A stretch of DNA of 64,000 bases from an uncultured Chloroflexia bacterium. GTDB taxonomy: Bacteria > Chloroflexota > Limnocylindria > QHBO01. How positions within the stretch are numbered: the first letter of the stretch is position 1; the number at the start of each line of letters is the position of its first letter. Position numbers and translations under genes: made by a program. Below the pieces are notes generated by a model. That model was not told the DNA's origin. It worked only from the letters and a program-made list of their open reading frames with translations, and did no database searches. Below are positions 1 to 64,000 of this stretch, piece after piece. The stretch spans positions 3,781 through 67,780 of the forward strand of contig CAVRFT010000006.1 of assembly GCA_963720505.1 (NCBI GenBank), written 5' to 3'.

Positions 1-259
1 CGATCAGGCGGACCGTGTGGGCCAGGGGGTCGATGACGTCCGGGTCCAGGCGCAGGGCGCGCGGCGTGATGGCCACCAGCTCGGCCGCGGTGACCGAGTC
101 ACCGCTGGCGTACAGCGTGACGCGATGGCCCTCGCGCACCAGCTCCTCGGTCAGGTAGGAGACGATGCGCTCGGTGCCGCCGTACATCTGTGGCGGAACG
201 CTCTCGGCGAGGGGAGCCACCTGCGCGATGCGCAGCCCCTGTCCGCGTGGTAGACCCAT
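1..259 (-). CDS. glycosyltransferase family 4 (GT-B fold), N-terminal part; gene continues past the left edge
   Basis: Not in the ORF track because it runs off the window. Reverse translation from ATG 259..257 gives MGLPRGQGLRIAQVAPLAESVPPQMYGGTERIVSYLTEELVREGHRVTLYASGDS..., a classic GT4 N-terminal lobe. Confidence 0.7.
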   Translation of the reverse strand, partial: MGLPRGQGLRIAQVAPLAESVPPQMYGGTERIVSYLTEELVREGHRVTLYASGDSVTAAELVAITPRALRLDPDVIDPLAHTVRLI

Positions 260-326
260 GGTGAGACCCCAATCGCATCCGGCGTGCCAGCCCCGGATCG
301 CCCCCGAGCCGCCCTCGTCAGGACCG

Positions 327-1676
327 ATGGGAGCCCGTGGTAGCCTTCCGGGCGGCCCCATCATCACACACGCGGAGACTTTCCCTTTGCCTGACATCCC
401 GATCGAGCGGCATCGCCTCGATAACGGCCTGAAGGTGTTGCTTTCCCACGACGACAGCGCACCGATCGTCGCCGTCAACCTCTGGTACGACGTCGGCAGC
501 AAGCACGAGAAACCCGGCCGCACCGGCTTTGCGCACCTCTTCGAGCACATGATGTTCCAGGGCTCGGAGCACGTCGCCAAAGGCGAGCACTTCGCCCTGG
601 TGCAGCAGGCAGGGGGCACCCTCAACGCCTCCACCTGGCTGGACCGCACCAACTACTTCGAGACTCTCCCCAGCCACGAGCTGGAGCTGGGCCTGTGGCT
701 GGAATCGGATCGGCTGGCCAGCCTGCTGCCGGCCATGACCCTGGAGAAGCTGGACAACCAGCGCGAGGTGGTCAAGAACGAGCGCCGCTTGTCCGTCGAC
801 AACCAGCCGTACGGCACCTGGGATGAGCGGATCCAGGCCAAGCTCTTCCCGGAAGGCCACACCTATCATCATCCGACCATCGGCTCCATGGAAGACCTGG
901 ACGCAGCCAGCCTGGAGGACGTGCGCGAGTTCTTCGCCACCTACTACGCGCCGAACAATGCGGTGCTGACGGTGGCTGGCGACTTCGACCGCGACGCGGC
1001 GCTGGCCATGGTGGAGCGCCACTTCGGGCCGATCCCTGCCAACGACAACCTGCCGCCGGCGCCCGACATGTCGATCCCGCCGCTGATCGGCCAAGGATTG
1101 CGCGAGGACGTTTCCGAGCGCGTGCCGCTGCCGCGCATCTACGTCGCCTATCGGATGCCCGTCTTCGGCAGCGACGCCTTCGACGACCTGTCAGTGGCCG
1201 GCGACATCTTGGGCATCGGCCGGGCATCGCGGTTGTACAGCCGCCTGGTCCGCGAGCGACAGCTGGCCCAGGACGTGAGCGTCTTCCCGTTCCCGATCGT
1301 GGGTGGCGCCTCGATGTTCACGATGTGGGCCACCGCCAAGCCCGGGGTCGGCGCGGATGAGCTCGAGACCGCGCTGTTCGCCGAGATCGACCAGCTGGCG
1401 GCCGAGGGGCCGACTCCCGTGGAGCTCGAGCGCATCGCCAACCTGCATGCCGCCGCAGTCGAGTCCAGCCTGGAGCGCATTGCGGAGCGCGCCGATCGGC
1501 TGTCGATGTATGCCTGCCTGTTCGATCAGCCTGAGCGCATCAACACCGAGGTGAGCCGCTACCTGGCGGTCGATGCCGGCCGCGTCCAGCGCGCCATGGC
1601 CGAGACGCTGCGGCCGGACAACCGCCTGGTGCTGACCTACCTGCCGGCCGAGGCGCCGGCCGAGGAGGCCGCCTGA
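327..1676 (+). CDS. M16 family zinc peptidase, catalytic subunit (HxxEH)
   Basis: ORF 165..1676. Contains the HLFEHMMFQGSEH inverted zincin motif and LDNGLKVLL near the N-terminus. Start is uncertain: ATG 327 chosen, ATG 258 is also in frame. Confidence 0.85.
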   Translation: MGARGSLPGGPIITHAETFPLPDIPIERHRLDNGLKVLLSHDDSAPIVAVNLWYDVGSKHEKPGRTGFAHLFEHMMFQGSEHVAKGEHFALVQQAGGTLNASTWLDRTNYFETLPSHELELGLWLESDRLASLLPAMTLEKLDNQREVVKNERRLSVDNQPYGTWDERIQAKLFPEGHTYHHPTIGSMEDLDAASLEDVREFFATYYAPNNAVLTVAGDFDRDAALAMVERHFGPIPANDNLPPAPDMSIPPLIGQGLREDVSERVPLPRIYVAYRMPVFGSDAFDDLSVAGDILGIGRASRLYSRLVRERQLAQDVSVFPFPIVGGASMFTMWATAKPGVGADELETALFAEIDQLAAEGPTPVELERIANLHAAAVESSLERIAERADRLSMYACLFDQPERINTEVSRYLAVDAGRVQRAMAETLRPDNRLVLTYLPAEAPAEEAA

Positions 1677-3034
1677 TGCCCGCCACCGTCAACCCCCTGC
1701 GCCCCGTAGCCGGCGCCCCGCGGCCCTACCACTTCCCCGACTTCCATCGGACACAGCTCGCCAACGGCCTGACGGTCTGGACGGTGTCCGTGCCAAGCGC
1801 CGCCGTGGTCAACGTGCACCTGCTCGTGGATGCGGGCGCGGCGGCGGAGGACGAGGCCCACGCCGGGGTGGCGGCCCTCACCGCCCAGCTGCTGGTCACC
1901 GGCACGCGGCGCCTGGATGCCGCCGCCTTTGCCGAGGCCACCGAGCGGCTCGGCATCGAGGTCAGCAGCGAGTCGAGCTGGGACTCGGCGCGCGCCGCCT
2001 TCCAGTCGCTGCCCGAGCACGCGGAGGACGGCATCGCGCTGCTCGCAGAGATGGTCCGCGAGCCGCGGCTCGACAGCGGTGAGTTCGATCGGCTCAAGGC
2101 GGAGCGCCTCGCCGACATCCTGCAGGCTCGCGCCGATCCCGGCCGCCTGGCCGACGAAATGTTCCTGCACCACCTGTTCGACGCATCCACGCCGTACCGG
2201 CGCCTGTCGGCGGGCACCCCGGAGACGGTGGAGGCCCTCACCCTGGATGACGTGCTCGCCTTCCAGGCCACGCACTGGGGTGCCGGCACGGCACACCTGA
2301 TCGTCGCCGGTCCGGTGGAGCCCGAGACGGTGGTGCAGGCCGCAGAGCGCCATCTCGGCGATTGGACGGGCGGACGGGCCGGTCATCGGACCTTCACGCC
2401 GAGAGCAGCCGGCGCCCGGCGGGTGGTGATCGTCGACCGGCCCGGATCGGTGCAGAGCGAGCTGCGCGTCGGGCACCTGGGCATCGATCGCCGCTCGCCG
2501 CGTTACTTCCCGGCCATGGTGCTCGGAGCGATCCTGGGCGGCGTCTTCGGCTCGCGCCTGAACCTGCGCCTGCGCGAGGAGCTGGGTTACACCTATGGTG
2601 CCCGGGCGGGATTCGACCCGCGTCGAGCGCCCGGTCCCTTCAGTGCCGCCACGGCCGTGCAGACTGAGGTCACCGCTGACGCGCTGAAGGAGGTGGTGGA
2701 CCTGCTGACCCGCGTCCGAGACGCGGCACCCGAGGAGTCAGAGCTCCACGAGGTGCGCGACTTCCTGGTGGGCGTCTTTCCGCTGCGGTTCGAGACCACC
2801 GGTGGCGTGGCCATGGCCATGGAATCGCTGGCCGTCTACGGCCTGGCGGACGACTACTGGCAGACCTACCGCGCGCACCTGGAGGCCGTCCAGGCGGACG
2901 ACATCCTGTCGGCGGCGCGCGACCTGTTGATGCCCGACCAGTTCCTGATGCTGGCCGTGGGCGACGCCTCGCAGATCCGCTCGACGCTGGAAGCAGCCAA
3001 CCTGGGACCGATGGAGGTCACCCAGGTCGACTGA
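1676..3034 (+). CDS. M16 family peptidase, non-catalytic partner subunit
   Basis: ORF 1676..3034 with an ATGA stop/start overlap with the upstream M16 gene. M16-like layout (LANGLTVW...) but no HxxEH motif. Confidence 0.85.
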   Translation: MPATVNPLRPVAGAPRPYHFPDFHRTQLANGLTVWTVSVPSAAVVNVHLLVDAGAAAEDEAHAGVAALTAQLLVTGTRRLDAAAFAEATERLGIEVSSESSWDSARAAFQSLPEHAEDGIALLAEMVREPRLDSGEFDRLKAERLADILQARADPGRLADEMFLHHLFDASTPYRRLSAGTPETVEALTLDDVLAFQATHWGAGTAHLIVAGPVEPETVVQAAERHLGDWTGGRAGHRTFTPRAAGARRVVIVDRPGSVQSELRVGHLGIDRRSPRYFPAMVLGAILGGVFGSRLNLRLREELGYTYGARAGFDPRRAPGPFSAATAVQTEVTADALKEVVDLLTRVRDAAPEESELHEVRDFLVGVFPLRFETTGGVAMAMESLAVYGLADDYWQTYRAHLEAVQADDILSAARDLLMPDQFLMLAVGDASQIRSTLEAANLGPMEVTQVD

Positions 3035-4180
3035 CCCCGCTTCCCGGTGCCTCAGCCCGTGGAGCCCAGCGCCTGCAAGGAGCCGGTCATTCTCGGCCGG
3101 CGCCCGGACCGTGATGCGCAGCCAGTCGCGCAGCGGACCAGCCGGATAGCTGCGCAGCGCCAGCCCCTGGCGCAACAGCATCTCGGCAATGGCGTGGGCA
3201 TCCGGCGGTCGCACCAGCAGGAAGTTGGCGAGCGAGGGCAGCACCTGCCAGCCAAGGTCGCCAAGGGCGGCGGCCAGGCGTTGGCGCTGCGCCACGATCT
3301 CGGCCAGCCGGGCGCGGGCGGCGGTGGGATCGGACAGGGCGGCGATGGCGGCCGCCTCGCTGGCGCCGCCGATGGCCAGCGGCAGGCGCGACGCCTCGAA
3401 GCGAGCGGCCAGCCCATCGGGCACGACCAGGTACCCCACCCGCGCGCCGGCCAGCCCGTAGGCCTTGGCCAGTGAGCGCAGGATGAGCAGGTTCGGGAGC
3501 CGGTCCTGCAGGCTCAGAAGGCTGGCGCCCTCGGGCGGCAGGTCCAGCGAGACCTCGGCCATCTCCTGGTAGACCGTGTCGACCACCACCATGGCGGGCA
3601 GCCCATCGGCCAGGGCGGCGACCTCGTTGGCGGTGTACCAATCGCCGGTGGGGTTGTTCGGGGAGCACAGCCAGACCAGCTTGGCGCCGGCGTGCTCGGC
3701 CGCCTCGCGGATGCGCCCGACCGGCTGTCGCTCGCCGGGGTCGTCACGGGCGACCTCCACCACGCCCGCACCTGCCAGGCGCGCCTCGACGCCGAACATC
3801 GCGAAGGTCGGAGTCGGGATGACCACGGTGTCGCCCGGGCCCACGGTCATCGTGCTGACCAGTCGGATCAGCTCATCGGCGCCAGCTCCGGGGATCACCC
3901 GATGGCCCGGCGCGCCGGTGACGGCCTGGATCGCGGCCCGCAGGTGACGGTAAGCCTGGTCGCCGTATTCGACCAAGCGGGCGGGATCGAAGGAGCGCAA
4001 GGCCTCGACCACGGCCGGCAGGGGGCCGCCACCCAGCGTGTTCATGTCGAAGCGAACCACCCGCTCCGGTGGCAGGCCGAGCTCCTCCGCCAGCTGCTCG
4101 TCCGACGGTTCGGCCGGGTACGGCTCGACGGCGTCGCGCAATCGCAGCAGATCGGTCGGCCGCGGCGCGGAGCCCGTCAC
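2738..4180 (-). CDS. class I/II aminotransferase, histidinol-phosphate aminotransferase-like
   Basis: SPNNPTG and SLAKAYGLAGARVGY (PLP lysine) motifs. As sequenced, the ORF runs 297 nt into the convergent M16 gene. Removing one base near 3078 gives ...APAENDRLLQALGSTG* ending at 3052, which I think is the real 3' end. Confidence 0.8.
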   Translation of the reverse strand: MTGSAPRPTDLLRLRDAVEPYPAEPSDEQLAEELGLPPERVVRFDMNTLGGGPLPAVVEALRSFDPARLVEYGDQAYRHLRAAIQAVTGAPGHRVIPGAGADELIRLVSTMTVGPGDTVVIPTPTFAMFGVEARLAGAGVVEVARDDPGERQPVGRIREAAEHAGAKLVWLCSPNNPTGDWYTANEVAALADGLPAMVVVDTVYQEMAEVSLDLPPEGASLLSLQDRLPNLLILRSLAKAYGLAGARVGYLVVPDGLAARFEASRLPLAIGGASEAAAIAALSDPTAARARLAEIVAQRQRLAAALGDLGWQVLPSLANFLLVRPPDAHAIAEMLLRQGLALRSYPAGPLRDWLRITVRAPAENDRLLAGAGLHGLRHREAGSVDLGDLHRSQVGCFQRRADLRGVAHGQHQELVGHQQVARRRQDVVRLDGLQVRAVGLPVVVRQAVDGQRFHGHGHATGGLEPQRKDAHQEVAHLVEL

Positions 4181-5668
4181 GCGCTGACGGTCGCCGGTTC
4201 GGCATCCCTGCCGTCCCCGGTGGCTGCGCCCCTGGGCCAGGCCAGCACGAACGAGGCGCGCGGCCGACGCTCCTCCAGGCGAACGGTACCGCCCTGCGCC
4301 TGCATGGCGGCGTTGACCAGGAAGAGGCCCAGGCCCAGCCCTCGGCCGGAGCTGACGCGCTCGTGGAACAGCACATCGGCCACCTCGTCGGGGATGCCCG
4401 GTCCGGCGTCGCGCACGCGCAATAGCGGGGCGTCGCGGCCGTCGATCTCGACGTCAACCGGTGCGTCGGGTTGCGAGTAGCGGTCCGCATTGGTCAGCAG
4501 GTTCGTGATCGCCTGCTCGGTCAGGCCCCGATCGCCCAGCACCAGCGGCTTGCCACGGGCTGCGACTCGCACCTCGCGTTCGCTGCCCTGGGCGCGCAGC
4601 CGCTCGACGCCGGCGTCCACCGCTGCGCGCAGGTCGAAGGGTTCCTGGCTGGCGTCCAGCCGCCCGGCCTCGGCCCGCGAAAACAGTTCCAGCCGCTCGA
4701 GGATCCCGATTGCCGCGTCGACGGATTCCAGCGCCCGCGCCCCATGATCGACGCCGCGACCACGGCTCATGCCCGCGATTGGCAAGCTCCATGCGCGCCT
4801 TGGCCACCGCCAGCGGATTGCGCAGCTCATGCGCCACGAAGCTGGCAAATCGCGAGAGGCGCCGTCGCTCGTCGACTTCCTTGCCAACGTCGCGCAGCAG
4901 CAGGACCGCGCCTCCGTCCGGCAGGGGCGTGCCCTCCACCTCGACAAGCAAATCGCGCCCTGACATCGGCAGGCGCACCAGGACGCGACTGCTCACCGGC
5001 CCCGATCGCGCGCGCAGCTGTGGCCACTCGTCGCGTGGCAGCGGCCTTCCCCCTTCGTCGCGCGGCTCGGCGAGGCGCGCCCACTCGTCCAGCGGCCGGT
5101 CGAAGAAGCTCCGCCCGAAGACCCGCAAGGCGGCGTTGTTGGCGAACGTGCCCATTCCATCGGGCCCGTAGACGATCAGCGGCTCCGGGATCGCCTGCGC
5201 CACCTCCGCCAGCCGCGCGCGCTCTCGGTCGACCTGCTCCAGGGCGTCGCGCACCTGCTGGCGGGCCGCATCGGCCGCCAGCCTGGCCTGGTTGGCGTGT
5301 TCCTCGGCCGCGCTGCTGGCCTGCCGGGCGGCGCGATCCGCCTTCTGCTGCCACTCCGACCGCAGCCCCAGCACGATCACCACCGGCGAGCCGAAGGCGA
5401 AGACCACTAGGCGCACGATGTCCGGCTCGGCCATCGTTTCGCCGGGCAGCGGCAGCGATGCGACCAGCAGGATCACGCCCGCCACGACATAGGCAATGAG
5501 CGCCGGGATGGCTCCCAGGCTCAGGCCGATAAGGGTGATGACCAGCACCACCAGGACGACGTAGGGCGCCGACTCGGCTGTGCTCGACGCCAGCCACAGT
5601 GACAGTGCTGCCGCCGCGCCTCCCGCCAGGGCGCCAAGGACCGCGTTGCGAATGCCCCGCCGCGTCAC
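4177..5668 (-). pseudogene. sensor histidine kinase (membrane N-terminus, PAS-like, HisKA, HATPase_c), frameshifted near 4780
   Basis: ORF 4454..5668 carries the TM segments and H-box FVAHELRNPL. ORF 4177..4947 carries ...FSRAEAGRLD and the ATPase motifs (LLTNADRYS, DAGPGIP, GLGLGL). They join as ...KARMELA|IAGMSRG with one extra base. Confidence 0.8.
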
Positions 5669-5682
5669 CTCAGCGGCGAAGC

Positions 5683-6906
5683 CTAGCGCACGCCCGCGGC
5701 GACAACGTCGGCGCGCAATGGCTTGTCGGCCAGGTCCGCATCCCGCAGCTGGGCGCGGCGGCCGGCCCTCTCCGCCGCCGCCGCGGCGCGCTCGCGCGCA
5801 CGAACCAGCCGGCGACGGGCGGCCGCAATGCGGCGCACCGGGTCGCCGCCGATCCGGCGGCGGTCCAGTGCCTGGGGATGATCACCGCGCGCGAGCGCCG
5901 CGAGCAGCGCGGAGGCGCGATCCAGCTGGCCGGCCTCGGTCAGCAGCTGAACGATGCTGAACCATCGCGCCGGCTCGGTGACCCGCTGGGACGCGACCCG
6001 CTCGACCACCTCCGCGGCTCGCCCGAAGTGACCGGCCCGGCGCAGCGCCATGATCGTGGCGCGCACGTCCGGGATCCCGGGCTCCATGTCGAGCGCCTCC
6101 AGGTAGTTGAGCAGCAGCTCGGCGGCCTCCGCGCGATCCTCCACGCTGCCGCGCCGCACGCGCTGGTCGCGAAACTCGCCGAGCAGCGCCCTCAGCTCGC
6201 GGTCCACCCATCGGCGCTGGCTGCTGTTGGCGGGATAGCGTTCGGCCATCTGGCGCAGGAAGCCGATGCCGCGCAGGTACATGCCGTTGCTGACGTACGC
6301 CGCTCGCAGGTCCGCCTGTACCAGTGTGTCGAACGCGTCTTCCAGCTTGACCAGCCGTTCCAGCGTGCCGATCCAATCCTCGCTGCTGCCCCGATCCCGG
6401 TAGTAGCCGGCCGCGTAGCGCAGCCAGTAGCGCTCGCTGTGGGTGCGCCAGTCCTCGCCGGTGATGTGGTTGGCCACGATCCAGGCGTTCTGGACGCTTG
6501 GGCCTGCCATGAAGACGTCGGCGGGGACGCGGAAGCCGGCCACGTTGCGCCACTGGGGCTGGTGCCAGCGGCTCGGAGGCTGCTCCGCCCGCGGGACTCT
6601 CCGCCGCCGAGCGGGTGCCGGCGTTTCGTCCGCCTCCAGCGGCCAATCCAGTGTCGCCGCCATGCCGCGCTCGAGGTCGTGGTCGTAGTGCAGCCGGCGC
6701 AGCGGATCGCGCAGCTCTCGCCAGGCCCGGTTGAGGACCGCGGTGCGGCGGGTCGCCAGCTGGCTGGCCGTGGCGCGGTCGGGATGGTGGCGCAGCACGG
6801 CGTCGCGGAAGGCGGCGCGCAGCTCGGCGGACGTGGCGGAGGGCTCGGCGCCCAGCACCTCGTAGTAGTCGCGCTCCTCGGTGCGTGCCTCGCGTTCGAC
6901 GGCCAT
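5683..6906 (-). CDS. J-domain (DnaJ-like) protein with a helical-repeat C-terminal region
   Basis: In-frame ATG 6906 inside ORF 5683..7947. Sequence MAVEREARTEERDYYEVLG...LRHHPDR contains the HPD motif. About 300 aa of helical sequence follow. The upstream part of the track ORF is antisense to cphB. Confidence 0.75.
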   Translation of the reverse strand: MAVEREARTEERDYYEVLGAEPSATSAELRAAFRDAVLRHHPDRATASQLATRRTAVLNRAWRELRDPLRRLHYDHDLERGMAATLDWPLEADETPAPARRRRVPRAEQPPSRWHQPQWRNVAGFRVPADVFMAGPSVQNAWIVANHITGEDWRTHSERYWLRYAAGYYRDRGSSEDWIGTLERLVKLEDAFDTLVQADLRAAYVSNGMYLRGIGFLRQMAERYPANSSQRRWVDRELRALLGEFRDQRVRRGSVEDRAEAAELLLNYLEALDMEPGIPDVRATIMALRRAGHFGRAAEVVERVASQRVTEPARWFSIVQLLTEAGQLDRASALLAALARGDHPQALDRRRIGGDPVRRIAAARRRLVRARERAAAAAERAGRRAQLRDADLADKPLRADVVAAGVR

Positions 6907-6912
6907 CCGGCG

Positions 6913-6918
6913 AGGATA
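6913..6918 (-). promoter_or_regulatory. candidate -10 box (TATCCT on minus strand) 6 nt upstream of the J-domain ATG
   Basis: Minus strand reads gtcgTATCCTcgccggATG. The intergenic region shared with cphB is only 66 nt and has no Shine-Dalgarno sequence. Confidence 0.35.
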
Positions 6919-6956
6919 CGACGCCCGCGCCCTCGCCGTCCGGGTGGGCGCGACGG

Positions 6957-6962
6957 TAGACT
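6957..6962 (+). promoter_or_regulatory. candidate -10 box (GGTAGACT) 10 nt upstream of the cphB ATG; near-leaderless
   Basis: Sequence cgacGGTAGACTgcggcgcgacATG. The same GTAGA(A/C)T motif recurs before three other first-in-operon starts. Confidence 0.4.
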
Positions 6963-6972
6963 GCGGCGCGAC

Positions 6973-7971
6973 ATGCCTCCAACCGAGCGGACCGGCGGGC
7001 CACGCGCCGGGCACCTGCTGATCATCGGCGGCGCCGAGGACAAGCTGCGACAGCGCCAGATCCTGTCGCGCTTCGCCTCCCTGGCCGGCGGCGCTGACGC
7101 TCGCGTGGCGGTCATCTCGACGGCATCCTCGCTGGGCGACGAGGCGACCGAGCTGTACCAGTCGCTCTTCCGTTCGCTGGGCATTCCCGAGGTACACGGC
7201 CTGCGGCCGATGACGCGGGACGACGCCAACCTGCCGGCGGCAATCGAGGCGGTGCGCGATGCGACGGGCATCTTCATGACCGGTGGCAACCAGCTGCGCC
7301 TGTCGAGCGTGATCGGCGGCACCGGGCTGGGTCGGGCGATCATCGATCGCCATCGGCACGGCGTGATCGTGGCCGGCACCAGTGCCGGCGCATCGGCCAT
7401 CAGCACCCACATGGTCAGCTTCGGCACCAGCGGATCGACCCCCAAGCAGCGGATGACCCAGATGAGCGCCGGGCTGGGCCTGCTGCCGGGCGTGATCATC
7501 GACCAGCACTTCGAGCAGCGGAACCGCATCGGCCGGCTCCTGGCGCTGGTCGCCCAGTCCCCCGCCCTGCTGGGCATGGGCATCGACGAGGACACTGCCG
7601 CCCTCGTCTCGCCGGCGGGGATGATGGAGGTGCTGGGCAAGGGATCGGTCACCATCCTGGACCCGGCCAAGCTGCAGACCGATGCCTACGAGGTGAAGCG
7701 CCACAAGCCGATCATGGTCAGCGGCGTGATCCTGCACTCGCTGCCATCGGGCTATCGGTTCGACCTTCGCAAGCGGCGCCTGCGGGCGCCCCTGCGCCCG
7801 GTGTCGGCAACCGATCGTGAGCTGGCCCGCATCGCCAGCGCCTCGAACGTCACCCGTCGCCTGATCCGCCGTATCGCAGCCGAGGGCGCCGACGACACGG
7901 CCCCCGAGCGAAGCGCCCGGCGCCGTCGCGCGCTGAGCGCACGTCATCTCGACGAAGAAGCGAGCGAATGA
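6973..7971 (+). CDS. cphB: cyanophycinase (peptidase S51)
   Basis: C-terminal 332 aa of track ORF 5599..7971, from ATG 6973. Motifs LLIIGGAEDK, GIFMTGGNQLRL, VAGTSAGASA (GTSAG nucleophile) and IDQHFEQRNRIGRL. Confidence 0.9.
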   Translation: MPPTERTGGPRAGHLLIIGGAEDKLRQRQILSRFASLAGGADARVAVISTASSLGDEATELYQSLFRSLGIPEVHGLRPMTRDDANLPAAIEAVRDATGIFMTGGNQLRLSSVIGGTGLGRAIIDRHRHGVIVAGTSAGASAISTHMVSFGTSGSTPKQRMTQMSAGLGLLPGVIIDQHFEQRNRIGRLLALVAQSPALLGMGIDEDTAALVSPAGMMEVLGKGSVTILDPAKLQTDAYEVKRHKPIMVSGVILHSLPSGYRFDLRKRRLRAPLRPVSATDRELARIASASNVTRRLIRRIAAEGADDTAPERSARRRRALSARHLDEEASE

Positions 7972-10796
7972 GCACCGCGCGCGCCAAGCGTCCCCTCGCC
8001 TCGGGCTCGAAGGCGAAGATGGAGCGCACCGCGGCCAGCCGCAAGAAGCTCAAGCCCGTCGGCGAGCTGAAGATCCTCGAGACGCGCGTCTACCGCGGGC
8101 CGAACTACTGGAGCTACGACCCGGCCATCAAGCTGGTCGTCGACCTGGGCGTGCTGGAGCAGTTCCCGTCGAGCACCATCCCCGGCTTCGTCGAGGGGCT
8201 GCTGGACATGCTGCCCGAGGTCGGCAGCCACTCGTGCGGCACTGGGCGCGCCGGCGGGTTCGCTGGGCGCCTGCGCGAAGGCACCTGGCTGGGCCACGTG
8301 GCCGAGCACATCGCGCTGCAGCTGCAGCGCGAGGCGGGCACCGAGGTCGGCCGCGGCAAGACGCGCGGCACCGGCGAGCCGGGGCAGTACCACGTCGTCT
8401 ATTCGTTCGGCGAAGAGAGCGTGGGCCTGGCGGCCGGGCGCCTGGCGGTGCGGCTGGTCAATCACCTGGTCACCGCCGAGTCCGACTTCGACTTCCGGGT
8501 GGAGTTCGAGAAGCTGGTCCTGCTGGCGGAGCGTGCTGCCTTCGGCCCATCGACCCAGGCCATCCTGGACGAGGCCGCGTTGCGCGACATCCCGTCCATC
8601 CGCCTGAACGAGCAGTCCCTGGTCCAGCTGGGGCACGGCGTCCACCAGCAACGCATCCGCGCCACGATGACCAGCCAGACCAGCTCGCTGGGCGTCGACA
8701 TCGCGTCCGACAAGAAGCTGACCAACAAGCTGCTGGCAGCGACCGGGGTGCCGGTGCCGCGCTCGGAGGTTGTCCGCAACGAGCAGGAGGCGTCCGCGGC
8801 GGCCGCCACCATCGGCTACCCGGTGGCGATCAAGCCGCTGGATGGCAACCACGGACGGGGCGTCATGCTCAACCTGGCCGATGACGCCGCCGTGCGGGCC
8901 GGCTACGCCGCCGCGCGGGCCGAGTCGCGCCACGGCGGGGTGGTGGTCGAGTCCTACCTGACCGGCAATGACTACCGCTGCCTGGTGATCGGCGGGGTGC
9001 TGCGGGCGGTCGCGCAGCGCGTGCCGGCGCACGTGGTCGGCGACGGCGAGCACAGCCTGACCGAGCTGACGGAGATCACCAACGCCGACCCGCGGCGCGG
9101 CATCGGGCACGAGAAGGTGCTGACCCGAATCAAGGTCGACGATGAATCGACCACGTACGCCCGCGAGCAGGGCTTCGAGATGAGCGACGTGCCGCCGCGC
9201 GGCGTGCGGGTCTTCCTCAAGCGCACCGGCAACATGAGCACCGGCGGCATCAGCATCGACCGAACCGAGGAGGCGCACCCGGACAACGTCGAGATCGCGG
9301 AGCTGGCGGCGCGGGTGGTGGGCCTCGATATCGCCGGCATCGACTTCATCTGCCCGGACATCAGCGTGCCGGTGCGCGAGACGGGCGGGGGCATCGTGGA
9401 GGTCAACGCCGCACCGGGCTTTCGGATGCACACCCACCCAACCGAGGGGGAAGCGCAGTACGTGGCCAAGCCGGTGATCGATGCGCTCTTCCCGCCTGGC
9501 AGCCCGTCGCGCATCCCGATCGTGGCCGTGACCGGCAGCAACGGCAAGACGACCACCGCCCGGATGATCTCGCACATCATGAAGGGGATGGGCCGCAAGG
9601 TCGGGATGACCTCGACCGATGGCATCTTCGTCGACGGCCGCCTGGTGCGGAAGGGCGACTCGTCTGGCCCCCGATCGGCCTCCACCGTGCTCCAGAATCC
9701 GACCGTCGACTTCGCGGTATTCGAGGTGGCGCGCGGCGGCATCCTGCGCGAAGGGCTGGGCTACCAGCGCAACGACGTGGCCGTGGTGCTGAACGTGACC
9801 GGCGACCACCTGGGCCTGGCCGGCATCACCTCCATCCGGCAGCTGGCCAACGTCAAGCAGGTCGTGGTCGAGGCGGTGCCGCGCGACGGGACGGCGGTCC
9901 TCAACGCCGACGACCCGCTGGTGGCCGGCATGGGCCGCCATTGCTCCGGATCGGTCATCTACTTCAGCACCGATCCGGAACACGAGATCATCAAGCGCCA
10001 GGCCTCACGCGGGCGCCGCGCCGTGACGCTGGAGCCGGGGCGCAACGGCGAGATGATCGTGCTGCGCCAGGGCCGCAAGTCGATGCCGCTGGTCTGGACC
10101 CACCTGCTCCCGTCGACCTTCGAGGGCCGCGCGCGGATGAACGTCCAGAACGCGCTGGCCGCGACCGGCGCCGCCTGGGCCGCGGGCGCGCACCTGCACG
10201 ACATCCGGCAGGGCCTGCGGACCTTCACCACCAGCTATTTCATGGCGCCGGGCCGGCTGAACATGTTCGAGCTGGACGGCTACCGGGTGATCGTCGACTA
10301 CGCCCACAACCCACCGGCCGTCCGCGCCCTGGGCGAGTTCGTGGACCAGCTGGCGGAGCCATCGAGCACCGGCCGGCGGCCGCTGGTCACCGGCCGCCGC
10401 ATCGGCGTCATGGCCACCGCCGGCGATCGGCGCGACGAGGACATCGTGGAGCTGGGCCGCACCGCGGCTCGCTACTTCGACACGCTCGTCCTGCGGGAGG
10501 ATGCGAACAATCGTGGCCGGCCCCGCGGCGACACTGCCGCCCTGATCGAGAAGGGCGTGCGCGCCGAGATGGCGAACGGTGGTCGCACGAACTCAGTCGA
10601 GATCGTGCTGGACGAGCTCGAGGCGACCCGACGCGCCCTGGACATGGGGAGCGACGGCGACATCATCGTGGTCTGCGTCGACCACGCCAACGACGTGTGG
10701 AAGGAGCTGCAGCGCCGCCAGCACGGCGGCTCGAGCGGCGCCATCTCGGCGGTCACCACGCTGGGCGCCGACGACGGCATCGAGATCGAGGCCTAG
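7968..10796 (+). CDS. cphA: cyanophycin synthetase (N domain, ATP-grasp G domain, Mur-ligase-like M domain)
   Basis: 942-aa intact ORF with an ATGA overlap with cphB. N domain LKILETRVYRGPNYWSYDPAIK. ATP-grasp region (KPLDGNHGRGV...). Mur-ligase P-loop VAVTGSNGKTTT and C-terminal ligase domain. An internal ATG at 8019 is an alternative start. Confidence 0.9.
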   Translation: MSTARAKRPLASGSKAKMERTAASRKKLKPVGELKILETRVYRGPNYWSYDPAIKLVVDLGVLEQFPSSTIPGFVEGLLDMLPEVGSHSCGTGRAGGFAGRLREGTWLGHVAEHIALQLQREAGTEVGRGKTRGTGEPGQYHVVYSFGEESVGLAAGRLAVRLVNHLVTAESDFDFRVEFEKLVLLAERAAFGPSTQAILDEAALRDIPSIRLNEQSLVQLGHGVHQQRIRATMTSQTSSLGVDIASDKKLTNKLLAATGVPVPRSEVVRNEQEASAAAATIGYPVAIKPLDGNHGRGVMLNLADDAAVRAGYAAARAESRHGGVVVESYLTGNDYRCLVIGGVLRAVAQRVPAHVVGDGEHSLTELTEITNADPRRGIGHEKVLTRIKVDDESTTYAREQGFEMSDVPPRGVRVFLKRTGNMSTGGISIDRTEEAHPDNVEIAELAARVVGLDIAGIDFICPDISVPVRETGGGIVEVNAAPGFRMHTHPTEGEAQYVAKPVIDALFPPGSPSRIPIVAVTGSNGKTTTARMISHIMKGMGRKVGMTSTDGIFVDGRLVRKGDSSGPRSASTVLQNPTVDFAVFEVARGGILREGLGYQRNDVAVVLNVTGDHLGLAGITSIRQLANVKQVVVEAVPRDGTAVLNADDPLVAGMGRHCSGSVIYFSTDPEHEIIKRQASRGRRAVTLEPGRNGEMIVLRQGRKSMPLVWTHLLPSTFEGRARMNVQNALAATGAAWAAGAHLHDIRQGLRTFTTSYFMAPGRLNMFELDGYRVIVDYAHNPPAVRALGEFVDQLAEPSSTGRRPLVTGRRIGVMATAGDRRDEDIVELGRTAARYFDTLVLREDANNRGRPRGDTAALIEKGVRAEMANGGRTNSVEIVLDELEATRRALDMGSDGDIIVVCVDHANDVWKELQRRQHGGSSGAISAVTTLGADDGIEIEA

Positions 10797-12413
10797 TCCG
10801 CCGACAGCAGCTCGCGTAGCCGGCGCAACGGCACCGGCTGGTAGCCGGCCGACGTGAGCCAGGCGGCGATCTCGGCGCGCTCGACGTGGGTCATGACCGC
10901 GACCACGTCCCCCTTCCTTGCCCGCTTCTCCAGTGCCTGGAGGGCGGCCAGCTCGCTCGGGAGTGCTTCGACCTTGCCGGTGAAGCCGCCCTCCTTCACG
11001 CCGCCGCGCAGGATCCGGTTCATCCCCCCCAGGTCGCGCCCGCGCAGGTAGTGGCGCTTCTCGCAGATGACGACGTCGTCGGCGCCCGCACCGGCCAGGC
11101 GGCCCAGGTTGCGGAGGATCTCGTCGGTCCGGTCGCCCGCCGTACCCAGCGCCAGCCGCACCTTGCCGCGGCGGCCGCCGCCCGGGCGCGTCGTCAGCTG
11201 ACGTGAGACGTCCAACAGACCCTGCAGACCGGCCTCGTTGTGAGCGAAGTCGATCAGCACCAGCCGGCCGCGTCGCTCGTACAGGTTGAGGCGTCCCGGG
11301 TTGGCGCCGGTGTCAAGCTCGAAGGTGCGCAGCCCGGCCGCGATCCGCTTGGCCGTGAAGCCGAGGGCATCCGCCGCGGCCGCCGCGGCCAGCGCATTGG
11401 CCACGTTGTAGGTGGAGAGGCCGCCGAAGGTGACCGGCAGCTCGGCGACCGGTGCGATCCGCCGCGTGCGGCCACCTTCCCGCAGCAGGGTCACCATCCC
11501 GTCGACAATGATCGCCGCCCGTCCGCCGCGCGCCAGCGCCTCGCGCACGCCCGGGCTGTCGGGTTCCAGGCTGAACGCGTACCAGCCGGCACGCGTCTGG
11601 CGGCGCATGGCCCACACCCGCGGATCGTCCGCGTTCAGCACCGCCCAGCCACCGCGGCGGGTGATCCGCACGATGGTGGCCTTCACCTCGGCCAGCTCGT
11701 CAAGCGGTGTCGATGCCCTGCAGGCCAAGATGGTCGGCCGAGACGTTGGTGACCACCGCCACGTCATTGGCGGCATAGCCGATGCCGCGCAGCAGGATCC
11801 CGCCGCTCGCCGTCTCCAGCACGGCCAGCTGCAGGCCCGGCTCCGCCAGAACGCGGCCGGCACCGCCGAAACCGGTCCAGTCGCCGGGCTCGACCAGCTT
11901 GTCCCGGACGTAGATGCCGTCCGAGTTGGTCATGCCCACCCGCCGACCGGCCTCGCGCGCGATATGCGCAATCAGGCGCGTGGTGGTGCTCTTGCCGTTG
12001 GTGCCGGTGACCGCCACCACCGGAACGTGCGGCGTCGGCAGGTGGGGGCGTGGGCCGGGGGCGATTGCGCGCAGCGCACGAAGCTCGCGGCGCTCGCTGG
12101 TGATGCCCAGCGCCACGCGTGACGCCGCGGTCCCAATCGCCTGGGCGACGGCCCGACGGTGCCATTGGAAGGCGATCGCCGCCCGCCGGCGGTCGTGCGA
12201 GTCGCGGGTGGTGACCCGGGGTGGGTTCAGGTCCAGGGCGGCGTACAGGTGCCGAACGACCTGGCCGGCGGCGGTGGCCGCCTCAGCGGCGACGCCCGGC
12301 TCATCGGCTCCGAACTCGAGCTTGACGGCCGGTCGGGTGAAGAACCGGTTGGGGCCGTCCAGCACGCGGAGCTCGAGCAGCTCGACCCCGTCGGCGCGGG
12401 CGGCCTGCGGCAT
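10793..12413 (-). pseudogene. CphA paralogue with N domain plus Mur-ligase (M) domain only, no ATP-grasp; frameshifted near 11705
   Basis: ORFs 11700..12431 and 10793..11863. VELLELRVLDGPNRFFTRPAVKLEF parallels the CphA N domain and runs directly into VVAVTGTNGKSTTTRLIAHI...NVSADHLGLQGIDT|LDELAEVKA...NADDP. About 540 aa. Start taken at ATG 12413 (the track uses GTG 12431). Confidence 0.75.
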
Positions 12414-12420
12414 GGCCGGC

Positions 12421-12428
12421 AGTATACT
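12421..12428. promoter_or_regulatory. palindromic AGTATACT, a candidate shared bidirectional -10 element for two divergent leaderless genes
   Basis: Only 23 nt separate ATG 12413 (minus) and ATG 12437 (plus). TATACT reads on both strands, 7 and 8 nt from the respective ATGs. Confidence 0.45.
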
Positions 12429-12436
12429 CACGCGCC

Positions 12437-13604
12437 ATGCCGCCCCCGCTCAGCCTGCACGAGGCCGTCCAGGCACGCCTGCCGCGGTACCTGGCGGAGC
12501 TGGAAGCGCTCGTCAACATCGATTGCGGGTCGTACACACCGGCCGGCGTGAACCGGGTGGCCGACCTCGTCGCGGCCTCGCTGGCCGAGCTTGGCGCCAC
12601 GCGTCGAGCGCATCCCTCACGCCCCAGCAGCCGGTGAGCCGCAGCTGGGCGACCTGGTCATCGGCCACCTGCCCGGCGACGGGCCGCGTCGCCTGCTGAT
12701 CGGCCACATGGACACCGTCTTCGATGAGGGAACGGCGGCCGAGCGCTCGTACACCGTGGACGGCGACCGCGCCATGGGGCCTGGCGCAAGCGACATGAAG
12801 GGCGGCCTGCTGTCCGGCCTGCACGCCCTCGCAGCGCTGCACGAGGCGGACGAACATCCGGCCATCACCTTCGTGGCCAACCCGGACGAGGAGATCGGCT
12901 CCATCTTCAGCGGCGCGCACATCCGTCAGCTGGCGCCCGAGCACGATGTCAGCCTGGTGCTGGAATGCGCCCGCGCCAGCGGCGCCATCGTCAGCGCACG
13001 CAAGGGCATCGCCGACCTGGAGCTCATCTTCAGGGGCCGCGCCGCGCATGCGGGCGTCGAGCCGGAGAAGGGCCGCTCCGCCATCCTGGCCGCGGCCCGG
13101 CAGGTGGTGGCACTCCATGAGCTCAACGGTCGCTGGCCCGACGTGACGCTGAACGCCGGCGTGATCGCAGGGGGCACCCGGCCGAACGTGGTGCCGGCCG
13201 ACTGCCGGCTGCAGCTGGATCTCCGGGCGGCGACCGCCGACGCATTCGACCACGCCCGCGCCGAGGTGCAGCGCCTGGCCGCGGACAGTCCCATCGCGGG
13301 CGTGACATGCGAGGTCCGCGAGCTGGCCAGCCATCGGCCGATGGAGAAGACGCCCGCCATCGCTCGCCTGGCCGAGCTGGCCATCGGCATTGCCGGCGAG
13401 CTGGGCTTCGAGCTGACGGACGCCGCCACCGGCGGCGCCAGCGACGCCAACACCACCGCCGGGCTGGGCGTGCCGACGCTGGACGGCCTCGGCCCGATCG
13501 GCGGCGACGACCACTCGGCGGATGAATGGCTGGACCTGGCCAGCGTGGTGCCGCGCACAACCCTGCTGGCGACGCTGATCGCCCGTGTCGGGGAGGCACT
13601 GTAG
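12437..13604 (+). pseudogene. M20 family metallopeptidase (carboxypeptidase G2 / ArgE-DapE-like), frameshifted near 12600
   Basis: ORF 12437..12637 (LVNIDCGSYTPAGVNRV) joins ORF 12591..13604 (LLIGHMDTVF, GPGASDMKGG, NPDEEIGS, HAG.EPEKGRSA, GGDDHSADEW). Confidence 0.8.
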
Positions 13605-13607
13605 AAT
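13602..13607 (+). promoter_or_regulatory. candidate -10 box (tGTAGAAT) 9 nt upstream of the thioesterase GTG
   Basis: Sequence ctGTAGAATcggcgctccGTG. The box overlaps the TAG stop of the M20 gene. Confidence 0.35.
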
Positions 13608-13616
13608 CGGCGCTCC

Positions 13617-14058
13617 GTGACTGACGACTTCCGCCACCGCACGCGCGTCGAAGTGCGATTTCGTGACATCGACGCCTTCGGACACGTGAACAACGCCGTC
13701 GTCTCCAGCTACCTCGAGCTCGCCCGGATCCGGTACCTGGTCGATGTCCTGCAGGTGGAGCCGATCGGCGTCATGCCGCTGATCCTGGCCCACATCTCGA
13801 TCGACTACCGCTCGCCGATCTTCTTCACCGACACCGTGGAGATTGGCTCGCGCGTCGACTGGCTGGGCACCACCAGCATCGGCATGTCGCACGAGATGAC
13901 CGCCGCTGCGGATGGCCGCGAGCTGGCCCGATCCTCATCGGTCCTGGTCACCTACGACTACGAGCAGAGCCGGCCGATGCCGGTGCCCGACGACTGGCGC
14001 CGGGCCGCTGGCGGCGTACGAAGGCCACGCCCTGGAGCGGCCGATGGCCACCGCATGA
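13617..14058 (+). pseudogene. 4HBT/YbgC-like acyl-CoA thioesterase; 3' end shifted near 14007
   Basis: VRFRDIDAFGHVNNAVVSSYLELAR hot-dog fold signature. As sequenced it reads in frame into lpd. Removing one base gives ...DDWRRALAAYEGHALERPMATA* with its TGA overlapping the lpd ATG (ATGA at 14055). Confidence 0.65.
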
Positions 14059-15474
14059 GCGAGACCATGCAGTTCGACCTGCTGATCCTGGGTGGCGGCA
14101 TGAGCTACGTGGGCGCCATCCGGGCTGCGCAGCTCGGCCTGAAGGTGGGCCTCATCGAACGCGACAAGCTGGGCGGCACCTGCCTGAACCGCGGCTGCAT
14201 CCCGTCGAAGGCGCTGCTCGAGACGGCCGACCTGCTCCATCGAGTTCACGAGCAGGGCGGCGAGTTCGGCCTGGCCGGACATGAGGGCATCAGCCTTGAC
14301 TACCCGGCCCTGGGTGCGCGGCGCGACGCCGTGGTCGACAAGCACGTCAAGGGCGTCGAGTTCCTGCTGAAGAAGAACGGCGTGACCGTCATCAAGCGGG
14401 CACGGCACACTCATCGGGCCGACCAGCGTCCGCGTTTCGGGCGGCGAGTCGGGTGACGTGGACGCCAGCGGCACCGACCTCATCCTGGCCACCGGGTCGG
14501 CACCCCGGTCGCTCCCCGGCCTGGACATCGACGGCCATCGCATCATCACCTCCGATGAGGCGCTGCAACGCGCCGACGTCCCGCGCAGCGCGACGATCGT
14601 GGGCGCCGGGGCGGTCGGCGTGGAGTGGGCCAGCATGTACCGCGACTTCGGGGCGGAGGTGCACCTCGTCGAGTTCCTGGACCGGCTGGTGCCGCTGGAG
14701 GATGCCGACGTCAGCAAGGAGCTGGGGCGCGTCTTCCGCAAGCGCGACATCACCGCGCATCTGTCCTCGACCATCGACACCGAGAGCATCCAGCCCACCG
14801 ACGGCGGCCTGCGCTTCACCGTCGCCGCGCGCGACGGCGACAAGCGCACGGACGTGGAGTCGGACCTGATCCTGGTGGCGGTCGGACGGCGGCCGCTGAC
14901 CGAGGGCATCGGCCTGGAGGCCATTCCCGGCGTTGAGCTGGACCGCGGCTACGTCAAGGTCGACGGCTGGATGCGGACCGGCGCCGAGCACCTGTACGCC
15001 ATCGGGGACATCGTGCCGGGCTTCGCGCTCGCCCACGTCGCGGCCCACGAGGCGGTGGTTGCGGCCGAGATCATCGCCGGCCACGACCCGGCGCCGGTGG
15101 ACATGAGCCTCATGCCGCGCGCCACCTTCTGCCGCCCGCAGATCAGCAGCGTGGGCATGACCGAGGCGGAGGCGCGCGAGGCCGGCCACGAGGTCAAGAC
15201 CGGCTCGTTCCCGTTCCGCGCGCTGGGCAAGGCGACGATCGTGGGCGAGGTGGACGGGTTCGCCAAGATCGTGGCCGATGCGGGGACCGGCCTGATCCTG
15301 GGCGCCCACATCATCGGCCCGCACGCCGGCGACCTGCTGGCCGAGCCGACGCTGGCACGCCTCGTGGAGGGGACCGCCGGTGAGATCGCGATGAGCGTCC
15401 ACGCCCACCCGACGCTGACCGAGGCGCTGGCCGAGGCGGCGATGGCAGTGGACGGCGCACCGATCCACATCTGA
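14055..15474 (+). pseudogene. lpdA: dihydrolipoyl dehydrogenase (E3), frameshifted near 14397
   Basis: FDLLILGGG...GGTCLNRGCIPSKALL (redox disulfide) in frame 0. After ...VTVIK|GHGTLIGP the remainder (ORF 14458..15474) has IVGAGAVGVE, YAIGD and HAHPTLTEAL. Confidence 0.85.
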
Positions 15475-15529
15475 TGATCAGCCGCACGCCGATGCTCAGC
15501 ACGCCAAATCGCAGCACGCCGCAGGGAGG

Positions 15530-16564
15530 GTGATGGAGCAGGTGGCCCAGACCGAAGCACCGCCGAGGCACCACGAGCTCGGGCTTTCCGACGACGACGT
15601 GCTGGCCATGTACCGCCAGATGCTGGTGGCGCGTGCCGTGGACGAGCGGATGTGGCTCATGCAGCGGGCCGGCAAGATCGCCTTCATCATCTCCGGCCAG
15701 GGGCACGAGGGCGCGCAGGTGGCCATCGCCTGGCCGATGCGCCACGGCCACGACTGGATGGCGCCGTACTACCGCTCCATCGCCAGCGCCATCACCTTCG
15801 GCATGGACCCGGAGGACATCATCACCGCCCACCTGGCCAAGGGCGACGACGTCAGCTCCGGCGGGCGCCAGATGCCCGGCCACTACGGCGGCGCGCGCTA
15901 CAACCTGGTCAGCCTCTCGTCGCCGGTCGGCACGCAGGTGCTGCACGCGGTGGGGATCGCCATGGGCGCCTGGGTGCGCGGCGAGGACGTGGTGGCCATG
16001 ACCTCGTACGGCGAGGGCACCAGCAACCAGGGCGAGATCCACGAGGCCATGAACTTCGCCGGCGTCCACAAGCTGCCGGTCATCTTCGTGTGCGAGAACA
16101 ACGGCTACGCCATCAGCGTGCCGCTCGACAAGCAGGTGGGCGGCGGACGCGTGGCGGTCCGGGCGGAGGGCTACGGCTTCCCCGGCGTGCTGGTCGACGG
16201 ATCCGATCCGCTGGCCTGCTATGCCGCCGCCAAGGAGGCGCACGACCGCGCGCGCGCCGGTGAGGGCCCAACCCTGATCGAGGCGCGCGTGGTGCGACTG
16301 ACCAGCCACTCCTCGGACGACGACCAGCGCCGCTACCGCGACCCGGCGGAGGTCGAGGCGCTCAAGGAGCAGGACCCGATCGCCCGCTTCGCCGGCCAGC
16401 TGCGCGAGTGGGGGCTGCTCACCGACGAGCGGGACGAGGAGCTGCGGGCCGAGGCCAAGGCCGCCATCAACGAGGCCAGCCGCCGCGCCGAGGCGCGGCC
16501 CGACCCCGACGTGGCGACCGCCGAGCTGCACGTCTACGCCGACGACGACGGGCAGGGGGCCTGA
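15530..16564 (+). CDS. 2-oxoacid (pyruvate/branched-chain) dehydrogenase E1 alpha subunit, TPP-dependent
   Basis: Intact 344-aa ORF with YRQMLVARAVDERM, GQGHEG, the GEGTSNQGEIHEAMNFA TPP motif and VCENNGYAIS. Confidence 0.9.
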   Translation: MMEQVAQTEAPPRHHELGLSDDDVLAMYRQMLVARAVDERMWLMQRAGKIAFIISGQGHEGAQVAIAWPMRHGHDWMAPYYRSIASAITFGMDPEDIITAHLAKGDDVSSGGRQMPGHYGGARYNLVSLSSPVGTQVLHAVGIAMGAWVRGEDVVAMTSYGEGTSNQGEIHEAMNFAGVHKLPVIFVCENNGYAISVPLDKQVGGGRVAVRAEGYGFPGVLVDGSDPLACYAAAKEAHDRARAGEGPTLIEARVVRLTSHSSDDDQRRYRDPAEVEALKEQDPIARFAGQLREWGLLTDERDEELRAEAKAAINEASRRAEARPDPDVATAELHVYADDDGQGA

Positions 16565-16565
16565 C

Positions 16566-17552
16566 ATGGCCGAGCTGAACATCCTCGAGGCGATCCGCAC
16601 CGCCATGGACGAGGAGCTGGAGCGCGACCCGAACGTCATGGTGCTGGGCGAGGACGTCGGCAAGAAGGGCGGCGTCTTCGGCGCCACCGAGGGCCTGTTC
16701 GCCAAGTACGGCGAGAAGCGCGTGCTCGACACGCCGCTGACCGAGGGCATGATCGCCGGCGCCGCGGCAGGAGCCGCCATCTACGGCCTGCGCCCCATCG
16801 CCGAGATGCAGTTCGCCGACTTCGTCTATCCGGCCTTCAACCAGATCGTGTCCGAGATCAGCCGCATGCGCTATCGGTCCAACGGCGCCTTCGGTCTGCC
16901 GATGGTGATCCGCATGCCGTATGGCGGCGGCGTCCACGGCGCGCTGTATCACAGCCAGTCGAACGAGACCTACTTCACCTCCACGGTGGGCCTGAAGGTG
17001 GTCGCGCCCGGCACGCCGGCCGACGCCAAGGGCCTGCTCAAGGCATCGGTCCGCGACCCGGACCCGGTCATGTTCTTCGAGCACAAGAAGACGTACCGCC
17101 TCTTCAAGGCGGAGGTGCCCGATGGCGACCACGTGGTCCCCATCGGCTCCGCGGAGGTCGCGCGCTCCGGCAAGGACCTGTCGATCTTCTGCTACGGCTA
17201 CATGCGCACCTGCGCGCTGGAGGCGGCCGAGATGCTGGCCCGCGACGACGGGGTGGAGGCGGAGGTCGTCGACCTGCGCACGCTGCGCCCGCTGGACACC
17301 GCCACCGTGGCGGCATCGGTGGAGCGCACCGGCAAGGCGCTGGTCGTGCACGAGGCGAACCGATTCGGCGGCTTCGGCGCCGAGGTCGCGGCATGGATCG
17401 CGCAGGAGTGCTTCGAGCACCTGGACGGACCGGTGACCCGCCTGGCCGGGCCGGAGGTGCCGGGCGTCCCGTTCCACCACGTCCTGGAGGACTGGTTCAT
17501 GCTCGACTCCGCCAAGATCGTCGACGCGGCCCGCACGCTGGCCGCGTACTGA
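16566..17552 (+). CDS. 2-oxoacid dehydrogenase E1 beta subunit
   Basis: Intact 328-aa ORF starting 1 nt after E1 alpha. Motifs [26 protein letters not shown] and the transketolase C-terminal domain. Confidence 0.9.
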
Positions 17553-17556
17553 GCCG

Positions 17557-18073
17557 ATGCCGAGCGCGACCCAGCTGCTGGCGACCCAGATGGACGAGGC
17601 GTACCGCTTCGTCCACGATCGGGTGCAGGGACTGACTGACGAAGAGTTCTTCTGGGAGCCGATGACCGACTGCTGGACGGTGCGGCCGGGCGCGGACGGT
17701 CGCTGGCACGCGGACTATGCCGAACCCGATCCCGATCCCCCGCCGTTCACCACCATCGCCTGGCGCCTGGTGCACCTCGCCGAGTGCAAGGTGATGTACC
17801 ACGAGTACGCCTTCGGGCCGGCCAGGCTGATCTGGCCGGAGATCGACTCCGCCCACACCGCGGCGGACGCCATCGCCGAGCTCGAGCGCGGACAGCGCCT
17901 GCTGGTCGACGCGCTCGGCGGATTGACCGATGCGGACCTGGACGCCGGCCGCATGACCAACTGGGGAGAGGAGTGGCCGACCTGGCGCGTCCTGTGGACG
18001 ATGATCGACCACGACCTGCACCATGGCGGCGAGATCGGCGCCCTGCGCGATCTCTACCGTGAGCGCACCATGA
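17557..18073 (+). CDS. DinB family protein; 3' end uncertain
   Basis: N-terminal 170 aa of ORF 17557..18936, with [14 protein letters not shown] and [15 protein letters not shown] (DinB His triad pattern). As sequenced there is no stop before the E2 lipoyl domain. The next frame stops at 18071..18073. Confidence 0.6.
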
Positions 18074-18123
18074 CGACGGATCGCGTGCCGGCGCGGCGCG
18101 CCAACCTTGGAACGAGGGACGAA

Positions 18124-19622
18124 TTGACCACGATCAAGATGCCGCAGCTGGGCGAGTCAGTCACCGAGGGAACGATCGAGCGCTGGCTGGTCAAGGAAGG
18201 CGACACGGTCGAGCAGTACGACCCGCTGTTCGAGGTGGTGACCGACAAGGTCAACGCCGAGGTTCCCGCCGAGGTGGCCGGCACCATCACCAAGATCATG
18301 GTCCCCGACGGCGAGACCGTGAAGGTCGGCACGCCGCTGGCCGAGATCTCGGGCGACGGCGCGGCCGCCGCTCCGGCGGAGAAGGCCCCGGCCGAGTCGC
18401 CGCGCCGGCAGAAGCGGCGCCCGCCGAGGCAGCACCGGCGGAAGCGGAACCCGAGCCCGCGCCGGCCGCCGCGGCCGAGCAGCCGGCGGAGGCCGCACCG
18501 GAGCCTGAGGCCCGCGCGCCGCCGAGCAGGAGGCGCCGGCCGCCCAGGCCGAAGCGCCGCCGCCGGAAGCCCGCTCCGGCCGAGGCCAGCCGCTGCGCCG
18601 GCCACCGATGGCAGCGTCCGCATGACCCCGGCCGTTCGCCGCCTGGTCCGCGAGCACGACATCGACATCACCCAGCTGAAGGGCAGCGGCGCCGGCGGCC
18701 GCGTCACCCGCGAGGACGTGCTCGCGTTCGTCGAGGGTCGTGGCGCGGCAGCGGCCGCCGGCCGGACGCCGCCGGCTCCCGCCGCGGCTCCAGGCGCCTG
18801 CGCCCGCATCACCGGCCGAGGCCCCGCCCGCAGCAGCGCCGGCAGCCCCGCGCCGGCTGCCGCAGCCCGCTCCCGCCTTCACGCCGCCGGCGCGCGATCG
18901 CGGCGCCAACCGCTGGCGATGTCGAGATCCCGCTGACCCAGATGCGCAAGGGCATCGCCGCCAAGATGACGCGCGTCAAGCAGACCGTCCCCCACGCCTA
19001 CACGGTGGTGGAGGTCGACATGCACAACGTCGTCCGCTGGCGCGAGGAGAACAACGCCGCCTACAAGGCGCGCGAGGGGATCGGCCTCAGCTACGTCGCT
19101 GCCGTGGTCAAGGCGGTGACGGAGACCCTGCGGCAGCACCCGACCCTGAACAGCCAGTTCGCCGAGGACAAGGTCGTCCTGAAGCAGGCCATGAACATCG
19201 GGATCGCGGTGGCCGTCGACAACGGCCTGCTGGTGCCGGTCATCCACAACGCCGACCAGCTGTCGATCAGCGGCGTCAACCATCGGATCCAGGACCTGGC
19301 GGCCCGTGCGCGCACCAACAAGCTGAAGCTGGACGAGATCCAGGGTGGGACCTTCACGGTCAACAACACCGGCTGGTTCGGATCGGTCTCATCCATGCCG
19401 ATCATCAACGCGCCGGAGGTCGCCATCCTGTCGATGGAGGCCATCGTGAAGCGGCCGATGGTGGCGACCATCGAGGGCGAGGACGTGATCGTCATCCGCC
19501 CGATGATGAACATGACCTGCTCGTTCGACCACCGGGTGCTCGACGGCGCGCAGGTGGGCGCCTTCATGGCCGATGTCCGCAAGCGGCTGGAGGCCTGGGA
19601 CCCGGCCACGCCGATCGGCTAG
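18124..19622 (+). pseudogene. dihydrolipoamide acyltransferase (E2), frame disrupted in the Ala/Pro linkers
   Basis: TTG 18124 follows GAGGGAC. Lipoyl domain [15 protein letters not shown]...[14 protein letters not shown] domain [32 protein letters not shown]. Catalytic domain in ORF 18942..19622 (GGTFTVNNTG, DHRVLDG). Shifts near 18800 and 18890. Linker 1 is unresolved. Confidence 0.8.
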
Positions 19623-19631
19623 CGAGCCTAC

Positions 19632-20650
19632 TCAGCGCCGCGCGGCGCGCCGTCTTCGTCGCCGCGCAGGCGCCGCACGGCCGGAATCCAGGCCAGCGCG
19701 CCCGACCGTCTGCAGCGCCACCCACAGGACGACCAGCAGGCCCGGGCACGCCAACCACGGCCGCCGGCACCGACCAGGTGCCGAACCCGTCGAGCACCGT
19801 CAGCGTGCCGGGGCCGAGCGCAGATCGGATCCCGGATCGCGCGCGCGAGGCGCGGCGCCGCGACGGCTGACGATCCGCCTGCCGGCGCCCGGCTCCGGCG
19901 TCGAGTCGCCACCGAGCCGCCGGGGAGCGGCGTCGCTGGATCAGGGTAGCCGATGCGGAGGCCGACGATGACGGCGCGGGCGCTGGTCGACGGCTCGCGG
20001 ACGCTGGGCGCTGCGGTGGACGGCGGCCGTCGACGTCGGGCAGCAGGCTCGGCAGCGGTGGCAGCAGAGACGGGCAGTGCGGCGGCAGGGACATCGGGCA
20101 GCGACGGCGTCGGCGTGGACGCGCGGTGGGGTTCGGCGTGGGCGTCGGAGTCGCCGTGGCCTGGGCGTCGGCGCGGGAAGCAGCGCAGGCAGGACCGACC
20201 ACCTGGACTGGCAGGCCGACCTCGGTCAGGCCGGCTGCAATCCTGCTGCCGATGCGCATGGTTCGGCCACGGACGTCGTCCCGGCCGTCGACGGCGTGGC
20301 CTTCACCTGGAAGGTCACCGACTCGCCGATGTTCAGGCGGCCACCGCCGCTCAGGCTGCGGACCTCGACCGTGGAGCCGTTCTGCGCTCGCCGCCCAGTT
20401 GTCGCCGTTGGACGCCGTGGGGTCGCCGACCGGACTCGATCGCGAAAGATGACGGCAGGGTGACCTCCATGCAGCCGAGGTCGTCCGGCCCGGCAACGTT
20501 GGTGGCGGTCATGGTGAAGACGGTCCCCTGACCGGCGCGTCACGGTCAGCGGGCAGGACCACGAAGGTCCAGACCAGCAGTCCCGCCGCAATCTGCGGAA
20601 GGGCGGCGACTGCCAGTCGCCACGGCAACGGCTGCAAGCGCGCGACGCAT
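19632..20650 (-). pseudogene. putative membrane-anchored secreted protein (signal anchor, Ig-like region, Thr/Pro linker, C-terminal TM plus Arg tail), heavily frameshifted
   Basis: Stitched across all three minus frames: [27 protein letters not shown] / [32 protein letters not shown] / [16 protein letters not shown] / [36 protein letters not shown] ... ATATPTPTPNPT ... PGLLVVLWVALQ..RRRRRR*. No family recognised. Confidence 0.3.
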
Positions 20651-22505
20651 CAGGCCACCCACAGCTCCGGCCGCCAGAGGGCGGTGCGTCTCCTCGCCGG
20701 GCAGTGGCGCGTCCGGCGCGGTCTCGAGGCCCTCGACGAACGCCATCACCAGCCGCTCGTCGAGCTGGCTGCTCGGCGGCATCGGTCAGTCGCTTCAGCG
20801 CCTCCTCGATCGGCAGCGCCCGCCGGTAGGGACGCGTGGTGGTCATCGCCGAGAACGCGTCGGCCACGGCCAGGATGCGGGCGATCAGCGGGATCTCCTC
20901 GCCCTCGAGTCCGTCCAGATAGCCCTTCCCATCCCAGCGCTCGTGGTGGTGGCGGATGCCGGCGCGCACCTCGTCGACCCGGGCACGTCGCGGACGATCG
21001 CGTCGCCCAGCGCCACGTGCTGCTGGAAGGCGTGGTACTCGTCCGCGGTCAGCTTGTTCGGCTTGCGCAGGATCACGTCCGGGATGCCGATCTTGCCCAC
21101 GTCGTGCAGCAGGCCGGCCAGGTGGATGGTGCGACGCGTCTCCTCGTCCACGCCCACGCGCTCGGCCAGGAAGACGCGCATAGCGCGCCACGTCCTCCGA
21201 ATGGCGCTTGGTGTAGCGGTCCTTGGTGTCGACCGCGATGACCAGGCCCTGCAGGACGTCGAAGGCTGCCGGCCATGACCCGATGCTCCTCACCCAGTTG
21301 CCGCCACGCGCAGCGTGTCGCCACCGGATCGCCTTCGCCTCGCCCAGCGCCACGGCCACCACCGTCAGCAGCTCGGTCAGCGACGAGCCGTGCTCCGGGT
21401 AGCAGGCGATGCCGACGCTGGCGCTGACCGGCAGCTCCTCGGACTCGCCGAACTGAACGCTCACGGACGACAGCGCCAGCGCGAAGGCTTCGGCGATGCC
21501 GACCATCGTCTCGGCATCCGCGCCGGGCTGCACCATCAGGAACTCGTCCGGTCCGTAGCGCGCGAGCTCGTGCGCCGTCGTCGACGCCCGGCTGCAGCAC
21601 GCCGGCCACGCGGCGCAGGATCTCGTCACCCGCCTCGTGACCGTGGTTGTCGTTGAAGAGCCTGAAGTTGTCGACGTCGACGAGCGCGAGGCCGATGGAG
21701 CGGCCGGACGGCCCGCGCCGCCTCGATGTCCTCGGCCAGCGCGACCGACCACCGCCCCGTGGTTGAGGAGGCCGGTCAGCGGATCGCGCCGGGTCGCCTC
21801 CAGCAGCTGCCGCTGTTGGTGCTGATCCGAGCCTGGGCCGTCGCGGAAGACGAAGAACAGGATCGCCGGCCAGCAGCACGGCGGCAGCCAGGGTCACGAT
21901 CATGATGTCGCGGCGCGCGGCGTCGATATCGGCCAGCAGCGGCGCTGCATCGCGCCACATGGCGACCACGGCGGCCGGCTCGCCATCGGCACCCACGATC
22001 GGCAGGAACTCCTGGACCACGTTGGACGCGGGGAGGGATGCGCCTGCGGGTTGGGCGGCCTGCGGCGGTCTCGAGCAGGGCCGCGCTGGGCCGGCCGGCA
22101 AGGGCGTCGGCCATGGCGCTGCTCAGCGGGGCCTGCTCACCGGCAAGGGCTGCGTCGTCGCTGAAGAGGACCCGCCCATTGGTGCCGCGCACCTCGATGC
22201 GCAGGATGGCGTCCCTTTCGGTCAGCAACGCCAGCTGCGTGGCCAGCTCGGCAGCGCGCGTCGCCGACGGGCCACCATCGGTCAGGTCGTCCGCCTCCAG
22301 CTGACCAGCGACGAACAGCTCGACCAGCGAATGGTCGCGCCCGACCACCGCCTGCGAGCGCGGCGCTCTTGATGTGCGCGCCGGCCACCGCGACCAGGCC
22401 GCTGGCGGTGACGCCGACGAGCACGAGGAATACGCCATAGACCAGCGCGAGCAGCAGCGGTCGCCGACCGCCCAGCTGCCGCTTCGCCGTCCTGGGATGG
22501 GCCAT
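20650..22505 (-). pseudogene. membrane-bound GGDEF diguanylate cyclase fused to an HD-GYP phosphodiesterase, multiply frameshifted
   Basis: Pieces sit in four track ORFs. N-terminal TM segment (MAHPRTAKRQ..LLLALVYGVFLVLVGV). GGDEF core ([42 protein letters not shown]). HD-GYP core ([40 protein letters not shown]). A next-frame TGA overlaps the downstream ATG (TGATG at 20650). Confidence 0.7.
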
Positions 22506-22646
22506 AGGGCGGCACCGTACGGAGCCCGAGTCCCATGGTCGATAGGACGAAGGTTGCCCATCGTCCCGGGCGCATTTGAGGCCCGCTGTCAGGGCTCGGC
22601 ATGAGCCTTCTGGGCCTGGGACCCGCAACGTACTTCGGTTCGATCC

Positions 22647-23398
22647 TCAGTCCGGGCGGGCACGTGCTTCCGGTAGGCGATCCAGTCAGTCGCTCGCGAT
22701 CGGCATCTGGCAGGTACTTCGTCGCCTCGCGCATGGTCACGCCCGAGGCCCGATGCGTGCGCGGCGCCAGCCAGCGGCTGACCTCCTCCGGCCGGCGCTT
22801 GCCGACCTCGCGCAGGACCCAGCCGATGGCCTTGCGGATGAAGAACTCCTTCTCGTCGAGCATCGCGTCGGCGTAGCCCAGGAACCGATCGAGCGGCGCT
22901 CCGTGCCGAAGCGGCCGCAGCCAGGCCAGCAGGGCGGCGCGTCGGATCCAGAAGTCGTCATCGGTCGACCATCGGTCCATCACCGCGCACGGTCCGATCC
23001 GGATCGGCCGCCAGCACCGCGCCGACCACGTCGACCGCCAGGCCATCCACCAGCGCCCAGGTGAGCGACTCGCGCAGGAGGCGCTCGACTGTCGCCAGGT
23101 CGGATGCGGAGAGCAGGTCCGTTCGCATCTCGAGAAGCACCGTGGCCGCCATGCGTCGCTCGAAGACCGGGCGTGCCCAGAGCTCCTCGACCAGGGCCAG
23201 TAGCTGGTCGTGATCCAGGGCGGGGGCGGCGCGAACCGCGGCCTTGACCTCCGCCCGAATCTGCCACACGGTCGCACCCAGGAAGGTGAGATCGCTCTTG
23301 AGGTAGCGCTTCTCCTGGACCGCCCGCTCCGGCGTGCCGACCGCCGCCATGGCGCGCTCGAGGCGATCGGCCTCGCCGGCGGGCGATTCACGACTCAT
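22647..23398 (-). pseudogene. DNA alkylation repair protein (AlkD-like HEAT repeat), two frameshifts near 22984 and 22686
   Basis: RAVQEKRYLKSDLTFLGATV, then FERRMAATVLL, then DDDFWIRRAALLA, then EKEFFIRKAIGWVLRE..REATKYLP. The corrected end ...RERLLDRLPEARARPD* stops at 22647. Confidence 0.7.
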
Positions 23399-23451
23399 GC
23401 CCGAACTCTACCGGCAGCCGCTGCGGATCGACCGGGGGAACGACTTCAGGC

Positions 23452-23468
23452 ATACTGGTGGGGAGTAT
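23452..23468. promoter_or_regulatory. inverted repeat ATACT-N7(ggtgggg)-AGTAT in the alkD/copB divergent intergenic region; possible metal-regulator operator
   Basis: Sequence cATACTggtggggAGTATcc, about 30 nt upstream of the copB GTG 23496 (GGAGA Shine-Dalgarno at 23486). Confidence 0.3.
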
Positions 23469-23495
23469 CCATTCGCCGCCGCCCGGAGACTGCCC

Positions 23496-25637
23496 GTGGA
23501 CCACGACCAGCAGCACCACGACCACCACGTCCCGGCGCATCCCTCCCCAGCCGAGCCTGAGATGTCCGCCGATCACGGCGCCCACGGCGCGGCGCCACGG
23601 CGCGCACGGCGCACACGGTGGCCATGGCAGCCACGCCGGCCACGACCCCGATGCGTTCCGGCGCCAGTTCTGGATCGTCCTGGCCCTGACCATCCCGGTC
23701 GTCATCTGGAGCGCCGAGGTCCAGGAGTGGCTCGGCTACCAGGCACCCGTCTTCCCGGGCTCGGAGTGGATCCCGCCGCTGCTCGGCACGGTCATCTTCG
23801 CCTACGGCGGGCTGGTCTTCCTGAAGGGTGCGCGCGACGAGCTGCGCAACCGCCAGCCCGGCATGATGACCCTCATCTCCCTGGCGATCGTGGTCGCGTT
23901 CGCCGCGTCGTGGGCGGCGACGCTGGGCATCTTCGAGGTCGACGTGTGGTGGGAGCTGTCGACGCTCATCACCGTCATGAGCCTTGGCCACTGGATCGAG
24001 ATGCGCTCGATCATGCAGGCGCAGGGCGCCCTTTCCGCGCTGGCCGAGCTGCTGCCCGACTCGGCCGAGCGGGTGACGACGACCGGCACGGAGGTGGTGC
24101 CGCTCGAGCTCCCTGGCCGTCGGCGACGTCGTCCTGGTGCGGCCCGGCACGCGCGTGCCTGCTGATGGGACGGTGGCGGATGGCGCCGCCGATGTCGACG
24201 AATCGATGATCACCGGCGAGTCGCGCTCGGTCGCCAAGCAGGCCGGGCGATCACGTCGTGGCCGGGACCGTGGCAGCCGGCGGCAGCCTGCGGGTCCGGG
24301 TCACCGCGGTCGGCGAGCACACGGCCCTCTCCGGGATCATGCGGCTGGTCGCCGAGGCCCAGGCCTCGCAGTCGCACGCGCAGGTGCTGGCGGACCGGGC
24401 CGCCGCGCTCCTCTTCTTCGTGGCGCTCGGAGCGGGCGTGATCACGCTCGTGATCTGGACCGCGCTCGGCCAGCCCGAGGAGGCCCTGCTCCGCACGGCG
24501 ACCGTGCTGGTCATCGCCTGCCCGCACGCTCTTGGCCTGGCCATCCCGCTGGTGATCGCCATCAGCACCACGCTGGGCGCCCGCAACGGCCTGCTGGTCA
24601 AGGACCGACTGGCGCTCGAGCGCGCCCGCGAGGTCGAGGTCGTCATCTTCGACAAGACCGGCACGCTGACCCGCGGCGAGCCTGTGCTGGCCGGCATCGT
24701 GCCGGCGCCGGGCATTGGTGAGGACGACCTGCTGGCGTTGACCGCCGCCGTCGAAGCCGATTCGGAGCACCCCTTGGCCCGCGCCGTGGTGCGCGCCGCC
24801 GACGAGAGGCGACTCGCGCCGCCCAGCGCCTCGGCGTTCGAGGCGCTCGCCGGCCGGGGCGCGGCTGCGACGGTCGACGGCCGGCAGGTTCAGGTCGGCA
24901 GCTCGCGCCTGGTCGAGGAGCTTGGACTGCAGCTTCCTTCCAGCGTCGCCGAAGCCGCCGACCGGTGGTCCGATCAGGGCCGCACGGTGCTCTTCACCGT
25001 GGCGGACGGCGCCATCCACGGCGCCCTGGCGCTGGAGGACGAGATCCGACCGGAGTCGGCCGAGGCGGTCAGCCGCCTGCACGAGATGGGCCTGCGGGTG
25101 GCCATGATCAGCGGCGACGCGCAGGCCGTCGCCGACTCGGTGGCGCGGCGCATCGGCATCGACCAGACCGCCGCCCAGGTGCTGCCGGCCGACAAGGCAG
25201 CCGCCGTGCGACGCTTCCAGGAGGGAGGCGTGCGGGTGGCGATGGTCGGCGACGGGGTCAACGACGCGCCGGCGCTGGCGCAGGCCGACGTGGGGATCGC
25301 CATCGGCGCCGGCACCGATGTGGCGGTCGAATCGGCTGGCATCGTGCTGGTGCGCAGCGACCCGCGCGACGTGGCCGCGGCCATCGTCCTGAGCCGGGCG
25401 ACCTACCGCAAGATGGTCCAGAACCTGGTGTGGGCCACGGCCTACAACGCCATCGCCATCCCGGTGGCGGCAGGCCTGTTCGTCCCTCTCGGCTTTTCGC
25501 TGCCGATGAGCGTGGGCGCGCTGGTGATGAGCGTGTCGACCATCGTGGTGGCCGCCAATGCCCAGCTGCTGCGCGGACTGAAGCTGCGTCCGGACGAGCC
25601 TGCGCGAACGGCCGCCGGCGAGCCACAGCCGGCCTGA
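23496..25637 (+). pseudogene. copB: copper-translocating P1B-type ATPase, CopB-like (His-rich N-terminus, CPH motif), three frameshifts
   Basis: VDHDQQHHDHH..MSADHGAHGA|HGAHGAHGGHGSHAGH, then [32 protein letters not shown]. Frame junctions near 23592, 24108 and 24241, each consistent with one extra base. Confidence 0.85.
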
Positions 25638-25663
25638 TCTCGGCGCTGCTGACACCCCTTCGG

Positions 25664-25669
25664 TAGACT
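25664..25669 (+). promoter_or_regulatory. candidate -10 box (GGTAGACT) 6 nt upstream of the lipA GTG; leaderless-type
   Basis: Sequence ttcGGTAGACTcagcccGTG. Confidence 0.4.
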
Positions 25670-25675
25670 CAGCCC

Positions 25676-26722
25676 GTGGGCCTTCAGGACACCCCCGACT
25701 TCTCCACCCTCGGCGAGCTGACCGTCATCGGTCCGCCGCCGGGCCATGCCTCGCCCTCAGAGGTCATGTACCCCGGCGGCCCGAGCGCGGACGGCGGGCT
25801 GCTGCAACCCGGCGACCCAGTTCCCGAGAACGCTGGTCCGGGCGGACGGCGCCCGGAGTGGCTGAAGGTGCGCGTCGGGGTCGGCGAGGCGTACGCATCG
25901 GTCAACCGGCTGATGCGGGCGGAGGCCCTGCACACCGTCTGCGAGGAGGCTCGCTGTCCGAACCAGGGCGAATGCTGGGCGCTGGGCACCGCCACCTTCA
26001 TGGTGCTGGGGAGCGTCTGCACCAGAAACTGCGGCTTCTGCGCCATCGACACCGGCCGGCCGCCGGTCACCGACCTGGACGAGCCACGGCGCGTGGCGGA
26101 GGCCGCCAGGCTCATGAAGCTGAAGCACGCGGTGGTGACCATGGTCGCCCGCGACGACCTGCCCGATGGCGGGGCCGGCATCATCGCCGAGACCATCCGG
26201 CAGGTCCGGCTCACGTCGCCCGGCACCAGCATCGAGGTGCTGATCAGCGACCTGAACGGCCGCGAGGCGGACATCCGGACCGTGGTCGAGGCGCAGCCCG
26301 AGATCCTGAACCACAACGTCGAGACCGTCCCTCGCCTGCAGCGCGCCGTCCGGCGCCGCGCCCGCTGGGACCGCAGCGTGGGAGTGCTGACCACGGGACG
26401 GGCAGCCGCGCGAGCGATCGGCTTCGACGAGATGGTGACCAAGACCGGCCTGATGCTCGGCCTGGGCGAGTCGTGGGACGAGGTGCTCGAGGCGATGCGC
26501 CTGCTGCGGGAGGCGGACGTGGACGTGCTGACCATCGGCCAATACCTGCGCCCCAGTCGCCAGCACCTGCCGCTGCACAAGTACTACACCCCCGCGGAGT
26601 TCATGAGCCTGCGGCGCATCGGGCTGGAGATGGGCTTCGCCCACGTCCAGTCGGGGCCCTTGGTCCGTTCCAGCTACCACGCCGCCGAGCAGGTGCCCGG
26701 CCAGGCCGCGGCGGCTGTCTGA
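25676..26722 (+). CDS. lipA: lipoyl synthase (radical SAM)
   Basis: Intact ORF with EARCPNQGECW and CTRNCGFCAI cysteine clusters and the ...SGPLVRSSYHA tail. The N-terminal extension makes the start uncertain. Confidence 0.9.
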   Translation: MGLQDTPDFSTLGELTVIGPPPGHASPSEVMYPGGPSADGGLLQPGDPVPENAGPGGRRPEWLKVRVGVGEAYASVNRLMRAEALHTVCEEARCPNQGECWALGTATFMVLGSVCTRNCGFCAIDTGRPPVTDLDEPRRVAEAARLMKLKHAVVTMVARDDLPDGGAGIIAETIRQVRLTSPGTSIEVLISDLNGREADIRTVVEAQPEILNHNVETVPRLQRAVRRRARWDRSVGVLTTGRAAARAIGFDEMVTKTGLMLGLGESWDEVLEAMRLLREADVDVLTIGQYLRPSRQHLPLHKYYTPAEFMSLRRIGLEMGFAHVQSGPLVRSSYHAAEQVPGQAAAAV

Positions 26723-26749
26723 CACGCCGCGCCAAGTCCGACCCACCTC

Positions 26750-27562
26750 ATGACCACCATGCGTGACATCAGCGTCGCCCCATCCACGGATGAGACCCGA
26801 CACCTGCGCCGGCCGCGGCGCGACCTCCCCTTCACGCCCGCCAGTGACGCGCGACCCCTCATGGCCGCGCATGGCGGGATCCTGACCGTCGAGCGGCTGG
26901 GGACCGTCCCCTATCGGCCGACCTGGGAGCTGCAGGACGAGCTGGCCGACCAGCGGCGCCGCCGCCGAATCGGCGACCGGCTGCTGCTGCTCGAGCACTT
27001 CCCGGTCTACACCATCGGTCGCGGCGGCGATGAGGCGAACCTGCTGGCCGGTCCCGATCGCCTGCGCGACCTTGGCGCCGAATTCGTGCGCATCGATCGT
27101 GGCGGCGACATCACCTTCCACGGGCCGGGCCAGCTGGTCGCCTACCCCATCGTCGAGCTGCGCGACCCGCTCGACCTGCGCCGCTACGTCCGCAGCCTGG
27201 AGGCGGCCATCATCGAGACCGCCGCCGCCTTCGGCGTGACCGCCGGCCGCATCGAGGCCCTGACCGGAGTCTGGGTCGCCGATCAGCGCAAGCTGGCCGC
27301 CATCGGCGTGCGGGTGCGACGCGGCGTGACCACCCACGGCCTGGCCCTGAACGTGAACACCACGCTGGCCTGGTTCGACGAGATGGTCCCGTGCGGCATC
27401 CGCGACAAGGAGGTCACCAGCCTGGCCCGCGAGCTCGGCCATCCGGTGCCGATGGAGGCGGTCGAAGATGCGCTGGCCGTCGCGCTGGCCCGCGCATTCG
27501 GCCTGCGCCTGGCGGATGGGGCACCGGGCGTGGCTGGGCCGGCGGGCGCGACCGAGCAATGA
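26750..27562 (+). CDS. lipB: lipoyl(octanoyl) transferase
   Basis: Intact ORF with [37 protein letters not shown] and [22 protein letters not shown]. Confidence 0.9.
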
Positions 27563-28255
27563 GGGACGGTGCGCCCATCGTCGAGCGCGGCCAGGGAGCG
27601 GCCGACCACGCGCCCCGGATCGAGGTCGGCGCCTTTCCGCCGTGGGACACCAACGCGTACCTGGTCTGGGACGGTTCCTCGCCCGAGGCGCTGATTCTCG
27701 ACCCCGGCATGAGCTCGACGGCCAGTCTCGTGGAGCGCGCCGCCGCCAACCAGCTGCGCGTGCAACTGATCGCCAACTCGCACGGTCACATCGATCACAT
27801 CTACGACAACGGCCCGCTGAAGCGCGCCACCGGCGCCCCGCTGGCCATCCATCCGGAGGACGCGTATCGCCTGGACGGCCGCAACAACTACGGGCTCGAG
27901 ATCGAACGCGTCACCTCAGAGCGCGAGCTGCGCGAGGGAGATCGCGTCGAGGTGGGCACCCTGTCGTTCCAGGTGCTGCACACGCCCGGGCACACGGAGG
28001 GATCGGTCTGCCTGTATGAGCCGACGCACCGGCTGCTGCTGGCCGGTGACGTGCTGTTCGCCGGCTCCTTCGGCCGCACCGACCTGCCGGGCGGTGACGA
28101 CGCGGCCATGGTCGACGTCGCTGGCCAGGCTGGCACGCGACCTGCGAGACGAGGTGCGGGTGCTGCCCGGCCATGGTCCGGAGACGACGATCGGGCGGGA
28201 GCGGCCCTGGATGGAGCGCATCGCCGCCGCCGGGAGGCTGCTGGTCCCCGGCTGA
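27559..28255 (+). pseudogene. MBL-fold metallo-hydrolase (GloB-like), frameshifted near 28117
   Basis: ATGA overlap with lipB. Motifs NSHGHIDH and TPGHTEGSV, then DVLFAGSFGRTDLPGGD, then ..MVD|SLARLARDLRDEVRVLPGHGPETTIG. Confidence 0.75.
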
Positions 28256-28308
28256 CCTGCCGACATATCGGTCTAGCATTCAACACAGCAGGAGGTGCTG
28301 AACGACAG

Positions 28309-29014
28309 ATGGCCAAGCTGAGGATCACCAGGCTCGGGCACGGCGGAGTCCTGTACCGATCGCCGGGCGACAAGTGGGTGCTGGGTGGACCGATGGACCG
28401 GCGCCCCGACCTACGCCGACTCCTACCGAACCGCCGAGCAGGTCGACGTGGTGGCGCCGACCCACGGCCATTTCGATCACGTGGGTGACGACGCCGCCGA
28501 CGTGGTGGAGCTGGCGCGGGCCGGCGGCACGGTCGTCGGCTCGCACGAGATGAGCCTGTACCTTGGCGAGAAAGGCGTCGAGGCGGTCGGCATGAACAAG
28601 GGCGGAACATTCGAGGCCGCCGGCATTCGCTTCACCATGGTCCATGCCGAACATTCCGGGGCCGTGACGCTGACCGGAGGCGGCCCCACCAGTCGCGAGG
28701 TCGGCTGCTGGGGCTGGGTCATCCACTTCGAGGACGGCACCTGCCTCTATCACACCGGCGACACCGACCTGTTCGGCGACATGGCGCTGGTCCGCGAGCG
28801 CTGGTCGCCGTCGATTGCCGTCCTGCCGATTGGCGGGCACTACACCATGGGGCCGTCGGACGCCGCTCGCGCGGTTGGCCTGATTGGCGCCCACACCGTG
28901 ATCCCCGTGCACTACGGCACGTTCCCCATCCTGGCCGGCACGCCTGACGCGCTGGCCGCCGAAACATCGGCTCACGTGGTAGCGCTGGAGCCGGGTGAGA
29001 CTTGGGAGGCATGA
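28309..29014 (+). pseudogene. UPF0173-type metal-dependent hydrolase (MBL fold), frameshifted near 28384
   Basis: MAKLRITRLGHGGVLYRSPGDKWVL|VDRWTGAP..., then THGHFDHVGD and IPVHYGTFP. An AGGAGG sequence lies upstream. Confidence 0.7.
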
Positions 29015-29015
29015 C

Positions 29016-29449
29016 ATGACACTGATCCTTTCGATCCTGGCCGGGCTGCTGGGCAGCCTCTTCGGCTCTGCCGCGCGGGCAGGCGCCGCCATGGGCCGAG
29101 CTCAATTGGAGGGCGGGCCGACGCCCGACGTGATGAACCTCAGCGGCTCGCCGATTGCCGGCGTCGTCGGCGGGGTGGTGGGCCTGGTGGCAGGTCCGAA
29201 GACGGCGTTCTGGCTGGGCGCCGTGCTGGGCGCAGCCGGCATCGACCGCTTCGATGCGTTCGCGCTGCGAGCAGGTCGGCATCGACATGGACGCCATGGT
29301 GGCCAAGGCCAACGAGGCGGCACAGTCGGCCGCCGGTGATGCTGCCGAGGCGGCCGGGCAGTGGGTCGGCGAGGTGGCCGACGCCGCCAACCAGGCCGCT
29401 GCCGAGACAGGCAGCGCGGTCGGAGTCCGCCGCCGAGGAGGCCGGCTAG
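29016..29449 (+). pseudogene. small membrane protein with glycine-zipper TM segments and an Ala-rich tail; two frameshifts
   Basis: GGGAGG lies 6 nt before ATG 29016. MTLILSILAGLLGSLFG..GVVGGVVGLVAGPKTAFWLGAVLGAAG, then EQVGIDMDAMVAKANEAAQSAAGDAAEAAG..., then ESAAEEAG*. No family recognised. Confidence 0.4.
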
Positions 29450-29455
29450 CCGCGG

Positions 29456-30139
29456 GTGGCCGGGGGCAAGGCCGCGCTGCGGGTCTACCTGGAGCGCGGC
29501 GACAAACGGACCTTCGCCGGCGCTCTCGACTGGCCGGGCTGGAGTCGTTCCGGCAAGGACGCGGAGCAGGCCATCGAGGCGTTGCTGGCGTACGCGCCGC
29601 GCTACGCCCGCGTGGTCAAGCGTGCCGGGCTGAAGGAAACGCCGCCCGGGTCGGACGCCACCGTTGAGATCGTGCAGCGGCTGTCAGGGGGTGGCGGGAC
29701 GGACTTCGGCGTCCCCAGCGAGGCGGCGAAGCAGGATGCGGAGCCGCTGAAGGGCAAGGAGCTCGCGCGCCAGCGGGCGTTGTTGGAAGCCAGCTGGAAG
29801 ACATTCGATGCCGCAGCCCGTTCAGCCAAGGGCAAGACGCTGCGGCTGGGCCCGCGGGGCGGCGGGCGCAACCTGGCCAAGATGTCCGGCCATGTGATGG
29901 AGGCGGAGGTCGCGTACCTCGGTGCGCTGGGCAGCAAGCCGCCAAAGGCGGCCGCCAAGGACGAGATGGCCGCGATCCGCAAGGCGGCCCTCGTCACCCT
30001 TGACGCCGTCGCGAACGACCTCCCGATCGAGAACCCGCGCAACACGCAGCGTCCGTGGAGCCCGCGCTACTTCATCCGGCGCTCGGCGTGGCATGCGCTC
30101 GACCACGCGTGGGAGATCGAGGACCGCATCGAGGACTGA
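29456..30139 (+). CDS. hypothetical protein, C-terminal half DinB-like
   Basis: Intact 227-aa ORF with high GC3. HVMEAEVAYLGAL and RRSAWHALDHAWEIEDR resemble DinB-type His motifs. Confidence 0.5.
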   Translation: MAGGKAALRVYLERGDKRTFAGALDWPGWSRSGKDAEQAIEALLAYAPRYARVVKRAGLKETPPGSDATVEIVQRLSGGGGTDFGVPSEAAKQDAEPLKGKELARQRALLEASWKTFDAAARSAKGKTLRLGPRGGGRNLAKMSGHVMEAEVAYLGALGSKPPKAAAKDEMAAIRKAALVTLDAVANDLPIENPRNTQRPWSPRYFIRRSAWHALDHAWEIEDRIED

Positions 30140-30142
30140 ACC

Positions 30143-30733
30143 CTAGGCGCCCGCCTGCAGGACCGATTCGACCACGATGTGCCAGACCAGCAGGCCACCA
30201 AGTCCAATGGCGAGCATGCCGACCACCACGTTGAGCGCAAGGGCGCGAACCGTCACGACCGCCTGCAGCGTCCCGTCGCGACGCTCCCAGCCGAGCCGCA
30301 GGAGCGGTGCGATGGCCGCCATGGCGGCCAGTGCCGGCGCCAGCACGAGCAGGAGGTCCACCGCTCTCACGCTTGTCAGCGCCGCCTGGATCGGGGCCAC
30401 GAAGTCTCGCACGGCAGTGAGGTCGAGCTCGTAGGCCAGCAGCGACGACACCACGAAGAAGAGGGTCGGCAGGATCAGCAGCGCCCCGACCACGGCGAAG
30501 GCGGTGGGATGACGCCAGGCGGGACGAATGGTCATGACGGTGTCTCCTTGCAGTGCGCGCCGGGCGCCGGTGGCGCGCAGCGCGAGGCCGCTCGACGCAA
30601 CGTCGAGCAGCACGCGGGGGGTGAGCGGAACGTCGGAAAGCAGGTCGAGCAGCTCGTCGCCGTAGCGATGGCGCCACGCCGGCGGATAGCAGCGCAGCAG
30701 GAGCCGGCCGAGGCGGTGGTGTCGGACGCTCAC
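30143..30733 (-). CDS. integral membrane protein co-transcribed with PadR
   Basis: Intact 196-aa ORF overlapping the PadR stop by 4 nt. Cytoplasmic N-terminus (CYPPAWRHRYGDELLDLL) plus about 4 TM helices. Confidence 0.6.
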   Translation of the reverse strand: MSVRHHRLGRLLLRCYPPAWRHRYGDELLDLLSDVPLTPRVLLDVASSGLALRATGARRALQGDTVMTIRPAWRHPTAFAVVGALLILPTLFFVVSSLLAYELDLTAVRDFVAPIQAALTSVRAVDLLLVLAPALAAMAAIAPLLRLGWERRDGTLQAVVTVRALALNVVVGMLAIGLGGLLVWHIVVESVLQAGA

Positions 30734-31032
30734 GCGCCCACCCGCTGCAGCCCGGTCCGAACTGCCCGATCCAGGCCGCCCAGGCGACGTTCCAGCACCC
30801 GTCGGCCACCGGGCGTCAGCCGGTACGGATGCCGCCGGCCGTCGCTCGGCAGCGGGGCCACGTGGCCCTCCTCCTCCAGTCGGCTGAGCGCGCCATACAG
30901 CGTCCCGGGGCCGAGCCGCACGCCGGCGAAGTCGGCGATGTCGATCAGCATGGCGTGGCCGTGCTTCGGCCCACTGGCCAGGCTGATCATCAGCAGCAGC
31001 CGTGGATCGTTGGTGGGTGCGTGGTCCGGCAT
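30730..31032 (-). CDS. PadR family transcriptional regulator
   Basis: Last 100 aa of track ORF 30730..31413, from ATG 31032: LLLMISLASGPKHGHAMLIDIADFAGVRLGPGTLYGALSRLEEEGHV. Confidence 0.85.
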   Translation of the reverse strand: MPDHAPTNDPRLLLMISLASGPKHGHAMLIDIADFAGVRLGPGTLYGALSRLEEEGHVAPLPSDGRRHPYRLTPGGRRVLERRLGGLDRAVRTGLQRVGA

Positions 31033-31052
31033 GGGCTCCTCATCGCTCGCAC

Positions 31053-31071
31053 TACTACGTGGCGCGTAGTA
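31053..31071. promoter_or_regulatory. perfect 7-bp inverted repeat TACTACG-N5-CGTAGTA; candidate PadR operator
   Basis: Located 21 nt upstream of the PadR ATG, in the 109-nt divergent region shared with the ABC operon. Confidence 0.4.
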
Positions 31072-31129
31072 TTCGCCGGCCGTCCGCCTGCCGTCAAGCC
31101 CGGCGATGGAGCCGCGGAGGGGACGGCGG

Positions 31130-31135
31130 TAGAAT
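31130..31135 (+). promoter_or_regulatory. candidate -10 box (GGTAGAAT) 6 nt upstream of the ABC ATPase ATG; leaderless-type
   Basis: Sequence gcGGTAGAATcggtgcATG, with no Shine-Dalgarno sequence. Confidence 0.45.
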
Positions 31136-31141
31136 CGGTGC

Positions 31142-32077
31142 ATGCCCCCTTCGGACGAGGTCCTTGTCCACGCGCGCGGTCTGACGAAGCGTTTCGGCGA
31201 GTTCACGGCGGTCAACGCCATCGACTTCGACGTGCGGGTGGGCGAGGCGTTCGGCTTCCTTGGCCCGAACGGCGCGGGCAAGACCAGCACCATGCGCATG
31301 ATCGCCTGCTCGTCGCCGGTGACCTCCGGGGAGCTGACCGTGATCGGCATGGATCCGCGCCGCAACGCGCCCCAGATCAAGGCACGTCTGGGCGTGGTGC
31401 CGCAGCTGGACAACCTGGACGCCGAGCTGACCGTGCGCGAGAACCTGGAGATGTACGCGCGCTACTTCGACATCCCCGATGCGGTGGCCAGCGCCCGGGC
31501 CGACGAGCTGCTCGACTTCGTCCAGCTCTCGGAGCGCGCCACCGACCAGGTGGAGCCGCTTTCCGGCGGCATGAAGCGACGGCTGACGATCGCCCGCTCG
31601 CTGATCAACGAGCCGGAGCTGATCATCCTGGACGAGCCGACCACCGGCCTGGATCCGCAGGCGCGGCACCTGCTCTGGGAGCGGCTTTACCGGCTGAAGC
31701 AGCGCGGCGCCACGCTGATCATCACCACCCACTACATGGACGAGGCCGAGCAGCTCTGCGACCGGCTGGTCGTCATGGACAAGGCCGAGATCGCCGCCGA
31801 GGGATCGCCGAGGGAGCTGATCGAGCAATACGCGACCCGCGAGGTGCTGGAGCTGCGCTTCGCCGACGCGGTGCGCGAAAGCCTGGACGGCCGACTGGAC
31901 GGCCTGGCGGACCGCGTCGAGGCGCTCCCCGACCGCCACCTGCTGTACGTCGACGATGGGGAGCGGGCGCTGGAGATGGTCCATCAGCGTCAGATCCCGG
32001 TGGAGTCGGCACTGGTGCGCCGCGCCACGCTGGAGGATGTCTTCCTGCGCCTCACCGGGCGGACCCTGATCGAATGA
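31142..32077 (+). CDS. ABC transporter ATP-binding protein (DrrA/NodI-like, ABC-2 subfamily)
   Basis: Intact ORF with Walker A GPNGAGKTS, signature LSGGMKRRL and Walker B LIILDEPTTGLD. Confidence 0.9.
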   Translation: MPPSDEVLVHARGLTKRFGEFTAVNAIDFDVRVGEAFGFLGPNGAGKTSTMRMIACSSPVTSGELTVIGMDPRRNAPQIKARLGVVPQLDNLDAELTVRENLEMYARYFDIPDAVASARADELLDFVQLSERATDQVEPLSGGMKRRLTIARSLINEPELIILDEPTTGLDPQARHLLWERLYRLKQRGATLIITTHYMDEAEQLCDRLVVMDKAEIAAEGSPRELIEQYATREVLELRFADAVRESLDGRLDGLADRVEALPDRHLLYVDDGERALEMVHQRQIPVESALVRRATLEDVFLRLTGRTLIE

Positions 32078-32853
32078 CCGCCGCCACGCGCGTCCTGCAG
32101 CGCAACCTGCTGGTCTACCGGCGGACCTTCCGGGGCAGCATCTTCAGCTCGTTCGTCACCCCGCTGCTGTACCTGACCGCCATGGGCCTGGGCCTGGGCC
32201 AGCTGGTGACGCGCGACGTCAGCAGCCTGCCCGGCGGCGACTACCTGTCGTTCCTGGGCCCCGGCATCATGGCCGCCAGCTGCATGCAGGCGGCCGTGTT
32301 CGAGTCGACCTTCCCGATCATGGGCAAGATCATGTGGCGTCGGAACTACGAGGCCATGCTGGCCACGCCCATCCAGGTGCATCACATCCTGGGCGGCGAG
32401 CTGCTCTGGATCGGCTTCCGGATGGTGCTCATCTCGAGCGTCTTCCTGGTGGTCCTCACCCTGTTCAAGATCCCGACCTCGTTCCTCGCGCTGCTGGCCG
32501 TTCCCGCGTGCGTGCTGCTTGGCGTGGCCTTCTCGGCCGCGATCATCAGCTTCGCCGCCACCCAGAAGAACGACGCCGGCTTCGCCGCGATATTCCGTTT
32601 CGTCATCAATCCCCTGTTCCTGTTCAGCGGCACCTTCTTCCCGCTGAGCTCGCTGCCGGATTCGCTGCGGTGGGTCGAGTGGATCGCGGCCGCCACGCCG
32701 CTGTATCACGGCGTGGCGCTGGTTCGCGGCGCGGTCCTGGGCGATGCCGGCACGCTGGCCGCGTGGCCGTGGCACGTCGCCTACCTCGTGACGTTCGCCA
32801 CGGTCTTCGCGGTCGTCGCCCATCGGCTCCTGAGCCGCAGGCTGGTGACCTAG
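32074..32853 (+). CDS. ABC-2 type transporter permease
   Basis: ATG 32074 (ATGA overlap) inside track ORF 30829..32853. Six predicted TM helices and LLVYRRTFRGSIFSSFVTPLLYL. Confidence 0.85.
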   Translation: MTAATRVLQRNLLVYRRTFRGSIFSSFVTPLLYLTAMGLGLGQLVTRDVSSLPGGDYLSFLGPGIMAASCMQAAVFESTFPIMGKIMWRRNYEAMLATPIQVHHILGGELLWIGFRMVLISSVFLVVLTLFKIPTSFLALLAVPACVLLGVAFSAAIISFAATQKNDAGFAAIFRFVINPLFLFSGTFFPLSSLPDSLRWVEWIAAATPLYHGVALVRGAVLGDAGTLAAWPWHVAYLVTFATVFAVVAHRLLSRRLVT

Positions 32854-33690
32854 ATGGCCGGACCGATGGAAGCCACCGCGCGCCGCCTGCTTGGACCGCT
32901 CCCGACGCCGCCGTTCGTCTCCTCCCTCCTGCGCGCCCGGCGGCTGGTGCAGCGGAACATGCTCGTCTACCGGCACAGCTGGATCATCATCGTGTCCGGC
33001 TTCTTCGAGCCGCTCTTCTACCTGCTGGGGATCGGCTTCGGGCTCGGCAGCCTGACCGACGGCGTGACCCTCTCCGACGGCCGCACCATCCCCTACCAGG
33101 CCTTCGTGGCGCCCGGCCTGCTGGCCATGTCGACGTTGAACGGGGCCATCGCGGAGTCGATCTTCAACGTCTTCTTCAAGCTGAACTTCGCGCACATCTA
33201 CGACGGCATCCTGGCCACGCCGCTGGGGATCCGCGAGATCGCCATTGGCGAGCTGATCTGGTCACTGATGCGCGGCAGCATCTATGTCGTGGCCTTCCTG
33301 ATCGTGATGCTGGCCTTGGGCCTGATCCTCTCCCCGTGGGCTATCTTCGTGCCCGCTGCCGCCGTGCTGCTGGGCGCCGCCTTCAGCGCCGCCGGCCTGG
33401 CCACCACGGCGTACCTGCGCACGGTGCAGGACTTCGACCTGCCGATGGGCCTGGTGGTGATGCCGATGTTCCTGTTCAGCGGAACGTTCTTTCCCGTCAC
33501 CTTCTACCCGGTGCCGGTCCAGATCCTGATGGAGGCGATCCCGCTGTACCACGGCGTGGTGCTGGTGCGCGCGCTCACCACCGGGCTGATCGAGCCGCGC
33601 CTGGCGTGGGACGTCCTGTACCTGGTCGTCTTCTGCGGGATCTGCCTGTTCATCGCCATGCGCCAGATCGAGCGCAAGCTGATCAAGTAG
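32854..33690 (+). CDS. ABC-2 type transporter permease (second subunit)
   Basis: Intact ORF starting immediately after the previous stop. Paralogous layout (NMLVYRHSWIIIVSGFFEPLFYL). Confidence 0.85.
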   Translation: MAGPMEATARRLLGPLPTPPFVSSLLRARRLVQRNMLVYRHSWIIIVSGFFEPLFYLLGIGFGLGSLTDGVTLSDGRTIPYQAFVAPGLLAMSTLNGAIAESIFNVFFKLNFAHIYDGILATPLGIREIAIGELIWSLMRGSIYVVAFLIVMLALGLILSPWAIFVPAAAVLLGAAFSAAGLATTAYLRTVQDFDLPMGLVVMPMFLFSGTFFPVTFYPVPVQILMEAIPLYHGVVLVRALTTGLIEPRLAWDVLYLVVFCGICLFIAMRQIERKLIK

Positions 33691-34355
33691 GCGCTTCCGG
33701 CTCCCGTCCCAGCAGCAGCGGCAGCGCCGCGCGGATGTAGCCCAGCCCGGAGCCCACGCTCAGCACGGTGGCCAGCAGCATGGTCGCCACCCCCAGGGTC
33801 GTCAGCCAGTCGCCGGCCACGAGCCTCGCCAGCGGACCGCCGGTGGTGGCGTCATAGGCGAGCATGAGCAGCCCCATTCCCAGCAGGGTGGCGAAGGTCT
33901 TGCCCTTGCCCCAGGCCCGCGCCGGCATGACCACGTCGGCGCTGGCCGCCAGCTGGCGCACGCCCTGGACCACCAGCTCGCGGATGAGCAGCAGCGCGGC
34001 GATCCAGGTCGACAGCAGCGAGACCTCGACCATGGCGATCAGCGCCCCGGCCACCAGCACCTTGTCGGCGGTCAGGTCCATGAAGATGCCCAGCGGGCTG
34101 ACTTCGCCGCGTGCCCGCGCCAGGCGCCCGTCCACGAGGTCGGTCAGTCGCGGCGGCCCAGAACACCAGGCACGCCAGCAGGCCGGCGCCCGGGAACGGA
34201 TACAGCAGCAGCGCGATCACCACCGGCGTGGCCGCAATCCGCGCCACGCCCAGCATGTTCGGGAGCGACGTCAGCCGCGCGGGTCGTGCCGGTTGGACCG
34301 ATGGCGTGGCGGCTGCCTGGGGCGCGGCGGTGGTGGGACGTTCAGCCTCGGCCAT
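33683..34355 (-). pseudogene. pgsA: CDP-alcohol phosphatidyltransferase (PgsA-like), frameshifted near 34140
   Basis: LPNMLGVARIAATPVVIALL...AAATD|LVDGRLAR...GIFMDLTADK, the D(x)2DG(x)2AR...D(x)3D motif split across ORFs 33852..34400 and 33683..34135. Confidence 0.8.
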
Positions 34356-35000
34356 TCGAGCTCGCCGCCTCTCGTTCGCCGATCCGCCGCTCGGTGCCAT
34401 CCCGCAGGCGGCGCAGGTTGTCGCCGTGCGAGCCGATGATCAGCAGCCCGGTCGCCAGCGCATAGGCGACCGCTGCCCAGCCGACCACGCCGATGGTCGC
34501 CAGCATCGCCGTGACCGCCGGCGCGGCGGCGGCCGCCACGACGGAGCCCAGCGACACGTAGCGCGACTGCCACACCACGATCGCCATCACCGGCGCGATG
34601 ACCGCCAGCGTCCACGGCGAGATGACCAGCAGCCCACCCGCCGAGGTGGCCACGCCCCGTCCACCGCCGAAGCCGATGAAGACCGACCAGTTGTGGCCGA
34701 CCACCGCCGCCACGCCGGCGGCCGCGGCAACCCATTCCGCGTGAGCCCGCCGGGCCGGCCTGGTACAGCGCCTGCGCGAGCAGCACCGCCACCACGCCCT
34801 TGGCCACATCGAGCACGAACACCGCCACCGCCCAACCCAGGCCCAGCGTCCGCAACGCGTTGGTGGTCCCCGTCCGCCGCGAGCCGTGCTGCCGGAGGTC
34901 GACACCGCCGGCCAGGCGTCCGGCCAGGAGGCCGAACGGGATGGCGCCGATCAGGTAGCCGAGGCCGATGAGCGCGACCGCCCCTAGCCGGGCCAGTCAC
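34342..35000 (-). pseudogene. plsY: glycerol-3-phosphate acyltransferase PlsY, two frameshifts near 34989 and 34748
   Basis: GTG 35000: MTGP|LGAVALIGLGYLIGAIPFGLL..HGSRRTGTTNALRTLG..VLDVAKG..|HAEWVAAAAGVAAVVGHNWSVFIGFGGGRGVAT... The three frames step by one base each. Confidence 0.75.
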
Positions 35001-35007
35001 CGGGACG

Positions 35008-35334
35008 TCAGCTCCGCGAGGCCGCCATGCGGCCCTGCAGGAAGCGCAGGCCGACGATGAGTCCTGCCCACGCGGCCGCGCCGCCGAGGCCCACCCACAG
35101 GGCCATGGGCAACCCATTCGGCCAGGCCAGGGAGAAGGCGACCAGGCCGGCCACCACGGCGCCCCCGACCAGCCAGGTCATGAATCGGCCCGACCAGAAG
35201 ACGAACGGGCCCGCCGGCCTGGCACGACGCGCGGTGCGGGCAGCGGCGCGACCGCGATTGGCGGCAGCCGGCGTCGCGTACGGATCCTGGCCCTTGTTCA
35301 TGCGCTTGTAGGCGCGTCGCTCGGCGCGGGACAT
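35008..35334 (-). CDS. small basic membrane protein, hypothetical
   Basis: 108-aa ORF with an Arg/Lys-rich N-terminus followed by two TM helices. It is embedded in the out-of-frame tail of the ndh track ORF. Confidence 0.5.
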   Translation of the reverse strand: MSRAERRAYKRMNKGQDPYATPAAANRGRAAARTARRARPAGPFVFWSGRFMTWLVGGAVVAGLVAFSLAWPNGLPMALWVGLGGAAAWAGLIVGLRFLQGRMAASRS

Positions 35335-35355
35335 CGGCTCGAGTGTACCCCGCTC

Positions 35356-36724
35356 TCAGTCGTCGTCGTGCACCGGCGGCCGGCGGTGACCGGACGAGCC
35401 CATGGCCGAATGCTCGTCCTCCACCTTGAGCTGCACCGGATCGGTCCCGAAGAGGGAGGTCAGCAGCCAGTCGAGCGCCACGTGGGCCTTGCGGTTGAAG
35501 CCGGGCGTGCGGCTCCAGTAGTAGCCGCGCCACATGAACCAGGCCAGCAGGCCGCGCACCCGGATCCCGAACACCACGCCGACGCCGGTGTGGTGGCCAA
35601 TCGAGGCCAGCTGCCCCAGCGGCCGGTAGCGGAACGGCCTGGCCGGCCTGCCGTCGATGTGGGCCAGGATGTTGTGGGCCAGCGCCTTCGCCTCGCGGAC
35701 GGCGTTTTGGGCGGTGGCCGCGTGCGGCGGACCCGTCCGGGTCGTCGACATTCGGGATCCGCGCACAGTCGCCAATGGCGAACACGCCCGGCCGGCTGGT
35801 GGCCATGGTCGCATCGGTGATCGCCCGTCCGGCGCGGTCCACCTCCACGCCGATCTGGGCCACCAGCGGCGCGGGGCGGACGCCGCCGGTCCAGATGACG
35901 GTGCGCGTCGGGATGGTGCGCTGCGCCTCGCCGTCACCGATGACGACCTCGTTCTCGCGCACCTCCTTGATGGGCATGCCGGTCAGCACCTCGTAGCCGC
36001 GCTGCTCCAGCCGGCGGCGGGCATAGTCACCCATCGGCCCCGGCATCTCCGGCAGGATCTGGTCGCGCAGCTCCACCAGGTGGGCGCTGACATCGGTCTG
36101 GCGCAGCTTCGGGTAGTAGCGCTTTCGCACGCGCTGGATGAAGTCCTCGACCTCGCCCGCCGTCTCGACGCCTGAGAATCCCCCGCCGCCGACCACGAAG
36201 GTGAGCTGCGCCCGCTTCTCGTCCGGGTCCTCCTCCAGGTCGGCGCGCTCCAGGATCTCGATCATGCGGTTGCGCAGGCTGAAGGCATCGGCCAGCGACT
36301 TCATGCCGACCGCGTGCTCCTCGACGCCGGGGATGCCGAAGCCGTGCGTCACGCCGCCCAGCGCCAGCACCAGCGTGTCGTAGCGCAGCGTGTGCAGGTC
36401 GCCGTCGCGTCCCATCACCTTCACCGCGCTGCCATCCAGGTCGACCGACTCGACGTCGGCGGTGATGCACCAGCTGCTGGGTCGGCGCAGCATGCCGCGC
36501 AGCGGGCTGACCACGTGCCGCGGCTCCAGGGCGCCGGAGCAGACCTCCGGCAGCAGCGGGGTGAAGAGCATGAAGTTGTCGCGGCTGACCAGCCAGACCT
36601 CGACGTCGGTGCGGCGCCCGAGGCGGCGCTCCAGGGCCTGGGCGGTCATCACGCCCGCGAATCCACCGCCCAGGATCAGCACCCGGTGCGGCCACGGTGG
36701 CTCGGCGCGATAGATGGTGCGCAT
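35356..36724 (-). pseudogene. ndh: type II NADH:quinone oxidoreductase (NDH-2), frameshifted near 35737
   Basis: [11 protein letters not shown], then VVGGGGFSGVE, then FAIGDCARIPNVDDPDG|PPHAATAQNAVREAKAL, with the remainder in ORF 35356..35937. The junction is a GG run read as GGG. Confidence 0.85.
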
Positions 36725-36801
36725 CGCTCCTGATCATCGCATCGTCGGCCCCGGACCGCGATCATCGCGCGGCGGCATCGGTCTGTACCATTACGCCCGC
36801 G

Positions 36802-39496
36802 ATGGATCGTCCGATGCACGAAGTCTTCGACCAGTTCAAGCAGCAGCTGCCGGACATCGACCCGGTCGAGACGCAGGAGTGGATGGAGTCGCTCGACGCC
36901 GTCGTCGAGCAGGAAGGCGCTGACCGCGCCCGCTACCTGATCTACAAGCTGCTCAAGCGCGCCCGCCAGCTGAACGTGGGCCTGCCGCCGCTGGTCCAGA
37001 CCCGCTACATCAACACCATCTCGCCGGAGCAGGAGCCGTACTTCCCCGGCGACGAGGCGATGGAGCTGCGCATCCGCCGCATGATCCGCTGGAACGCGCT
37101 GGCCATGGTGCTGCGCGCCAATACCCGCTTCGAGGGCATCGGCGGACACCTGTCCACCTACGCCAGCGCCGCCAGCCTGTACGAGGTCGGCTTCAACCAC
37201 TTCTTCCGCGGGCCCGAAGACGGCTCCGCCGGCGACCAGGTCTACTTCCAGGGCCACGCCGCGCCCGGCATCTACGCCCGCGCATTCCTGGAGGGGCGCC
37301 TCTCGGAGGAGCAGCTCGACCACTTCCGGCGCGAGGCGCTGTGGCCCGGCGGGCTGTCGTCGTACCCGCACCCGCGGCTGATGCCCGACTTCTGGCAGTT
37401 CCCCACCGTCAGCATGGGTCTCGGCCCGATCAACGCGATCTACCAGGCCCGATTCAACCGCTACCTGGCCGCACGCGGCATCGTCGACACGTCCGCCAGC
37501 CGCGTCTGGGGCTTCCTGGGCGATGGCGAGATGGACGAGCCGGAGGCGCTGGGCGCCCTGGGCCTGGCGGCCCGCGAGGGCCTGGACAACCTGATCTTCG
37601 TCGTCAACTGCAACCTGCAGCGCCTGGACGGCCCGGTGCGCGGCAACGGCAAGATCATCCAGGAGCTGGAGGCCACCTTCCGCGGCGCCGGCTGGCACGT
37701 CATCAAGGTCATCTGGGCGCGCGAGTGGGACGACCTGCTGGCGCGCGACAAGGACGGCGTGCTGCTGGCCAAGATGAACGAGACGCTGGACGGCGATTAC
37801 CAGCGCCTGTCGGTGGCCGATGGTGCCTTCATCCGCGAAAACTTCTTCGGGCCCGATCCCCGCCTCAAGGCCCTGGTCGATCACCTGCCCGATGAGGACC
37901 TGCCGAAGCTGCGACGCGGCGGCCACGACTACCGCAAGGTGTATGCGGCCTATGCGGCGGCGGTCGAGCACACCGGCTCGCCGGTGGTGATCCTGGCCAA
38001 GACGGTCAAGGGCTGGACGCTGGGCCCGGGGATCGAGGCCCGCAACGTCACGCACCAGGCCAAGAAGCTGACCCAGGACGAGCTGAAGATCTTCCGCGAC
38101 CGGCTGGAGCTGCCGATCCCGGACGACCAGCTGGCCGAGGCGCCGTACTACCACCCCGGCGCCGAGTCACCCGAGATCCAGTACATGCTCGAGCGGCGAA
38201 GCCAGCTTGGCGGCGTCATGCCGCGCCGCGTGGTGCGACCGATGCCGCTGCCGGACGCGGCGGACGCGGCGTACGCCGAGCTGTTCGCCGGGCTCGGATC
38301 GCGCCGCCTCGACCACCATGGCCTTCAGCCGCCTGACCCGAAACCTGACCCGCGACCCGACCATCGGTCGCCGGATCGTGCCGATCATCCCGGACGAGGC
38401 CCGCACCTTCGGCATGGACCCGCTGTTCAAGGAGGTCGGCATCTACAACCCGCTCGGCCAGCGCTACACGCCGGTCGACAAGGAGCTGCTGCTCTCCTAC
38501 CTGGAGAAGGAGGACGGGCAGATCCTGGAGGAGGGCATCACCGAGGCCGGCGCCATGGCCGACTTCACCGCCGCTGGTACCTCATACGCCGTCCACGGCC
38601 AGCCGATGATCCCCTTCTACATCTTCTACTCGATGTTCGGGTTCCAGCGCACCGGCGACCTGGCCTGGGCCTTCGGCGACGCACGCGGCCGTGGCTTCCT
38701 GATGGGCGCCACCGCCGGGCGCACCACCCTGACCGGCGAGGGGCTGCAGCACGACGACGGGCACAGCCACATCCTGGCGTCGGTCCTGCCCAACATCCGT
38801 GCCTACGACCCGGCCTTCGCCTACGAGCTGGCGGTGATCGTGCGCGACGGCATCCGGCGCATGTACGGCGAGGCGCCGGAGGACGTCTTCTACTACGTCA
38901 CCCTCTACAACGAGAACTGGGTGATGCCGGCCAAGCCCGATGGCGTGGACGAGGGCATCCTGCGCGGCCTGTACCTGTTCCGACCGGCGGACAAGGGCTC
39001 GCGCCGGGTCCAGCTGCTGGCGTCGGGCTCGATCCTGCACCAGGCCATCAAGGCCCAGCCGCTGCTGGCGGAGCGCTACGACATCGCCGCCGACCTGTGG
39101 AGCGTCCCGTCGTTCCAGCTGCTGCGCAACGAGGCGCTGGAGATCGAGCGCTGGAACCGGCTGCATCCCGAGGCCGAGGAGCGCGTGCCGTACATCGTCC
39201 AGCAGCTCGCCCCGACCGAGGGACCGATCGTGGCCGCCACGGACTACCTCAAGGCGCTGCCGCACATGGTGGCGCCGTGGATGGATCGGCCCTTCACCGC
39301 GCTCGGCACCGATGGCTTCGGCCGCAGCGACACGCGCGAGGCGCTGCGCATCCATTTCGAGGTCAGCCCGGAGCAGATCGCCTACGCCGCGCTGCACGGC
39401 CTGTGCATGACCGGCGCGGCCAGTCGCGAGGAGCTGGCACGGGCCATCGGCGAGCTGGGGATCGACCCGGAGCGAACGGACCCGCTGCGCGCCTGA
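36802..39496 (+). pseudogene. aceE: pyruvate dehydrogenase E1 component, homodimeric type, frameshifted near 38307
   Basis: [13 protein letters not shown], then [24 protein letters not shown], then [23 protein letters not shown], then ...GLGSR|[23 protein letters not shown] (ORF 38207..39496). TACCAT lies 10 nt before ATG 36802. Confidence 0.9.
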
Positions 39497-39512
39497 CCGC
39501 GGCCGGGGCGCC

Positions 39513-40229
39513 TCAGGCTCCGGACAGCTTCTCCGTGCGGCCGACCCAGGTGCCGCACCACGCGCAGTAGCGGTCGGTCGGCTGGATCGACTCCCGGCAG
39601 TTCGGACAACGGGCCGGCCCCAACTCCGCCAGCGCGGAGCGTACCGCGGCGATCACGGCGATGGCGGCCCGTCGCGCGCGCCGGTGCAGCAATCCCATCC
39701 ACGGCCGGTACGGCTCGAACTGCGTGACCCGGCTTGCCCGCCGATGGAGCAACCCCATCCATGACGTGCGAGGCTCGAATGGCGTGATCTGGGCCGGTGC
39801 CGGGCGCGGCGCCACGGACCGCGGCGCCGTCGGATGGGAAGCAACCGTTCGCGCGACCCACGTCGGCGTCGTCGCGGCACGGCGGACCGCAGGCCACGAT
39901 TGGCGGCCGTGGTACAGGAAGCGGCGGCGAGCGCCGTCATACGCCGCGCGGGAGCGCGGATCGCTGAGCAGGCTGCGAACCGCGTTCACGATCTGCATCT
40001 CTTCATGTGCGCGCGGCGATCGGTTGTAGTCGGGATGGAAGGCCAGGGCCAGGCGGCGGCAGGCGACCGCGATCTCCTGATCGTTGGCGGTGGGCTCGAC
40101 CTGCAGCAGACGGTAGACGTCGCGTTCGGGAGCGTAGGGCAGCAGGCTGGAAGTCATCGGGTCGCGGGTCATGGTAGCCCATGCCCCAAGGGCATGCGAC
40201 GCGCATCTGGCCGCCATGCTGCGCGCCAA
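39513..40229 (-). CDS. J-domain protein with an internal tandem repeat and a C-terminal zinc ribbon
   Basis: [33 protein letters not shown] (HPD motif). C-terminus [19 protein letters not shown]. The start is probably an internal ATG (40172 or 40157) rather than TTG 40229. Confidence 0.7.
39669..39788 (-). repeat. in-frame tandem repeat, 2 x 60 nt (about 75% identical)
   Basis: Encodes [20 protein letters not shown] / [20 protein letters not shown] inside the J-domain/zinc-ribbon gene. Confidence 0.8.
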
Positions 40230-40285
40230 TCTGAGGCGAACTGCTGCTAATTAGCAAGTCCGTCATAACAATTTCGAAAATGGGG

Positions 40286-40314
40286 TTGACAGACTGATGC
40301 ACCAGCTGTACAGT
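40286..40314 (+). promoter_or_regulatory. sigma-70-type promoter TTGACA-N17-TACAGT in an AT-rich island
   Basis: Sequence ggggTTGACAgactgatgcaccagctgTACAGTgcac, flanked by TTCGAA palindromes at 40273..40278 and 40326..40331. Lies about 55 nt upstream of the small ORF. Confidence 0.6.
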
Positions 40315-40371
40315 GCACACAGATCTTCGAAATGAAGACATAGAACTGTCAATTCCAAAGGAGAGGTTGCC

Positions 40372-40524
40372 ATGTTGGACTATCGACTGCACTACGCCAT
40401 CCTGGCCGCCGAGGACCGCGTTCGTGGCTCTCGGGACCATGTCGCATCACAGAACCGCGGCATCCGCCGCATCTTCCGGGTCGGCGGCAGCCGCCCGGCC
40501 GTCCGCGAGATGGGACGCCGCTAG
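40372..40524 (+). CDS. small basic protein, 50 aa, hypothetical (below the ORF-track cutoff)
   Basis: AAGGAGAGG lies 5 nt before ATG. Sequence MLDYRLHYAILAAEDRVRGSRDHVASQNRGIRRIFRVGGSRPAVREMGRR*. GC3 is about 80%, like real genes here. Its stop is 3 nt before the DUF2089 ATG. Confidence 0.45.
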   Translation: MLDYRLHYAILAAEDRVRGSRDHVASQNRGIRRIFRVGGSRPAVREMGRR

Positions 40525-40527
40525 GCC

Positions 40528-40970
40528 ATGGCTCGCGACGTCATCTCCACCTGTCCCGTCTGCGAGGGCGAGCTGACCATCTCGCGGCTCCACTGCCGCA
40601 GCTGTGGCACCGCCCTCGAAGGCGAGTTCGGCGTCGGTCGCTTCGGCCGGCTGAGCAAGGAGCAGATGTCCCTGCTCGAGAGCTTCCTGCGCTCGCGGGG
40701 CAATCTGAAGGAGATGGAGCGCGAGCTCGGAATCTCCTATCCCACGGTCCGTGGCCGCGTTGACGCCCTGGTGCGCGCGCTTGGCCTGGCCGAGGACGTC
40801 GAAGGCGAAGCCAAGAGCTGGACGAGCCTGGAGCCGTGGCTGAGGCGCCGGAGGCACCCGATGCCGACCTGGCAGCCGAGCGACGCGCCATCCTGGAGCG
40901 CCTCTCCAGGCGCGAGATCGCGGCCGACGAGGCCGCGGCCGCACTGCGCGAGCTCGGCGGCGGGAGCTGA
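40528..40970 (+). pseudogene. DUF2089 family protein (zinc ribbon plus HTH), frameshifted near 40810
   Basis: CPVCEGELTISRLHCRSCGTALEGEF..LSKEQMSLLESFLRSRGNLKEMERELGISYPTVRGRVDAL. The corrected tail ELDEPGAVAEAPEAPDADLAAERRAILERLSRREIAADEAAAALRELGGGS* stops at 40970. Confidence 0.75.
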
Positions 40971-40973
40971 GCA

Positions 40974-41983
40974 GTGGCCACCTTCTACCGCACGCAGACG
41001 ATTGAACATCCCATTGGCCTGAGCGGGCGCGTGGCCATCAAGGTCACGTCGGCCGATGGTGTCCTGCGCGGCGTGTCGGGCGAGACCGCCCGCATCACCG
41101 CCAACTTCCAGATCCGTGCCAGCTCCGACGAGGAGGCCGATCGCATGTTCGCCGAGGCCCAGCTGGTGGTGGAGCAGGGCGATGGCTACCTGCGTGTCTC
41201 CGAGCCCGATCGCCACTCGCCCCTCGGCGGCCTGGTGGGCCGCATCATCACCGGACGCGTCGTGGACTTTGACATCACCGCCGAGATCCCGGAGCAGCGC
41301 CGAGCTGAGCCTGGCTGGCGTCTCCGCGGACGTGAACGTCGAAGGCCTGTTGGGCGACACAGGCCTACGCGACCGTGTCAGGGGACCTGTCCCTGACCCG
41401 GCTGGGCGGGTCGGCGAGCGTGAACAGCGTCTCGGGTGACGTGACCATGCGCGCCGACCAGCCCATTTCGGTCAACGCCGACACGGTCTCAGGCGACCTC
41501 AGCGTGGTGGCGCCCGTCATCCGCAGCCTGCGCGCCAACGCGGTCTCGGGTGACATCGACCTGGAGGGAGAGCTGGCCATGGGCGAGCACTATCGGATCG
41601 ACACGGTCAGCGGCGACCTGAGCATCGCGCTGCTCGGTGGCGCCGTCTTCGAGGTGCGCGGCATCTCGACCGACGTGAGCAGCGACCTGGACCATCGGAT
41701 CGAGGGACACCAGGATCGGCGGCGGGTCACCGTGGGCGCCGGCGGGCCGGAGGTCTTCTTCAACTCGATGTCCGGGGACGTGGCGATCCACCGGCCGCGG
41801 CGCCTGGACCCGGTGCCCGCTCCCCCGCCGGCGCCCGCGCCACCGGCCGCGCCGGCGCCTCCCACGCCGTCCACGGACGAGCAGCTGGCGATCCTGCAGG
41901 CGCTCGAGCGCGGCGAGATCGACGTGGAGGAGGCCACGCGCCGGCTGAGCGGCGCACCGACCGGACCGCGCTCAGATGAGTGA
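40974..41983 (+). pseudogene. DUF4097 (LiaG/YvlB-like beta-helix, putative adhesin) protein, two frameshifts near 41295 and 41359
   Basis: Repeated ..VSGDL/VSGDV.. rungs: SADVNVEGLLGD, ATVSGDLSLTRLGGSASVNSVSGDVTMRA, ADTVSGDLSVV, NAVSGDIDLEG, IDTVSGDLSIAL, SMSGDVAIH. Pro/Ala linker, then DEQLAILQALERGEIDVEEATRRL. Confidence 0.7.
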
Positions 41984-42371
41984 CGAGATGAACACGGTGC
42001 TGCGCCTGGTGGCCGAGGGCAAGCTCTCGCCGGAGGAGGCCGCACCCATCATCGAGGCGCTGAGCCAGGCCCGGGATGCGGTGATCCGCGCGCCCCAGGC
42101 CCTGGCCATCAATGACGCGCTGGACGCGGAGGGCCGGCCAGTCGCCCGCGGACGCCAGCGGCGGGTACGCATCCAGGTCAACGAGCGCGGACGACGGGTC
42201 GTCGACGTCCGGGTGCCGCTCGCCTTCGCTGCCGCCGCGGCACGGATGGTGCCGGGCATCCCGGAGAGCTACGCAGCGCTCATCGAGCAGGCGGTCGACA
42301 GCAACACCACCGGCACGATCGTGGAGGCGGAGGACGAGACGGGCGACGGCGTCGTCATCTCGATGGAGTAG
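41976..42371 (+). CDS. hypothetical protein with an N-terminal SHOCT-like (YvlB/LiaX N-terminal type) motif
   Basis: Intact 131-aa ORF overlapping the upstream stop by 8 nt. Begins MNTVLRLVAEGKLSPEEAAPIIEAL. Confidence 0.6.
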   Translation: MSDEMNTVLRLVAEGKLSPEEAAPIIEALSQARDAVIRAPQALAINDALDAEGRPVARGRQRRVRIQVNERGRRVVDVRVPLAFAAAAARMVPGIPESYAALIEQAVDSNTTGTIVEAEDETGDGVVISME

Positions 42372-42373
42372 GC

Positions 42374-43675
42374 ATGGATACCACCGCGACCCCGACCACC
42401 AGCACGCCCATCGCCACCCCCGAGGAGCCGCAGAGCGGCCCGGCCATGCTGCTGCCGCTGCGCCTGCGGGACTTCCGGCTGATCTTCACCGGCGAGACCA
42501 TTTCGCTGATCGGCGACCAGTTCCATTTCATCGCGCTGGCCTGGCTGGCACTGCAGCTGACCGGGTCCGGCGTGGCGCTGGGCACCGTGCTGATGGCAGC
42601 CGCCATCCCGCGTGCCGTCTTCATGCTGCTCGGCGGCGCGATGTCGGACCGCGTCTCGCCGCGCAGCCTGATGATCATCTCGAACGCGCTGCGCGCGGTG
42701 GTGGTCGCGCGTCGTGGCGTTCCTGGTGCTGAGCGGCAATGCGCAACTGTGGCAGCTGTACGTGCTGGCCGTCATCTTCGGCGTGGTGGACGCCTTCTTC
42801 CACCCGGCGCTGAACACCATCGTGCCGATGATCGTCAGCGAGAAGCTGCTGCCGCCGGCCAATGCCCTGGTCCAGGTGATGCAGCAGCTGTCCGGGCTCA
42901 TCGGTCCTGCCGTCGCCGGTCTGGTCATCGCGGCCATCAACACCGGACCGGCCTTCGCCATCGATGCCGCCTCGTTCGCCGTGGCCACCGTCTGCCTGCT
43001 CTTCGTGCACGGCGGCCGTCGCGCGGCACCGACCACCGACGACGTGCCACGCGAGAGCGTGCTGGCCAACATCGGCTCAGGCCTGTCCTACGCCTGGCGC
43101 GACCCCGCCATGCGCGCGATCGTGCTGCTGACGACCGCCTTCAATTTCGCGTTCACCGGCCCGCGTGTCGGTGGGGCTCCCCTACCTCGCCAAGGAACGC
43201 TTCGGCGGCGGCCCGGCCGAGTTCGGGCTGATGCTGTCGATGTTCGGGCTGGGCGCCCTGGCGGGAGCGCTGCTGGCGGGCTCGCTGCGCCACGTGCCGC
43301 GGCTCGGCCTGGTGGTGCTGCTCATTGCCGGCGGCCTGGGCGTTGGCGTGGCGCTGGTCGGGAACGCCCCGAGCCTGTGGATCGTAGACGGGGCCATCCT
43401 GCTCATCGGCCTGGGTGCCGGCTTCGTCAACGTGCGGGTCATCGCCTGGCTGCAGGCGCGCACCGACGAGGCGTTCCGTGGGCGGGTGATGAGCCTGGTG
43501 ATGCTGGGCGGCGTCGGCCTGGCGCCGTTCAGCCTGGCCATCGCGGGATTCGATCATCGACCTTGGCGCGGTCACGCTGCTCTTCTCGGTGGCCGGCGCC
43601 ATCGTGGTCGCCGCCGTGCTGGCCGGCTTCTACTCCGGCGTGCCGGCCCAGATGACCGATGAGGTGGCGGCATGA
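42374..43675 (+). pseudogene. MFS transporter (DUF894/EntS-like), three frameshifts near 42710, 43164 and 43552
   Basis: FRLIFTGETISLIGDQFHFIALAWLAL..GGAMSDR, then VAFLVLSGNAQLWQLYVLAVIFGVVDAFFHPA, then VSVGLPYLAKERFGGG, then IIDLGAVTLLFSVAG..*. The frames cycle 2,0,1,2. The stop overlaps the next ATG. Confidence 0.8.
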
Positions 43676-44697
43676 AGCCCGGCTACGAAGGCCCGGCCAT
43701 CGATGCCGTGGGGCTGGTCAAGGAGTTCGAGCGCGGCCGGCGCACGACGTGGCAACGGATGCGCCGGCAGCCGGACCAGCGGGAGCGCTTCCGCGCGGTG
43801 GACGGCATCGATCTGCGGGTCGAGCGCGGCGAGATCTTCGGCGTGCTGGGGCCAAACGGCGCAGGCAAGACCACCACCATGAAGATGCTGTCGACCCTGC
43901 TGGAGCCGACCGAGGGCACGGCCCGGATCCTGGGCTATGACGTCGTGCGCGAGGCGCGCGAGGTGCGGCGACGGATGGGCGCGGTGCTGTCCGACGGCCG
44001 CAGCCTGTACTGGAAGCTCACCGCCCGCGAGAACCTGGAGTACTTCGCCGCGCTGTATCACGTGCCGCCCAAGGAGGAGAAGGCGCGGATCGCATCGGCC
44101 CTGGAGGCGGTCAAGCTCGACGACCGGGGGGATGACTATGTCGAGCGTTACAGCACCGGCATGCGGCAGCGGCTGGTCCTGGCGAGGGCCCTCCTGCCCG
44201 ATCCCGAGCTGCTGCTGCTGGACGAGCCGACGGTCGGCCTGGATCCGCAGTCATCGCGCGACCTGCGCGACCGCGTCCGCGACCTGAAGGCGCAGGGCCG
44301 GACGGTACTGCTCACCACCCATTACATGGAAGAGGCCGACCAGCTCTGCGACCGCATCGCGATCGTGGACCACGGCCACGTGGTGGCGCTCGACACGCCG
44401 ACCGGGCTGAAGCGCACCATCGCGGCCACCGAGGTCGTTCACCTGGAGATCGAATCCAGCCCGGCCGATGCCGCACTGCTTTCCCGGCTCGAGCGCACGG
44501 CCGGCGCGCTGGCGCGCCAGGAACACCAGAACGGAACGCTGCAGGTCACCGTCCACGTGCGCAGCGCGCGGGACTTCGTGCCGATCGCCTTCGACGCCGC
44601 GCGCGAGGAGAACGCCGCCATCAAGCACGTCGAGGTCGTGCCCGTCACGCTCGAAGACGTCTTCATCTCGCTGACCGGCCGGGCACTGCGCGAATGA
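43672..44697 (+). CDS. ABC transporter ATP-binding protein (ABC-2 subfamily)
   Basis: Intact ORF with GPNGAGKTT, YSTGMRQRL and LLLLDEPTVGLD. Confidence 0.9.
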   Translation: MKPGYEGPAIDAVGLVKEFERGRRTTWQRMRRQPDQRERFRAVDGIDLRVERGEIFGVLGPNGAGKTTTMKMLSTLLEPTEGTARILGYDVVREAREVRRRMGAVLSDGRSLYWKLTARENLEYFAALYHVPPKEEKARIASALEAVKLDDRGDDYVERYSTGMRQRLVLARALLPDPELLLLDEPTVGLDPQSSRDLRDRVRDLKAQGRTVLLTTHYMEEADQLCDRIAIVDHGHVVALDTPTGLKRTIAATEVVHLEIESSPADAALLSRLERTAGALARQEHQNGTLQVTVHVRSARDFVPIAFDAAREENAAIKHVEVVPVTLEDVFISLTGRALRE

Positions 44698-45572
44698 CGG
44701 CCGCGCCAATGGCTTCGTCCCTACCTTCGCGATTGGACGACCTGCGAGCCGACCTGCGCGCCTTCGGGGCGGCCGGCATGAAGGAGTGGCGGCTACTGCG
44801 GCGCTATCCGAGCCTGTTCATCGGCTTCCTGTTCTGGCCGATCGCGCTGCCGCTGGCGTACGTCTTCCAGGCGCAGGGCTATTCCGGCGGCCAGCCGGCG
44901 GCGCTGGAGGCCTTCGCGCAGCGCGCCGGCACCGCCGACGTGGCGGGCTTCCTGTTCCTGGGCTGGGCGGCGTACATGTGGATCAGCATGATCCTGTGGG
45001 GTCCCGGCACCGCCCTGCGCACAGAGCAGGTGCGCGGCTCGCTGGAGGCTCTGTTCATGACACCGGTCAGCCGCCTGGTGATCCTGTTCGGTCCGGTCGT
45101 CAGCCAGATCGTCTGGGCCATCTGGATGTTCGCGGTGGTGGGCGGGGTGCTCGTCGTTTTCTTCCGGGTGCCCATCGGCCCCATCGAGGCGCTGCGTGCG
45201 CTGGGCGTCATCCTGGTGGCCGTGCCGGCCCTCTACGGGCTGGGCGCGCTGTTCGCCGCGGTGGTGCTGCGGTTCGGTGAAGTGAGCGCCATGGTCCAGA
45301 CCGTGCGCGGCGTTTTCACCGTCTTCTGCGGCATGACCTTCCCGATCATCATCCTGCCGGTCTGGGCCAAGGCGGTTGCGCTGAGCCTGCCGCCCACCTA
45401 CCTGATCGGTGACCTGCGGGCCGTGCTGCTGAAGGGCAGCGACTTCGTGACGGTCATACCTGAGCTGGCCATCCTCGCCGCGATGGGGATCGCGCTCTGC
45501 GGCTTCGCGGTCGTCGCCTTCCGACGCACCGAGCGCTTTGCCCGCCAGGGCGGCAGCCTGGCCCAGTACTGA
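44694..45572 (+). CDS. ABC-2 type transporter permease
   Basis: Intact 292-aa ORF with an ATGA overlap and six TM helices. Confidence 0.8.
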   Translation: MTAAPMASSLPSRLDDLRADLRAFGAAGMKEWRLLRRYPSLFIGFLFWPIALPLAYVFQAQGYSGGQPAALEAFAQRAGTADVAGFLFLGWAAYMWISMILWGPGTALRTEQVRGSLEALFMTPVSRLVILFGPVVSQIVWAIWMFAVVGGVLVVFFRVPIGPIEALRALGVILVAVPALYGLGALFAAVVLRFGEVSAMVQTVRGVFTVFCGMTFPIIILPVWAKAVALSLPPTYLIGDLRAVLLKGSDFVTVIPELAILAAMGIALCGFAVVAFRRTERFARQGGSLAQY

Positions 45573-45585
45573 TGCGTCCTCACCG

Positions 45586-46410
45586 ATGATCGAAGAGCTG
45601 AAGGCCGCATGGGCCGTCGCCCGCAAGGAGCTGCAGGTCGCGCGGCGCTATCCGCTGAACCTCGTCAACGAGGTGCTGCAGCCCCTCTACCAGTTCCTGT
45701 TGCCGAGCCTGCTGCTGGGCCTGACCTTCTACGTGGGCGGCCGGGCCGTCGGCCTGGAGGCCACCACCGGCACCGATGACCTGGCGGGCTACCTGTTCCT
45801 GGGCACGGTCGTCGGCGGGCTGGTGAGCGCCGCCTTCTGGGACATGGCGTTCGGCCTGAAGCGGGAGATGGACGCCGGGACGCTGGAGCCGACCTGGCTG
45901 ACGCCGACGCGGCCGGACACCACGGTGCTGGGCCGGGCCATCTCGGGCGGAATGCTGTCCGCGGCCGCCAGCGTCATCCTCGTCACGGTCGGAGCCCTCG
46001 TCTTCGGTGCCAACCTCGCCACCGGCATGCTGGCGGGCCTGCCGGCCCTGGTGCTGGCCTCGATCAGCATGATCGGCATCGGCTACCTGGTGGCCTCCGC
46101 GGTGCTGATGATCCGCGAGCCGAACTTCATGGTCGATTCAACCAACTTCATCTTCGCCATGCTCTCGGGCGTGGCCTTCCCGATCACCGTCCTGCCGCCG
46201 GTGATCCAGCCTTTCTGCTACCTCCTGCCGACCACCTATGCGATCGACCTGCTCCGCTTCTACGCGCTCGGCACCATTCCGTTGCTGCCGCCTGCGGTCG
46301 AGTGGCTCGCGCTGATCGTTCTGGCGCCCGTGACCGTCGTGGTCGGGCGCTGGGTCTTCTTGCGGACCGAGCACCGCATGCGCGTGCTGGGCACTACCGG
46401 CCAGCACTGA
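45586..46410 (+). CDS. ABC-2 type transporter permease (second subunit)
   Basis: ATG 45586 (MIEELKAAWAVARKEL) within track ORF 45538..46410. Six TM helices. Confidence 0.8.
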   Translation: MIEELKAAWAVARKELQVARRYPLNLVNEVLQPLYQFLLPSLLLGLTFYVGGRAVGLEATTGTDDLAGYLFLGTVVGGLVSAAFWDMAFGLKREMDAGTLEPTWLTPTRPDTTVLGRAISGGMLSAAASVILVTVGALVFGANLATGMLAGLPALVLASISMIGIGYLVASAVLMIREPNFMVDSTNFIFAMLSGVAFPITVLPPVIQPFCYLLPTTYAIDLLRFYALGTIPLLPPAVEWLALIVLAPVTVVVGRWVFLRTEHRMRVLGTTGQH

Positions 46411-46503
46411 CCCGGCGTCCGGCCTCCCTTCCAAGCACGCCGCGTCTCCGCGCCGGTGAGGGCTGCCCGCTGGCCCACCACGTGCAGCACAATGTGCGCC
46501 GTC

Positions 46504-48579
46504 ATGCAGAGGAACCAGCCCGACCGGAACGGGCCTGAATCACGCCGCGTCGACCCGCTGCTCGAAGTGAGGGAGCGGAAGGTCGGCGCACGTCCGGGTG
46601 ATGCCTACGTCCGTATCGTACGGCCCTTCGACGACGAGTTCGAGCGGTCCGACGAAGGGACGCTGATCGCCTCGGAGAAGACCATCCTGGACCGGCGTGG
46701 CTGGCATGCCGCGATGCGTGGATTCCGCACCGCCCTGATCGGTCGACCCATCTCCACGGAGCACGAGGAGCACGAGCGGCTCAGCAAGACAAAGGCGCTG
46801 GCCGTCTTCAGCAGCGACAACATCAGCTCCAGCGCGTATGGACCCGAGGCGATCATGCGGGTGCTGGCACTGGCCGGCGTCGCCTCGCTGTTCCTCACCG
46901 TCCAGCTGACGGTGCTCATCATCGTGATGCTGGCCATCGTGACGGTCTCCTACCGCCAGACCATCAAGGCCTACCCGATGGGCGCCAGCAGCTACATCGT
47001 GGCCAGCGACAACCTCGGCGACCAGGCGGGCATCCTGGCGGCATCGGCGCTGCTCATCGGCTACACCGTCACGGTGGCCGTCTCCGTGTCCGCGGGCGTG
47101 GCGGCCATGACGTCGATCATCCCGCAGATCTACGAGTACCGCGTCTACATCAGTGTTGCCCTGGTTGCGCTGCTCATGCTCGGCAACCTGCGGGGCATAC
47201 GCGAGTCGGGGACCATCTTCATGGCGCCCACTTATCTGTACATCGTGGTCATGACGGGGCGTGATCGCCTGGGGCCTTCTGCAGGCCTTCACCGGCACGT
47301 TGGCCTCGTTCCAGCCGCCGGCGAGCTGGGTCGCACGATTGGGAGGCCAGCGGACAGGCACTGGGACTGCTCCTGATCCTGCGCGCCTTCTCCCAGGGTG
47401 CGGTGGCCCTGACCGGCGTCGAGGCCGTCTCCGACGGCGTGCCCGGCCTTCAAGCCACCCGAATGGAAGAACGCCCGGGCGACGCTGACCTGGGCTGCCA
47501 TCGTCTTCGGCATCCTGTTCCTGGGCATCGCCTACCTGGCCACCTTCGTTGGGATCGTGCCCGATCCGAACGAGACGCAGACCGTGCTCAGCTTGCTCGT
47601 CCGGCAGATCGCCGGAGACGGATTCGTCCTGATCCTGGCGCAGGTCGCCACCGCCCTGATCCTGGTGCTGGCCGCCAACACCAGCTTCGCCGACTTCCCG
47701 CGCCTCTCGTCGTTCCTGGCCCGCGACGGCTTCCTGCCGCGCCAGTTCGCCTTCCGGGGCGAGCGGCTGGCCTTCACCACCGGGATCATCGCCCTGGCGG
47801 GCATGGCCATCGGCCTGCTCATCATCTTCCAGGCCAGCGTCAGCGGCCTGATCCCGCTCTACACGCTGGGCGTGTTCATCGCGTTCACACTGTCGCAGTC
47901 CGGCATGTTCGCGCGCTGGTACCAGCGCCGCGAGCCCGGCTGGGTGCGCGGCCTACTCATCAACGGCCTTGGCGCCCTCACCACGGGGGTGGTGATGATC
48001 GTCGTGGGGGTCAGCAACTTCTTCAACGGATCCTGGCTGGTGATCGTGCTGGTCCCGATCCTGATGGTCTTCCTGTCCGGCATCCGCCGTCATTACCGCA
48101 ACCTCGACGATCGACTGGCGCTCGAACGGATCCCGGCCGGCAAGGAAGTGGCCGCCGAGCCGATCGTGATCGTGCCTGTGGCGCGGCTGGATCGCACCGC
48201 GCGCCAGGCGATTGCCTTCGCCAACTCGATCAGCAAGACCGCTACGGCAGTGCACATCACCAACAACCCCGAGTCGGCCGCCGAGCTGCGCGAACGCTGG
48301 CCGGACTGGGCCGGCTCGACGGAGCTGGTGGTGGTGGAGTCGCCCTATCGGGCCCTGGTCGGCCCATTGCTGCGCTACATGGACGCGCTGCAGGCCCAGG
48401 ATCCCGGCCGCCCGGTACTGGTGGTCCTGTCGGAGGTGGTGCCGCGCCATTGGTGGGAGAACCTGCTCCACAACCAGACCGCCCTGCGCCTGAAGCTGCG
48501 CCTCTTCGCCCGGCCGAACACGATCGTGGCCGACGTCCCCTATCACCTGCCCATCGACGAGTCGACGCGCCCGGGCTAG
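46504..48579 (+). pseudogene. APC superfamily permease with a C-terminal cytoplasmic domain, three frameshifts near 47257, 47334 and 47445
   Basis: RLSKTKALAVFSSDNISSSAYGPEAIM..., then VIAWGLLQAF, then LGLLLILRAFSQGAVALTGVEAVSDGVP, then AFKPPEWKNARATL, with the remainder in ORF 47557..48579. The frames cycle 1,2,0,1. Confidence 0.8.
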
Positions 48580-48671
48580 CGACGGCGTAACCGCCGGCGA
48601 ATCTCCCTCGACGAGGCACGCCCGACCGTCCCGGGCTGCGTTGGAATGGCACGACCACCGAGGGAGGCTCC

Positions 48672-49220
48672 ATGCGCCACCGCATTCCATCTCTGCTTCT
48701 CCCGGCCGTCCTGGCCGCGGCCGCCAGCCTGATGCTGGTTGCCGGAGCGCTCGGCGCCGAAACGGGCTTCTCGGCCGACCTGGCCAATGGTGGCGAGGGC
48801 GACGAGGATGGGTCCGGCACGGCCCACATCACGATCGACCCGGATACCGGCCAGGTCTGCTACGACCTGACGGTGGAGGGCATCCAGCCGGTCACGGCGT
48901 CGCACATTCACGTGGGGGCAGAGGGTGAGAACGGCGACGTGGTGGTGCCGCTGGACGTCGACGGCTTCGAGGGCTCCAGCAGTGACTGCGTCGACGCGTC
49001 CGACGCCGACCTGGCCGCCATCATCGCCAACCCGGCCGGCTACTACGTGAACATCCACACCGAGGACTTCCCCGCCGGAGCGATCCGCGGCCAGCTGGTC
49101 GCCGACTCGCCCGATACCGCCATGCAGACCCCGAGCTCGTCGCCCTGGGCGGCGATTGGGCTGCTGCTGGTGGCTGTGGCCGGCGCCCTGGGTGTGCGCG
49201 TCGCGCGACGCCGGGCCTGA
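48672..49220 (+). CDS. CHRD domain protein with signal peptide and C-terminal TM anchor
   Basis: Intact ORF. GSGTAHITIDPDTGQVCYDLTVEGI..ASHIHVGAEGENGDVVVPL..YYVNIHTEDFPAGAIRGQL. GAGGGAGG lies 4 nt upstream. Confidence 0.8.
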   Translation: MRHRIPSLLLPAVLAAAASLMLVAGALGAETGFSADLANGGEGDEDGSGTAHITIDPDTGQVCYDLTVEGIQPVTASHIHVGAEGENGDVVVPLDVDGFEGSSSDCVDASDADLAAIIANPAGYYVNIHTEDFPAGAIRGQLVADSPDTAMQTPSSSPWAAIGLLLVAVAGALGVRVARRRA

Positions 49221-49231
49221 CCTGAGTTCCC

Positions 49232-49252
49232 GGACGGTGCGCTGCACCGTCC
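49232..49252. terminator. hairpin GGACGGTGC-gct-GCACCGTCC
   Basis: Perfect 9-bp stem, 12 nt after the CHRD stop and between convergent genes. Confidence 0.55.
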
Positions 49253-49269
49253 AGCTCGCGTGCCCCACG

Positions 49270-49299
49270 AGGCGGAGGCCGTTCGCGGCCTCCGCCTCA
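49270..49299. terminator. hairpin with a 13-bp perfect stem and TTCG tetraloop; bidirectional terminator candidate
   Basis: GAGGCGGAGGCCG-ttcg-CGGCCTCCGCCTC, 8 nt from the stop of the convergent glycosyltransferase gene. No T-tract. Confidence 0.65.
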
Positions 49300-49306
49300 G
49301 CCGTGC

Positions 49307-50563
49307 CTAGTGCACGAACTCCATGACGTTGATGGCGTAGATGCCGTAAGCGTGGACGACCACGCCCAGCACCACCGCCGCCACAAGCGGCCATGACAGG
49401 CGCTCTCGATACGCCCAGCCCAGCAGCAGCATCAGGATCGGGACGGCGTCCAGGATGAACCGATAACCGAACTGGGCGAAGCCCCACGAGCCATGCGTGA
49501 TATCTGGCAGCAGCACCAGCAGGGCGCTGAGCATGGCCAGCGGCACCAGTGGCTGCAGACGGCGGACGCGCCACGCCGCCGCCGACCAGAACAGGAACGG
49601 CGCGCTCAGGGTGAGCGACAGGCCGGTGAAGTTCGGCACCAGGAATGGGAGGTTGTCGCTCCAGTCGAAGCTCTGCAGGAAGATCGCGTACAGATGGCGC
49701 GGAATGTAGAGCGGCGACGACAGGCCGTACCGGAACCACGGCTCATCGGTCACGATGCCCGTCTCGCCGGACGGGATGTGGGCGTAGCCGAAGTCGAACG
49801 GCGAGCCGAAGCGCGCCAGGTTGTACGCGGCGATCAGCAGGGCGGGCCCGGCGATGCCGGCGAGCAGCCAGGCGTGAGCGCGAGTCGGGCGGAATCGGTC
49901 CGCATAGAAGCCTGCAATGAGCGGCAGGCTGAAGGCCACCGGCACGCGTGAGCCGGCTGCCAGGGCCAGAGTGAGGCCCGCCACGAACGGCCACCGTCGC
50001 CCGATGGCCAGGTGCAGGGTCAGCAGCAGGAAGAAAACGGCAACCACCTGCGCCCAGTGGTGTCCGCCGGCCATGCCGGCCACCCACCAGTGCGTGGTGA
50101 AGGCAAAGCCGATGGTCAGCAGCTGCCGCGGCCTGAAGGCGACGCCAATGCGCGCCAGCAGCCAGTACACCAGCGCCACGTTGGCCGCACCCAGGACCGA
50201 GCACATGAGGTTCGACCCCAGCTCGCCGACGCCCATCGCCTGCGTTAGCGCCACGAACGGCAGGATCAAGACCGCCGGCACCGGCGGGAAAGGCGAGTAC
50301 TGCGCGCCCGTGCCGTCATTGAGCGGCACCAGCTCCAGCCAGGGCCGATCGACCGCGATCGAGAGGCGGCCGTGCAGGAACGCGTCGGCCAGCGGCACGA
50401 ACGAATCGCTGCTGACGTCGAACGGTCCGGTGAACCAGTACACGCCGAAGGCCAGCAGCGTGATGACCGTGCCCGCGATGAACTCGGGCTGGGCGACCAG
50501 GGTGCTCAGACGCTCAGGGGCGGAACTCCGGGGCGCTGGCAGCGGTTCGGCGCTGGCGGTCAC
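49307..50563 (-). CDS. polytopic membrane glycosyltransferase, GT-C-like (ArnT/PMT-type), family not resolved
   Basis: Intact 418-aa ORF with about 11 TM helices and an early loop DSFVPLADAFLHGRL typical of GT-C enzymes. Confidence 0.55.
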   Translation of the reverse strand: MTASAEPLPAPRSSAPERLSTLVAQPEFIAGTVITLLAFGVYWFTGPFDVSSDSFVPLADAFLHGRLSIAVDRPWLELVPLNDGTGAQYSPFPPVPAVLILPFVALTQAMGVGELGSNLMCSVLGAANVALVYWLLARIGVAFRPRQLLTIGFAFTTHWWVAGMAGGHHWAQVVAVFFLLLTLHLAIGRRWPFVAGLTLALAAGSRVPVAFSLPLIAGFYADRFRPTRAHAWLLAGIAGPALLIAAYNLARFGSPFDFGYAHIPSGETGIVTDEPWFRYGLSSPLYIPRHLYAIFLQSFDWSDNLPFLVPNFTGLSLTLSAPFLFWSAAAWRVRRLQPLVPLAMLSALLVLLPDITHGSWGFAQFGYRFILDAVPILMLLLGWAYRERLSWPLVAAVVLGVVVHAYGIYAINVMEFVH

Positions 50564-50590
50564 GCGGCGGATGATGACCGATGCGGGGAG

Positions 50591-50666
50591 TGGCGCGCCC
50601 GGCAGGATTTGAACCCGCGACCTGATGGTCCGAAGCCACCCGCTCTGTCCACTGAGCTACGGGCGC
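50591..50666 (-). tRNA. tRNA-Arg (anticodon TCG), CCA encoded
   Basis: Folded by hand: GCGCCCG/TA/GCTC-AGTGGACA-GAGC/G/GGTGG-CTTCGGA-CCATC/AGGTC/GCGGG-TTCAAAT-CCTGC/CGGGCGC/G/CCA. All stems pair. Confidence 0.95.
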
Positions 50667-50826
50667 GCGTTTCACGCTCGAATGGAGCGGAAAAGTGGGA
50701 GACGGCTCGACTGTACCGCAATCACCGCGCGGCCATCGGCAGTGACCCCGAGGAATTACAGTTGAGCGGGCGATACCCCAACGCGCCCATTGTCGACCAG
50801 GAGACCATCGACCCAGTGACCCCGCG

Positions 50827-52569
50827 ATGACCGCTCTGCTGCGCACCTACCTTCGGCCCTTCGGCGCGCAGCTGGTCCTCGTCATGGGCCTCCTCCTCAT
50901 CGGCGCCATCGGCAACCTTTACCTGCCCGACCTGCAGGGCGAGATCATCGACAACGGCGTCGTCAAGGGAGACACCGACTACATCCTCCGTGTCGGAGGT
51001 CTGATGCTCCTTGTCACCGCCGTGGTCGGGCTGACCGCGATCGCGGCGGTCTACGTGGGCTCGCGGATCGCAATGGGCTTCGGCCGCGATGTCCGCACTG
51101 CGGTCTTCACGAAGGTCGAGACGTTCAGCCAGGTCGAGGTCAACGATTTCGGTGCAGCGTCCCTGATCACCCGCAACACGAACGACGTGCAGCAGGTCCA
51201 GCAGGTCGTCTTTGTCGCGCTGACGATCATGATCTCGGCGCCGATCCTCATCGTCGGCGGAATCTTCATGAGCATCCGGACGGACCCGGCCCTCTCCCTG
51301 CTGCTTCTGGTGGCCATCCCGCTGATGGCGCTCGTCATCGGCCTCGTCATGAGCCGGGCGATCCCCCTCTTTCGGGCGACGCAGGCGAAGATCGACCGCA
51401 TCAACCAGGTGATGCGCGAGACGCTGACCGGTGTCCGGGTAATCCGGGCCTTCGTCCGGACCCGTCACGAGGAGGCCCGCTTCGATGCCGCCAGCGGCGA
51501 CCTATTCGACACCCAGCTGCGCGTCACCCGACTCTTCGCGATCACGATCCCGGTGATGACGCTGATCCTGAACCTCTCGACCGTCGCGGTCCTCTGGTTC
51601 GGCGGCCAGCGCGTCGAATCCGGTGAGCTGCCGATAGGGAACCTGACCGCCTTCCTGCAGTACCTGCTCCAGATCCTGTTCGCCGTCCTGACCGCGGTCT
51701 TCATGTTCATCCTCATCCCGCGCGCCGCCGTCTCGTCGGGCCGGATCCAAGAAGTCCTCAAGACCGAGCCGACGATCCACGATCCGGAGCACCCTGTCAT
51801 CCCGGCCGAGGACGCGGTTGACCGCGGCGTCGTCGAATTCCGGAACGTCGAGTTCCGGTACCCGGGTGCCGAGCAGCCGATCCTGCGCGGGATCTCGTTC
51901 CGGGCGCTGCCCGGCAAGACGACCGCCATCGTCGGCAGCACCGGCAGCGGCAAGTCGACGCTGATCAACCTGATCCCGCGGTTTTACGACGCAACGGGGG
52001 GTACGGTCCTCGTCGATGGGACAGACGTCCGGGCGGTAGAACGTGACCTGCTCTGGTCGCGGCTGGGCGTGATCCCGCAGAAGACGTTCCTGTTCTCGGG
52101 CACCGTCGCCTCGAACCTGCGGTTCGGCAAGGCCGATGCAACTGACGACGAGCTGTGGCGGGCGCTGGAGATCGCCCAGGGCAAGGACTTCGTCAGCGAG
52201 ATGGATGGTGGGCTCGACGCTCCCATCGACCAGGGCGGCGCGAACGTCTCCGGTGGACAGCGGCAGCGCATCTCGATCGCCAGGGCGCTCATCAGGGACG
52301 CCCCGATCTTCATCTTCGATGACAGTTTCAGCGCGCTCGACTTCGCGACCGATGCGCGCCTCCGCAGCGCACTCGAACGGGAGCTCGGCGACGCAACGGT
52401 GATCATCGTCGCCCAGCGGGTGGGGACCATCCTCAACGCCGACCAGATCATCGTGATGGACGACGGCGAGATCGTCGGCATCGGGACCCATCGTGAGCTG
52501 CTCGAGACGAACCCGACCTACCGCGAGATCGTCTACTCCCAGCTCTCCGAGTCGGAGGCCGTGGCATGA
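50827..52569 (+). CDS. ABC exporter, fused permease/ATPase (type I, MsbA/MdlA-like), first half of a heterodimer
   Basis: Intact 580-aa ORF. Six TM helices, then GSTGSGKST, VSGGQRQRISIARAL and IFIFDDSFSALD. Confidence 0.9.
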   Translation: MTALLRTYLRPFGAQLVLVMGLLLIGAIGNLYLPDLQGEIIDNGVVKGDTDYILRVGGLMLLVTAVVGLTAIAAVYVGSRIAMGFGRDVRTAVFTKVETFSQVEVNDFGAASLITRNTNDVQQVQQVVFVALTIMISAPILIVGGIFMSIRTDPALSLLLLVAIPLMALVIGLVMSRAIPLFRATQAKIDRINQVMRETLTGVRVIRAFVRTRHEEARFDAASGDLFDTQLRVTRLFAITIPVMTLILNLSTVAVLWFGGQRVESGELPIGNLTAFLQYLLQILFAVLTAVFMFILIPRAAVSSGRIQEVLKTEPTIHDPEHPVIPAEDAVDRGVVEFRNVEFRYPGAEQPILRGISFRALPGKTTAIVGSTGSGKSTLINLIPRFYDATGGTVLVDGTDVRAVERDLLWSRLGVIPQKTFLFSGTVASNLRFGKADATDDELWRALEIAQGKDFVSEMDGGLDAPIDQGGANVSGGQRQRISIARALIRDAPIFIFDDSFSALDFATDARLRSALERELGDATVIIVAQRVGTILNADQIIVMDDGEIVGIGTHRELLETNPTYREIVYSQLSESEAVA

Positions 52570-54584
52570 GCGGACGGCCTGGCAACGAGGGCAACGGCAC
52601 CGGCCGCAGTGGCGATGGCACGCGCCCCAGTGCAGCCGCTGGCCCCGGCCGTCGGCCCGGCGGCGGCCCGGGCATGTTCGGGATGGGGATGGGGCTGCCG
52701 CCCGCCAAGACGAACGACTTCCGCGGCTCGCTGTTCCGGCTCTTTGCGTTCCTGCAGCCGGAGGCGCCCAGGATCGCGCTCGTCTTTCTGTTCGCGGTGA
52801 TCAGCGTGTTCTTCGCCGTCATCGGTCCAAAGATCATGAGCACCGCGATCAACGTAATTTTCGAGGGGGCAATCAGCAAGACGCTGCCGGCCGGCCTCAC
52901 CCAGGAGCAGATCCTCGCCGGGCTGCAGGCGCAGGGCCAGGATCAGCTCGCCGAGATGCTTGGCGGGATGCACCTCACGCCGGGGGTCGGTATCGACTTC
53001 GGAGCGCTCGCCTCGATTCTGCTGACGATGGTCGCCGTCTACGTAGTGAGCGCGATCTTCAGCTGGGCGCAGGCGTACATCATGGCCGGGGTCACGCAGC
53101 GCAGCGTGTTCAAGCTTCGCCAGGAGGTCGACGCCAAGCTTGGCCGGCTTCCGCTTCGTTATTTCGACCACCATCCGCGTGGCGACTTGCTCAGCCGCGT
53201 CACGAACGACATCGACAACATCGGCCAGTCGCTCCAGCAGAGCCTGACCCAGCTCGTCACCTCGCTCTTGACGATCGTGGGCGTCCTGATCGCGATGCTG
53301 CTGATCAGCCCCCAGCTGGCGCTCGTGTCATTGCTGGTCGTGCCCGTCTCGCTCATCGCGACGGTGTTCATCGTGCGGCGATCACAGCAGCAGTTCGTCG
53401 CGCAGTGGGCCTCGACCGGCGCCTTGAACGGCCACGTGGAGGAGATGCACACCGGTCACGCGATCGTGAAGATCTTCGGCCGACAGCGCGAGGCGATCGA
53501 GCGGTTCAACGACGAGAACGAGCGGCTCTACGAGGCGAGCCGCAAGGCCCAGTTCATCTCCGGAACCATCCAGCCGGTGATGACGCTCATCTCGAACCTG
53601 AACTACGTCACGATCGCCGTCGTGGGTGGCCTCCAGGTCGCGTCCGGGCAGATGAGCCTGGGAGACGTCGTGGCCTTCATCCAGTACTCGCGCCAGTTCA
53701 CCTTCCCCGTGATCCAGCTCGCGAGCGTGGTCAATGTCCTCCAGTCGGCGGTCGCCTCAGCCGAGCGGGTGTTCGAGCTTCTTGACGAACAGGAGGAGTC
53801 GCCCGAGCCCGTCGCGGCGCCCACGTTCGGCGAACCGATTGGCGCGGTCACGTTCGAGGACGTGTCGTTCCGTTACGAACCGGACAGGCCGCTGATCGAC
53901 GACCTCAACCTGGCAGTCGCCGCGGGCCAGACGGTGGCGATCGTGGGTCCGACAGGCGCCGGCAAGACGACCCTCGTCAATCTGCTGATGCGGTTCTACG
54001 AGCTGGACAACGGCCGTATCACGATCGACCGGATCGATACCCGCGACCTCAGCCGGAATGCGCTTCGACTGGCGTTCGGGATGGTCCTCCAGGACACCTG
54101 GCTCTTCCACGGCACCATCCGCGAGAACATCGCCTACGGCCGCCTCGAGGCGACCGATGAGGAGATTCGCGCCGCCGCAGATGCGGCCCACGTCGACCAC
54201 TTCGTCCGGACCCTGCCGGACGGCTACGACACCGTGATCGACGACGATGCCACGAACGTATCGGCCGGTGAGAAGCAACTCCTCACGATTGCGCGCGCCT
54301 TCCTCGCCGACCCACCGATCCTGATCCTTGACGAGGCGACGTCCTCGGTCGACACCCGGACCGAGGTCCTGATCCAGCGCGCGATGGCGCGGCTCATGAA
54401 GGGCCGCACAACGTTCGTCATCGCCCACCGACTGTCGACGATCCGCGATGCCGACACGATCCTCGTCATGGAGCGGGGTCACATCGTCGAGCAGGGCAAC
54501 CACGAGCAGCTCCTGACCCGGGGTGGCGCCTATGCCGAACTGTACGAAAGCCAGTTCTCCGGAGCCCTGGCCGAGGCGGTCTGA
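52566..54584 (+). CDS. ABC exporter, fused permease/ATPase, second half of the heterodimer
   Basis: Intact 672-aa ORF overlapping the upstream stop by 4 nt. GPTGAGKTT, VSAGEKQLLTIARAF, ILILDEATSSVD. Gly-rich N-terminal extension. Confidence 0.9.
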   Translation: MSGRPGNEGNGTGRSGDGTRPSAAAGPGRRPGGGPGMFGMGMGLPPAKTNDFRGSLFRLFAFLQPEAPRIALVFLFAVISVFFAVIGPKIMSTAINVIFEGAISKTLPAGLTQEQILAGLQAQGQDQLAEMLGGMHLTPGVGIDFGALASILLTMVAVYVVSAIFSWAQAYIMAGVTQRSVFKLRQEVDAKLGRLPLRYFDHHPRGDLLSRVTNDIDNIGQSLQQSLTQLVTSLLTIVGVLIAMLLISPQLALVSLLVVPVSLIATVFIVRRSQQQFVAQWASTGALNGHVEEMHTGHAIVKIFGRQREAIERFNDENERLYEASRKAQFISGTIQPVMTLISNLNYVTIAVVGGLQVASGQMSLGDVVAFIQYSRQFTFPVIQLASVVNVLQSAVASAERVFELLDEQEESPEPVAAPTFGEPIGAVTFEDVSFRYEPDRPLIDDLNLAVAAGQTVAIVGPTGAGKTTLVNLLMRFYELDNGRITIDRIDTRDLSRNALRLAFGMVLQDTWLFHGTIRENIAYGRLEATDEEIRAAADAAHVDHFVRTLPDGYDTVIDDDATNVSAGEKQLLTIARAFLADPPILILDEATSSVDTRTEVLIQRAMARLMKGRTTFVIAHRLSTIRDADTILVMERGHIVEQGNHEQLLTRGGAYAELYESQFSGALAEAV

Positions 54585-54686
54585 TCGGGACCACGGCAGT
54601 AGGAGCATGGTCCGGCTGTACGACGGGACCGGTCGGGGCGTACCGTCTGGCCGATGCCAGGCCTGACCGAAGCGCTCGGCTTCTCT

Positions 54687-54886
54687 TCATTGATTGCCGG
54701 AACGCTCGAGTACGCCATCCTGCTTCGCCAGCGCGAAGCACGTCGCCGCGACGCCGCGCACGCCCAGCTTGCCTCCGACCTCGGCCATGAGGCCCTGGTC
54801 CGGATGAGCCTCCTTGATCGCGCTACATCCCGGCGCAGGTGGTCAGGTTTCGGAACGCGCTACCGGTAGCTCGTCGGAGTCGTCAA
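54687..54886 (-). pseudogene. possible small winged-helix DNA-binding protein, fragmentary or frameshifted
   Basis: Minus frame with about 80% GC3 reads ...SAIKEAHPDQGLMAEVGGKLGVRGVAATCFALAKQDGVLERSGNQ*, a wHTH-like pattern. There is no in-frame start unless two one-base shifts link it to TTG 54886. Confidence 0.3.
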
Positions 54887-54891
54887 CCCAC

Positions 54892-56336
54892 TCAGCAGGC
54901 GAAGAGCTTGGTGGCCTGACTCGGCCCATGGTCGGCGTCCCCGCGGAACCTGGCCACGACCCGGCATCGGCCGGGATTCGGTCGCGGGAACTGGGTCGCG
55001 AAGTGGCTGTCGGTGAATCCATCACCGCTCGGATCGGACCTTCCGAAGAGGAAGGGCCGTCTGACGCCCAAGAGCACCCACGCGCCGTTCCGCATGCGGG
55101 TCAGGGTGACGACCATGCGCTTGCCCGGATGGGCCGGTGAGAGCCGGCCCTGGACACGGACCCGGCCATTGACCTTGCTCGTCACGAACCGCGTCCACGT
55201 ATCGTCGTCGCGGATCAGCCCGCTGGCCTGGCCGTGCTCGATGGCTGCCCCGGCCGATGGGTTGATCAGGCTCAGGAAGAAGCGTTCGCGGTGCTCCAGC
55301 CGTCGATCAGTCACGATCTGGACCTGGACGGTGGCCGTGGTGGCGGAGGCCGCAAATGCCAGGTTCCCGGAGGCGCTCGCGAAATCGGAGGGCGAGAGCG
55401 CGCTGCCGCCGGTGGTCTGGTAGTCGACGTTCACGGCCGTTGTCGTTTCGCCAGAGCGAGTGACGGTGAAGGTGAGCGTCCTGGTTCCCCCGCTGCCCTC
55501 CCGGACGGTGGCGCCGGTCACGTTGAGGACCGCAGATCCGGGCGGGATCGGGTCGTTGTCCTGGATGGTGACCACGGTCGGATGCGCGCCCAGCGTGGCG
55601 TTCACCGGGTTGGCGAGGTCGACGTCGAAGGTCTCGTCGCCTTCTGCATCAATGTCGCCGTTCACCGGGACGACCACCGACGCCGCGGTTTGTCCGGCGG
55701 CGAAGTCGAGCGTCCCGGCGGTCAGGTCGTAGTCACTGCCCGCTGTCGCGGAGCCGTTGACCGTCGTGAAGTCGACCGAGACCTGCCTACCGCTCGCCGC
55801 CGACAGCGTGACGTCGACCGATGCGAACGGGGTGTCGCCGGTGTTGCCTTCCGGAACGGTCAGGGTGGCGACCGACGACACGGTCGGCGGCGCGTCGTTG
55901 TCGGTGATCGTCCCCTTGCCCTCGTCGTCCGCGAGCGTCACGCCGACGGGATTGGTCAGGCGGACGAAGAACGTCTCGTTTGCCTCGTCGAGCGTGTCGC
56001 CCACGACGGTGATCGCGACCTTGTTCGTCTTGTGACCGCCGGCGAACTTCAGCGTCCCCGACCGCGCCAGATAGTCGGCCGGACTCGAGGCCGTGCCCGC
56101 CGCGGTCGAGTAGCGCACGGATGACTTGCCTCGCGCGCTCTGGGTGATCGTGAACGTCGCGGTCACGGTGCCCAGGTTGCCTTCGGTGACGGTGACGTCA
56201 TTGATGGAGAGCGTCGGCAACGGAGCCGCAAGCGAAGGAGCTGGCGCCGAGATCACGCCGGATACGGCCGCGGTGAGCGAGGAGCAAAAGCGGTCGGAAG
56301 CGGGTGACCGTTCGAGGGCGGCGCAAGGGGGTTCAT
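54892..56336 (-). pseudogene. secreted Calx-beta repeat protein (about 4 repeats) with a C-terminal beta-rich domain; two shifts in the signal peptide
   Basis: Repeats such as SINDVTVTEGNLGTVTATFTITQS..SSPADYLARSGTLKFAGG..VVGDTLDEANETFFVRL. GGAGAA lies 8 nt before ATG 56336. The corrected N-terminus is MNPL|RRPRTVTRFRPLLLLA|LTAAVSGVISAPAPSLAA. Confidence 0.8.
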
Positions 56337-56497
56337 CGAGTTGGTTCTCCTGTCGTCTTCGCGGGCAGATTCGAAGCCGAGCCCGGCTCATCGAGCGAAC
56401 CTTAGACTGTTCGGCGCCCCGATCGGGGAACAATTCGTACTACCGCCGGTAGGAGCCAGCCGGTCCTCACGGGCGGCGAGCAGCCACCCATCGGTCC

Positions 56498-56932
56498 CTA
56501 CAGGGGCCAGAGCGCCAGGCCGGTGATCTCGTCGGGGACGCGCTCGAGCTCCACGTCGCTCATCTCACGGATGGTGACCTCGCCCACGAACACGATGCAG
56601 CCGGGCAGCAGGTGACCGCCGACCGACGCGCCATCGCGACTGGCGAAGCCGGCATGCGCGTGGAGGAACTGCTTGCCCTCTCGCATCGACACGTTGCCGG
56701 TGAAGCTGGTGATCTCGTGGTGGTCGTCGCTGGCCAGCTCGAGGTACCGGCGCTCGTCCTGCTCGTAGTAGCCAAAGGCGGCGTGGGAGACCGCGCCGAC
56801 CACGCTGACCCAGGCGGACCGGATGTCCTGGTCGGCGCAGAAGCGCTCGATCTCGGCCAACAGATCGGTGCCGGTTGCCAGCCGGCCGACGAAGGCGCGT
56901 CCCGCGTGCGCCTCCCAGAAGCGAGTCTCCAC
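56498..56932 (-). CDS. PPC/DUF296 domain protein
   Basis: GGAGG lies 9 nt before GTG 56932. VETRFWEAHAGRAFVGRLATGTDLLAEIERFCADQDIRSAWVSVVGAVS..LHAHAGFA..GGHLLPGCIVFVGEV. The longer track ORF is a run-on into the upstream gene. Confidence 0.75.
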   Translation of the reverse strand: METRFWEAHAGRAFVGRLATGTDLLAEIERFCADQDIRSAWVSVVGAVSHAAFGYYEQDERRYLELASDDHHEITSFTGNVSMREGKQFLHAHAGFASRDGASVGGHLLPGCIVFVGEVTIREMSDVELERVPDEITGLALWPL

Positions 56933-56945
56933 GCGCGCTGACCTC

Positions 56946-59481
56946 CTACTCGAAGTGCTTGAGGCTGTCCGTGATGGGCAGACGGGCCGCCGATCGCGCC
57001 GGGTAGATGCCCGCCACCGAGGCGACGCCGATACCCAACAGCACGACCGCTGCCAGCAAGCCCCAGGGAACCGCGATCCCACCCGCAAAGTCGTTCGGTG
57101 CCGCCACGGTGATGGTGACCCATGCCACGACCCCGCCGATGGCCACGCCCGCCAGCCCACCCACCGCACCGATGATGCCTGCCTCGGTCACGACCATGGC
57201 CTGCACCTGCCCGACCGTCATGCCATGCGAGCGCAGGATGGCGATCTCGCGACCACGCTCCAGCACCCCGACCGCCAGCGTGTTCACGATGCCCAATCCA
57301 CCGATCACCACCGCCAGCACCGCCAGCAGGTCGAACAGGCCAATGACCCGATCCAATGACCGGCCGAGGTCGCTCGACAGCTGGGCGGCGGAGAGCGGCT
57401 CGGCGGAGTACAGCGCGGCCCTCTTGGCCACGGCCGCCCGGAACGTGTCGGTCGGGACCCCTGGCTGCGGCTGCAGGGCGTAGAGGCTGGCCTGGGTGAC
57501 GCCGAACGAGTCGCGCGCATCGGCCTGCCTCATGAGGATGGCGCCCTCGGTGGTCCGCGTCGGCAGCGAGTAGGCCACGATGCCGGCGACGGTGAACGGG
57601 ACGCCGTCGCCGCCAGGCTGCGCCAGCGTGATCGCGTCGCCGACCGACAAGCCCGTCGCGGGTGGCGATCGACTCCGGGAGCAGCACGGCACCTCCTTCA
57701 TCCAGCGCGTTGAAGGCATCGCGCCGCTCGCCGGCCACGAAGATCAGTGATCGCGTGTCCTGGAAGTCTCTGGGGCCGATGCCGGCGACGCCAACCTCGC
57801 GCTGGCCGTCATCGGTCACCTCCACCGCGGGAAACTCGCTGATGGGCATGACCCGATCGACGCCGGTGATGGTCGCCAGGTCGTCGCGCACTCGGTCGAT
57901 CTCGTCGGCGGTGGTCAGGCGGATGGCGTAGCCGCCGGGCAGGATGGAGCGCACCCATACGTCGGCGGTCGCGCGGGCGGAGGCGGTCACGATGCCGAGC
58001 GCCACGACCGACCCCAGACCGATGGCCAGGGCAGCCACCGTCAGGCCGGTGCGCACCGGATCGCGGCCCAGGTTGGCGCGGCCCAGCTCCCCCTGCGCGC
58101 CGAACAGGGCGGCGAAGGGGCGGCCGATGAGGCGCGCGAAGGGCTGGAGCCCGATGGCAGCGAGCAGCGCCCCGGCCAGCAGGATGCCCACCGCCAGCAG
58201 CGCGCCCGAGAGCGATGCGTCCCCGCGCTGGAGCGGGTACGCGACCACGCCCACCGCCACGGCGGCGATGACCAGGCCGATCACCCACGGCAGCCGTCCG
58301 CCCAGGGTGCGACCCGGCTGGGATGGCCGCAGCGCGTCGAGCGGCGACAGCCGCGAGGCCGCCAGGGCGGGCACCAGGGCACCAGCCAGGGTGACGAGGG
58401 CGCCGAGGACGAAGGCCAGCAGCAGGGCCACCGGATGGAACGGCAGGCCTCCAATGAGCAGCGCACGGCTCGATTGCAGGACGGTGATCAGGATGGCCGC
58501 CACCGCCACGCCCAGCAGCACCCCGACGACGCCACCGAGCAGGCCAAGGGCCAGGCCCTGGCGCAGGAAGAGCCCCATCACCTGTCGTGAGGTGGTGCCC
58601 GCCGCCCGCAGCAGCCCGACCTCGCGGGTGCGCTCGGCCAGGGTCATGGCCAGCGTATTGGCCACCAGGAACGCTCCCACGGCCAGCGCCACCAGCCCGA
58701 ACAGGAAGGCCAGCCCGGCGAACCCGGCCTGGGCGCGGCCCAGCTGCTGCTCCGCATCCGCCACCGTCTCCACCACGAACGGCTCGGTCATGGTGCGGTC
58801 CAGCGCGGCCAGGACCTCGTCCTCGGCGCCCTCCGCCACCTTCAGGTCGACGTAGCGAACCGGCGTCGGCACGGCAAAGGCCTCGGACAGGAAGTCCGAG
58901 TTGAGCACCACCACCGAGCCGGAGCCCAGCGCGCCGAAGCCCGCGTCGCCCAGCAGGCCGACGATGTGGTTGTAGGGCGGGTGCGGCGCCGAGTTCAGCC
59001 ACAGCTCGTCCCCCACCCGGAGGCCGTTGGCGCGGGCCCAGGCGGCGTTGACGAGCACGCCGGTTGGATCGTCTGGATCCAGGAACTGCCCGTCCACCAG
59101 CTCGTAGGAGCGGATCTGCGCCTCGTCCTGCGGATCGACGCCGATCAGCAGCATGGTGAAGACCTTCTCGTCCGGCCCGGGCCTGGTCGTCACGCTGCGG
59201 CCACGCTCCTCGATCACCGCCGAGCCGGTGCTGACGCCGGAGATGGTCTGGATGTTCTGCACGGTGCGCGGCGTGAAGCCATCAGGTTCGAAGGCGCGGA
59301 CTCGGATCGAGGCGGAACCGAACAGCTCCTGCGCGGCGCGCCGAACGGCCTCGGTCGCTGCCTGGCCGGCCATCAACGCGGCCGCGATGACGGCCACGCC
59401 CAGCGCAACGCCCAGCACCGTGAGGCCGGTGCGCAGCGGCCGGCTGGCCAGGCTGCGCCACGCGAGGGCCGACAGGTGCAC
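56946..59481 (-). pseudogene. ABC transporter permease with two FtsX domains (MacB-type), frameshifted near 57663
   Basis: LAWRSLASRPLRTGLTVLGVALGVA..ERTREVGLLRAAGTT..LSPLDALR, then a second module ending REIAILRSHGMT..ARLPITDSLKHFE* (ORF 56946..57719). The junction is a CC run read as CCC. Confidence 0.85.
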
Positions 59482-59484
59482 GCG

Positions 59485-60231
59485 CTAGAGGCCCAGCTCG
59501 GCCAGGCGCATGATCAGCGGGCGGGCCTCGTGGTCGGCGCGGCGGCCAAGCTGGATGGTCTCCAGGATCTCGCCATCGCGCACCACCAGCACCCGATCGG
59601 CGTAGGCCGCGGCGCGCGCGTCATGGGTCACCAGCACGATCGTCTGGCCCAGCCGGTCGCACGAATCCCACAGCAGGTCCAGGATCTCGGTGCCGGTCGT
59701 GAAGTCCAGGTTGCCCGTCGGCTCATCGGCCAGGAGGATGGCCGGACTGGGGGCCAGGGCACGGGCCAGGGCGACTCGCTGCTGCTCGCCGGCGGACAGC
59801 TGGTCCGGTCGCTGCCCGGCCTTGTCGGCCAGTCCCACCAGCTCCAGCAGCTCATCCACGCGGTCGCGACGGTCGGCCAGCGCCGCCCCGGCGATCAGAA
59901 AGGGCAGCGCCACGTTCTCCGCCACGTTCAGCAGCGGGATGAGGTTGAAGAACTGGAAGACGAAGCCGGTCTTGGCACGTCGCGTCAGCGTCGCCTGCTC
60001 GTCGTTGAGCTGGCTGATGTTGACGCCGTCGATGACGACCTCGCCGCTGGTCGGACGGTCAAGGCCGCCCAGCAGGTGGAGCATGGTCGACTTGCCGGAG
60101 CCGGAAGCGCCCATGATCGCCACGAACTCGCCCTGCTCGACCGAGAGCGAGACCCCGTGCAGCACGTCGATGGAGCCGGCACGCAGCGGATAGCGCTTGA
60201 CCAGGTCACGCGCCTCGAGGATCACCGGCAT
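59485..60231 (-). CDS. ABC transporter ATP-binding protein (MacB/LolD-like)
   Basis: ATG 60231 (MPVILEARDLVKRY). GASGSGKST, LSAGEQQRVALARAL and ILLADEPTGNLD. Confidence 0.9.
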   Translation of the reverse strand: MPVILEARDLVKRYPLRAGSIDVLHGVSLSVEQGEFVAIMGASGSGKSTMLHLLGGLDRPTSGEVVIDGVNISQLNDEQATLTRRAKTGFVFQFFNLIPLLNVAENVALPFLIAGAALADRRDRVDELLELVGLADKAGQRPDQLSAGEQQRVALARALAPSPAILLADEPTGNLDFTTGTEILDLLWDSCDRLGQTIVLVTHDARAAAYADRVLVVRDGEILETIQLGRRADHEARPLIMRLAELGL

Positions 60232-60288
60232 CGCCGGCAGTCTAGACGGATGGTTTGGGCCCGATGCGGTCGCGTCAGCGACCATCGG

Positions 60289-61236
60289 CTAGAGGACGAA
60301 ACCGAGCAACGAGCCCAGGACGGTCTCGAACAGGCCGCGTTCCGGCGCGGCGGCGGACTCGACCCGCAGGCCGCCGGATGGGCTGGCAACGAGGCTGCTC
60401 GCAGGCGCTGCGGCGTCACCGGCGAAGGCCAGCGCCCGCACCCCCTCCGTCGATTCGCTGCCCGGCGCGGCGGCGACCATGGTGCCGCCGTTCATCGGCG
60501 ATGAGGCTCGCGGCGCAGCCGGTGCATCGACGTGCAGCGGCTTCGCGTGAGGCTTGGCGTTGTGCTCGTGGTGGGCGGGACTGGCCACGCTGCCGCCTCC
60601 CCCATCGCCACCCGACGGGGGTGGGGGTTGCGGGCTCCCACCACCGCCGCCTCCCCCCGAGGGTGGAGGCGGTGGCGGAGCCGAGGCGGCTTGCATGAAG
60701 AGCTCGGTGTAGAAGCGCGGATTGCGCTGCGTGCCAAGGAAGTTGACGTTGTCCTTGCCATAGGCGCCCACGCCGCCATGCGTGAAGCTGGGCTCCAGGA
60801 TGTTGGCGCGGTGGCCAGGCGAGTCCATGAAGCCCTGGTGGATGGCGACCGGCGAATCGGCGTCGCTGTAGCCGTTGTTCCAGCCGATGTTCTCGCCGCC
60901 CCAGCTGTACTGCAGCCCGTTCAGGTCATACCAGTGATAGACCTGGTAGCCGGTGCCCAGGATGGTGTGGTCGAAGTAGTTGCGGTCGACCTGGTCCTTG
61001 CTCCGCCATCGGGCGAGGCTGACCAGCGTCCCGTTCTGCTGCACCGCCCGGCGCCCGTTGTTGACGCGCGCGCCGTTCATCAGCTGGAAGAGCGTTGCCT
61101 CGGCCGCGCCCTGCTGCCAGCCGGTGGTCGGCGCAGGACTCGAAGCCAGGAGCATCGCGGACGCCAGCGCGACACCGGCCAGCGCCGTGGCGCGGGCGAT
61201 GGCGTGACGTGGAGTCCGGCTCCGTTGAACGGTCAA
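60289..61236 (-). CDS. secreted CAP (SCP/PR-1-like) domain protein with a Pro/Gly-rich tail
   Basis: Signal peptide, then NGARVNNGRRAV..YFDHT..GENIGWN..GFMDSPGHRANIL, then PPPPPPSGGGGGGGSPQPPPPSGGDGGGG and a hydrophobic C-terminus. TTG start. Confidence 0.8.
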   Translation of the reverse strand: MTVQRSRTPRHAIARATALAGVALASAMLLASSPAPTTGWQQGAAEATLFQLMNGARVNNGRRAVQQNGTLVSLARWRSKDQVDRNYFDHTILGTGYQVYHWYDLNGLQYSWGGENIGWNNGYSDADSPVAIHQGFMDSPGHRANILEPSFTHGGVGAYGKDNVNFLGTQRNPRFYTELFMQAASAPPPPPPSGGGGGGGSPQPPPPSGGDGGGGSVASPAHHEHNAKPHAKPLHVDAPAAPRASSPMNGGTMVAAAPGSESTEGVRALAFAGDAAAPASSLVASPSGGLRVESAAAPERGLFETVLGSLLGFVL

Positions 61237-61489
61237 AATCCGGCGCGCTCCTTTCGGTGTCAGGCGTGCTCGGGAGCAGCCATCACCCTACGACCGCCAC
61301 ACGCCAGAGGCACTAGCACGGTGGTCCGGTTGGCCCCCATGACCCAGATGCCGCTGGGTCAGGGGTGGGGTAGGACTTTCGGCCCACTGTGCGGCACTTT
61401 ACCGCTGGTGGGGCGCCGCGTCCCTGGCCGTCGAGGATGGCTGGCGGCGGCGGATAATGGTATGGCCGATGCCATGAACGGAGGGCTCC

Positions 61490-61886
61490 ATGAGCGAGCG
61501 AACGGAGAGCGCCGAAGCCCCGGAGGCGGCACAGGCGCCCAATCCCGACCAGGGCGATGGACCCTGGCCGAACGGGATGCCCTACACCGTCCAGTTCCCC
61601 GGCGAGGATGGCAAGCGCTGCAGACCTGGAGCACCCGGCGCCGCTGCCGCGGGTCGGGGACCTGGTCGAGTACATCGACGAGACCGGCGTAACGCACCGA
61701 TATCGTGTTCGCGAGGTGGTTCACACCCTGCAGACCACGGCCGCACACCGACCGCACGTCGCCGATGGAGCGGCTTCACCGCAGGCCATCGCTCGTCTGG
61801 CCGACGGGGACGCGGCAGAGCAGCCCGGTGAGGGCGGCGAGCTGCGAGCCGGCCTGCCCAAGGTGATCCTCGAGGCGGCTGACTAG
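61490..61886 (+). pseudogene. hypothetical protein, frameshifted near 61618
   Basis: GGAGGG lies 5 nt before ATG 61490. MSERTESAEAPEAAQ..PYTVQFPGEDGKR|ADLEHPAPLPRVGDLVEYIDETGVTHRYRVREVVH... Confidence 0.45.
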
Positions 61887-61961
61887 CTTGCAGCCTGCGT
61901 CAGCACCGGTGGGCATGACGCTGGCTTAACCGTGATTGCTACGCTTGCTGCGGTGGGAACC

Positions 61962-62412
61962 ATGCGCGTCCTGTTCGTCTGCACCCATAACTCGGCTCGC
62001 TCGCAGATGGCCGAGGGCTTCCTGCGGGAGTACGGCGGCGACCGTTTCGAGGTCTATTCGGCCGGGACCGTGGCCACCGTGGTGCATCCCGAGGCGATCA
62101 AGGCCATGGCCGAGGTCGGAATCGACATCTCGCGCCACGAAAGCAAGACCGTGGAGCGATACCTGGGCGAGTCGTTCGCCTGGGTGATCACCGTCTGTGA
62201 TCAGGCACGCGAGGCGTGCCCGGTATTTCCCGGCGCTGACGAGACGGCCCACTGGGGATTCGACGACCCCTCGGCGGCGACCGGTGACGAGGCCGCACGG
62301 ATGGCCGTATTTCGCCGGGTTCGGGACGAGATCGCCAGGCGCGTCCGCATGTTCGCCCTGGCGGCCGGGCGCGGCGACGTCCCCGAACGGCCAGACCACC
62401 ATCCTGGGCTAG
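61962..62412 (+). CDS. arsC: arsenate reductase, LMW-PTP (thioredoxin-coupled) type; 3' end uncertain
   Basis: MRVLFVCTHNSARSQMAEG (CX5R loop)..VITVCDQAREACPVFPG..WGFDDP. As sequenced it reads in frame through the arsR operator into arsR. The next frame stops at 62410..62412. Confidence 0.8.
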
Positions 62413-62452
62413 CGACCCGACCGACTGGCCCGCCTCACCCGCGTCACGCCAC

Positions 62453-62477
62453 ATATATTGACATCCGTCGATATAAT
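62453..62477 (+). promoter_or_regulatory. AT-rich imperfect palindrome ATATATTGAC-atcc-GTCGATATAA overlapping a perfect TATAAT -10; candidate ArsR operator plus leaderless arsR promoter
   Basis: The arms match 8 of 10. TATAAT (62472..62477) lies 6 nt before ATG 62484. This is the most AT-rich 25 nt in this part of the window. Confidence 0.55.
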
Positions 62478-62483
62478 GGCGGC

Positions 62484-62778
62484 ATGAAAGCCACCGATCC
62501 CGAGGTCCAGCTGCTGCAGGCCATGGCCGACCCGGTCCGGCTTTCGATCGTCCGTCAGCTGGCCGCCGGCGATGACGCCGTCTGCGCGTGCGACTTCACC
62601 GAGTGCTGCACCGTCAGCCAGCCCACCGTCAGCCATCACCTGAAGGTCCTGCGCGATGCCGGCGTGGTCACCACCCGCCGCCAGGGCACCTACATCTATT
62701 ACCGGCTGGCCCCCGACTTCGCGCAGCGCTGGGCCAACCTCGAGCGCCGGCCTGGCCGGCCTGGTGGCAATCGCCTGA
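62484..62778 (+). pseudogene. arsR: ArsR/SmtB family metalloregulator; 3' end shifted near 62745
   Basis: LLQAMADPVRLSIVRQLAAGDDAVCACDFTECCTVSQPTVSHHLKVLRDAGVV. The corrected tail ..WANLEAGLAGLVAIA* stops at 62778, 15 nt before arsM, which has a GGAG Shine-Dalgarno sequence. Confidence 0.8.
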
Positions 62779-62793
62779 ATCGAGGAGCGTCCG

Positions 62794-63580
62794 ATGAGCC
62801 TACCCACCGAATCCACCATCCACGAGGAGGTCCGTCAGCGCTACGCGGCCTCGGCTCGCCAGGTCATGGCGTCCGGCGACGCCGCCTGCTGTGGCGAGCA
62901 GGGCATCGGCGCCGAGCTGTACAGCGTCCTCGAGAGGCAGGAGCTGCCCGATGCGGCCGTGCTCGCCTCACTGGGCTGCGGCAACCCCACCGCCGTGGCC
63001 GAGCTGCGGGAGGGCGAGCGGGTGCTCGACCTCGGTTCGGGCGGCGGCATCGACGTGCTCCTGTCGGCGAAGCGCGTGGGGCCGAGCGGTCGCGCCATCG
63101 GCCTGGACATGACCGACGAGATGCTGGCCCTGGCTCAGCGCAATGCCGCGCAGGCCGGCGCCACGAACGTCGAGTTCCTCAAGGGCCACATCGAGGCGAT
63201 CCCGCTCCCGGCCGATTCGATCGATGTGGTGATCAGCAACTGCGTGATCAACCTGGCCGCCGACAAGCCGGCGGTGTTCCGCGAGATCGCCAGGGTGCTC
63301 AAGCCCGGTGGGCGGATGGGCGTCAGCGACATCGTGGCGGAGGACTCCCTGACCGCGGCCGAGCGGGCGGAGCGCGGGTCGTATGTCGGCTGCATCGCTG
63401 GCGCGCTGTCGTTCAGCGAGTACGAGGCGGGCCTGACGGCCGCCGGCCTGGAGCGACGTCTCGGTCACGCCGACCCACGCGGTCGCGGACGGCATGCACA
63501 GCGCCATCGTCAAGGCCACCAAGCCGATGACTGCCACGCCATCGGTCCAACTCTCGAACAGGCCGGCGAGCTGCCGCTAG
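62794..63580 (+). pseudogene. arsM: arsenite S-adenosylmethionine methyltransferase, frameshifted near 63453
   Basis: LGCGNP, then [12 protein letters not shown] (SAM motif I), then VISNCVINL, then GCIAGAL, then GLE|[24 protein letters not shown]. The shifted frame stops at TAG 63578. A Cys-rich tail follows in the same frame, ending at 63619. Confidence 0.85.
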
Positions 63581-63641
63581 GCCGCCACCGGATGCTGCGG
63601 CGGGGACGGCTGCTGCTGACGTTCGCCGCGTGACGAGGTGT

Positions 63642-63718
63642 TGGGGTGGCCTACGGGTTTCGAACCCGTAACCTTCGGAGCCACAATCCGATGCTCTGCC
63701 AGTTGAGCTAAGGCCACC
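63642..63718 (-). tRNA. tRNA-His (anticodon GTG) with encoded G-1 and CCA
   Basis: G/GTGGCCT/TA/GCTC-AACTGGCA-GAGC/A/TCGGA-TTGTGGC-TCCGA/AGGTT/ACGGG-TTCGAAA-CCCGT/AGGCCAC/C/CCA. G-1 pairs with C73, as in bacterial tRNA-His. Confidence 0.95.
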
Positions 63719-63880
63719 ACGCAGTCGCTCGCACGCCGAACCGGGAAGACACGGCGCGGGCGCGCGACGATATTACTATGCGCGGCCGCCACGCTCCTCA
63801 CGCCTGGCGTACACCGGCGTTGCACCCGGGCACCGAAGCAATGGTCACCGCAAGGTCGATGGGCGTAGCCGTGCTGCGCA

Positions 63881-64000
63881 ATGGCACGCTCGACGCGCAT
63901 CGCGATCCTGCTCGGCACGCTGCTGATCGTCGTGGCAGGCACCGCGCTCGCCACCCAGGTGGTCGAGGCCGGGTGGCACCGAGACGCTGGCCGACGAGCC
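63881..64000 (+). CDS. 5' end of a secreted or membrane protein gene; continues past the right edge
   Basis: ATG 63881: MARSTRIAILLGTLLIVVAGTALATQVVEAG..., a signal-peptide-like N-terminus. Only 40 codons are visible. Confidence 0.35.
   Translation, partial: MARSTRIAILLGTLLIVVAGTALATQVVEAGWHRDAGRRA

Follow-up and report, generated by a model that had tools for sequence, protein, structure and literature searches.

Does a stretch of bacterial DNA in which close to half of the genes are interrupted by shifts of reading frame represent the DNA of the organism, or were the interruptions introduced when the assembly consensus was called? This question is raised by a window of 64,000 nucleotides (the whole stretch analysed here, to which all positions refer) from a soil Candidatus Limnocylindria (Chloroflexota). 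The window is held in a metagenome assembly, G000, of 2.53 Mb in 7 contigs, with 70% GC and an estimated completeness of 71%. An earlier note on the window had put its frame breaks down to insertion errors made in consensus building or basecalling, and not to decay of the genome, and the comparisons with related genomes reported below support that reading. Judging from sequence comparisons, we assign a probability of roughly 0.93 to the frame breaks being assembly consensus errors that would not exist in the organism's DNA.

Detection and tally of the frame breaks

Breaks were located by three methods: a homology-free Viterbi segmentation of reading frame based on codon usage; tblastn with orthologous ORFs of four fragmented congeneric MAGs as queries (G001, G002, G003 and G012; 130-290 contigs each, with MEGAHIT-style k141 contig names); and six-genome MAFFT alignments combined with frameshift-aware protein-DNA alignment. 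The comparison also included a sister assembly, G011, which likewise consists of 7 contigs and is 58% complete. Pairwise blastn indel counts proved noisy at 75-89% identity, where only the net excess is informative, and they were superseded by multi-genome support and by private indels called from the MAFFT alignments.

Frameshift-aware alignment to intact orthologues from the four fragmented MAGs placed ~69 breaks in 27 of the ~60 genes of the window (~45%). Roughly 60 consist of one extra base, four of two extra bases and five of one missing base; ~35 are scattered over the window, while 34 are concentrated in a hot spot of 2.9 kb (19.63-22.5 kb; Table 1). The number of split genes is exactly that given in the earlier note (about 27), and its statement that nearly all breaks are of the one-extra-base type holds. 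Its total of about 45 frameshifts was real as far as it went but an undercount, as was its figure of at least 13 for the hot spot, where ~34 lesions were counted. The two exceptions that it had named are genuine cases of a missing base, one near 40810 and the other near 20980 (placed by the note at 21030); they are not the only ones, since further exceptions were found at 21820 (-1), at 22680 (+2) and, several times over, within the gene at 19.63-20.68 kb.

The three methods independently reproduced the list of junctions. Viterbi switches matched to within ~20 nt at 4780, 11705, 12600, 14397, 18893, 22986, 24111, 24244, 28119, 28384, 29268, 34148, 34744, 34981, 35725, 38289, 41298, 41358, 42709, 43158, 43552, 47256, 47332, 47442, 57654, 62778 and 63453. 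Junctions at 3078, 18800, 18890, 22686 (a 2-base insertion), 29266, 29421, 56279 and 62745 were initially missed by tblastn and later confirmed, leaving 23592 backed by just one query and 56329 by just the comparison with G011. Pfam searches of the intact orthologues agreed with the gene identities previously proposed for lpd, E2, aceE, ndh, plsY, pgsA, the APC permease, the FtsX/MacB permease and the Calx-beta protein, and the stretches described as clean (cphB-cphA, 29.4-33.7 kb, 43.7-46.4 kb and 48.7-54.6 kb) were found to be so.

Table 1. Genes of the window with frame breaks, and one further extra base, in order of position.
Feature	Position	Strand	Frame events
Class I/II aminotransferase	3055..4216	-	One extra base ~3075-3079, near C-terminus; ORF continues to 2738
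PAS-HisKA-HATPase sensor kinase	4180..5716	-	One extra base ~4760-4780
Mur-ligase-like protein	10799..12449	-	One extra base 11705-11706
M20 peptidase	12392..13601	+	One extra base ~12600-12602
4HBT thioesterase	13605..14055	+	One extra base 14007
Dihydrolipoamide dehydrogenase (lpd)	14022..15471	+	One extra base 14394-14397
2-oxoacid dehydrogenase E2	18077..19622	+	Extra bases ~18790-18799, 18893-18894
DUF11-like putative surface protein	19633..20677	-	Hot spot; 19 events over 1.04 kb
GGDEF/HD-GYP signalling protein	20653..22550	-	Hot spot; ~15 events
DNA alkylation repair protein	22658..23407	-	One extra base ~22985; two extra 22680-22681
P-type ATPase	23623..25634	+	Extra bases 24109, 24241; possibly another ~23600 (one query only)
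Metallo-beta-lactamase-fold protein	27529..28252	+	One extra base 28116
Second beta-lactamase-fold protein	28282..29011	+	One extra base 28380
Unknown-family protein	28983..29454	+	Extra bases 29268-29269, ~29413-29421
CDP-alcohol phosphatidyltransferase (pgsA)	33686..34361	-	One extra base 34148
Glycerol-3-phosphate acyltransferase (plsY)	34345..35048	-	Extra bases 34741, 34988
NDH-2 (ndh)	35362..36724	-	One extra base 35732, within run of three
Pyruvate dehydrogenase E1 (aceE)	36760..39493	+	One extra base 38290-38293
Extra base absent from four relatives	40263		In stretch called non-coding by Viterbi
DUF2089 protein	40528..40958	+	One base missing ~40790-40816, length-variable acidic linker
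DUF4097 protein	40959..41980	+	Extra bases 41297, 41359
MFS transporter	42338..43672	+	Extra bases 42710, 43164, 43548
APC-family amino-acid permease	46432..48573	+	Extra bases 47254, 47334, 47442
Calx-beta repeat protein	54895..56338	-	One extra base 56279
MacB/FtsX-type permease	57231..59484	-	One extra base 57652
135-aa protein, no Pfam family	61478..61883	+	One extra base 61613
LMW phosphatase-ArsR fusion protein	61959..62775	+	One extra base 62738-62741, 12 codons upstream of stop
SAM methyltransferase	62791..63616	+	One extra base 63450-63454

Besides the P-type ATPase gene, three of these genes may hold further lesions. The Ala/Pro linker of E2 (18400-18593) could contain additional compensating shifts, a run of five G near 56329 in the Calx-beta gene is a run of four in G011 and is plausibly a second extra base, and more events may lie at ~63557-63580 in the SAM methyltransferase gene. 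In the APC permease the three insertions sum to +3, so that the original frame is restored.

Distribution of the lesions among related genomes

In syntenic regions, all three detection methods set both 7-contig assemblies apart from the four fragmented MAGs. Clusters of tblastn frame switches numbered 41 in the window and 54 in G011 versus 3-6 in the fragmented MAGs; Viterbi frame switches numbered 29 and 47 versus 0-5; and frameshift-aware alignment events numbered 72 and 114 versus 10-16 raw or 1-3 supported. When the six-genome alignments were restricted to clean context, 43 private 1-nt insertions and one deletion were found in the window and 74 insertions and nine deletions in G011, against insertion/deletion counts of 4/3 in G002, 0/3 in G012, 1/0 in G003 and 0/0 in G001. 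Only one of the 43 window insertion columns coincides with one of G011 (at 41359), and there the inserted base is A in one assembly and G in the other. Interrupted genes held in common with close relatives had been put forward earlier as the mark of a biological origin. That check gave a negative answer: the relatives carry these proteins in one frame, and none of the window lesions was present in the four fragmented MAGs. The syndrome is thus seen in both 7-contig assemblies and is absent from the four 130-290-contig MAGs of the same genus: it tracks assembly type, not phylogeny. Estimated completeness follows the same division, at 71% and 58% for G000 and G011 versus up to 92% for the 130-290-contig MAGs of similar size.

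The lesions extend well beyond the window. At least 1,318 frame switches were counted across G000, of which 1,065 are of the +1 type and 253 are not; each large contig shows 5-7.5 switches for every 10 kb of coding sequence, and half of the genes are estimated to be broken genome-wide. Besides aceE, lpd, E2, plsY and pgsA, the genes struck in G000 include rpoB, which carries two +1 insertions at 95.5% amino acid identity; rpoB of G011 carries one +1 insertion at a different site. Among the fragmented MAGs searched, rpoB is intact in those that hold the whole gene, being a single open frame of 1174 or 1186 amino acids in G012 and G003.

Other assemblies were also consulted. A search of JGI metagenome contigs for an independent assembly of the same species returned nothing above 87% amino acid identity, and a record search with the window's own protein for contigs encoding it returned no record. 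The cphA gene is clean at 22 MFD-named loci from Nanopore/Flye MAGs of the class to which G000 belongs, so that long-read origin alone fails to predict the error load and the problem is specific to G000 and G011.

Hot spot, sequence context and selection

Lesion density is over-dispersed (variance-to-mean ratio 2.2-3.4), rising ~20-fold from ~0.6 per kb in most of the window to ~12 per kb in the 2.9 kb hot spot. The events in the DUF11-like gene comprise 14 of +1, three of +2 and two of -1, and its product shares 70% amino acid identity with an intact 331-residue orthologue in G002. In the adjoining GGDEF/HD-GYP gene, 13 events are of the +1 type and the -1 events lie near 20980 and 21820; despite ~15 lesions, its product is 92% identical to that of G002. 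The hot spot corresponds exactly to a segment that some species of the genus carry and others lack. Such unevenness requires an added assumption, for example about local coverage, on top of the artefact reading.

The earlier note had placed the extra bases often in G/C runs one base too long, which was not borne out. Among the 43 well-placed insertions, 30 occupy runs of length 1, 10 runs of length 2 and three runs of length 3 (background 57%, 33%, 8%, 2%). In the window 13 of the 43 extra bases, and in G011 22 of the 74, adjoin an identical base, where random insertion would give ~49%, and the inserted bases roughly track base composition. No motif emerged at the 43 window sites, the maximum of 0.25 bit per position equalling the 95th percentile of random sites; their gene-oriented contexts showed no common codon, slippery sequence or 4-letter word, and the 74 G011 sites checked likewise gave no signal. 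Homopolymer-type basecalling error was rejected on the ground that the indels at the 43 window and 74 G011 sites are not concentrated in homopolymer runs, and the same context analysis rejected dinucleotide-repeat and motif explanations. To judge from site 40263, insertions probably occur outside genes as well. As for coding versus non-coding insertion rates, most calls of non-coding sequence were broken genes that Viterbi failed to phase, and there is too little true intergenic sequence for a comparison.

No nonsense codon private to the window was found among 16,924 codons aligned codon by codon in Viterbi-supported frames. This test replaced one based on stops in tblastn HSPs, which were seen in every genome, controls included, because shadow and antisense ORFs of a high-GC genome were among the queries. 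The nonsynonymous-to-synonymous difference count was 0.56 for the window and 0.57 for G011, and protein identity across breaks was mostly 80-95%, with aceE 94% identical to that of G002 on either side of its break. These values indicate that selection on the broken genes is not relaxed.

Origin of the extra bases and comparison with known systems

The reading of the breaks as consensus errors is favoured because private, insertion-biased, context-independent and genome-wide lesions hit essential genes, rpoB among them, without nonsense codons or relaxed selection. According to this model, a long-read assembly, as the contiguity of 7 contigs suggests, would have retained stray single bases during consensus calling. 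Each would shift the frame and lead gene callers to report split or run-on ORFs, and the splitting of marker genes would lower estimated completeness to 71%. Read coverage that was locally low or mixed between strains may account for the hot spot and the uneven density.

Were the breaks instead present in real DNA, they could record mass pseudogenisation, through reductive evolution or an insertion-biased mutator episode. The many broken genes, the uneven density of the breaks, the position of the hot spot in two genes that are not essential and the same syndrome in a sister genome would all fit such a history, which we nevertheless consider very unlikely. Decay should leave mixed lesions including nonsense codons, of which none is private to the window; the lesions are not common to the sister genomes, the one coincident column carrying different bases; heavily broken genes retain 92-95% identity; rpoB, aceE, lpd, plsY and pgsA are struck; and the syndrome follows assemblies of 7 contigs versus hundreds rather than phylogeny. 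No cell is known that can live with frameshifts in roughly half of its genes and in rpoB as well. More generally, for the extra bases to be real, two sister Limnocylindria lineages would have had to acquire hundreds to thousands of independent coding insertions, in rpoB too, which appears extremely improbable; survival would then imply a context-independent tolerance of +1 frameshifts or an insertion-biased mutator state.

Recoding, in which programmed +1 frameshifting or quadruplet decoding would render the genes functional as written, would look like the marked excess of single extra bases seen here. The probability of recoding is close to negligible: the 43 window sites and 74 G011 sites share no codon, slippery sequence or word, the sites are conserved in no relative, relatives carry the same proteins in one frame, and at least one insertion (40263) falls in a stretch called non-coding. 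It is also very improbable that the extra bases form a mosaic of real variants from co-occurring strains merged in the consensus. Soil populations are micro-diverse, density is over-dispersed and the hot spot falls on a species-variable segment; however, real variants between strains are, within coding sequence, overwhelmingly base substitutions or indels that keep the frame, and strain mixture alone would not yield 60 single-base insertions versus five deletions. Mixture is better regarded as one factor contributing to a consensus that is poor locally, which would still be artefact.

If consensus error is the source, the meaning of the breaks is practical rather than biological, and they are not a real feature of the organism. 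A public genome collection uses G000 and G011 as representatives of their species, although about half of their genes are miscalled. Pseudogenes, fusions, run-on ORFs, novel small ORFs and missing pathways reported from either should be distrusted until the assemblies are polished, and the breakage of marker genes has probably made their completeness values (71% and 58%) too low. Curators could be helped to flag such assemblies automatically by a signature of insertions alone, free of sequence context, together with coverage-like hot spots.

Among known systems, programmed +1 frameshifting of the prfB type and quadruplet decoding resemble the window in that a single extra base interrupts a coding sequence that is continuous elsewhere. 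A conserved motif marks programmed sites, which are themselves conserved across species, whereas the window sites show neither a motif nor such conservation. Mycobacterium leprae and recent endosymbionts resemble G000 in the large share of interrupted genes. Their decay mixes nonsense and frameshift lesions, shared among close relatives, under relaxed selection and with rpoB spared; the window genome has none of these features. The nearest likeness is to the indel artefact of long-read assemblies (nanopore or PacBio CLR). Textbook nanopore residual error consists mainly of homopolymer deletions, and the insertion-only signature of the window, which is not tied to homopolymers, differs from it. 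Watson and Warr reportedly described, in 2019, residual indel errors truncating ORFs in long-read assemblies; such truncations are displayed by plots of the 'ideel' type and addressed by frameshift-aware correction. What the window and this artefact have in common is single-base indels splitting genes genome-wide, raised pseudogene numbers and lowered completeness despite contiguity, and absence of the problem from relatives assembled from short reads. In MAGs built from nanopore data only, indels left uncorrected raise pseudogene counts and lower completeness, an effect that is worst at low coverage (PMC8103633), and long-read MAGs require polishing against indel errors, their coding density being lower where coverage is lower (PMC12313526).

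Frame breaks in the window and in its relatives

The window (G000:C6:3781-67780) belongs to a genome of 2.53 Mb (G000; 7 contigs, 70% GC, estimated completeness 71%), for which 12 genomes of the same genus were available. Eleven of these comprise 130-490 contigs; G011 alone has 7, and its completeness is only 58% despite this. Relatives recognised by their cphA are MAGs from soil that bear the label Candidatus Limnocylindria or Chloroflexota. The comparison set consisted of the regions syntenic to the window in G011 (86-89% nucleotide identity) and in four fragmented reference MAGs (74-91%), all four with MEGAHIT-style k141 contig names.

The earlier note had listed some 45 frameshift junctions in the window. 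A homology-free, seven-state Viterbi frame segmentation, with codon usage trained on 458 long G000 ORFs, placed same-strand frame switches at nearly all of them; for the totals, only switches without a stop codon at the boundary were counted. Using tblastn with the relatives' ORFs, 41 frame-switch clusters were detected in the window (33 of the +1 type, as expected for one inserted base), 54 in G011 and 3-6 in the fragmented MAGs, where most lay at one common gene-overlap site or at ORF starts and are method artefacts. An apparent switch at window 6930-7000 and at the orthologous sites of G012, G003, G002 and G001, where two convergent or overlapping genes meet, was likewise rejected as a method artefact without a lesion and should be borne in mind for any tblastn-based frameshift count. 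The junctions at 3078, 18800, 18890, 22686, 29266, 29421, 56279 and 62745 were missed by tblastn at first and confirmed by local alignments. The cleanest picture is given by MAFFT alignments of six genomes in 1 kb chunks, with private indels scored in gap-free, well-aligned context. The junction list was thus reproduced by Viterbi segmentation, tblastn and alignments, Pfam assignments of intact orthologues agreed with the gene identities proposed, and the stretches described as clean (cphB-cphA, 29.4-33.7 kb, 43.7-46.4 kb and 48.7-54.6 kb) were borne out.

Viterbi frame switches and private single-nucleotide indels in the window and syntenic regions
Genome	Isolate	Switches, +1 type	Switches, other type	Private 1-nt insertions	Private 1-nt deletions
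G000 (window)		26	3	43	1
G011		37	10	74	9
G002	SMAG_U3990	0-5 in total		4	3
G012	SMAG_U3906	0-5 in total		0	3
G003	SMAG_U7036	0-5 in total		1	0
G001	SMAG_U3925	0-5 in total		0	0

Placement, context and density of the extra bases

Individual events were placed gene by gene with a frameshift-aware protein-to-DNA dynamic programme against intact orthologues. Outside the hot spot it placed about 33 one-base insertions, one double extra base and one missing base; within the hot spot, 13 bases are extra and 2 missing in the GGDEF/HD-GYP gene, and the DUF11-like gene holds 19 events within 1.04 kb, for a window total of about 69 events across 27 genes. For G011 the same programme yielded 114 event clusters, against 10-16 for the fragmented MAGs, of which only 1-3 were backed by at least two query genomes. 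Two further insertions, private relative to all aligned relatives, span several bases and are not single-base events.

Features of the window
Position	Feature	Remark
5599-12449	cphB (Peptidase_S51), cphA (cyanophycin synthetase), then opposite-strand second Mur-ligase-like gene, then M20 peptidase	gene set kept across the genus; may be an extended cyanophycin-related cluster
19633-20677	DUF11-like gene, minus strand	hot spot
19973	10-nt private insertion	
20653-22550	GGDEF/HD-GYP gene, minus strand	hot spot
22680	double extra base	
23580	13-nt private insertion	directly upstream of P-type ATPase
~40810	missing base	
50591-50666	tRNA-Arg(TCG)	adjoins ABC exporter genes
50690-54600	two fused ABC exporter genes	GC slightly lower (66-68%); no frame errors; no match in G011 or the other four relatives searched; looks like an island

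The extra bases had been described as often lying in over-long G/C runs, a claim that the context of the sites does not bear out. Run length at 43 well-placed insertions was 1 in 30 cases, 2 in 10 and 3 in 3, near the all-base background, and an identical base was adjacent at only 13 of the 43 window sites and 22 of 74 G011 sites, where about 49% would be expected if insertion were random; the inserted bases are therefore not homopolymer extensions. They comprise 18 G, 15 C, 8 A and 2 T, approximately tracking composition. No motif was found within 10 nt of the sites in gene orientation (maximum 0.25 bit, the 95th percentile of random sites), and recoding was excluded because the sites show neither a motif nor conservation.

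Lesion density is over-dispersed (variance-to-mean ratio 2.2-3.4 in 10 kb bins), with more empty bins than under a Poisson distribution. Frame-switch density in G000 correlates with local GC (Spearman 0.31, 10 kb bins), with 2.5 switches per 10 kb below 66% GC and 8.6 above 72%; this trend may mean that errors truly are more frequent at high GC or that the detector picks up more of them there. Within its 2.9 kb, the hot spot (19633-22550) accumulates about 34 frame events across two adjacent genes, roughly 20 times the density elsewhere. Its segment is absent from the matches in G011, G009, G010 and G006 and present in G002, G001, G012, G003, G005 and G004. Variability alone does not explain the hot spot, because the ABC-exporter block (50.8-54.6 kb) is likewise absent from G011 matches yet error-free; we infer that the consensus of the hot spot is backed by fewer reads.

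Genome-wide, G000 shows 1,065 Viterbi switches of the +1 type and 253 others, with all large contigs affected. Given a sensitivity of about 60% outside the hot spot, these counts imply roughly 2,000 coding indels, such that about half of all genes would be broken. The small contigs C5 (17 kb) and C1 (10 kb) have the highest densities (17 and 9.7 switches per 10 kb coding sequence), which would fit lower coverage.

Assembly artefact or genome decay

The frame breaks could reflect decay of the genome or, as the earlier note proposed, consensus or basecalling insertion errors. Close relatives with the same interrupted genes would have spoken against artefact, but none of the window lesions is present in the four fragmented MAGs. 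The sole insertion column common to G000 and G011 (41359) holds A in the window and G in G011 and is lacking in all four MAGs; about 0.06 such columns are expected by chance, and the match could be accidental or point to a weak systematic error tied to context. Both 7-contig assemblies show the syndrome and no fragmented one does, and lesion load rises as completeness falls, from fragmented MAGs up to 92% complete through G000 (71%) to G011 (58%). Genes broken in the window include aceE, lpd, E2, plsY and pgsA. The essential gene rpoB is uninterrupted in G012 and G003 (one open frame, 1174 or 1186 aa), has two one-base insertions in G000, where the protein is still 95.5% identical, and has one insertion at another site in G011.

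Decay would also be expected to leave its mark on substitutions. No private nonsense codon was found among 16,924 aligned codons of the window; the sole stop opposite a reference sense codon (19632) is also a stop in G003 and G001 and is thus not private. The ratio of nonsynonymous to synonymous difference counts is 0.56, as for G011. The GGDEF/HD-GYP gene retains 92% identity to its G002 orthologue despite 15 indels, a number at which a real pseudogene would hold many more substitutions. One extra base (40263) lies within a stretch called non-coding by the frame segmentation. Privacy, assembly type, essential targets, absence of a decay signature, scale and this non-genic site together support artefact over decay: the frame breaks, confirmed as an observation, are no biological feature, and we put the probability of an assembly artefact at about 0.93. 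All other findings from the G000 genome need caution.

Comparison with long-read assemblies

The insertion-only, context-free signature may be closer to the stochastic insertions of continuous long reads than to the homopolymer errors of nanopore data. Contigs of same-class relatives from a Nanopore project (PMC12313526) bear Flye-style names; cphA is clean in 22 loci of these relatives, and G000 was for this reason not assigned to that project. Medaka polishing was used there against indel errors, and its lower-coverage MAGs show low coding density (PMC12313526). In nanopore-only MAGs, uncorrected indels raise pseudogene counts and lower completeness, most strongly at low coverage; in one example completeness increased from 84.99% to 93.86% upon frameshift correction (PMC8103633).

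Follow-up and report, generated by a model that had tools for sequence, protein, structure and literature searches.

Cyanophycin is a nitrogen-storage polymer whose synthesis is thought to need CphA1 alone; in cyanobacteria, the variant CphA2 recycles dipeptides. CphA2 polymerises β-Asp-Arg dipeptides with an active G domain and carries a truncated, vestigial and inactive M domain. In CphA1, according to PMC9262961 and PMC9427784, the N domain and the M core hold a cyanophycin analogue between them. A hairpin loop carrying the motif RGPNYWS is reported to contact the M domain (PMC9262961), and the definition of the Cx19HxxEH site and the roles of the N-domain motifs are taken from the same paper. 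Residues K499, T500, T522, E558, R731 and H748 of TeCphA1 have been shown to bind ATP/Mg (PMC9427784). The portions of the cyanophycin literature searched, including excerpts of PMC9262961, PMC9427784, PMC10206079, PMC9974463 and PMC11915815, yielded no description of a protein made of N and M domains only.

The window, a 64,000-nucleotide stretch of DNA from an uncultured Chloroflexia bacterium, encodes such a protein within a cyanophycin locus. The stop codon of cphB (6973-7971, plus strand; cyanophycinase, peptidase S51; TIGR02069, 258 bits) overlaps the start of cphA1 (7968-10796, plus strand), whose 942-aa product contains N, G and M domains, scores 1149 bits against TIGR02068 and has Pfam matches for N, ATP-grasp and Mur_ligase_M/C. 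The Cx19HxxEH motif of this CphA1 is intact and its M domain is complete, with the catalytic and lid residues all kept. Convergent with cphA1 lies an N+M-only CphA paralogue, here called the ligase (10793-12413, or 12431 from a GTG; minus strand; two frames, delimited by open reading frames and homologues), and the two stop codons overlap in the palindrome CTAG at 10793-10796. The locus is flanked by an M20-family metallohydrolase gene (12437-13604, plus strand; 388 aa after a one-base repair), divergent from the ligase, and by a gene for a J-domain and TPR protein (5683-6906, minus strand), divergent from cphB. All five genes named in the first-pass annotation are found here, and each of the peptide strings it quoted occurs in the translations.

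The convergent gene had been described as encoding about 540 aa. This length fits the homologues, but in the window the gene does not form a single open frame and needs a one-base repair. It is split into an N-part (11700-12431) and a C-part (10793-11863), and at the break the minus strand reads ...GAC ACC G CTT GAC... where GIDTLDEL is expected. Once a single base near 11704/11705 is removed, the product has 545 aa if it starts at the upstream in-frame GTG (12431), or 539 aa from a conserved ATG at 12413; M7-P8 in the 545-aa numbering are invariant across the ligase family. More than 100 intact homologues with 67-92% identity, all of ~540 aa, match the repaired ligase in length and at the junction. 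Comparison with the closest relative (locus L003) places an uncompensated 1-nt insertion at the ligase break, on the minus strand, and the 12 kb compared hold five such insertions, each in a different conserved gene. The M20 gene is also frameshifted, by an extra base at ~12601. Because five single-base insertions within 12 kb each break another conserved gene, the alignments suggest that the ligase frameshift is probably an assembly error. The window ligase also has S209 where every homologue, and CphA1 too, has Arg (R209S); overall it departs from the consensus at 1 of 191 near-invariant positions, which is within the range of intact members. If the frameshift and R209S are not sequencing errors, the window copy could be inactive.

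The M domain, with a Mur-ligase core and lid, begins at about residue 135, straight after the N domain, and profile matches extend over residues ~135-514 in the 545-aa numbering (10889-12029, minus strand). A PDB profile search aligns it with Synechocystis CphA1 (SuCphA1) at an E-value of 6e-93 and ~45-50% identity, compared with 1e-19 for MurE. Against TIGR02068 the ligase scores 380.5 bits over model positions 478-848 only, and the cut-off of 850 is not reached; MurE models give ~110, with 104.7 bits for TIGR01085, whose cut-off of 257 is not reached either. Both window fragments and the intact homologues match Pfam Mur_ligase_M (PF08245) and Mur_ligase_C (PF02875). The domain carries the P-loop TGTNGKST together with T168, E206, D233-H234, R380 and H397, which, like K147, are conserved in the ligase family and in CphA1. 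K147, S/T148, T168, E206, R380 and H397 correspond, in that order, to the six ATP/Mg-binding residues of TeCphA1. No Pfam match to ATP-grasp was obtained for the window ligase or four intact homologues, and a weak ~35-residue vestige of the start of the G domain is kept only in some distant family members. As it has no recognisable ATP-grasp G domain, the ligase would be unable to extend the Asp backbone.

The N domain has the topology β-β-α-β-β-α-α and includes a conserved ELLELRVLDGPNRFF hairpin. It is ~35 residues shorter than in CphA1 and is without the Cx19HxxEH metallopeptidase site. Pfam PF18921 gave no match to the N-terminal 137 aa or to four intact homologues up to E = 10. The first-pass annotation had likened the N terminus to the CphA N domain, and profile and fold comparisons point to relatedness: hhalign against the CphA N domain gave a probability of 68% (E 4.8e-5) with the close family, rising to 96% (E 4.8e-9) with the broad clade, and for an AlphaFold2 model of the N part alone (pLDDT 88) the best 14 PDB matches in Foldseek were exclusively N domains of CphA1 and CphA2, with TMq of 0.56-0.65 to CphA1. 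No Mur ligase was among the significant matches of this N-only model. With the whole model, Foldseek aligned CphA1 over the M domain only, and alignments to MurE over 430-490 columns suggested that the N part might be a Mur domain 1; this assignment was rejected since the N-only model matches CphA only. The best-conserved common motif is RGPNYWS in CphA1 and DGPNRFF in the ligase family, whose N domain is strongly conserved with many invariant Arg residues. The resemblance is more than chance, and hhalign, AlphaFold2 and Foldseek together identify residues ~10-125 in the 539-aa numbering (12039-12386, minus strand) as a minimal CphA N domain. As the N-domain loop is reported to contact the M domain in CphA1 and the cyanophycin analogue is bound between the two, the retained N and M domains can be viewed as a structural and functional unit.

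The distribution and synteny survey that had been proposed shows that the ligase is not a local oddity but a large family linked to cphA1-cphB across phyla. At E ≤ 1e-30 there are 1271 clusters, CphA1 included, and ~90 of the best 150 are of N+M size. Among the 87 contexts long enough to judge, the gene lies within 2.5 kb of cphA1 in 86: in 72/72 from Limnocylindria (72 of 80 loci) and in 14 of 15 others. It is mostly adjacent to cphA1, often in the order cphB-cphA1-ligase. In Limnocylindria, the ligase is followed by convergent cphA1 and cphB in every locus of sufficient length (72/72). Six of seven distant contexts are also near cphA1-cphB (Nocardioides, Myxococcales, Thermomicrobiales, Acidobacteriota and two metagenome contigs). 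The distance is 2.3 kb in Nocardioides, and in several contexts there is a gap of 23 bp or an overlap of start and stop codons. The Myxococcales operon context with cphB also includes an amidohydrolase. For one family member, on the contig P0265 that also carries spoVS and RNase Y genes, no cph gene lies within 7 kb. In eight further metagenome loci the ligase either follows cphA1 immediately or is convergent to it; the scan that yielded them used the group A alignment, which contains generic Mur motifs, and returned mostly CphA1 and MurE loci, about 8 being informative. In total, at least five bacterial phyla have the ligase next to cyanophycin genes. In a rough tree the family tends to separate from the M domains of CphA1 (41/60 bootstraps); the window encodes no further Mur ligase that could serve as an outgroup for rooting it. 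Databases name the homologues 'Mur ligase family protein', and cultured Nocardioides strains carry the gene.

With CphA1 (TIGR02068; PDB 7LG5, 7LGQ, 7WAE, 7LGN) the ligase has in common the N fold, an M domain with the ATP/Mg and core residues, and the M-contacting hairpin loop. However, CphA1 has a G domain, a longer N domain with the Cx19HxxEH Zn-peptidase site, and the lid residues R822, E844 and D845. CphA2 (PDB 7TA5, 8FXH/8FXI) is, like the ligase, a shortened form within the CphA lineage, and its N domain, which is related, likewise does not contain the peptidase motif. In CphA2, G is kept and M is cut down, whereas the ligase keeps a complete M domain and lid and is without G. Sequence profiles, homologues and the predicted structure thus bear out the claim of an N+M protein without the ~300-aa ATP-grasp module, truncated in the opposite sense to CphA2. 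MurE and other Mur ligases offer an analogy, with an acceptor-binding N-terminal domain, a P-loop ATPase core, a C-terminal lid and acyl-phosphate chemistry that the ligase may share. They differ in having Mur domain 1 at the N terminus, where the ligase has a CphA N domain, and the ligase is found in cyanophycin rather than cell-wall clusters. Tandem full-length cphA pairs, seen in 8 metagenome loci, likewise place a second CphA-lineage gene beside cphA1, although these partners contain N, G and M domains, while the ligase has no G and tends to group apart.

The ligase departs from the CphA1 M domain in the lid. R822, E844 and D845 (82% conserved), which are conserved in CphA1, are not kept in the ligase family, which instead has a one-residue insertion, conserved Tyr (76-97%) and a gained R215; the RGR motif is common to both. 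The DNPR-type motif of MurE is not present in the ligase. The lid differences may reflect a changed amino-acid pocket, the position being equated with that of the MurE DNPR motif by a gapless alignment. The Arg site of CphA1 is not visualised in the portions of the literature searched. The lid sequence indicates a pocket different from that of CphA1, which speaks for another amino acid or another context rather than simple re-arginylation.

The analysis establishes the N+M architecture, the retention of the catalytic residues and, in several phyla, the linkage to cphA1-cphB. Our leading reading, to which we give an even chance, is that the ligase is an active stand-alone Mur-type enzyme of the CphA lineage that acts in trans on the cyanophycin chain and probably does not duplicate CphA1 arginylation. 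The polymer as acceptor, the action in trans and the altered specificity are all three inferred. The N domain would replace Mur-ligase domain 1 and hold the acceptor chain, and the N and M domains together would make the side-chain-ligation site, as in CphA1. Cyanophycin or a chain of the (β-Asp-Arg)n-Asp type, coming from the neighbouring CphA1, would be bound between the N domain and the core of the M domain. This core and the lid would use ATP to activate a carboxylate, to which an amine would then be added: the Asp carboxylate would be phosphorylated and an amino acid or amine then ligated. A different incoming substrate or a different chain state may be used. Because the lid pocket differs and the gene is kept beside a complete CphA1, the reaction is probably no simple copy of CphA1 arginylation. 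That an N+M protein rescues a defective M domain of its partner is ruled out for the window, where CphA1 keeps its catalytic and lid residues. The more specific proposal that the ligase attaches something other than canonical Arg to the polymer, for instance a different amino acid, a capping amine or a residue elsewhere along the chain, is one that we advance tentatively.

If the ligase instead performed the CphA1 M-domain reaction, it could act as a helper that adds L-Arg to the C-terminal Asp of growing chains and boosts rate or completeness when chains leave CphA1. The common catalytic residues and RGR motif would fit this role, as would the tight, possibly translational, coupling of the gene to cphA1 in several phyla, and heterodimer experiments cited in PMC9262961 show that CphA1 active sites on separate protomers are able to work together on a single chain. 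We nevertheless consider it rather unlikely, as the three CphA1 lid residues are lost in favour of the conserved Tyr and the retention of a redundant activity beside a complete CphA1 in many lineages is hard to explain. Action on small substrates, namely free Asp or short peptides, for making β-Asp-Arg or primers or for recycling CphB dipeptides, seems less probable still. The reduced N domain without a peptidase insert is compatible with it, and the operon context with cphB, plus the Myxococcales amidohydrolase, fits dipeptide turnover or priming, but the strong conservation of the N domain and its invariant Arg residues are a better fit to polymer binding. The primer-generating Cx19HxxEH site is moreover intact in the window CphA1, which leaves no obvious need for a further priming enzyme.

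The split frame and R209S, at a position where homologues and CphA1 have Arg, would also be expected if the window copy were a decaying pseudogene, a broken and functionless remnant of a duplicated cphA. This we regard as improbable: the pattern of uncompensated insertions points to sequence errors, the departure from near-invariant positions is no greater than in intact members, and over 100 intact orthologues exist with fixed synteny. The database name and the restriction of Pfam matches to Mur_ligase_M and Mur_ligase_C might suggest an ordinary cell-wall Mur ligase, a MurE or MurF paralogue that lies near cphA by chance, but we give this hardly any credence given the far closer relation to CphA1 M domains than to MurE, the CphA-like N-terminal domain in place of Mur domain 1, and the conserved linkage to cphA1-cphB across phyla.

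Returning to the trans-acting ligase, a third CphA-lineage protein beside cphA1-cphB in at least five phyla, with intact catalytic residues, would imply a so far unassigned step in cyanophycin metabolism, which may serve to complete side chains, to add an alternative one, to cap or to prime. If the non-Arg proposal is correct, natural cyanophycin in Chloroflexota, Actinomycetota, Myxococcota and Acidobacteriota would not match the textbook polymer in composition or in the control of its length, and the N+M protein would be a widespread part of cyanophycin metabolism, unrecognised so far and with a chemistry of its own. In evolutionary terms, the ligase shows that N and M can be separated from the rest of the synthetase as a module. 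With cultured Nocardioides carriers, established CphA1 assays and available synthetic segments of cyanophycin, the ligase is directly testable. An M-type ligase that stands alone and has another pocket would also be useful for producing tailored derivatives of cyanophycin, a goal actively pursued in biotechnology.

The first-pass annotation had counted the M20 and J-domain genes as part of the neighbourhood. Both are present and invariant within Limnocylindria. By contrast, Pfam gene tables show neither in the seven contexts looked up outside Limnocylindria, and an M20 query found no M20 gene in six same-strand metagenome contexts (the convergent loci L098 and L128 being left out). As conservation is limited to Limnocylindria, the two genes are not a core association and were ruled out as core partners. 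Between the start codons of the ligase and M20 lies a palindromic -10-like element, AGTATACT (12421-12428), which stands as TATACT-N7-ATG before the ligase and as TATACT-N8-ATG before M20. In 68/68 Limnocylindria loci examined, the N7-ATG is preceded by TATACT or CATACT, and the spacing implies that the ligase and M20 may be expressed from leaderless divergent transcripts.

The region (G+C ~71%) contains the whole neighbourhood described in the first-pass annotation, and each gene was located by its coordinates. A J-domain/TPR gene (5683-6906, minus strand) diverges from the cyanophycinase gene cphB (6973-7971, plus strand; TIGR02069, 258 bits), which is followed by a full-length cphA1 of 942 aa (7968-10796, plus strand; TIGR02068, 1149 bits) with the Pfam domains Cyanophycin_syn, ATP-grasp, Mur_ligase_M and Mur_ligase_C. 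Convergent with cphA1 lies the gene for the CphA paralogue, here called the ligase (10793-12413/12431, minus strand, in two frames), and divergent from the latter is an M20 hydrolase gene (12437-13604, plus strand). cphA1 and the ligase gene end in overlapping stop codons, within the palindrome CTAG (10793-10796). Residue numbers refer to the repaired protein read from the upstream GTG at 12431.

Residues 135-514 of the ligase align with positions 478-848 of the TIGR02068 model at 380 bits, whereas MurE models score about 110 bits. A profile of the ligase family matches the M domains of CphA1 from Synechocystis, Trichodesmium, Tatumella and Acinetobacter with E-values of 6e-93 to 4e-78, and MurE with 1e-19. 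These scores bear out the earlier proposal of a Mur-ligase domain closely parallel to the CphA M domain. The ATP- and Mg-binding residues reported for TeCphA1 (P-loop K499/T500, T522 and E558; lid R731 and H748; PMC9427784) are all kept in the ligase (K147, T168, E206, R380 and H397), as are D233-H234, and the catalytic residues are intact. The full-length AlphaFold model (pLDDT 84, pTM 0.85) has CphA1 as its leading structural matches.

The Pfam model PF18921 finds no match in the first 135 residues of the ligase, even at E = 10. In profile-profile comparison, residues 10-109 of the ligase-family N domain align with residues 28-162 of a set of 121 CphA1 N domains (E 4.8e-5, Prob 68%), and a profile from the wider, far more diverse N+M clade aligns with the CphA1 N profile across 152 columns (Prob 96%, E 4.8e-9); between the two N+M profiles the match has Prob 99.2%. 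Modelled by AlphaFold on their own, the N-terminal 131 residues (pLDDT 88) have the topology beta-beta-alpha-beta-beta-alpha-alpha. The top 14 PDB matches of this model are exclusively chains of CphA1 or CphA2, with TMq of 0.49-0.65 (mostly 0.56-0.65) and probability of 0.98-1.0, and matches beyond these have probabilities below 0.5. Mur ligase domain 1 was ruled out as the identity of this part of the protein, since none occurs among the PDB matches. Both comparisons agree with the first reading of the N-terminus as a mirror of the CphA N domain. No ATP-grasp segment was detected in the ligase by Pfam searches of the window fragments and of intact homologues, as had been claimed for this module.

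In the alignment, the N domain of the ligase is shorter by about 35 CphA1 residues, among them the Cx19HxxEH metallopeptidase site, which is reported to make primers in CphA1 (PMC9262961) and is intact in the CphA1 of the window (C-19 residues-HVAEH). The best-conserved N-domain motif common to both proteins is ILETRVYRGPNYWS in CphA1 and ELLELRVLDGPNRFF in the ligase. The hydrophobic loop of the ILETRVYRGPNYWS hairpin is reported as an M-domain contact in CphA1 (PMC9262961), where a cyanophycin analogue is described between the N domain and the M core (PMC9427784). The ligase thus keeps the two domains from which the side-chain-ligation site is built. It would bind the cyanophycin chain at the M site as CphA1 does, and may carry out ATP-dependent ligation in trans.

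More than 100 intact homologues were found in a search of 5.8 billion proteins. They originate from Candidatus Limnocylindria (Chloroflexota), are 531-569 aa long except for a single outlier of 644 aa (P0018), share 67-92% identity with the repaired ligase over 97-100% of its length, and are labelled merely 'Mur ligase family protein' or 'cyanophycin synthetase'. Among 1.84 billion cluster representatives, searched exhaustively with HMMER, 1271 matched at E<=1e-30; the top 150 include about 90 proteins of 500-660 aa and about 25 full-length CphA1. Family members occur in Clostridia, Actinomycetota (Nocardioides, Microlunatus, Antricoccus), Myxococcales, Acidobacteriota, Thermomicrobiales and Limnocylindria, none of them with a specific protein name. 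In an unrooted and rough neighbour-joining tree of M domains, N+M-size proteins separate from CphA1, a split with moderate support (41 of 60 bootstrap replicates). Proteins of N+M architecture form a genuine gene family under constraint. In one sub-group, whose N-terminal part is 170-180 aa long, a faint remnant of about the first 35 residues of the G domain persists at a consistent position (consensus G.PFLWDDD.VS.G.G), which hints, tentatively, that the family arose from a CphA1-like ancestor through loss of G. A few further short proteins, among them P0321 (616 aa), P0363 (625 aa) and P0390 (657 aa), have a canonical N domain that strongly resembles that of CphA1 (E 2e-52 to 4e-26), with the M domain almost directly after it, and are nested among CphA1 in the tree; they could reflect separate losses of the G domain, or genes that are mis-called or fragmentary.

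No curated model names the ligase; the best NCBIfam match lies below its cut-off and the N domain is missed by Pfam. Full-text searches and reading of recent cyanophycin papers on bioinformatics and structure, in a coverage that takes in few subscription journals, turned up no N+M-only protein. The domain composition is the opposite of that of CphA2, while both proteins are of the CphA lineage. An earlier mention of such a protein is possible.

Scanning a single genome for each species yielded 565 matching stretches encoding relatives. The best 80 of these, which we examined, are all Limnocylindria-type, and 72 of the 80 reach cphA1. Every long-enough locus among these has the gene order of the window: thioesterase and M20 genes in one direction, the ligase, convergent cphA1 and cphB, and the divergent J-domain gene. 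As these loci are mutually related, distant family members provide the stronger evidence for linkage. The ligase gene lies 2.3 kb from a convergent cphA1-cphB pair in Nocardioides sp. JQ2195 (CP050902, inside 1,928,771-1,946,456) and is convergent in Thermomicrobiales, as in the window. In Myxococcales the order is amidohydrolase-cphB-cphA1-ligase on a single strand with a 23-bp gap, and in Acidobacteriota it is cphB-cphA1-ligase with the ligase starting at the cphA1 stop. Two metagenome contigs carry cphB-cphA1-ligase, six more metagenome loci have the ligase immediately downstream of cphA1, and two more have it convergent with cphA1. The ligase is physically linked to cphA1-cphB in at least five phyla. 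On one contig carrying spoVS and RNase Y, no cph genes lie within 7 kb of the family member, and many cphA1 loci are without an N+M gene. The M20 and J-domain genes, annotated initially as completing the neighbourhood, do so in Limnocylindria loci, but both are absent from the seven looked-up contexts outside this group, and the M20 gene also from six metagenome contexts. Eight metagenome loci (L100, L103, L105, L112, L113, L116, L120 and L121) contain tandem adjacent full-length CphA1-type genes, an alternative arrangement that also places two genes of the CphA lineage together, and no N+M gene was seen within their flanks.

In the window, the ligase is split. One frame (11700-12431) encodes residues 1-243 and another (10793-11863) the remainder, with the junction ...GGC ATC GAC ACC G CTT GAC GAG.... 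Removing one base at ~11704/11705 restores GIDTLDELAEVK and a ligase of 545 aa; translation from the family's conserved start, an ATG at 12413, gives 539 aa, and its Met-Pro is invariant across the family. Compared with its closest relative (L003, a Limnocylindria locus that is 89.5% identical in nucleotides over 11.5 kb), the window carries five uncompensated single-base insertions (6945, 11704, 12601, 14007 and 14397), each disrupting a different conserved gene, the M20 gene among them, a pattern that looks like systematic sequencing or assembly error. Near-invariant family positions are altered in the window ligase at 1 of 191 (R209S), which is within the range of intact members. Codon 209 (~11805-11807) is AGC (Ser) inside the LETARGG loop, at a position that is Arg in 120/120 close homologues, in all wider-clade members and in all CphA1; the change may be either a further sequence error or one that inactivates the window copy. 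In view of the five insertions, the intact homologues and the single altered position, the frameshift is most simply read as an assembly error. If it were real, the window copy would have become a pseudogene very recently, in a family that is constrained elsewhere, and we consider a pseudogene, in this window alone, very improbable. The genes broken by the insertions are the ligase, M20 and a thioesterase/dihydrolipoamide-dehydrogenase-like region. The extra base makes or lengthens a CG/GC step at all four sites inspected (11704, 12601, 14007 and 14397), and the insertion at 6945 resembles a G-run. A PAS/HisKA sensor kinase ORF (4454-5668, minus strand) degenerates to low complexity beyond the HisKA start, and a thioesterase ORF (13617-14456, plus strand) gives way to an N-terminus of Pyr_redox_2 type (dihydrolipoamide dehydrogenase-like); these, too, have the appearance of frame errors.

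When 67 N+M representatives are set against 22 CphA1 M domains, nearly all conserved M-domain positions prove common to both, and the exceptions cluster in the lid. CphA1 has G-D-R-R(82%)-D where the N+M clade has G-D-R-[T/S/P]-D. Before RGR, the CphA1 motif K-E(82%)-D(82%)-x-D/N-L-R-G-R is replaced by the one-residue-longer K/R-E-[K/T/L/M]-x-x-Y(76-97%)-L-R-G-R, and the clade has an additional Arg, R215 (86-97%), after the ETARGG loop. The MurE motif TDDNPR binds the incoming diaminopimelate, and its DD would correspond by position to E844-D845 of CphA1, in a gapless alignment. Should this correspondence be right, the N+M clade would have a changed pocket for the amino acid to be added. With a complete CphA1 encoded alongside and a differing lid, the reaction is probably other than a plain duplicate of arginylation. 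The same two points weigh against a helper Arg ligase, a reading we hold to be unlikely but worth keeping in mind; a priming or dipeptide ligase is less probable again. The three-part layout is common to Mur ligases, but the CphA N domain stands where these have domain 1, and an ordinary Mur ligase is effectively excluded.

The palindrome AGTATACT (12421-12428) separates the start codons of two divergent genes, the ligase (ATG at 12413) and M20 (ATG at 12437). It reads as a -10 hexamer both ways, at distances of 7 and 8 nt from the respective ATGs. All 68 Limnocylindria loci examined have TATACT or CATACT and then N7-ATG, with varying flanks and in a genome of 71% G+C. This conservation suggests that the two divergent transcripts are leaderless and co-regulated from one common element in Limnocylindria. 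The closest NCBIfam models of the M20 hydrolase, both below cut-off, are PRK07338 'hydrolase' and PRK06133 glutamate carboxypeptidase. In Limnocylindria its gene always stands head-to-head with that of the ligase, a pairing not seen in other phyla. As iadA, iaaA and cphZ were not seen in the locus, the hydrolase could be a candidate beta-Asp-Arg dipeptidase of Limnocylindria. The J-domain/TPR gene divergent from cphB, present in every long-enough Limnocylindria locus, encodes a putative dedicated co-chaperone beside the locus for this granule-forming polymer.
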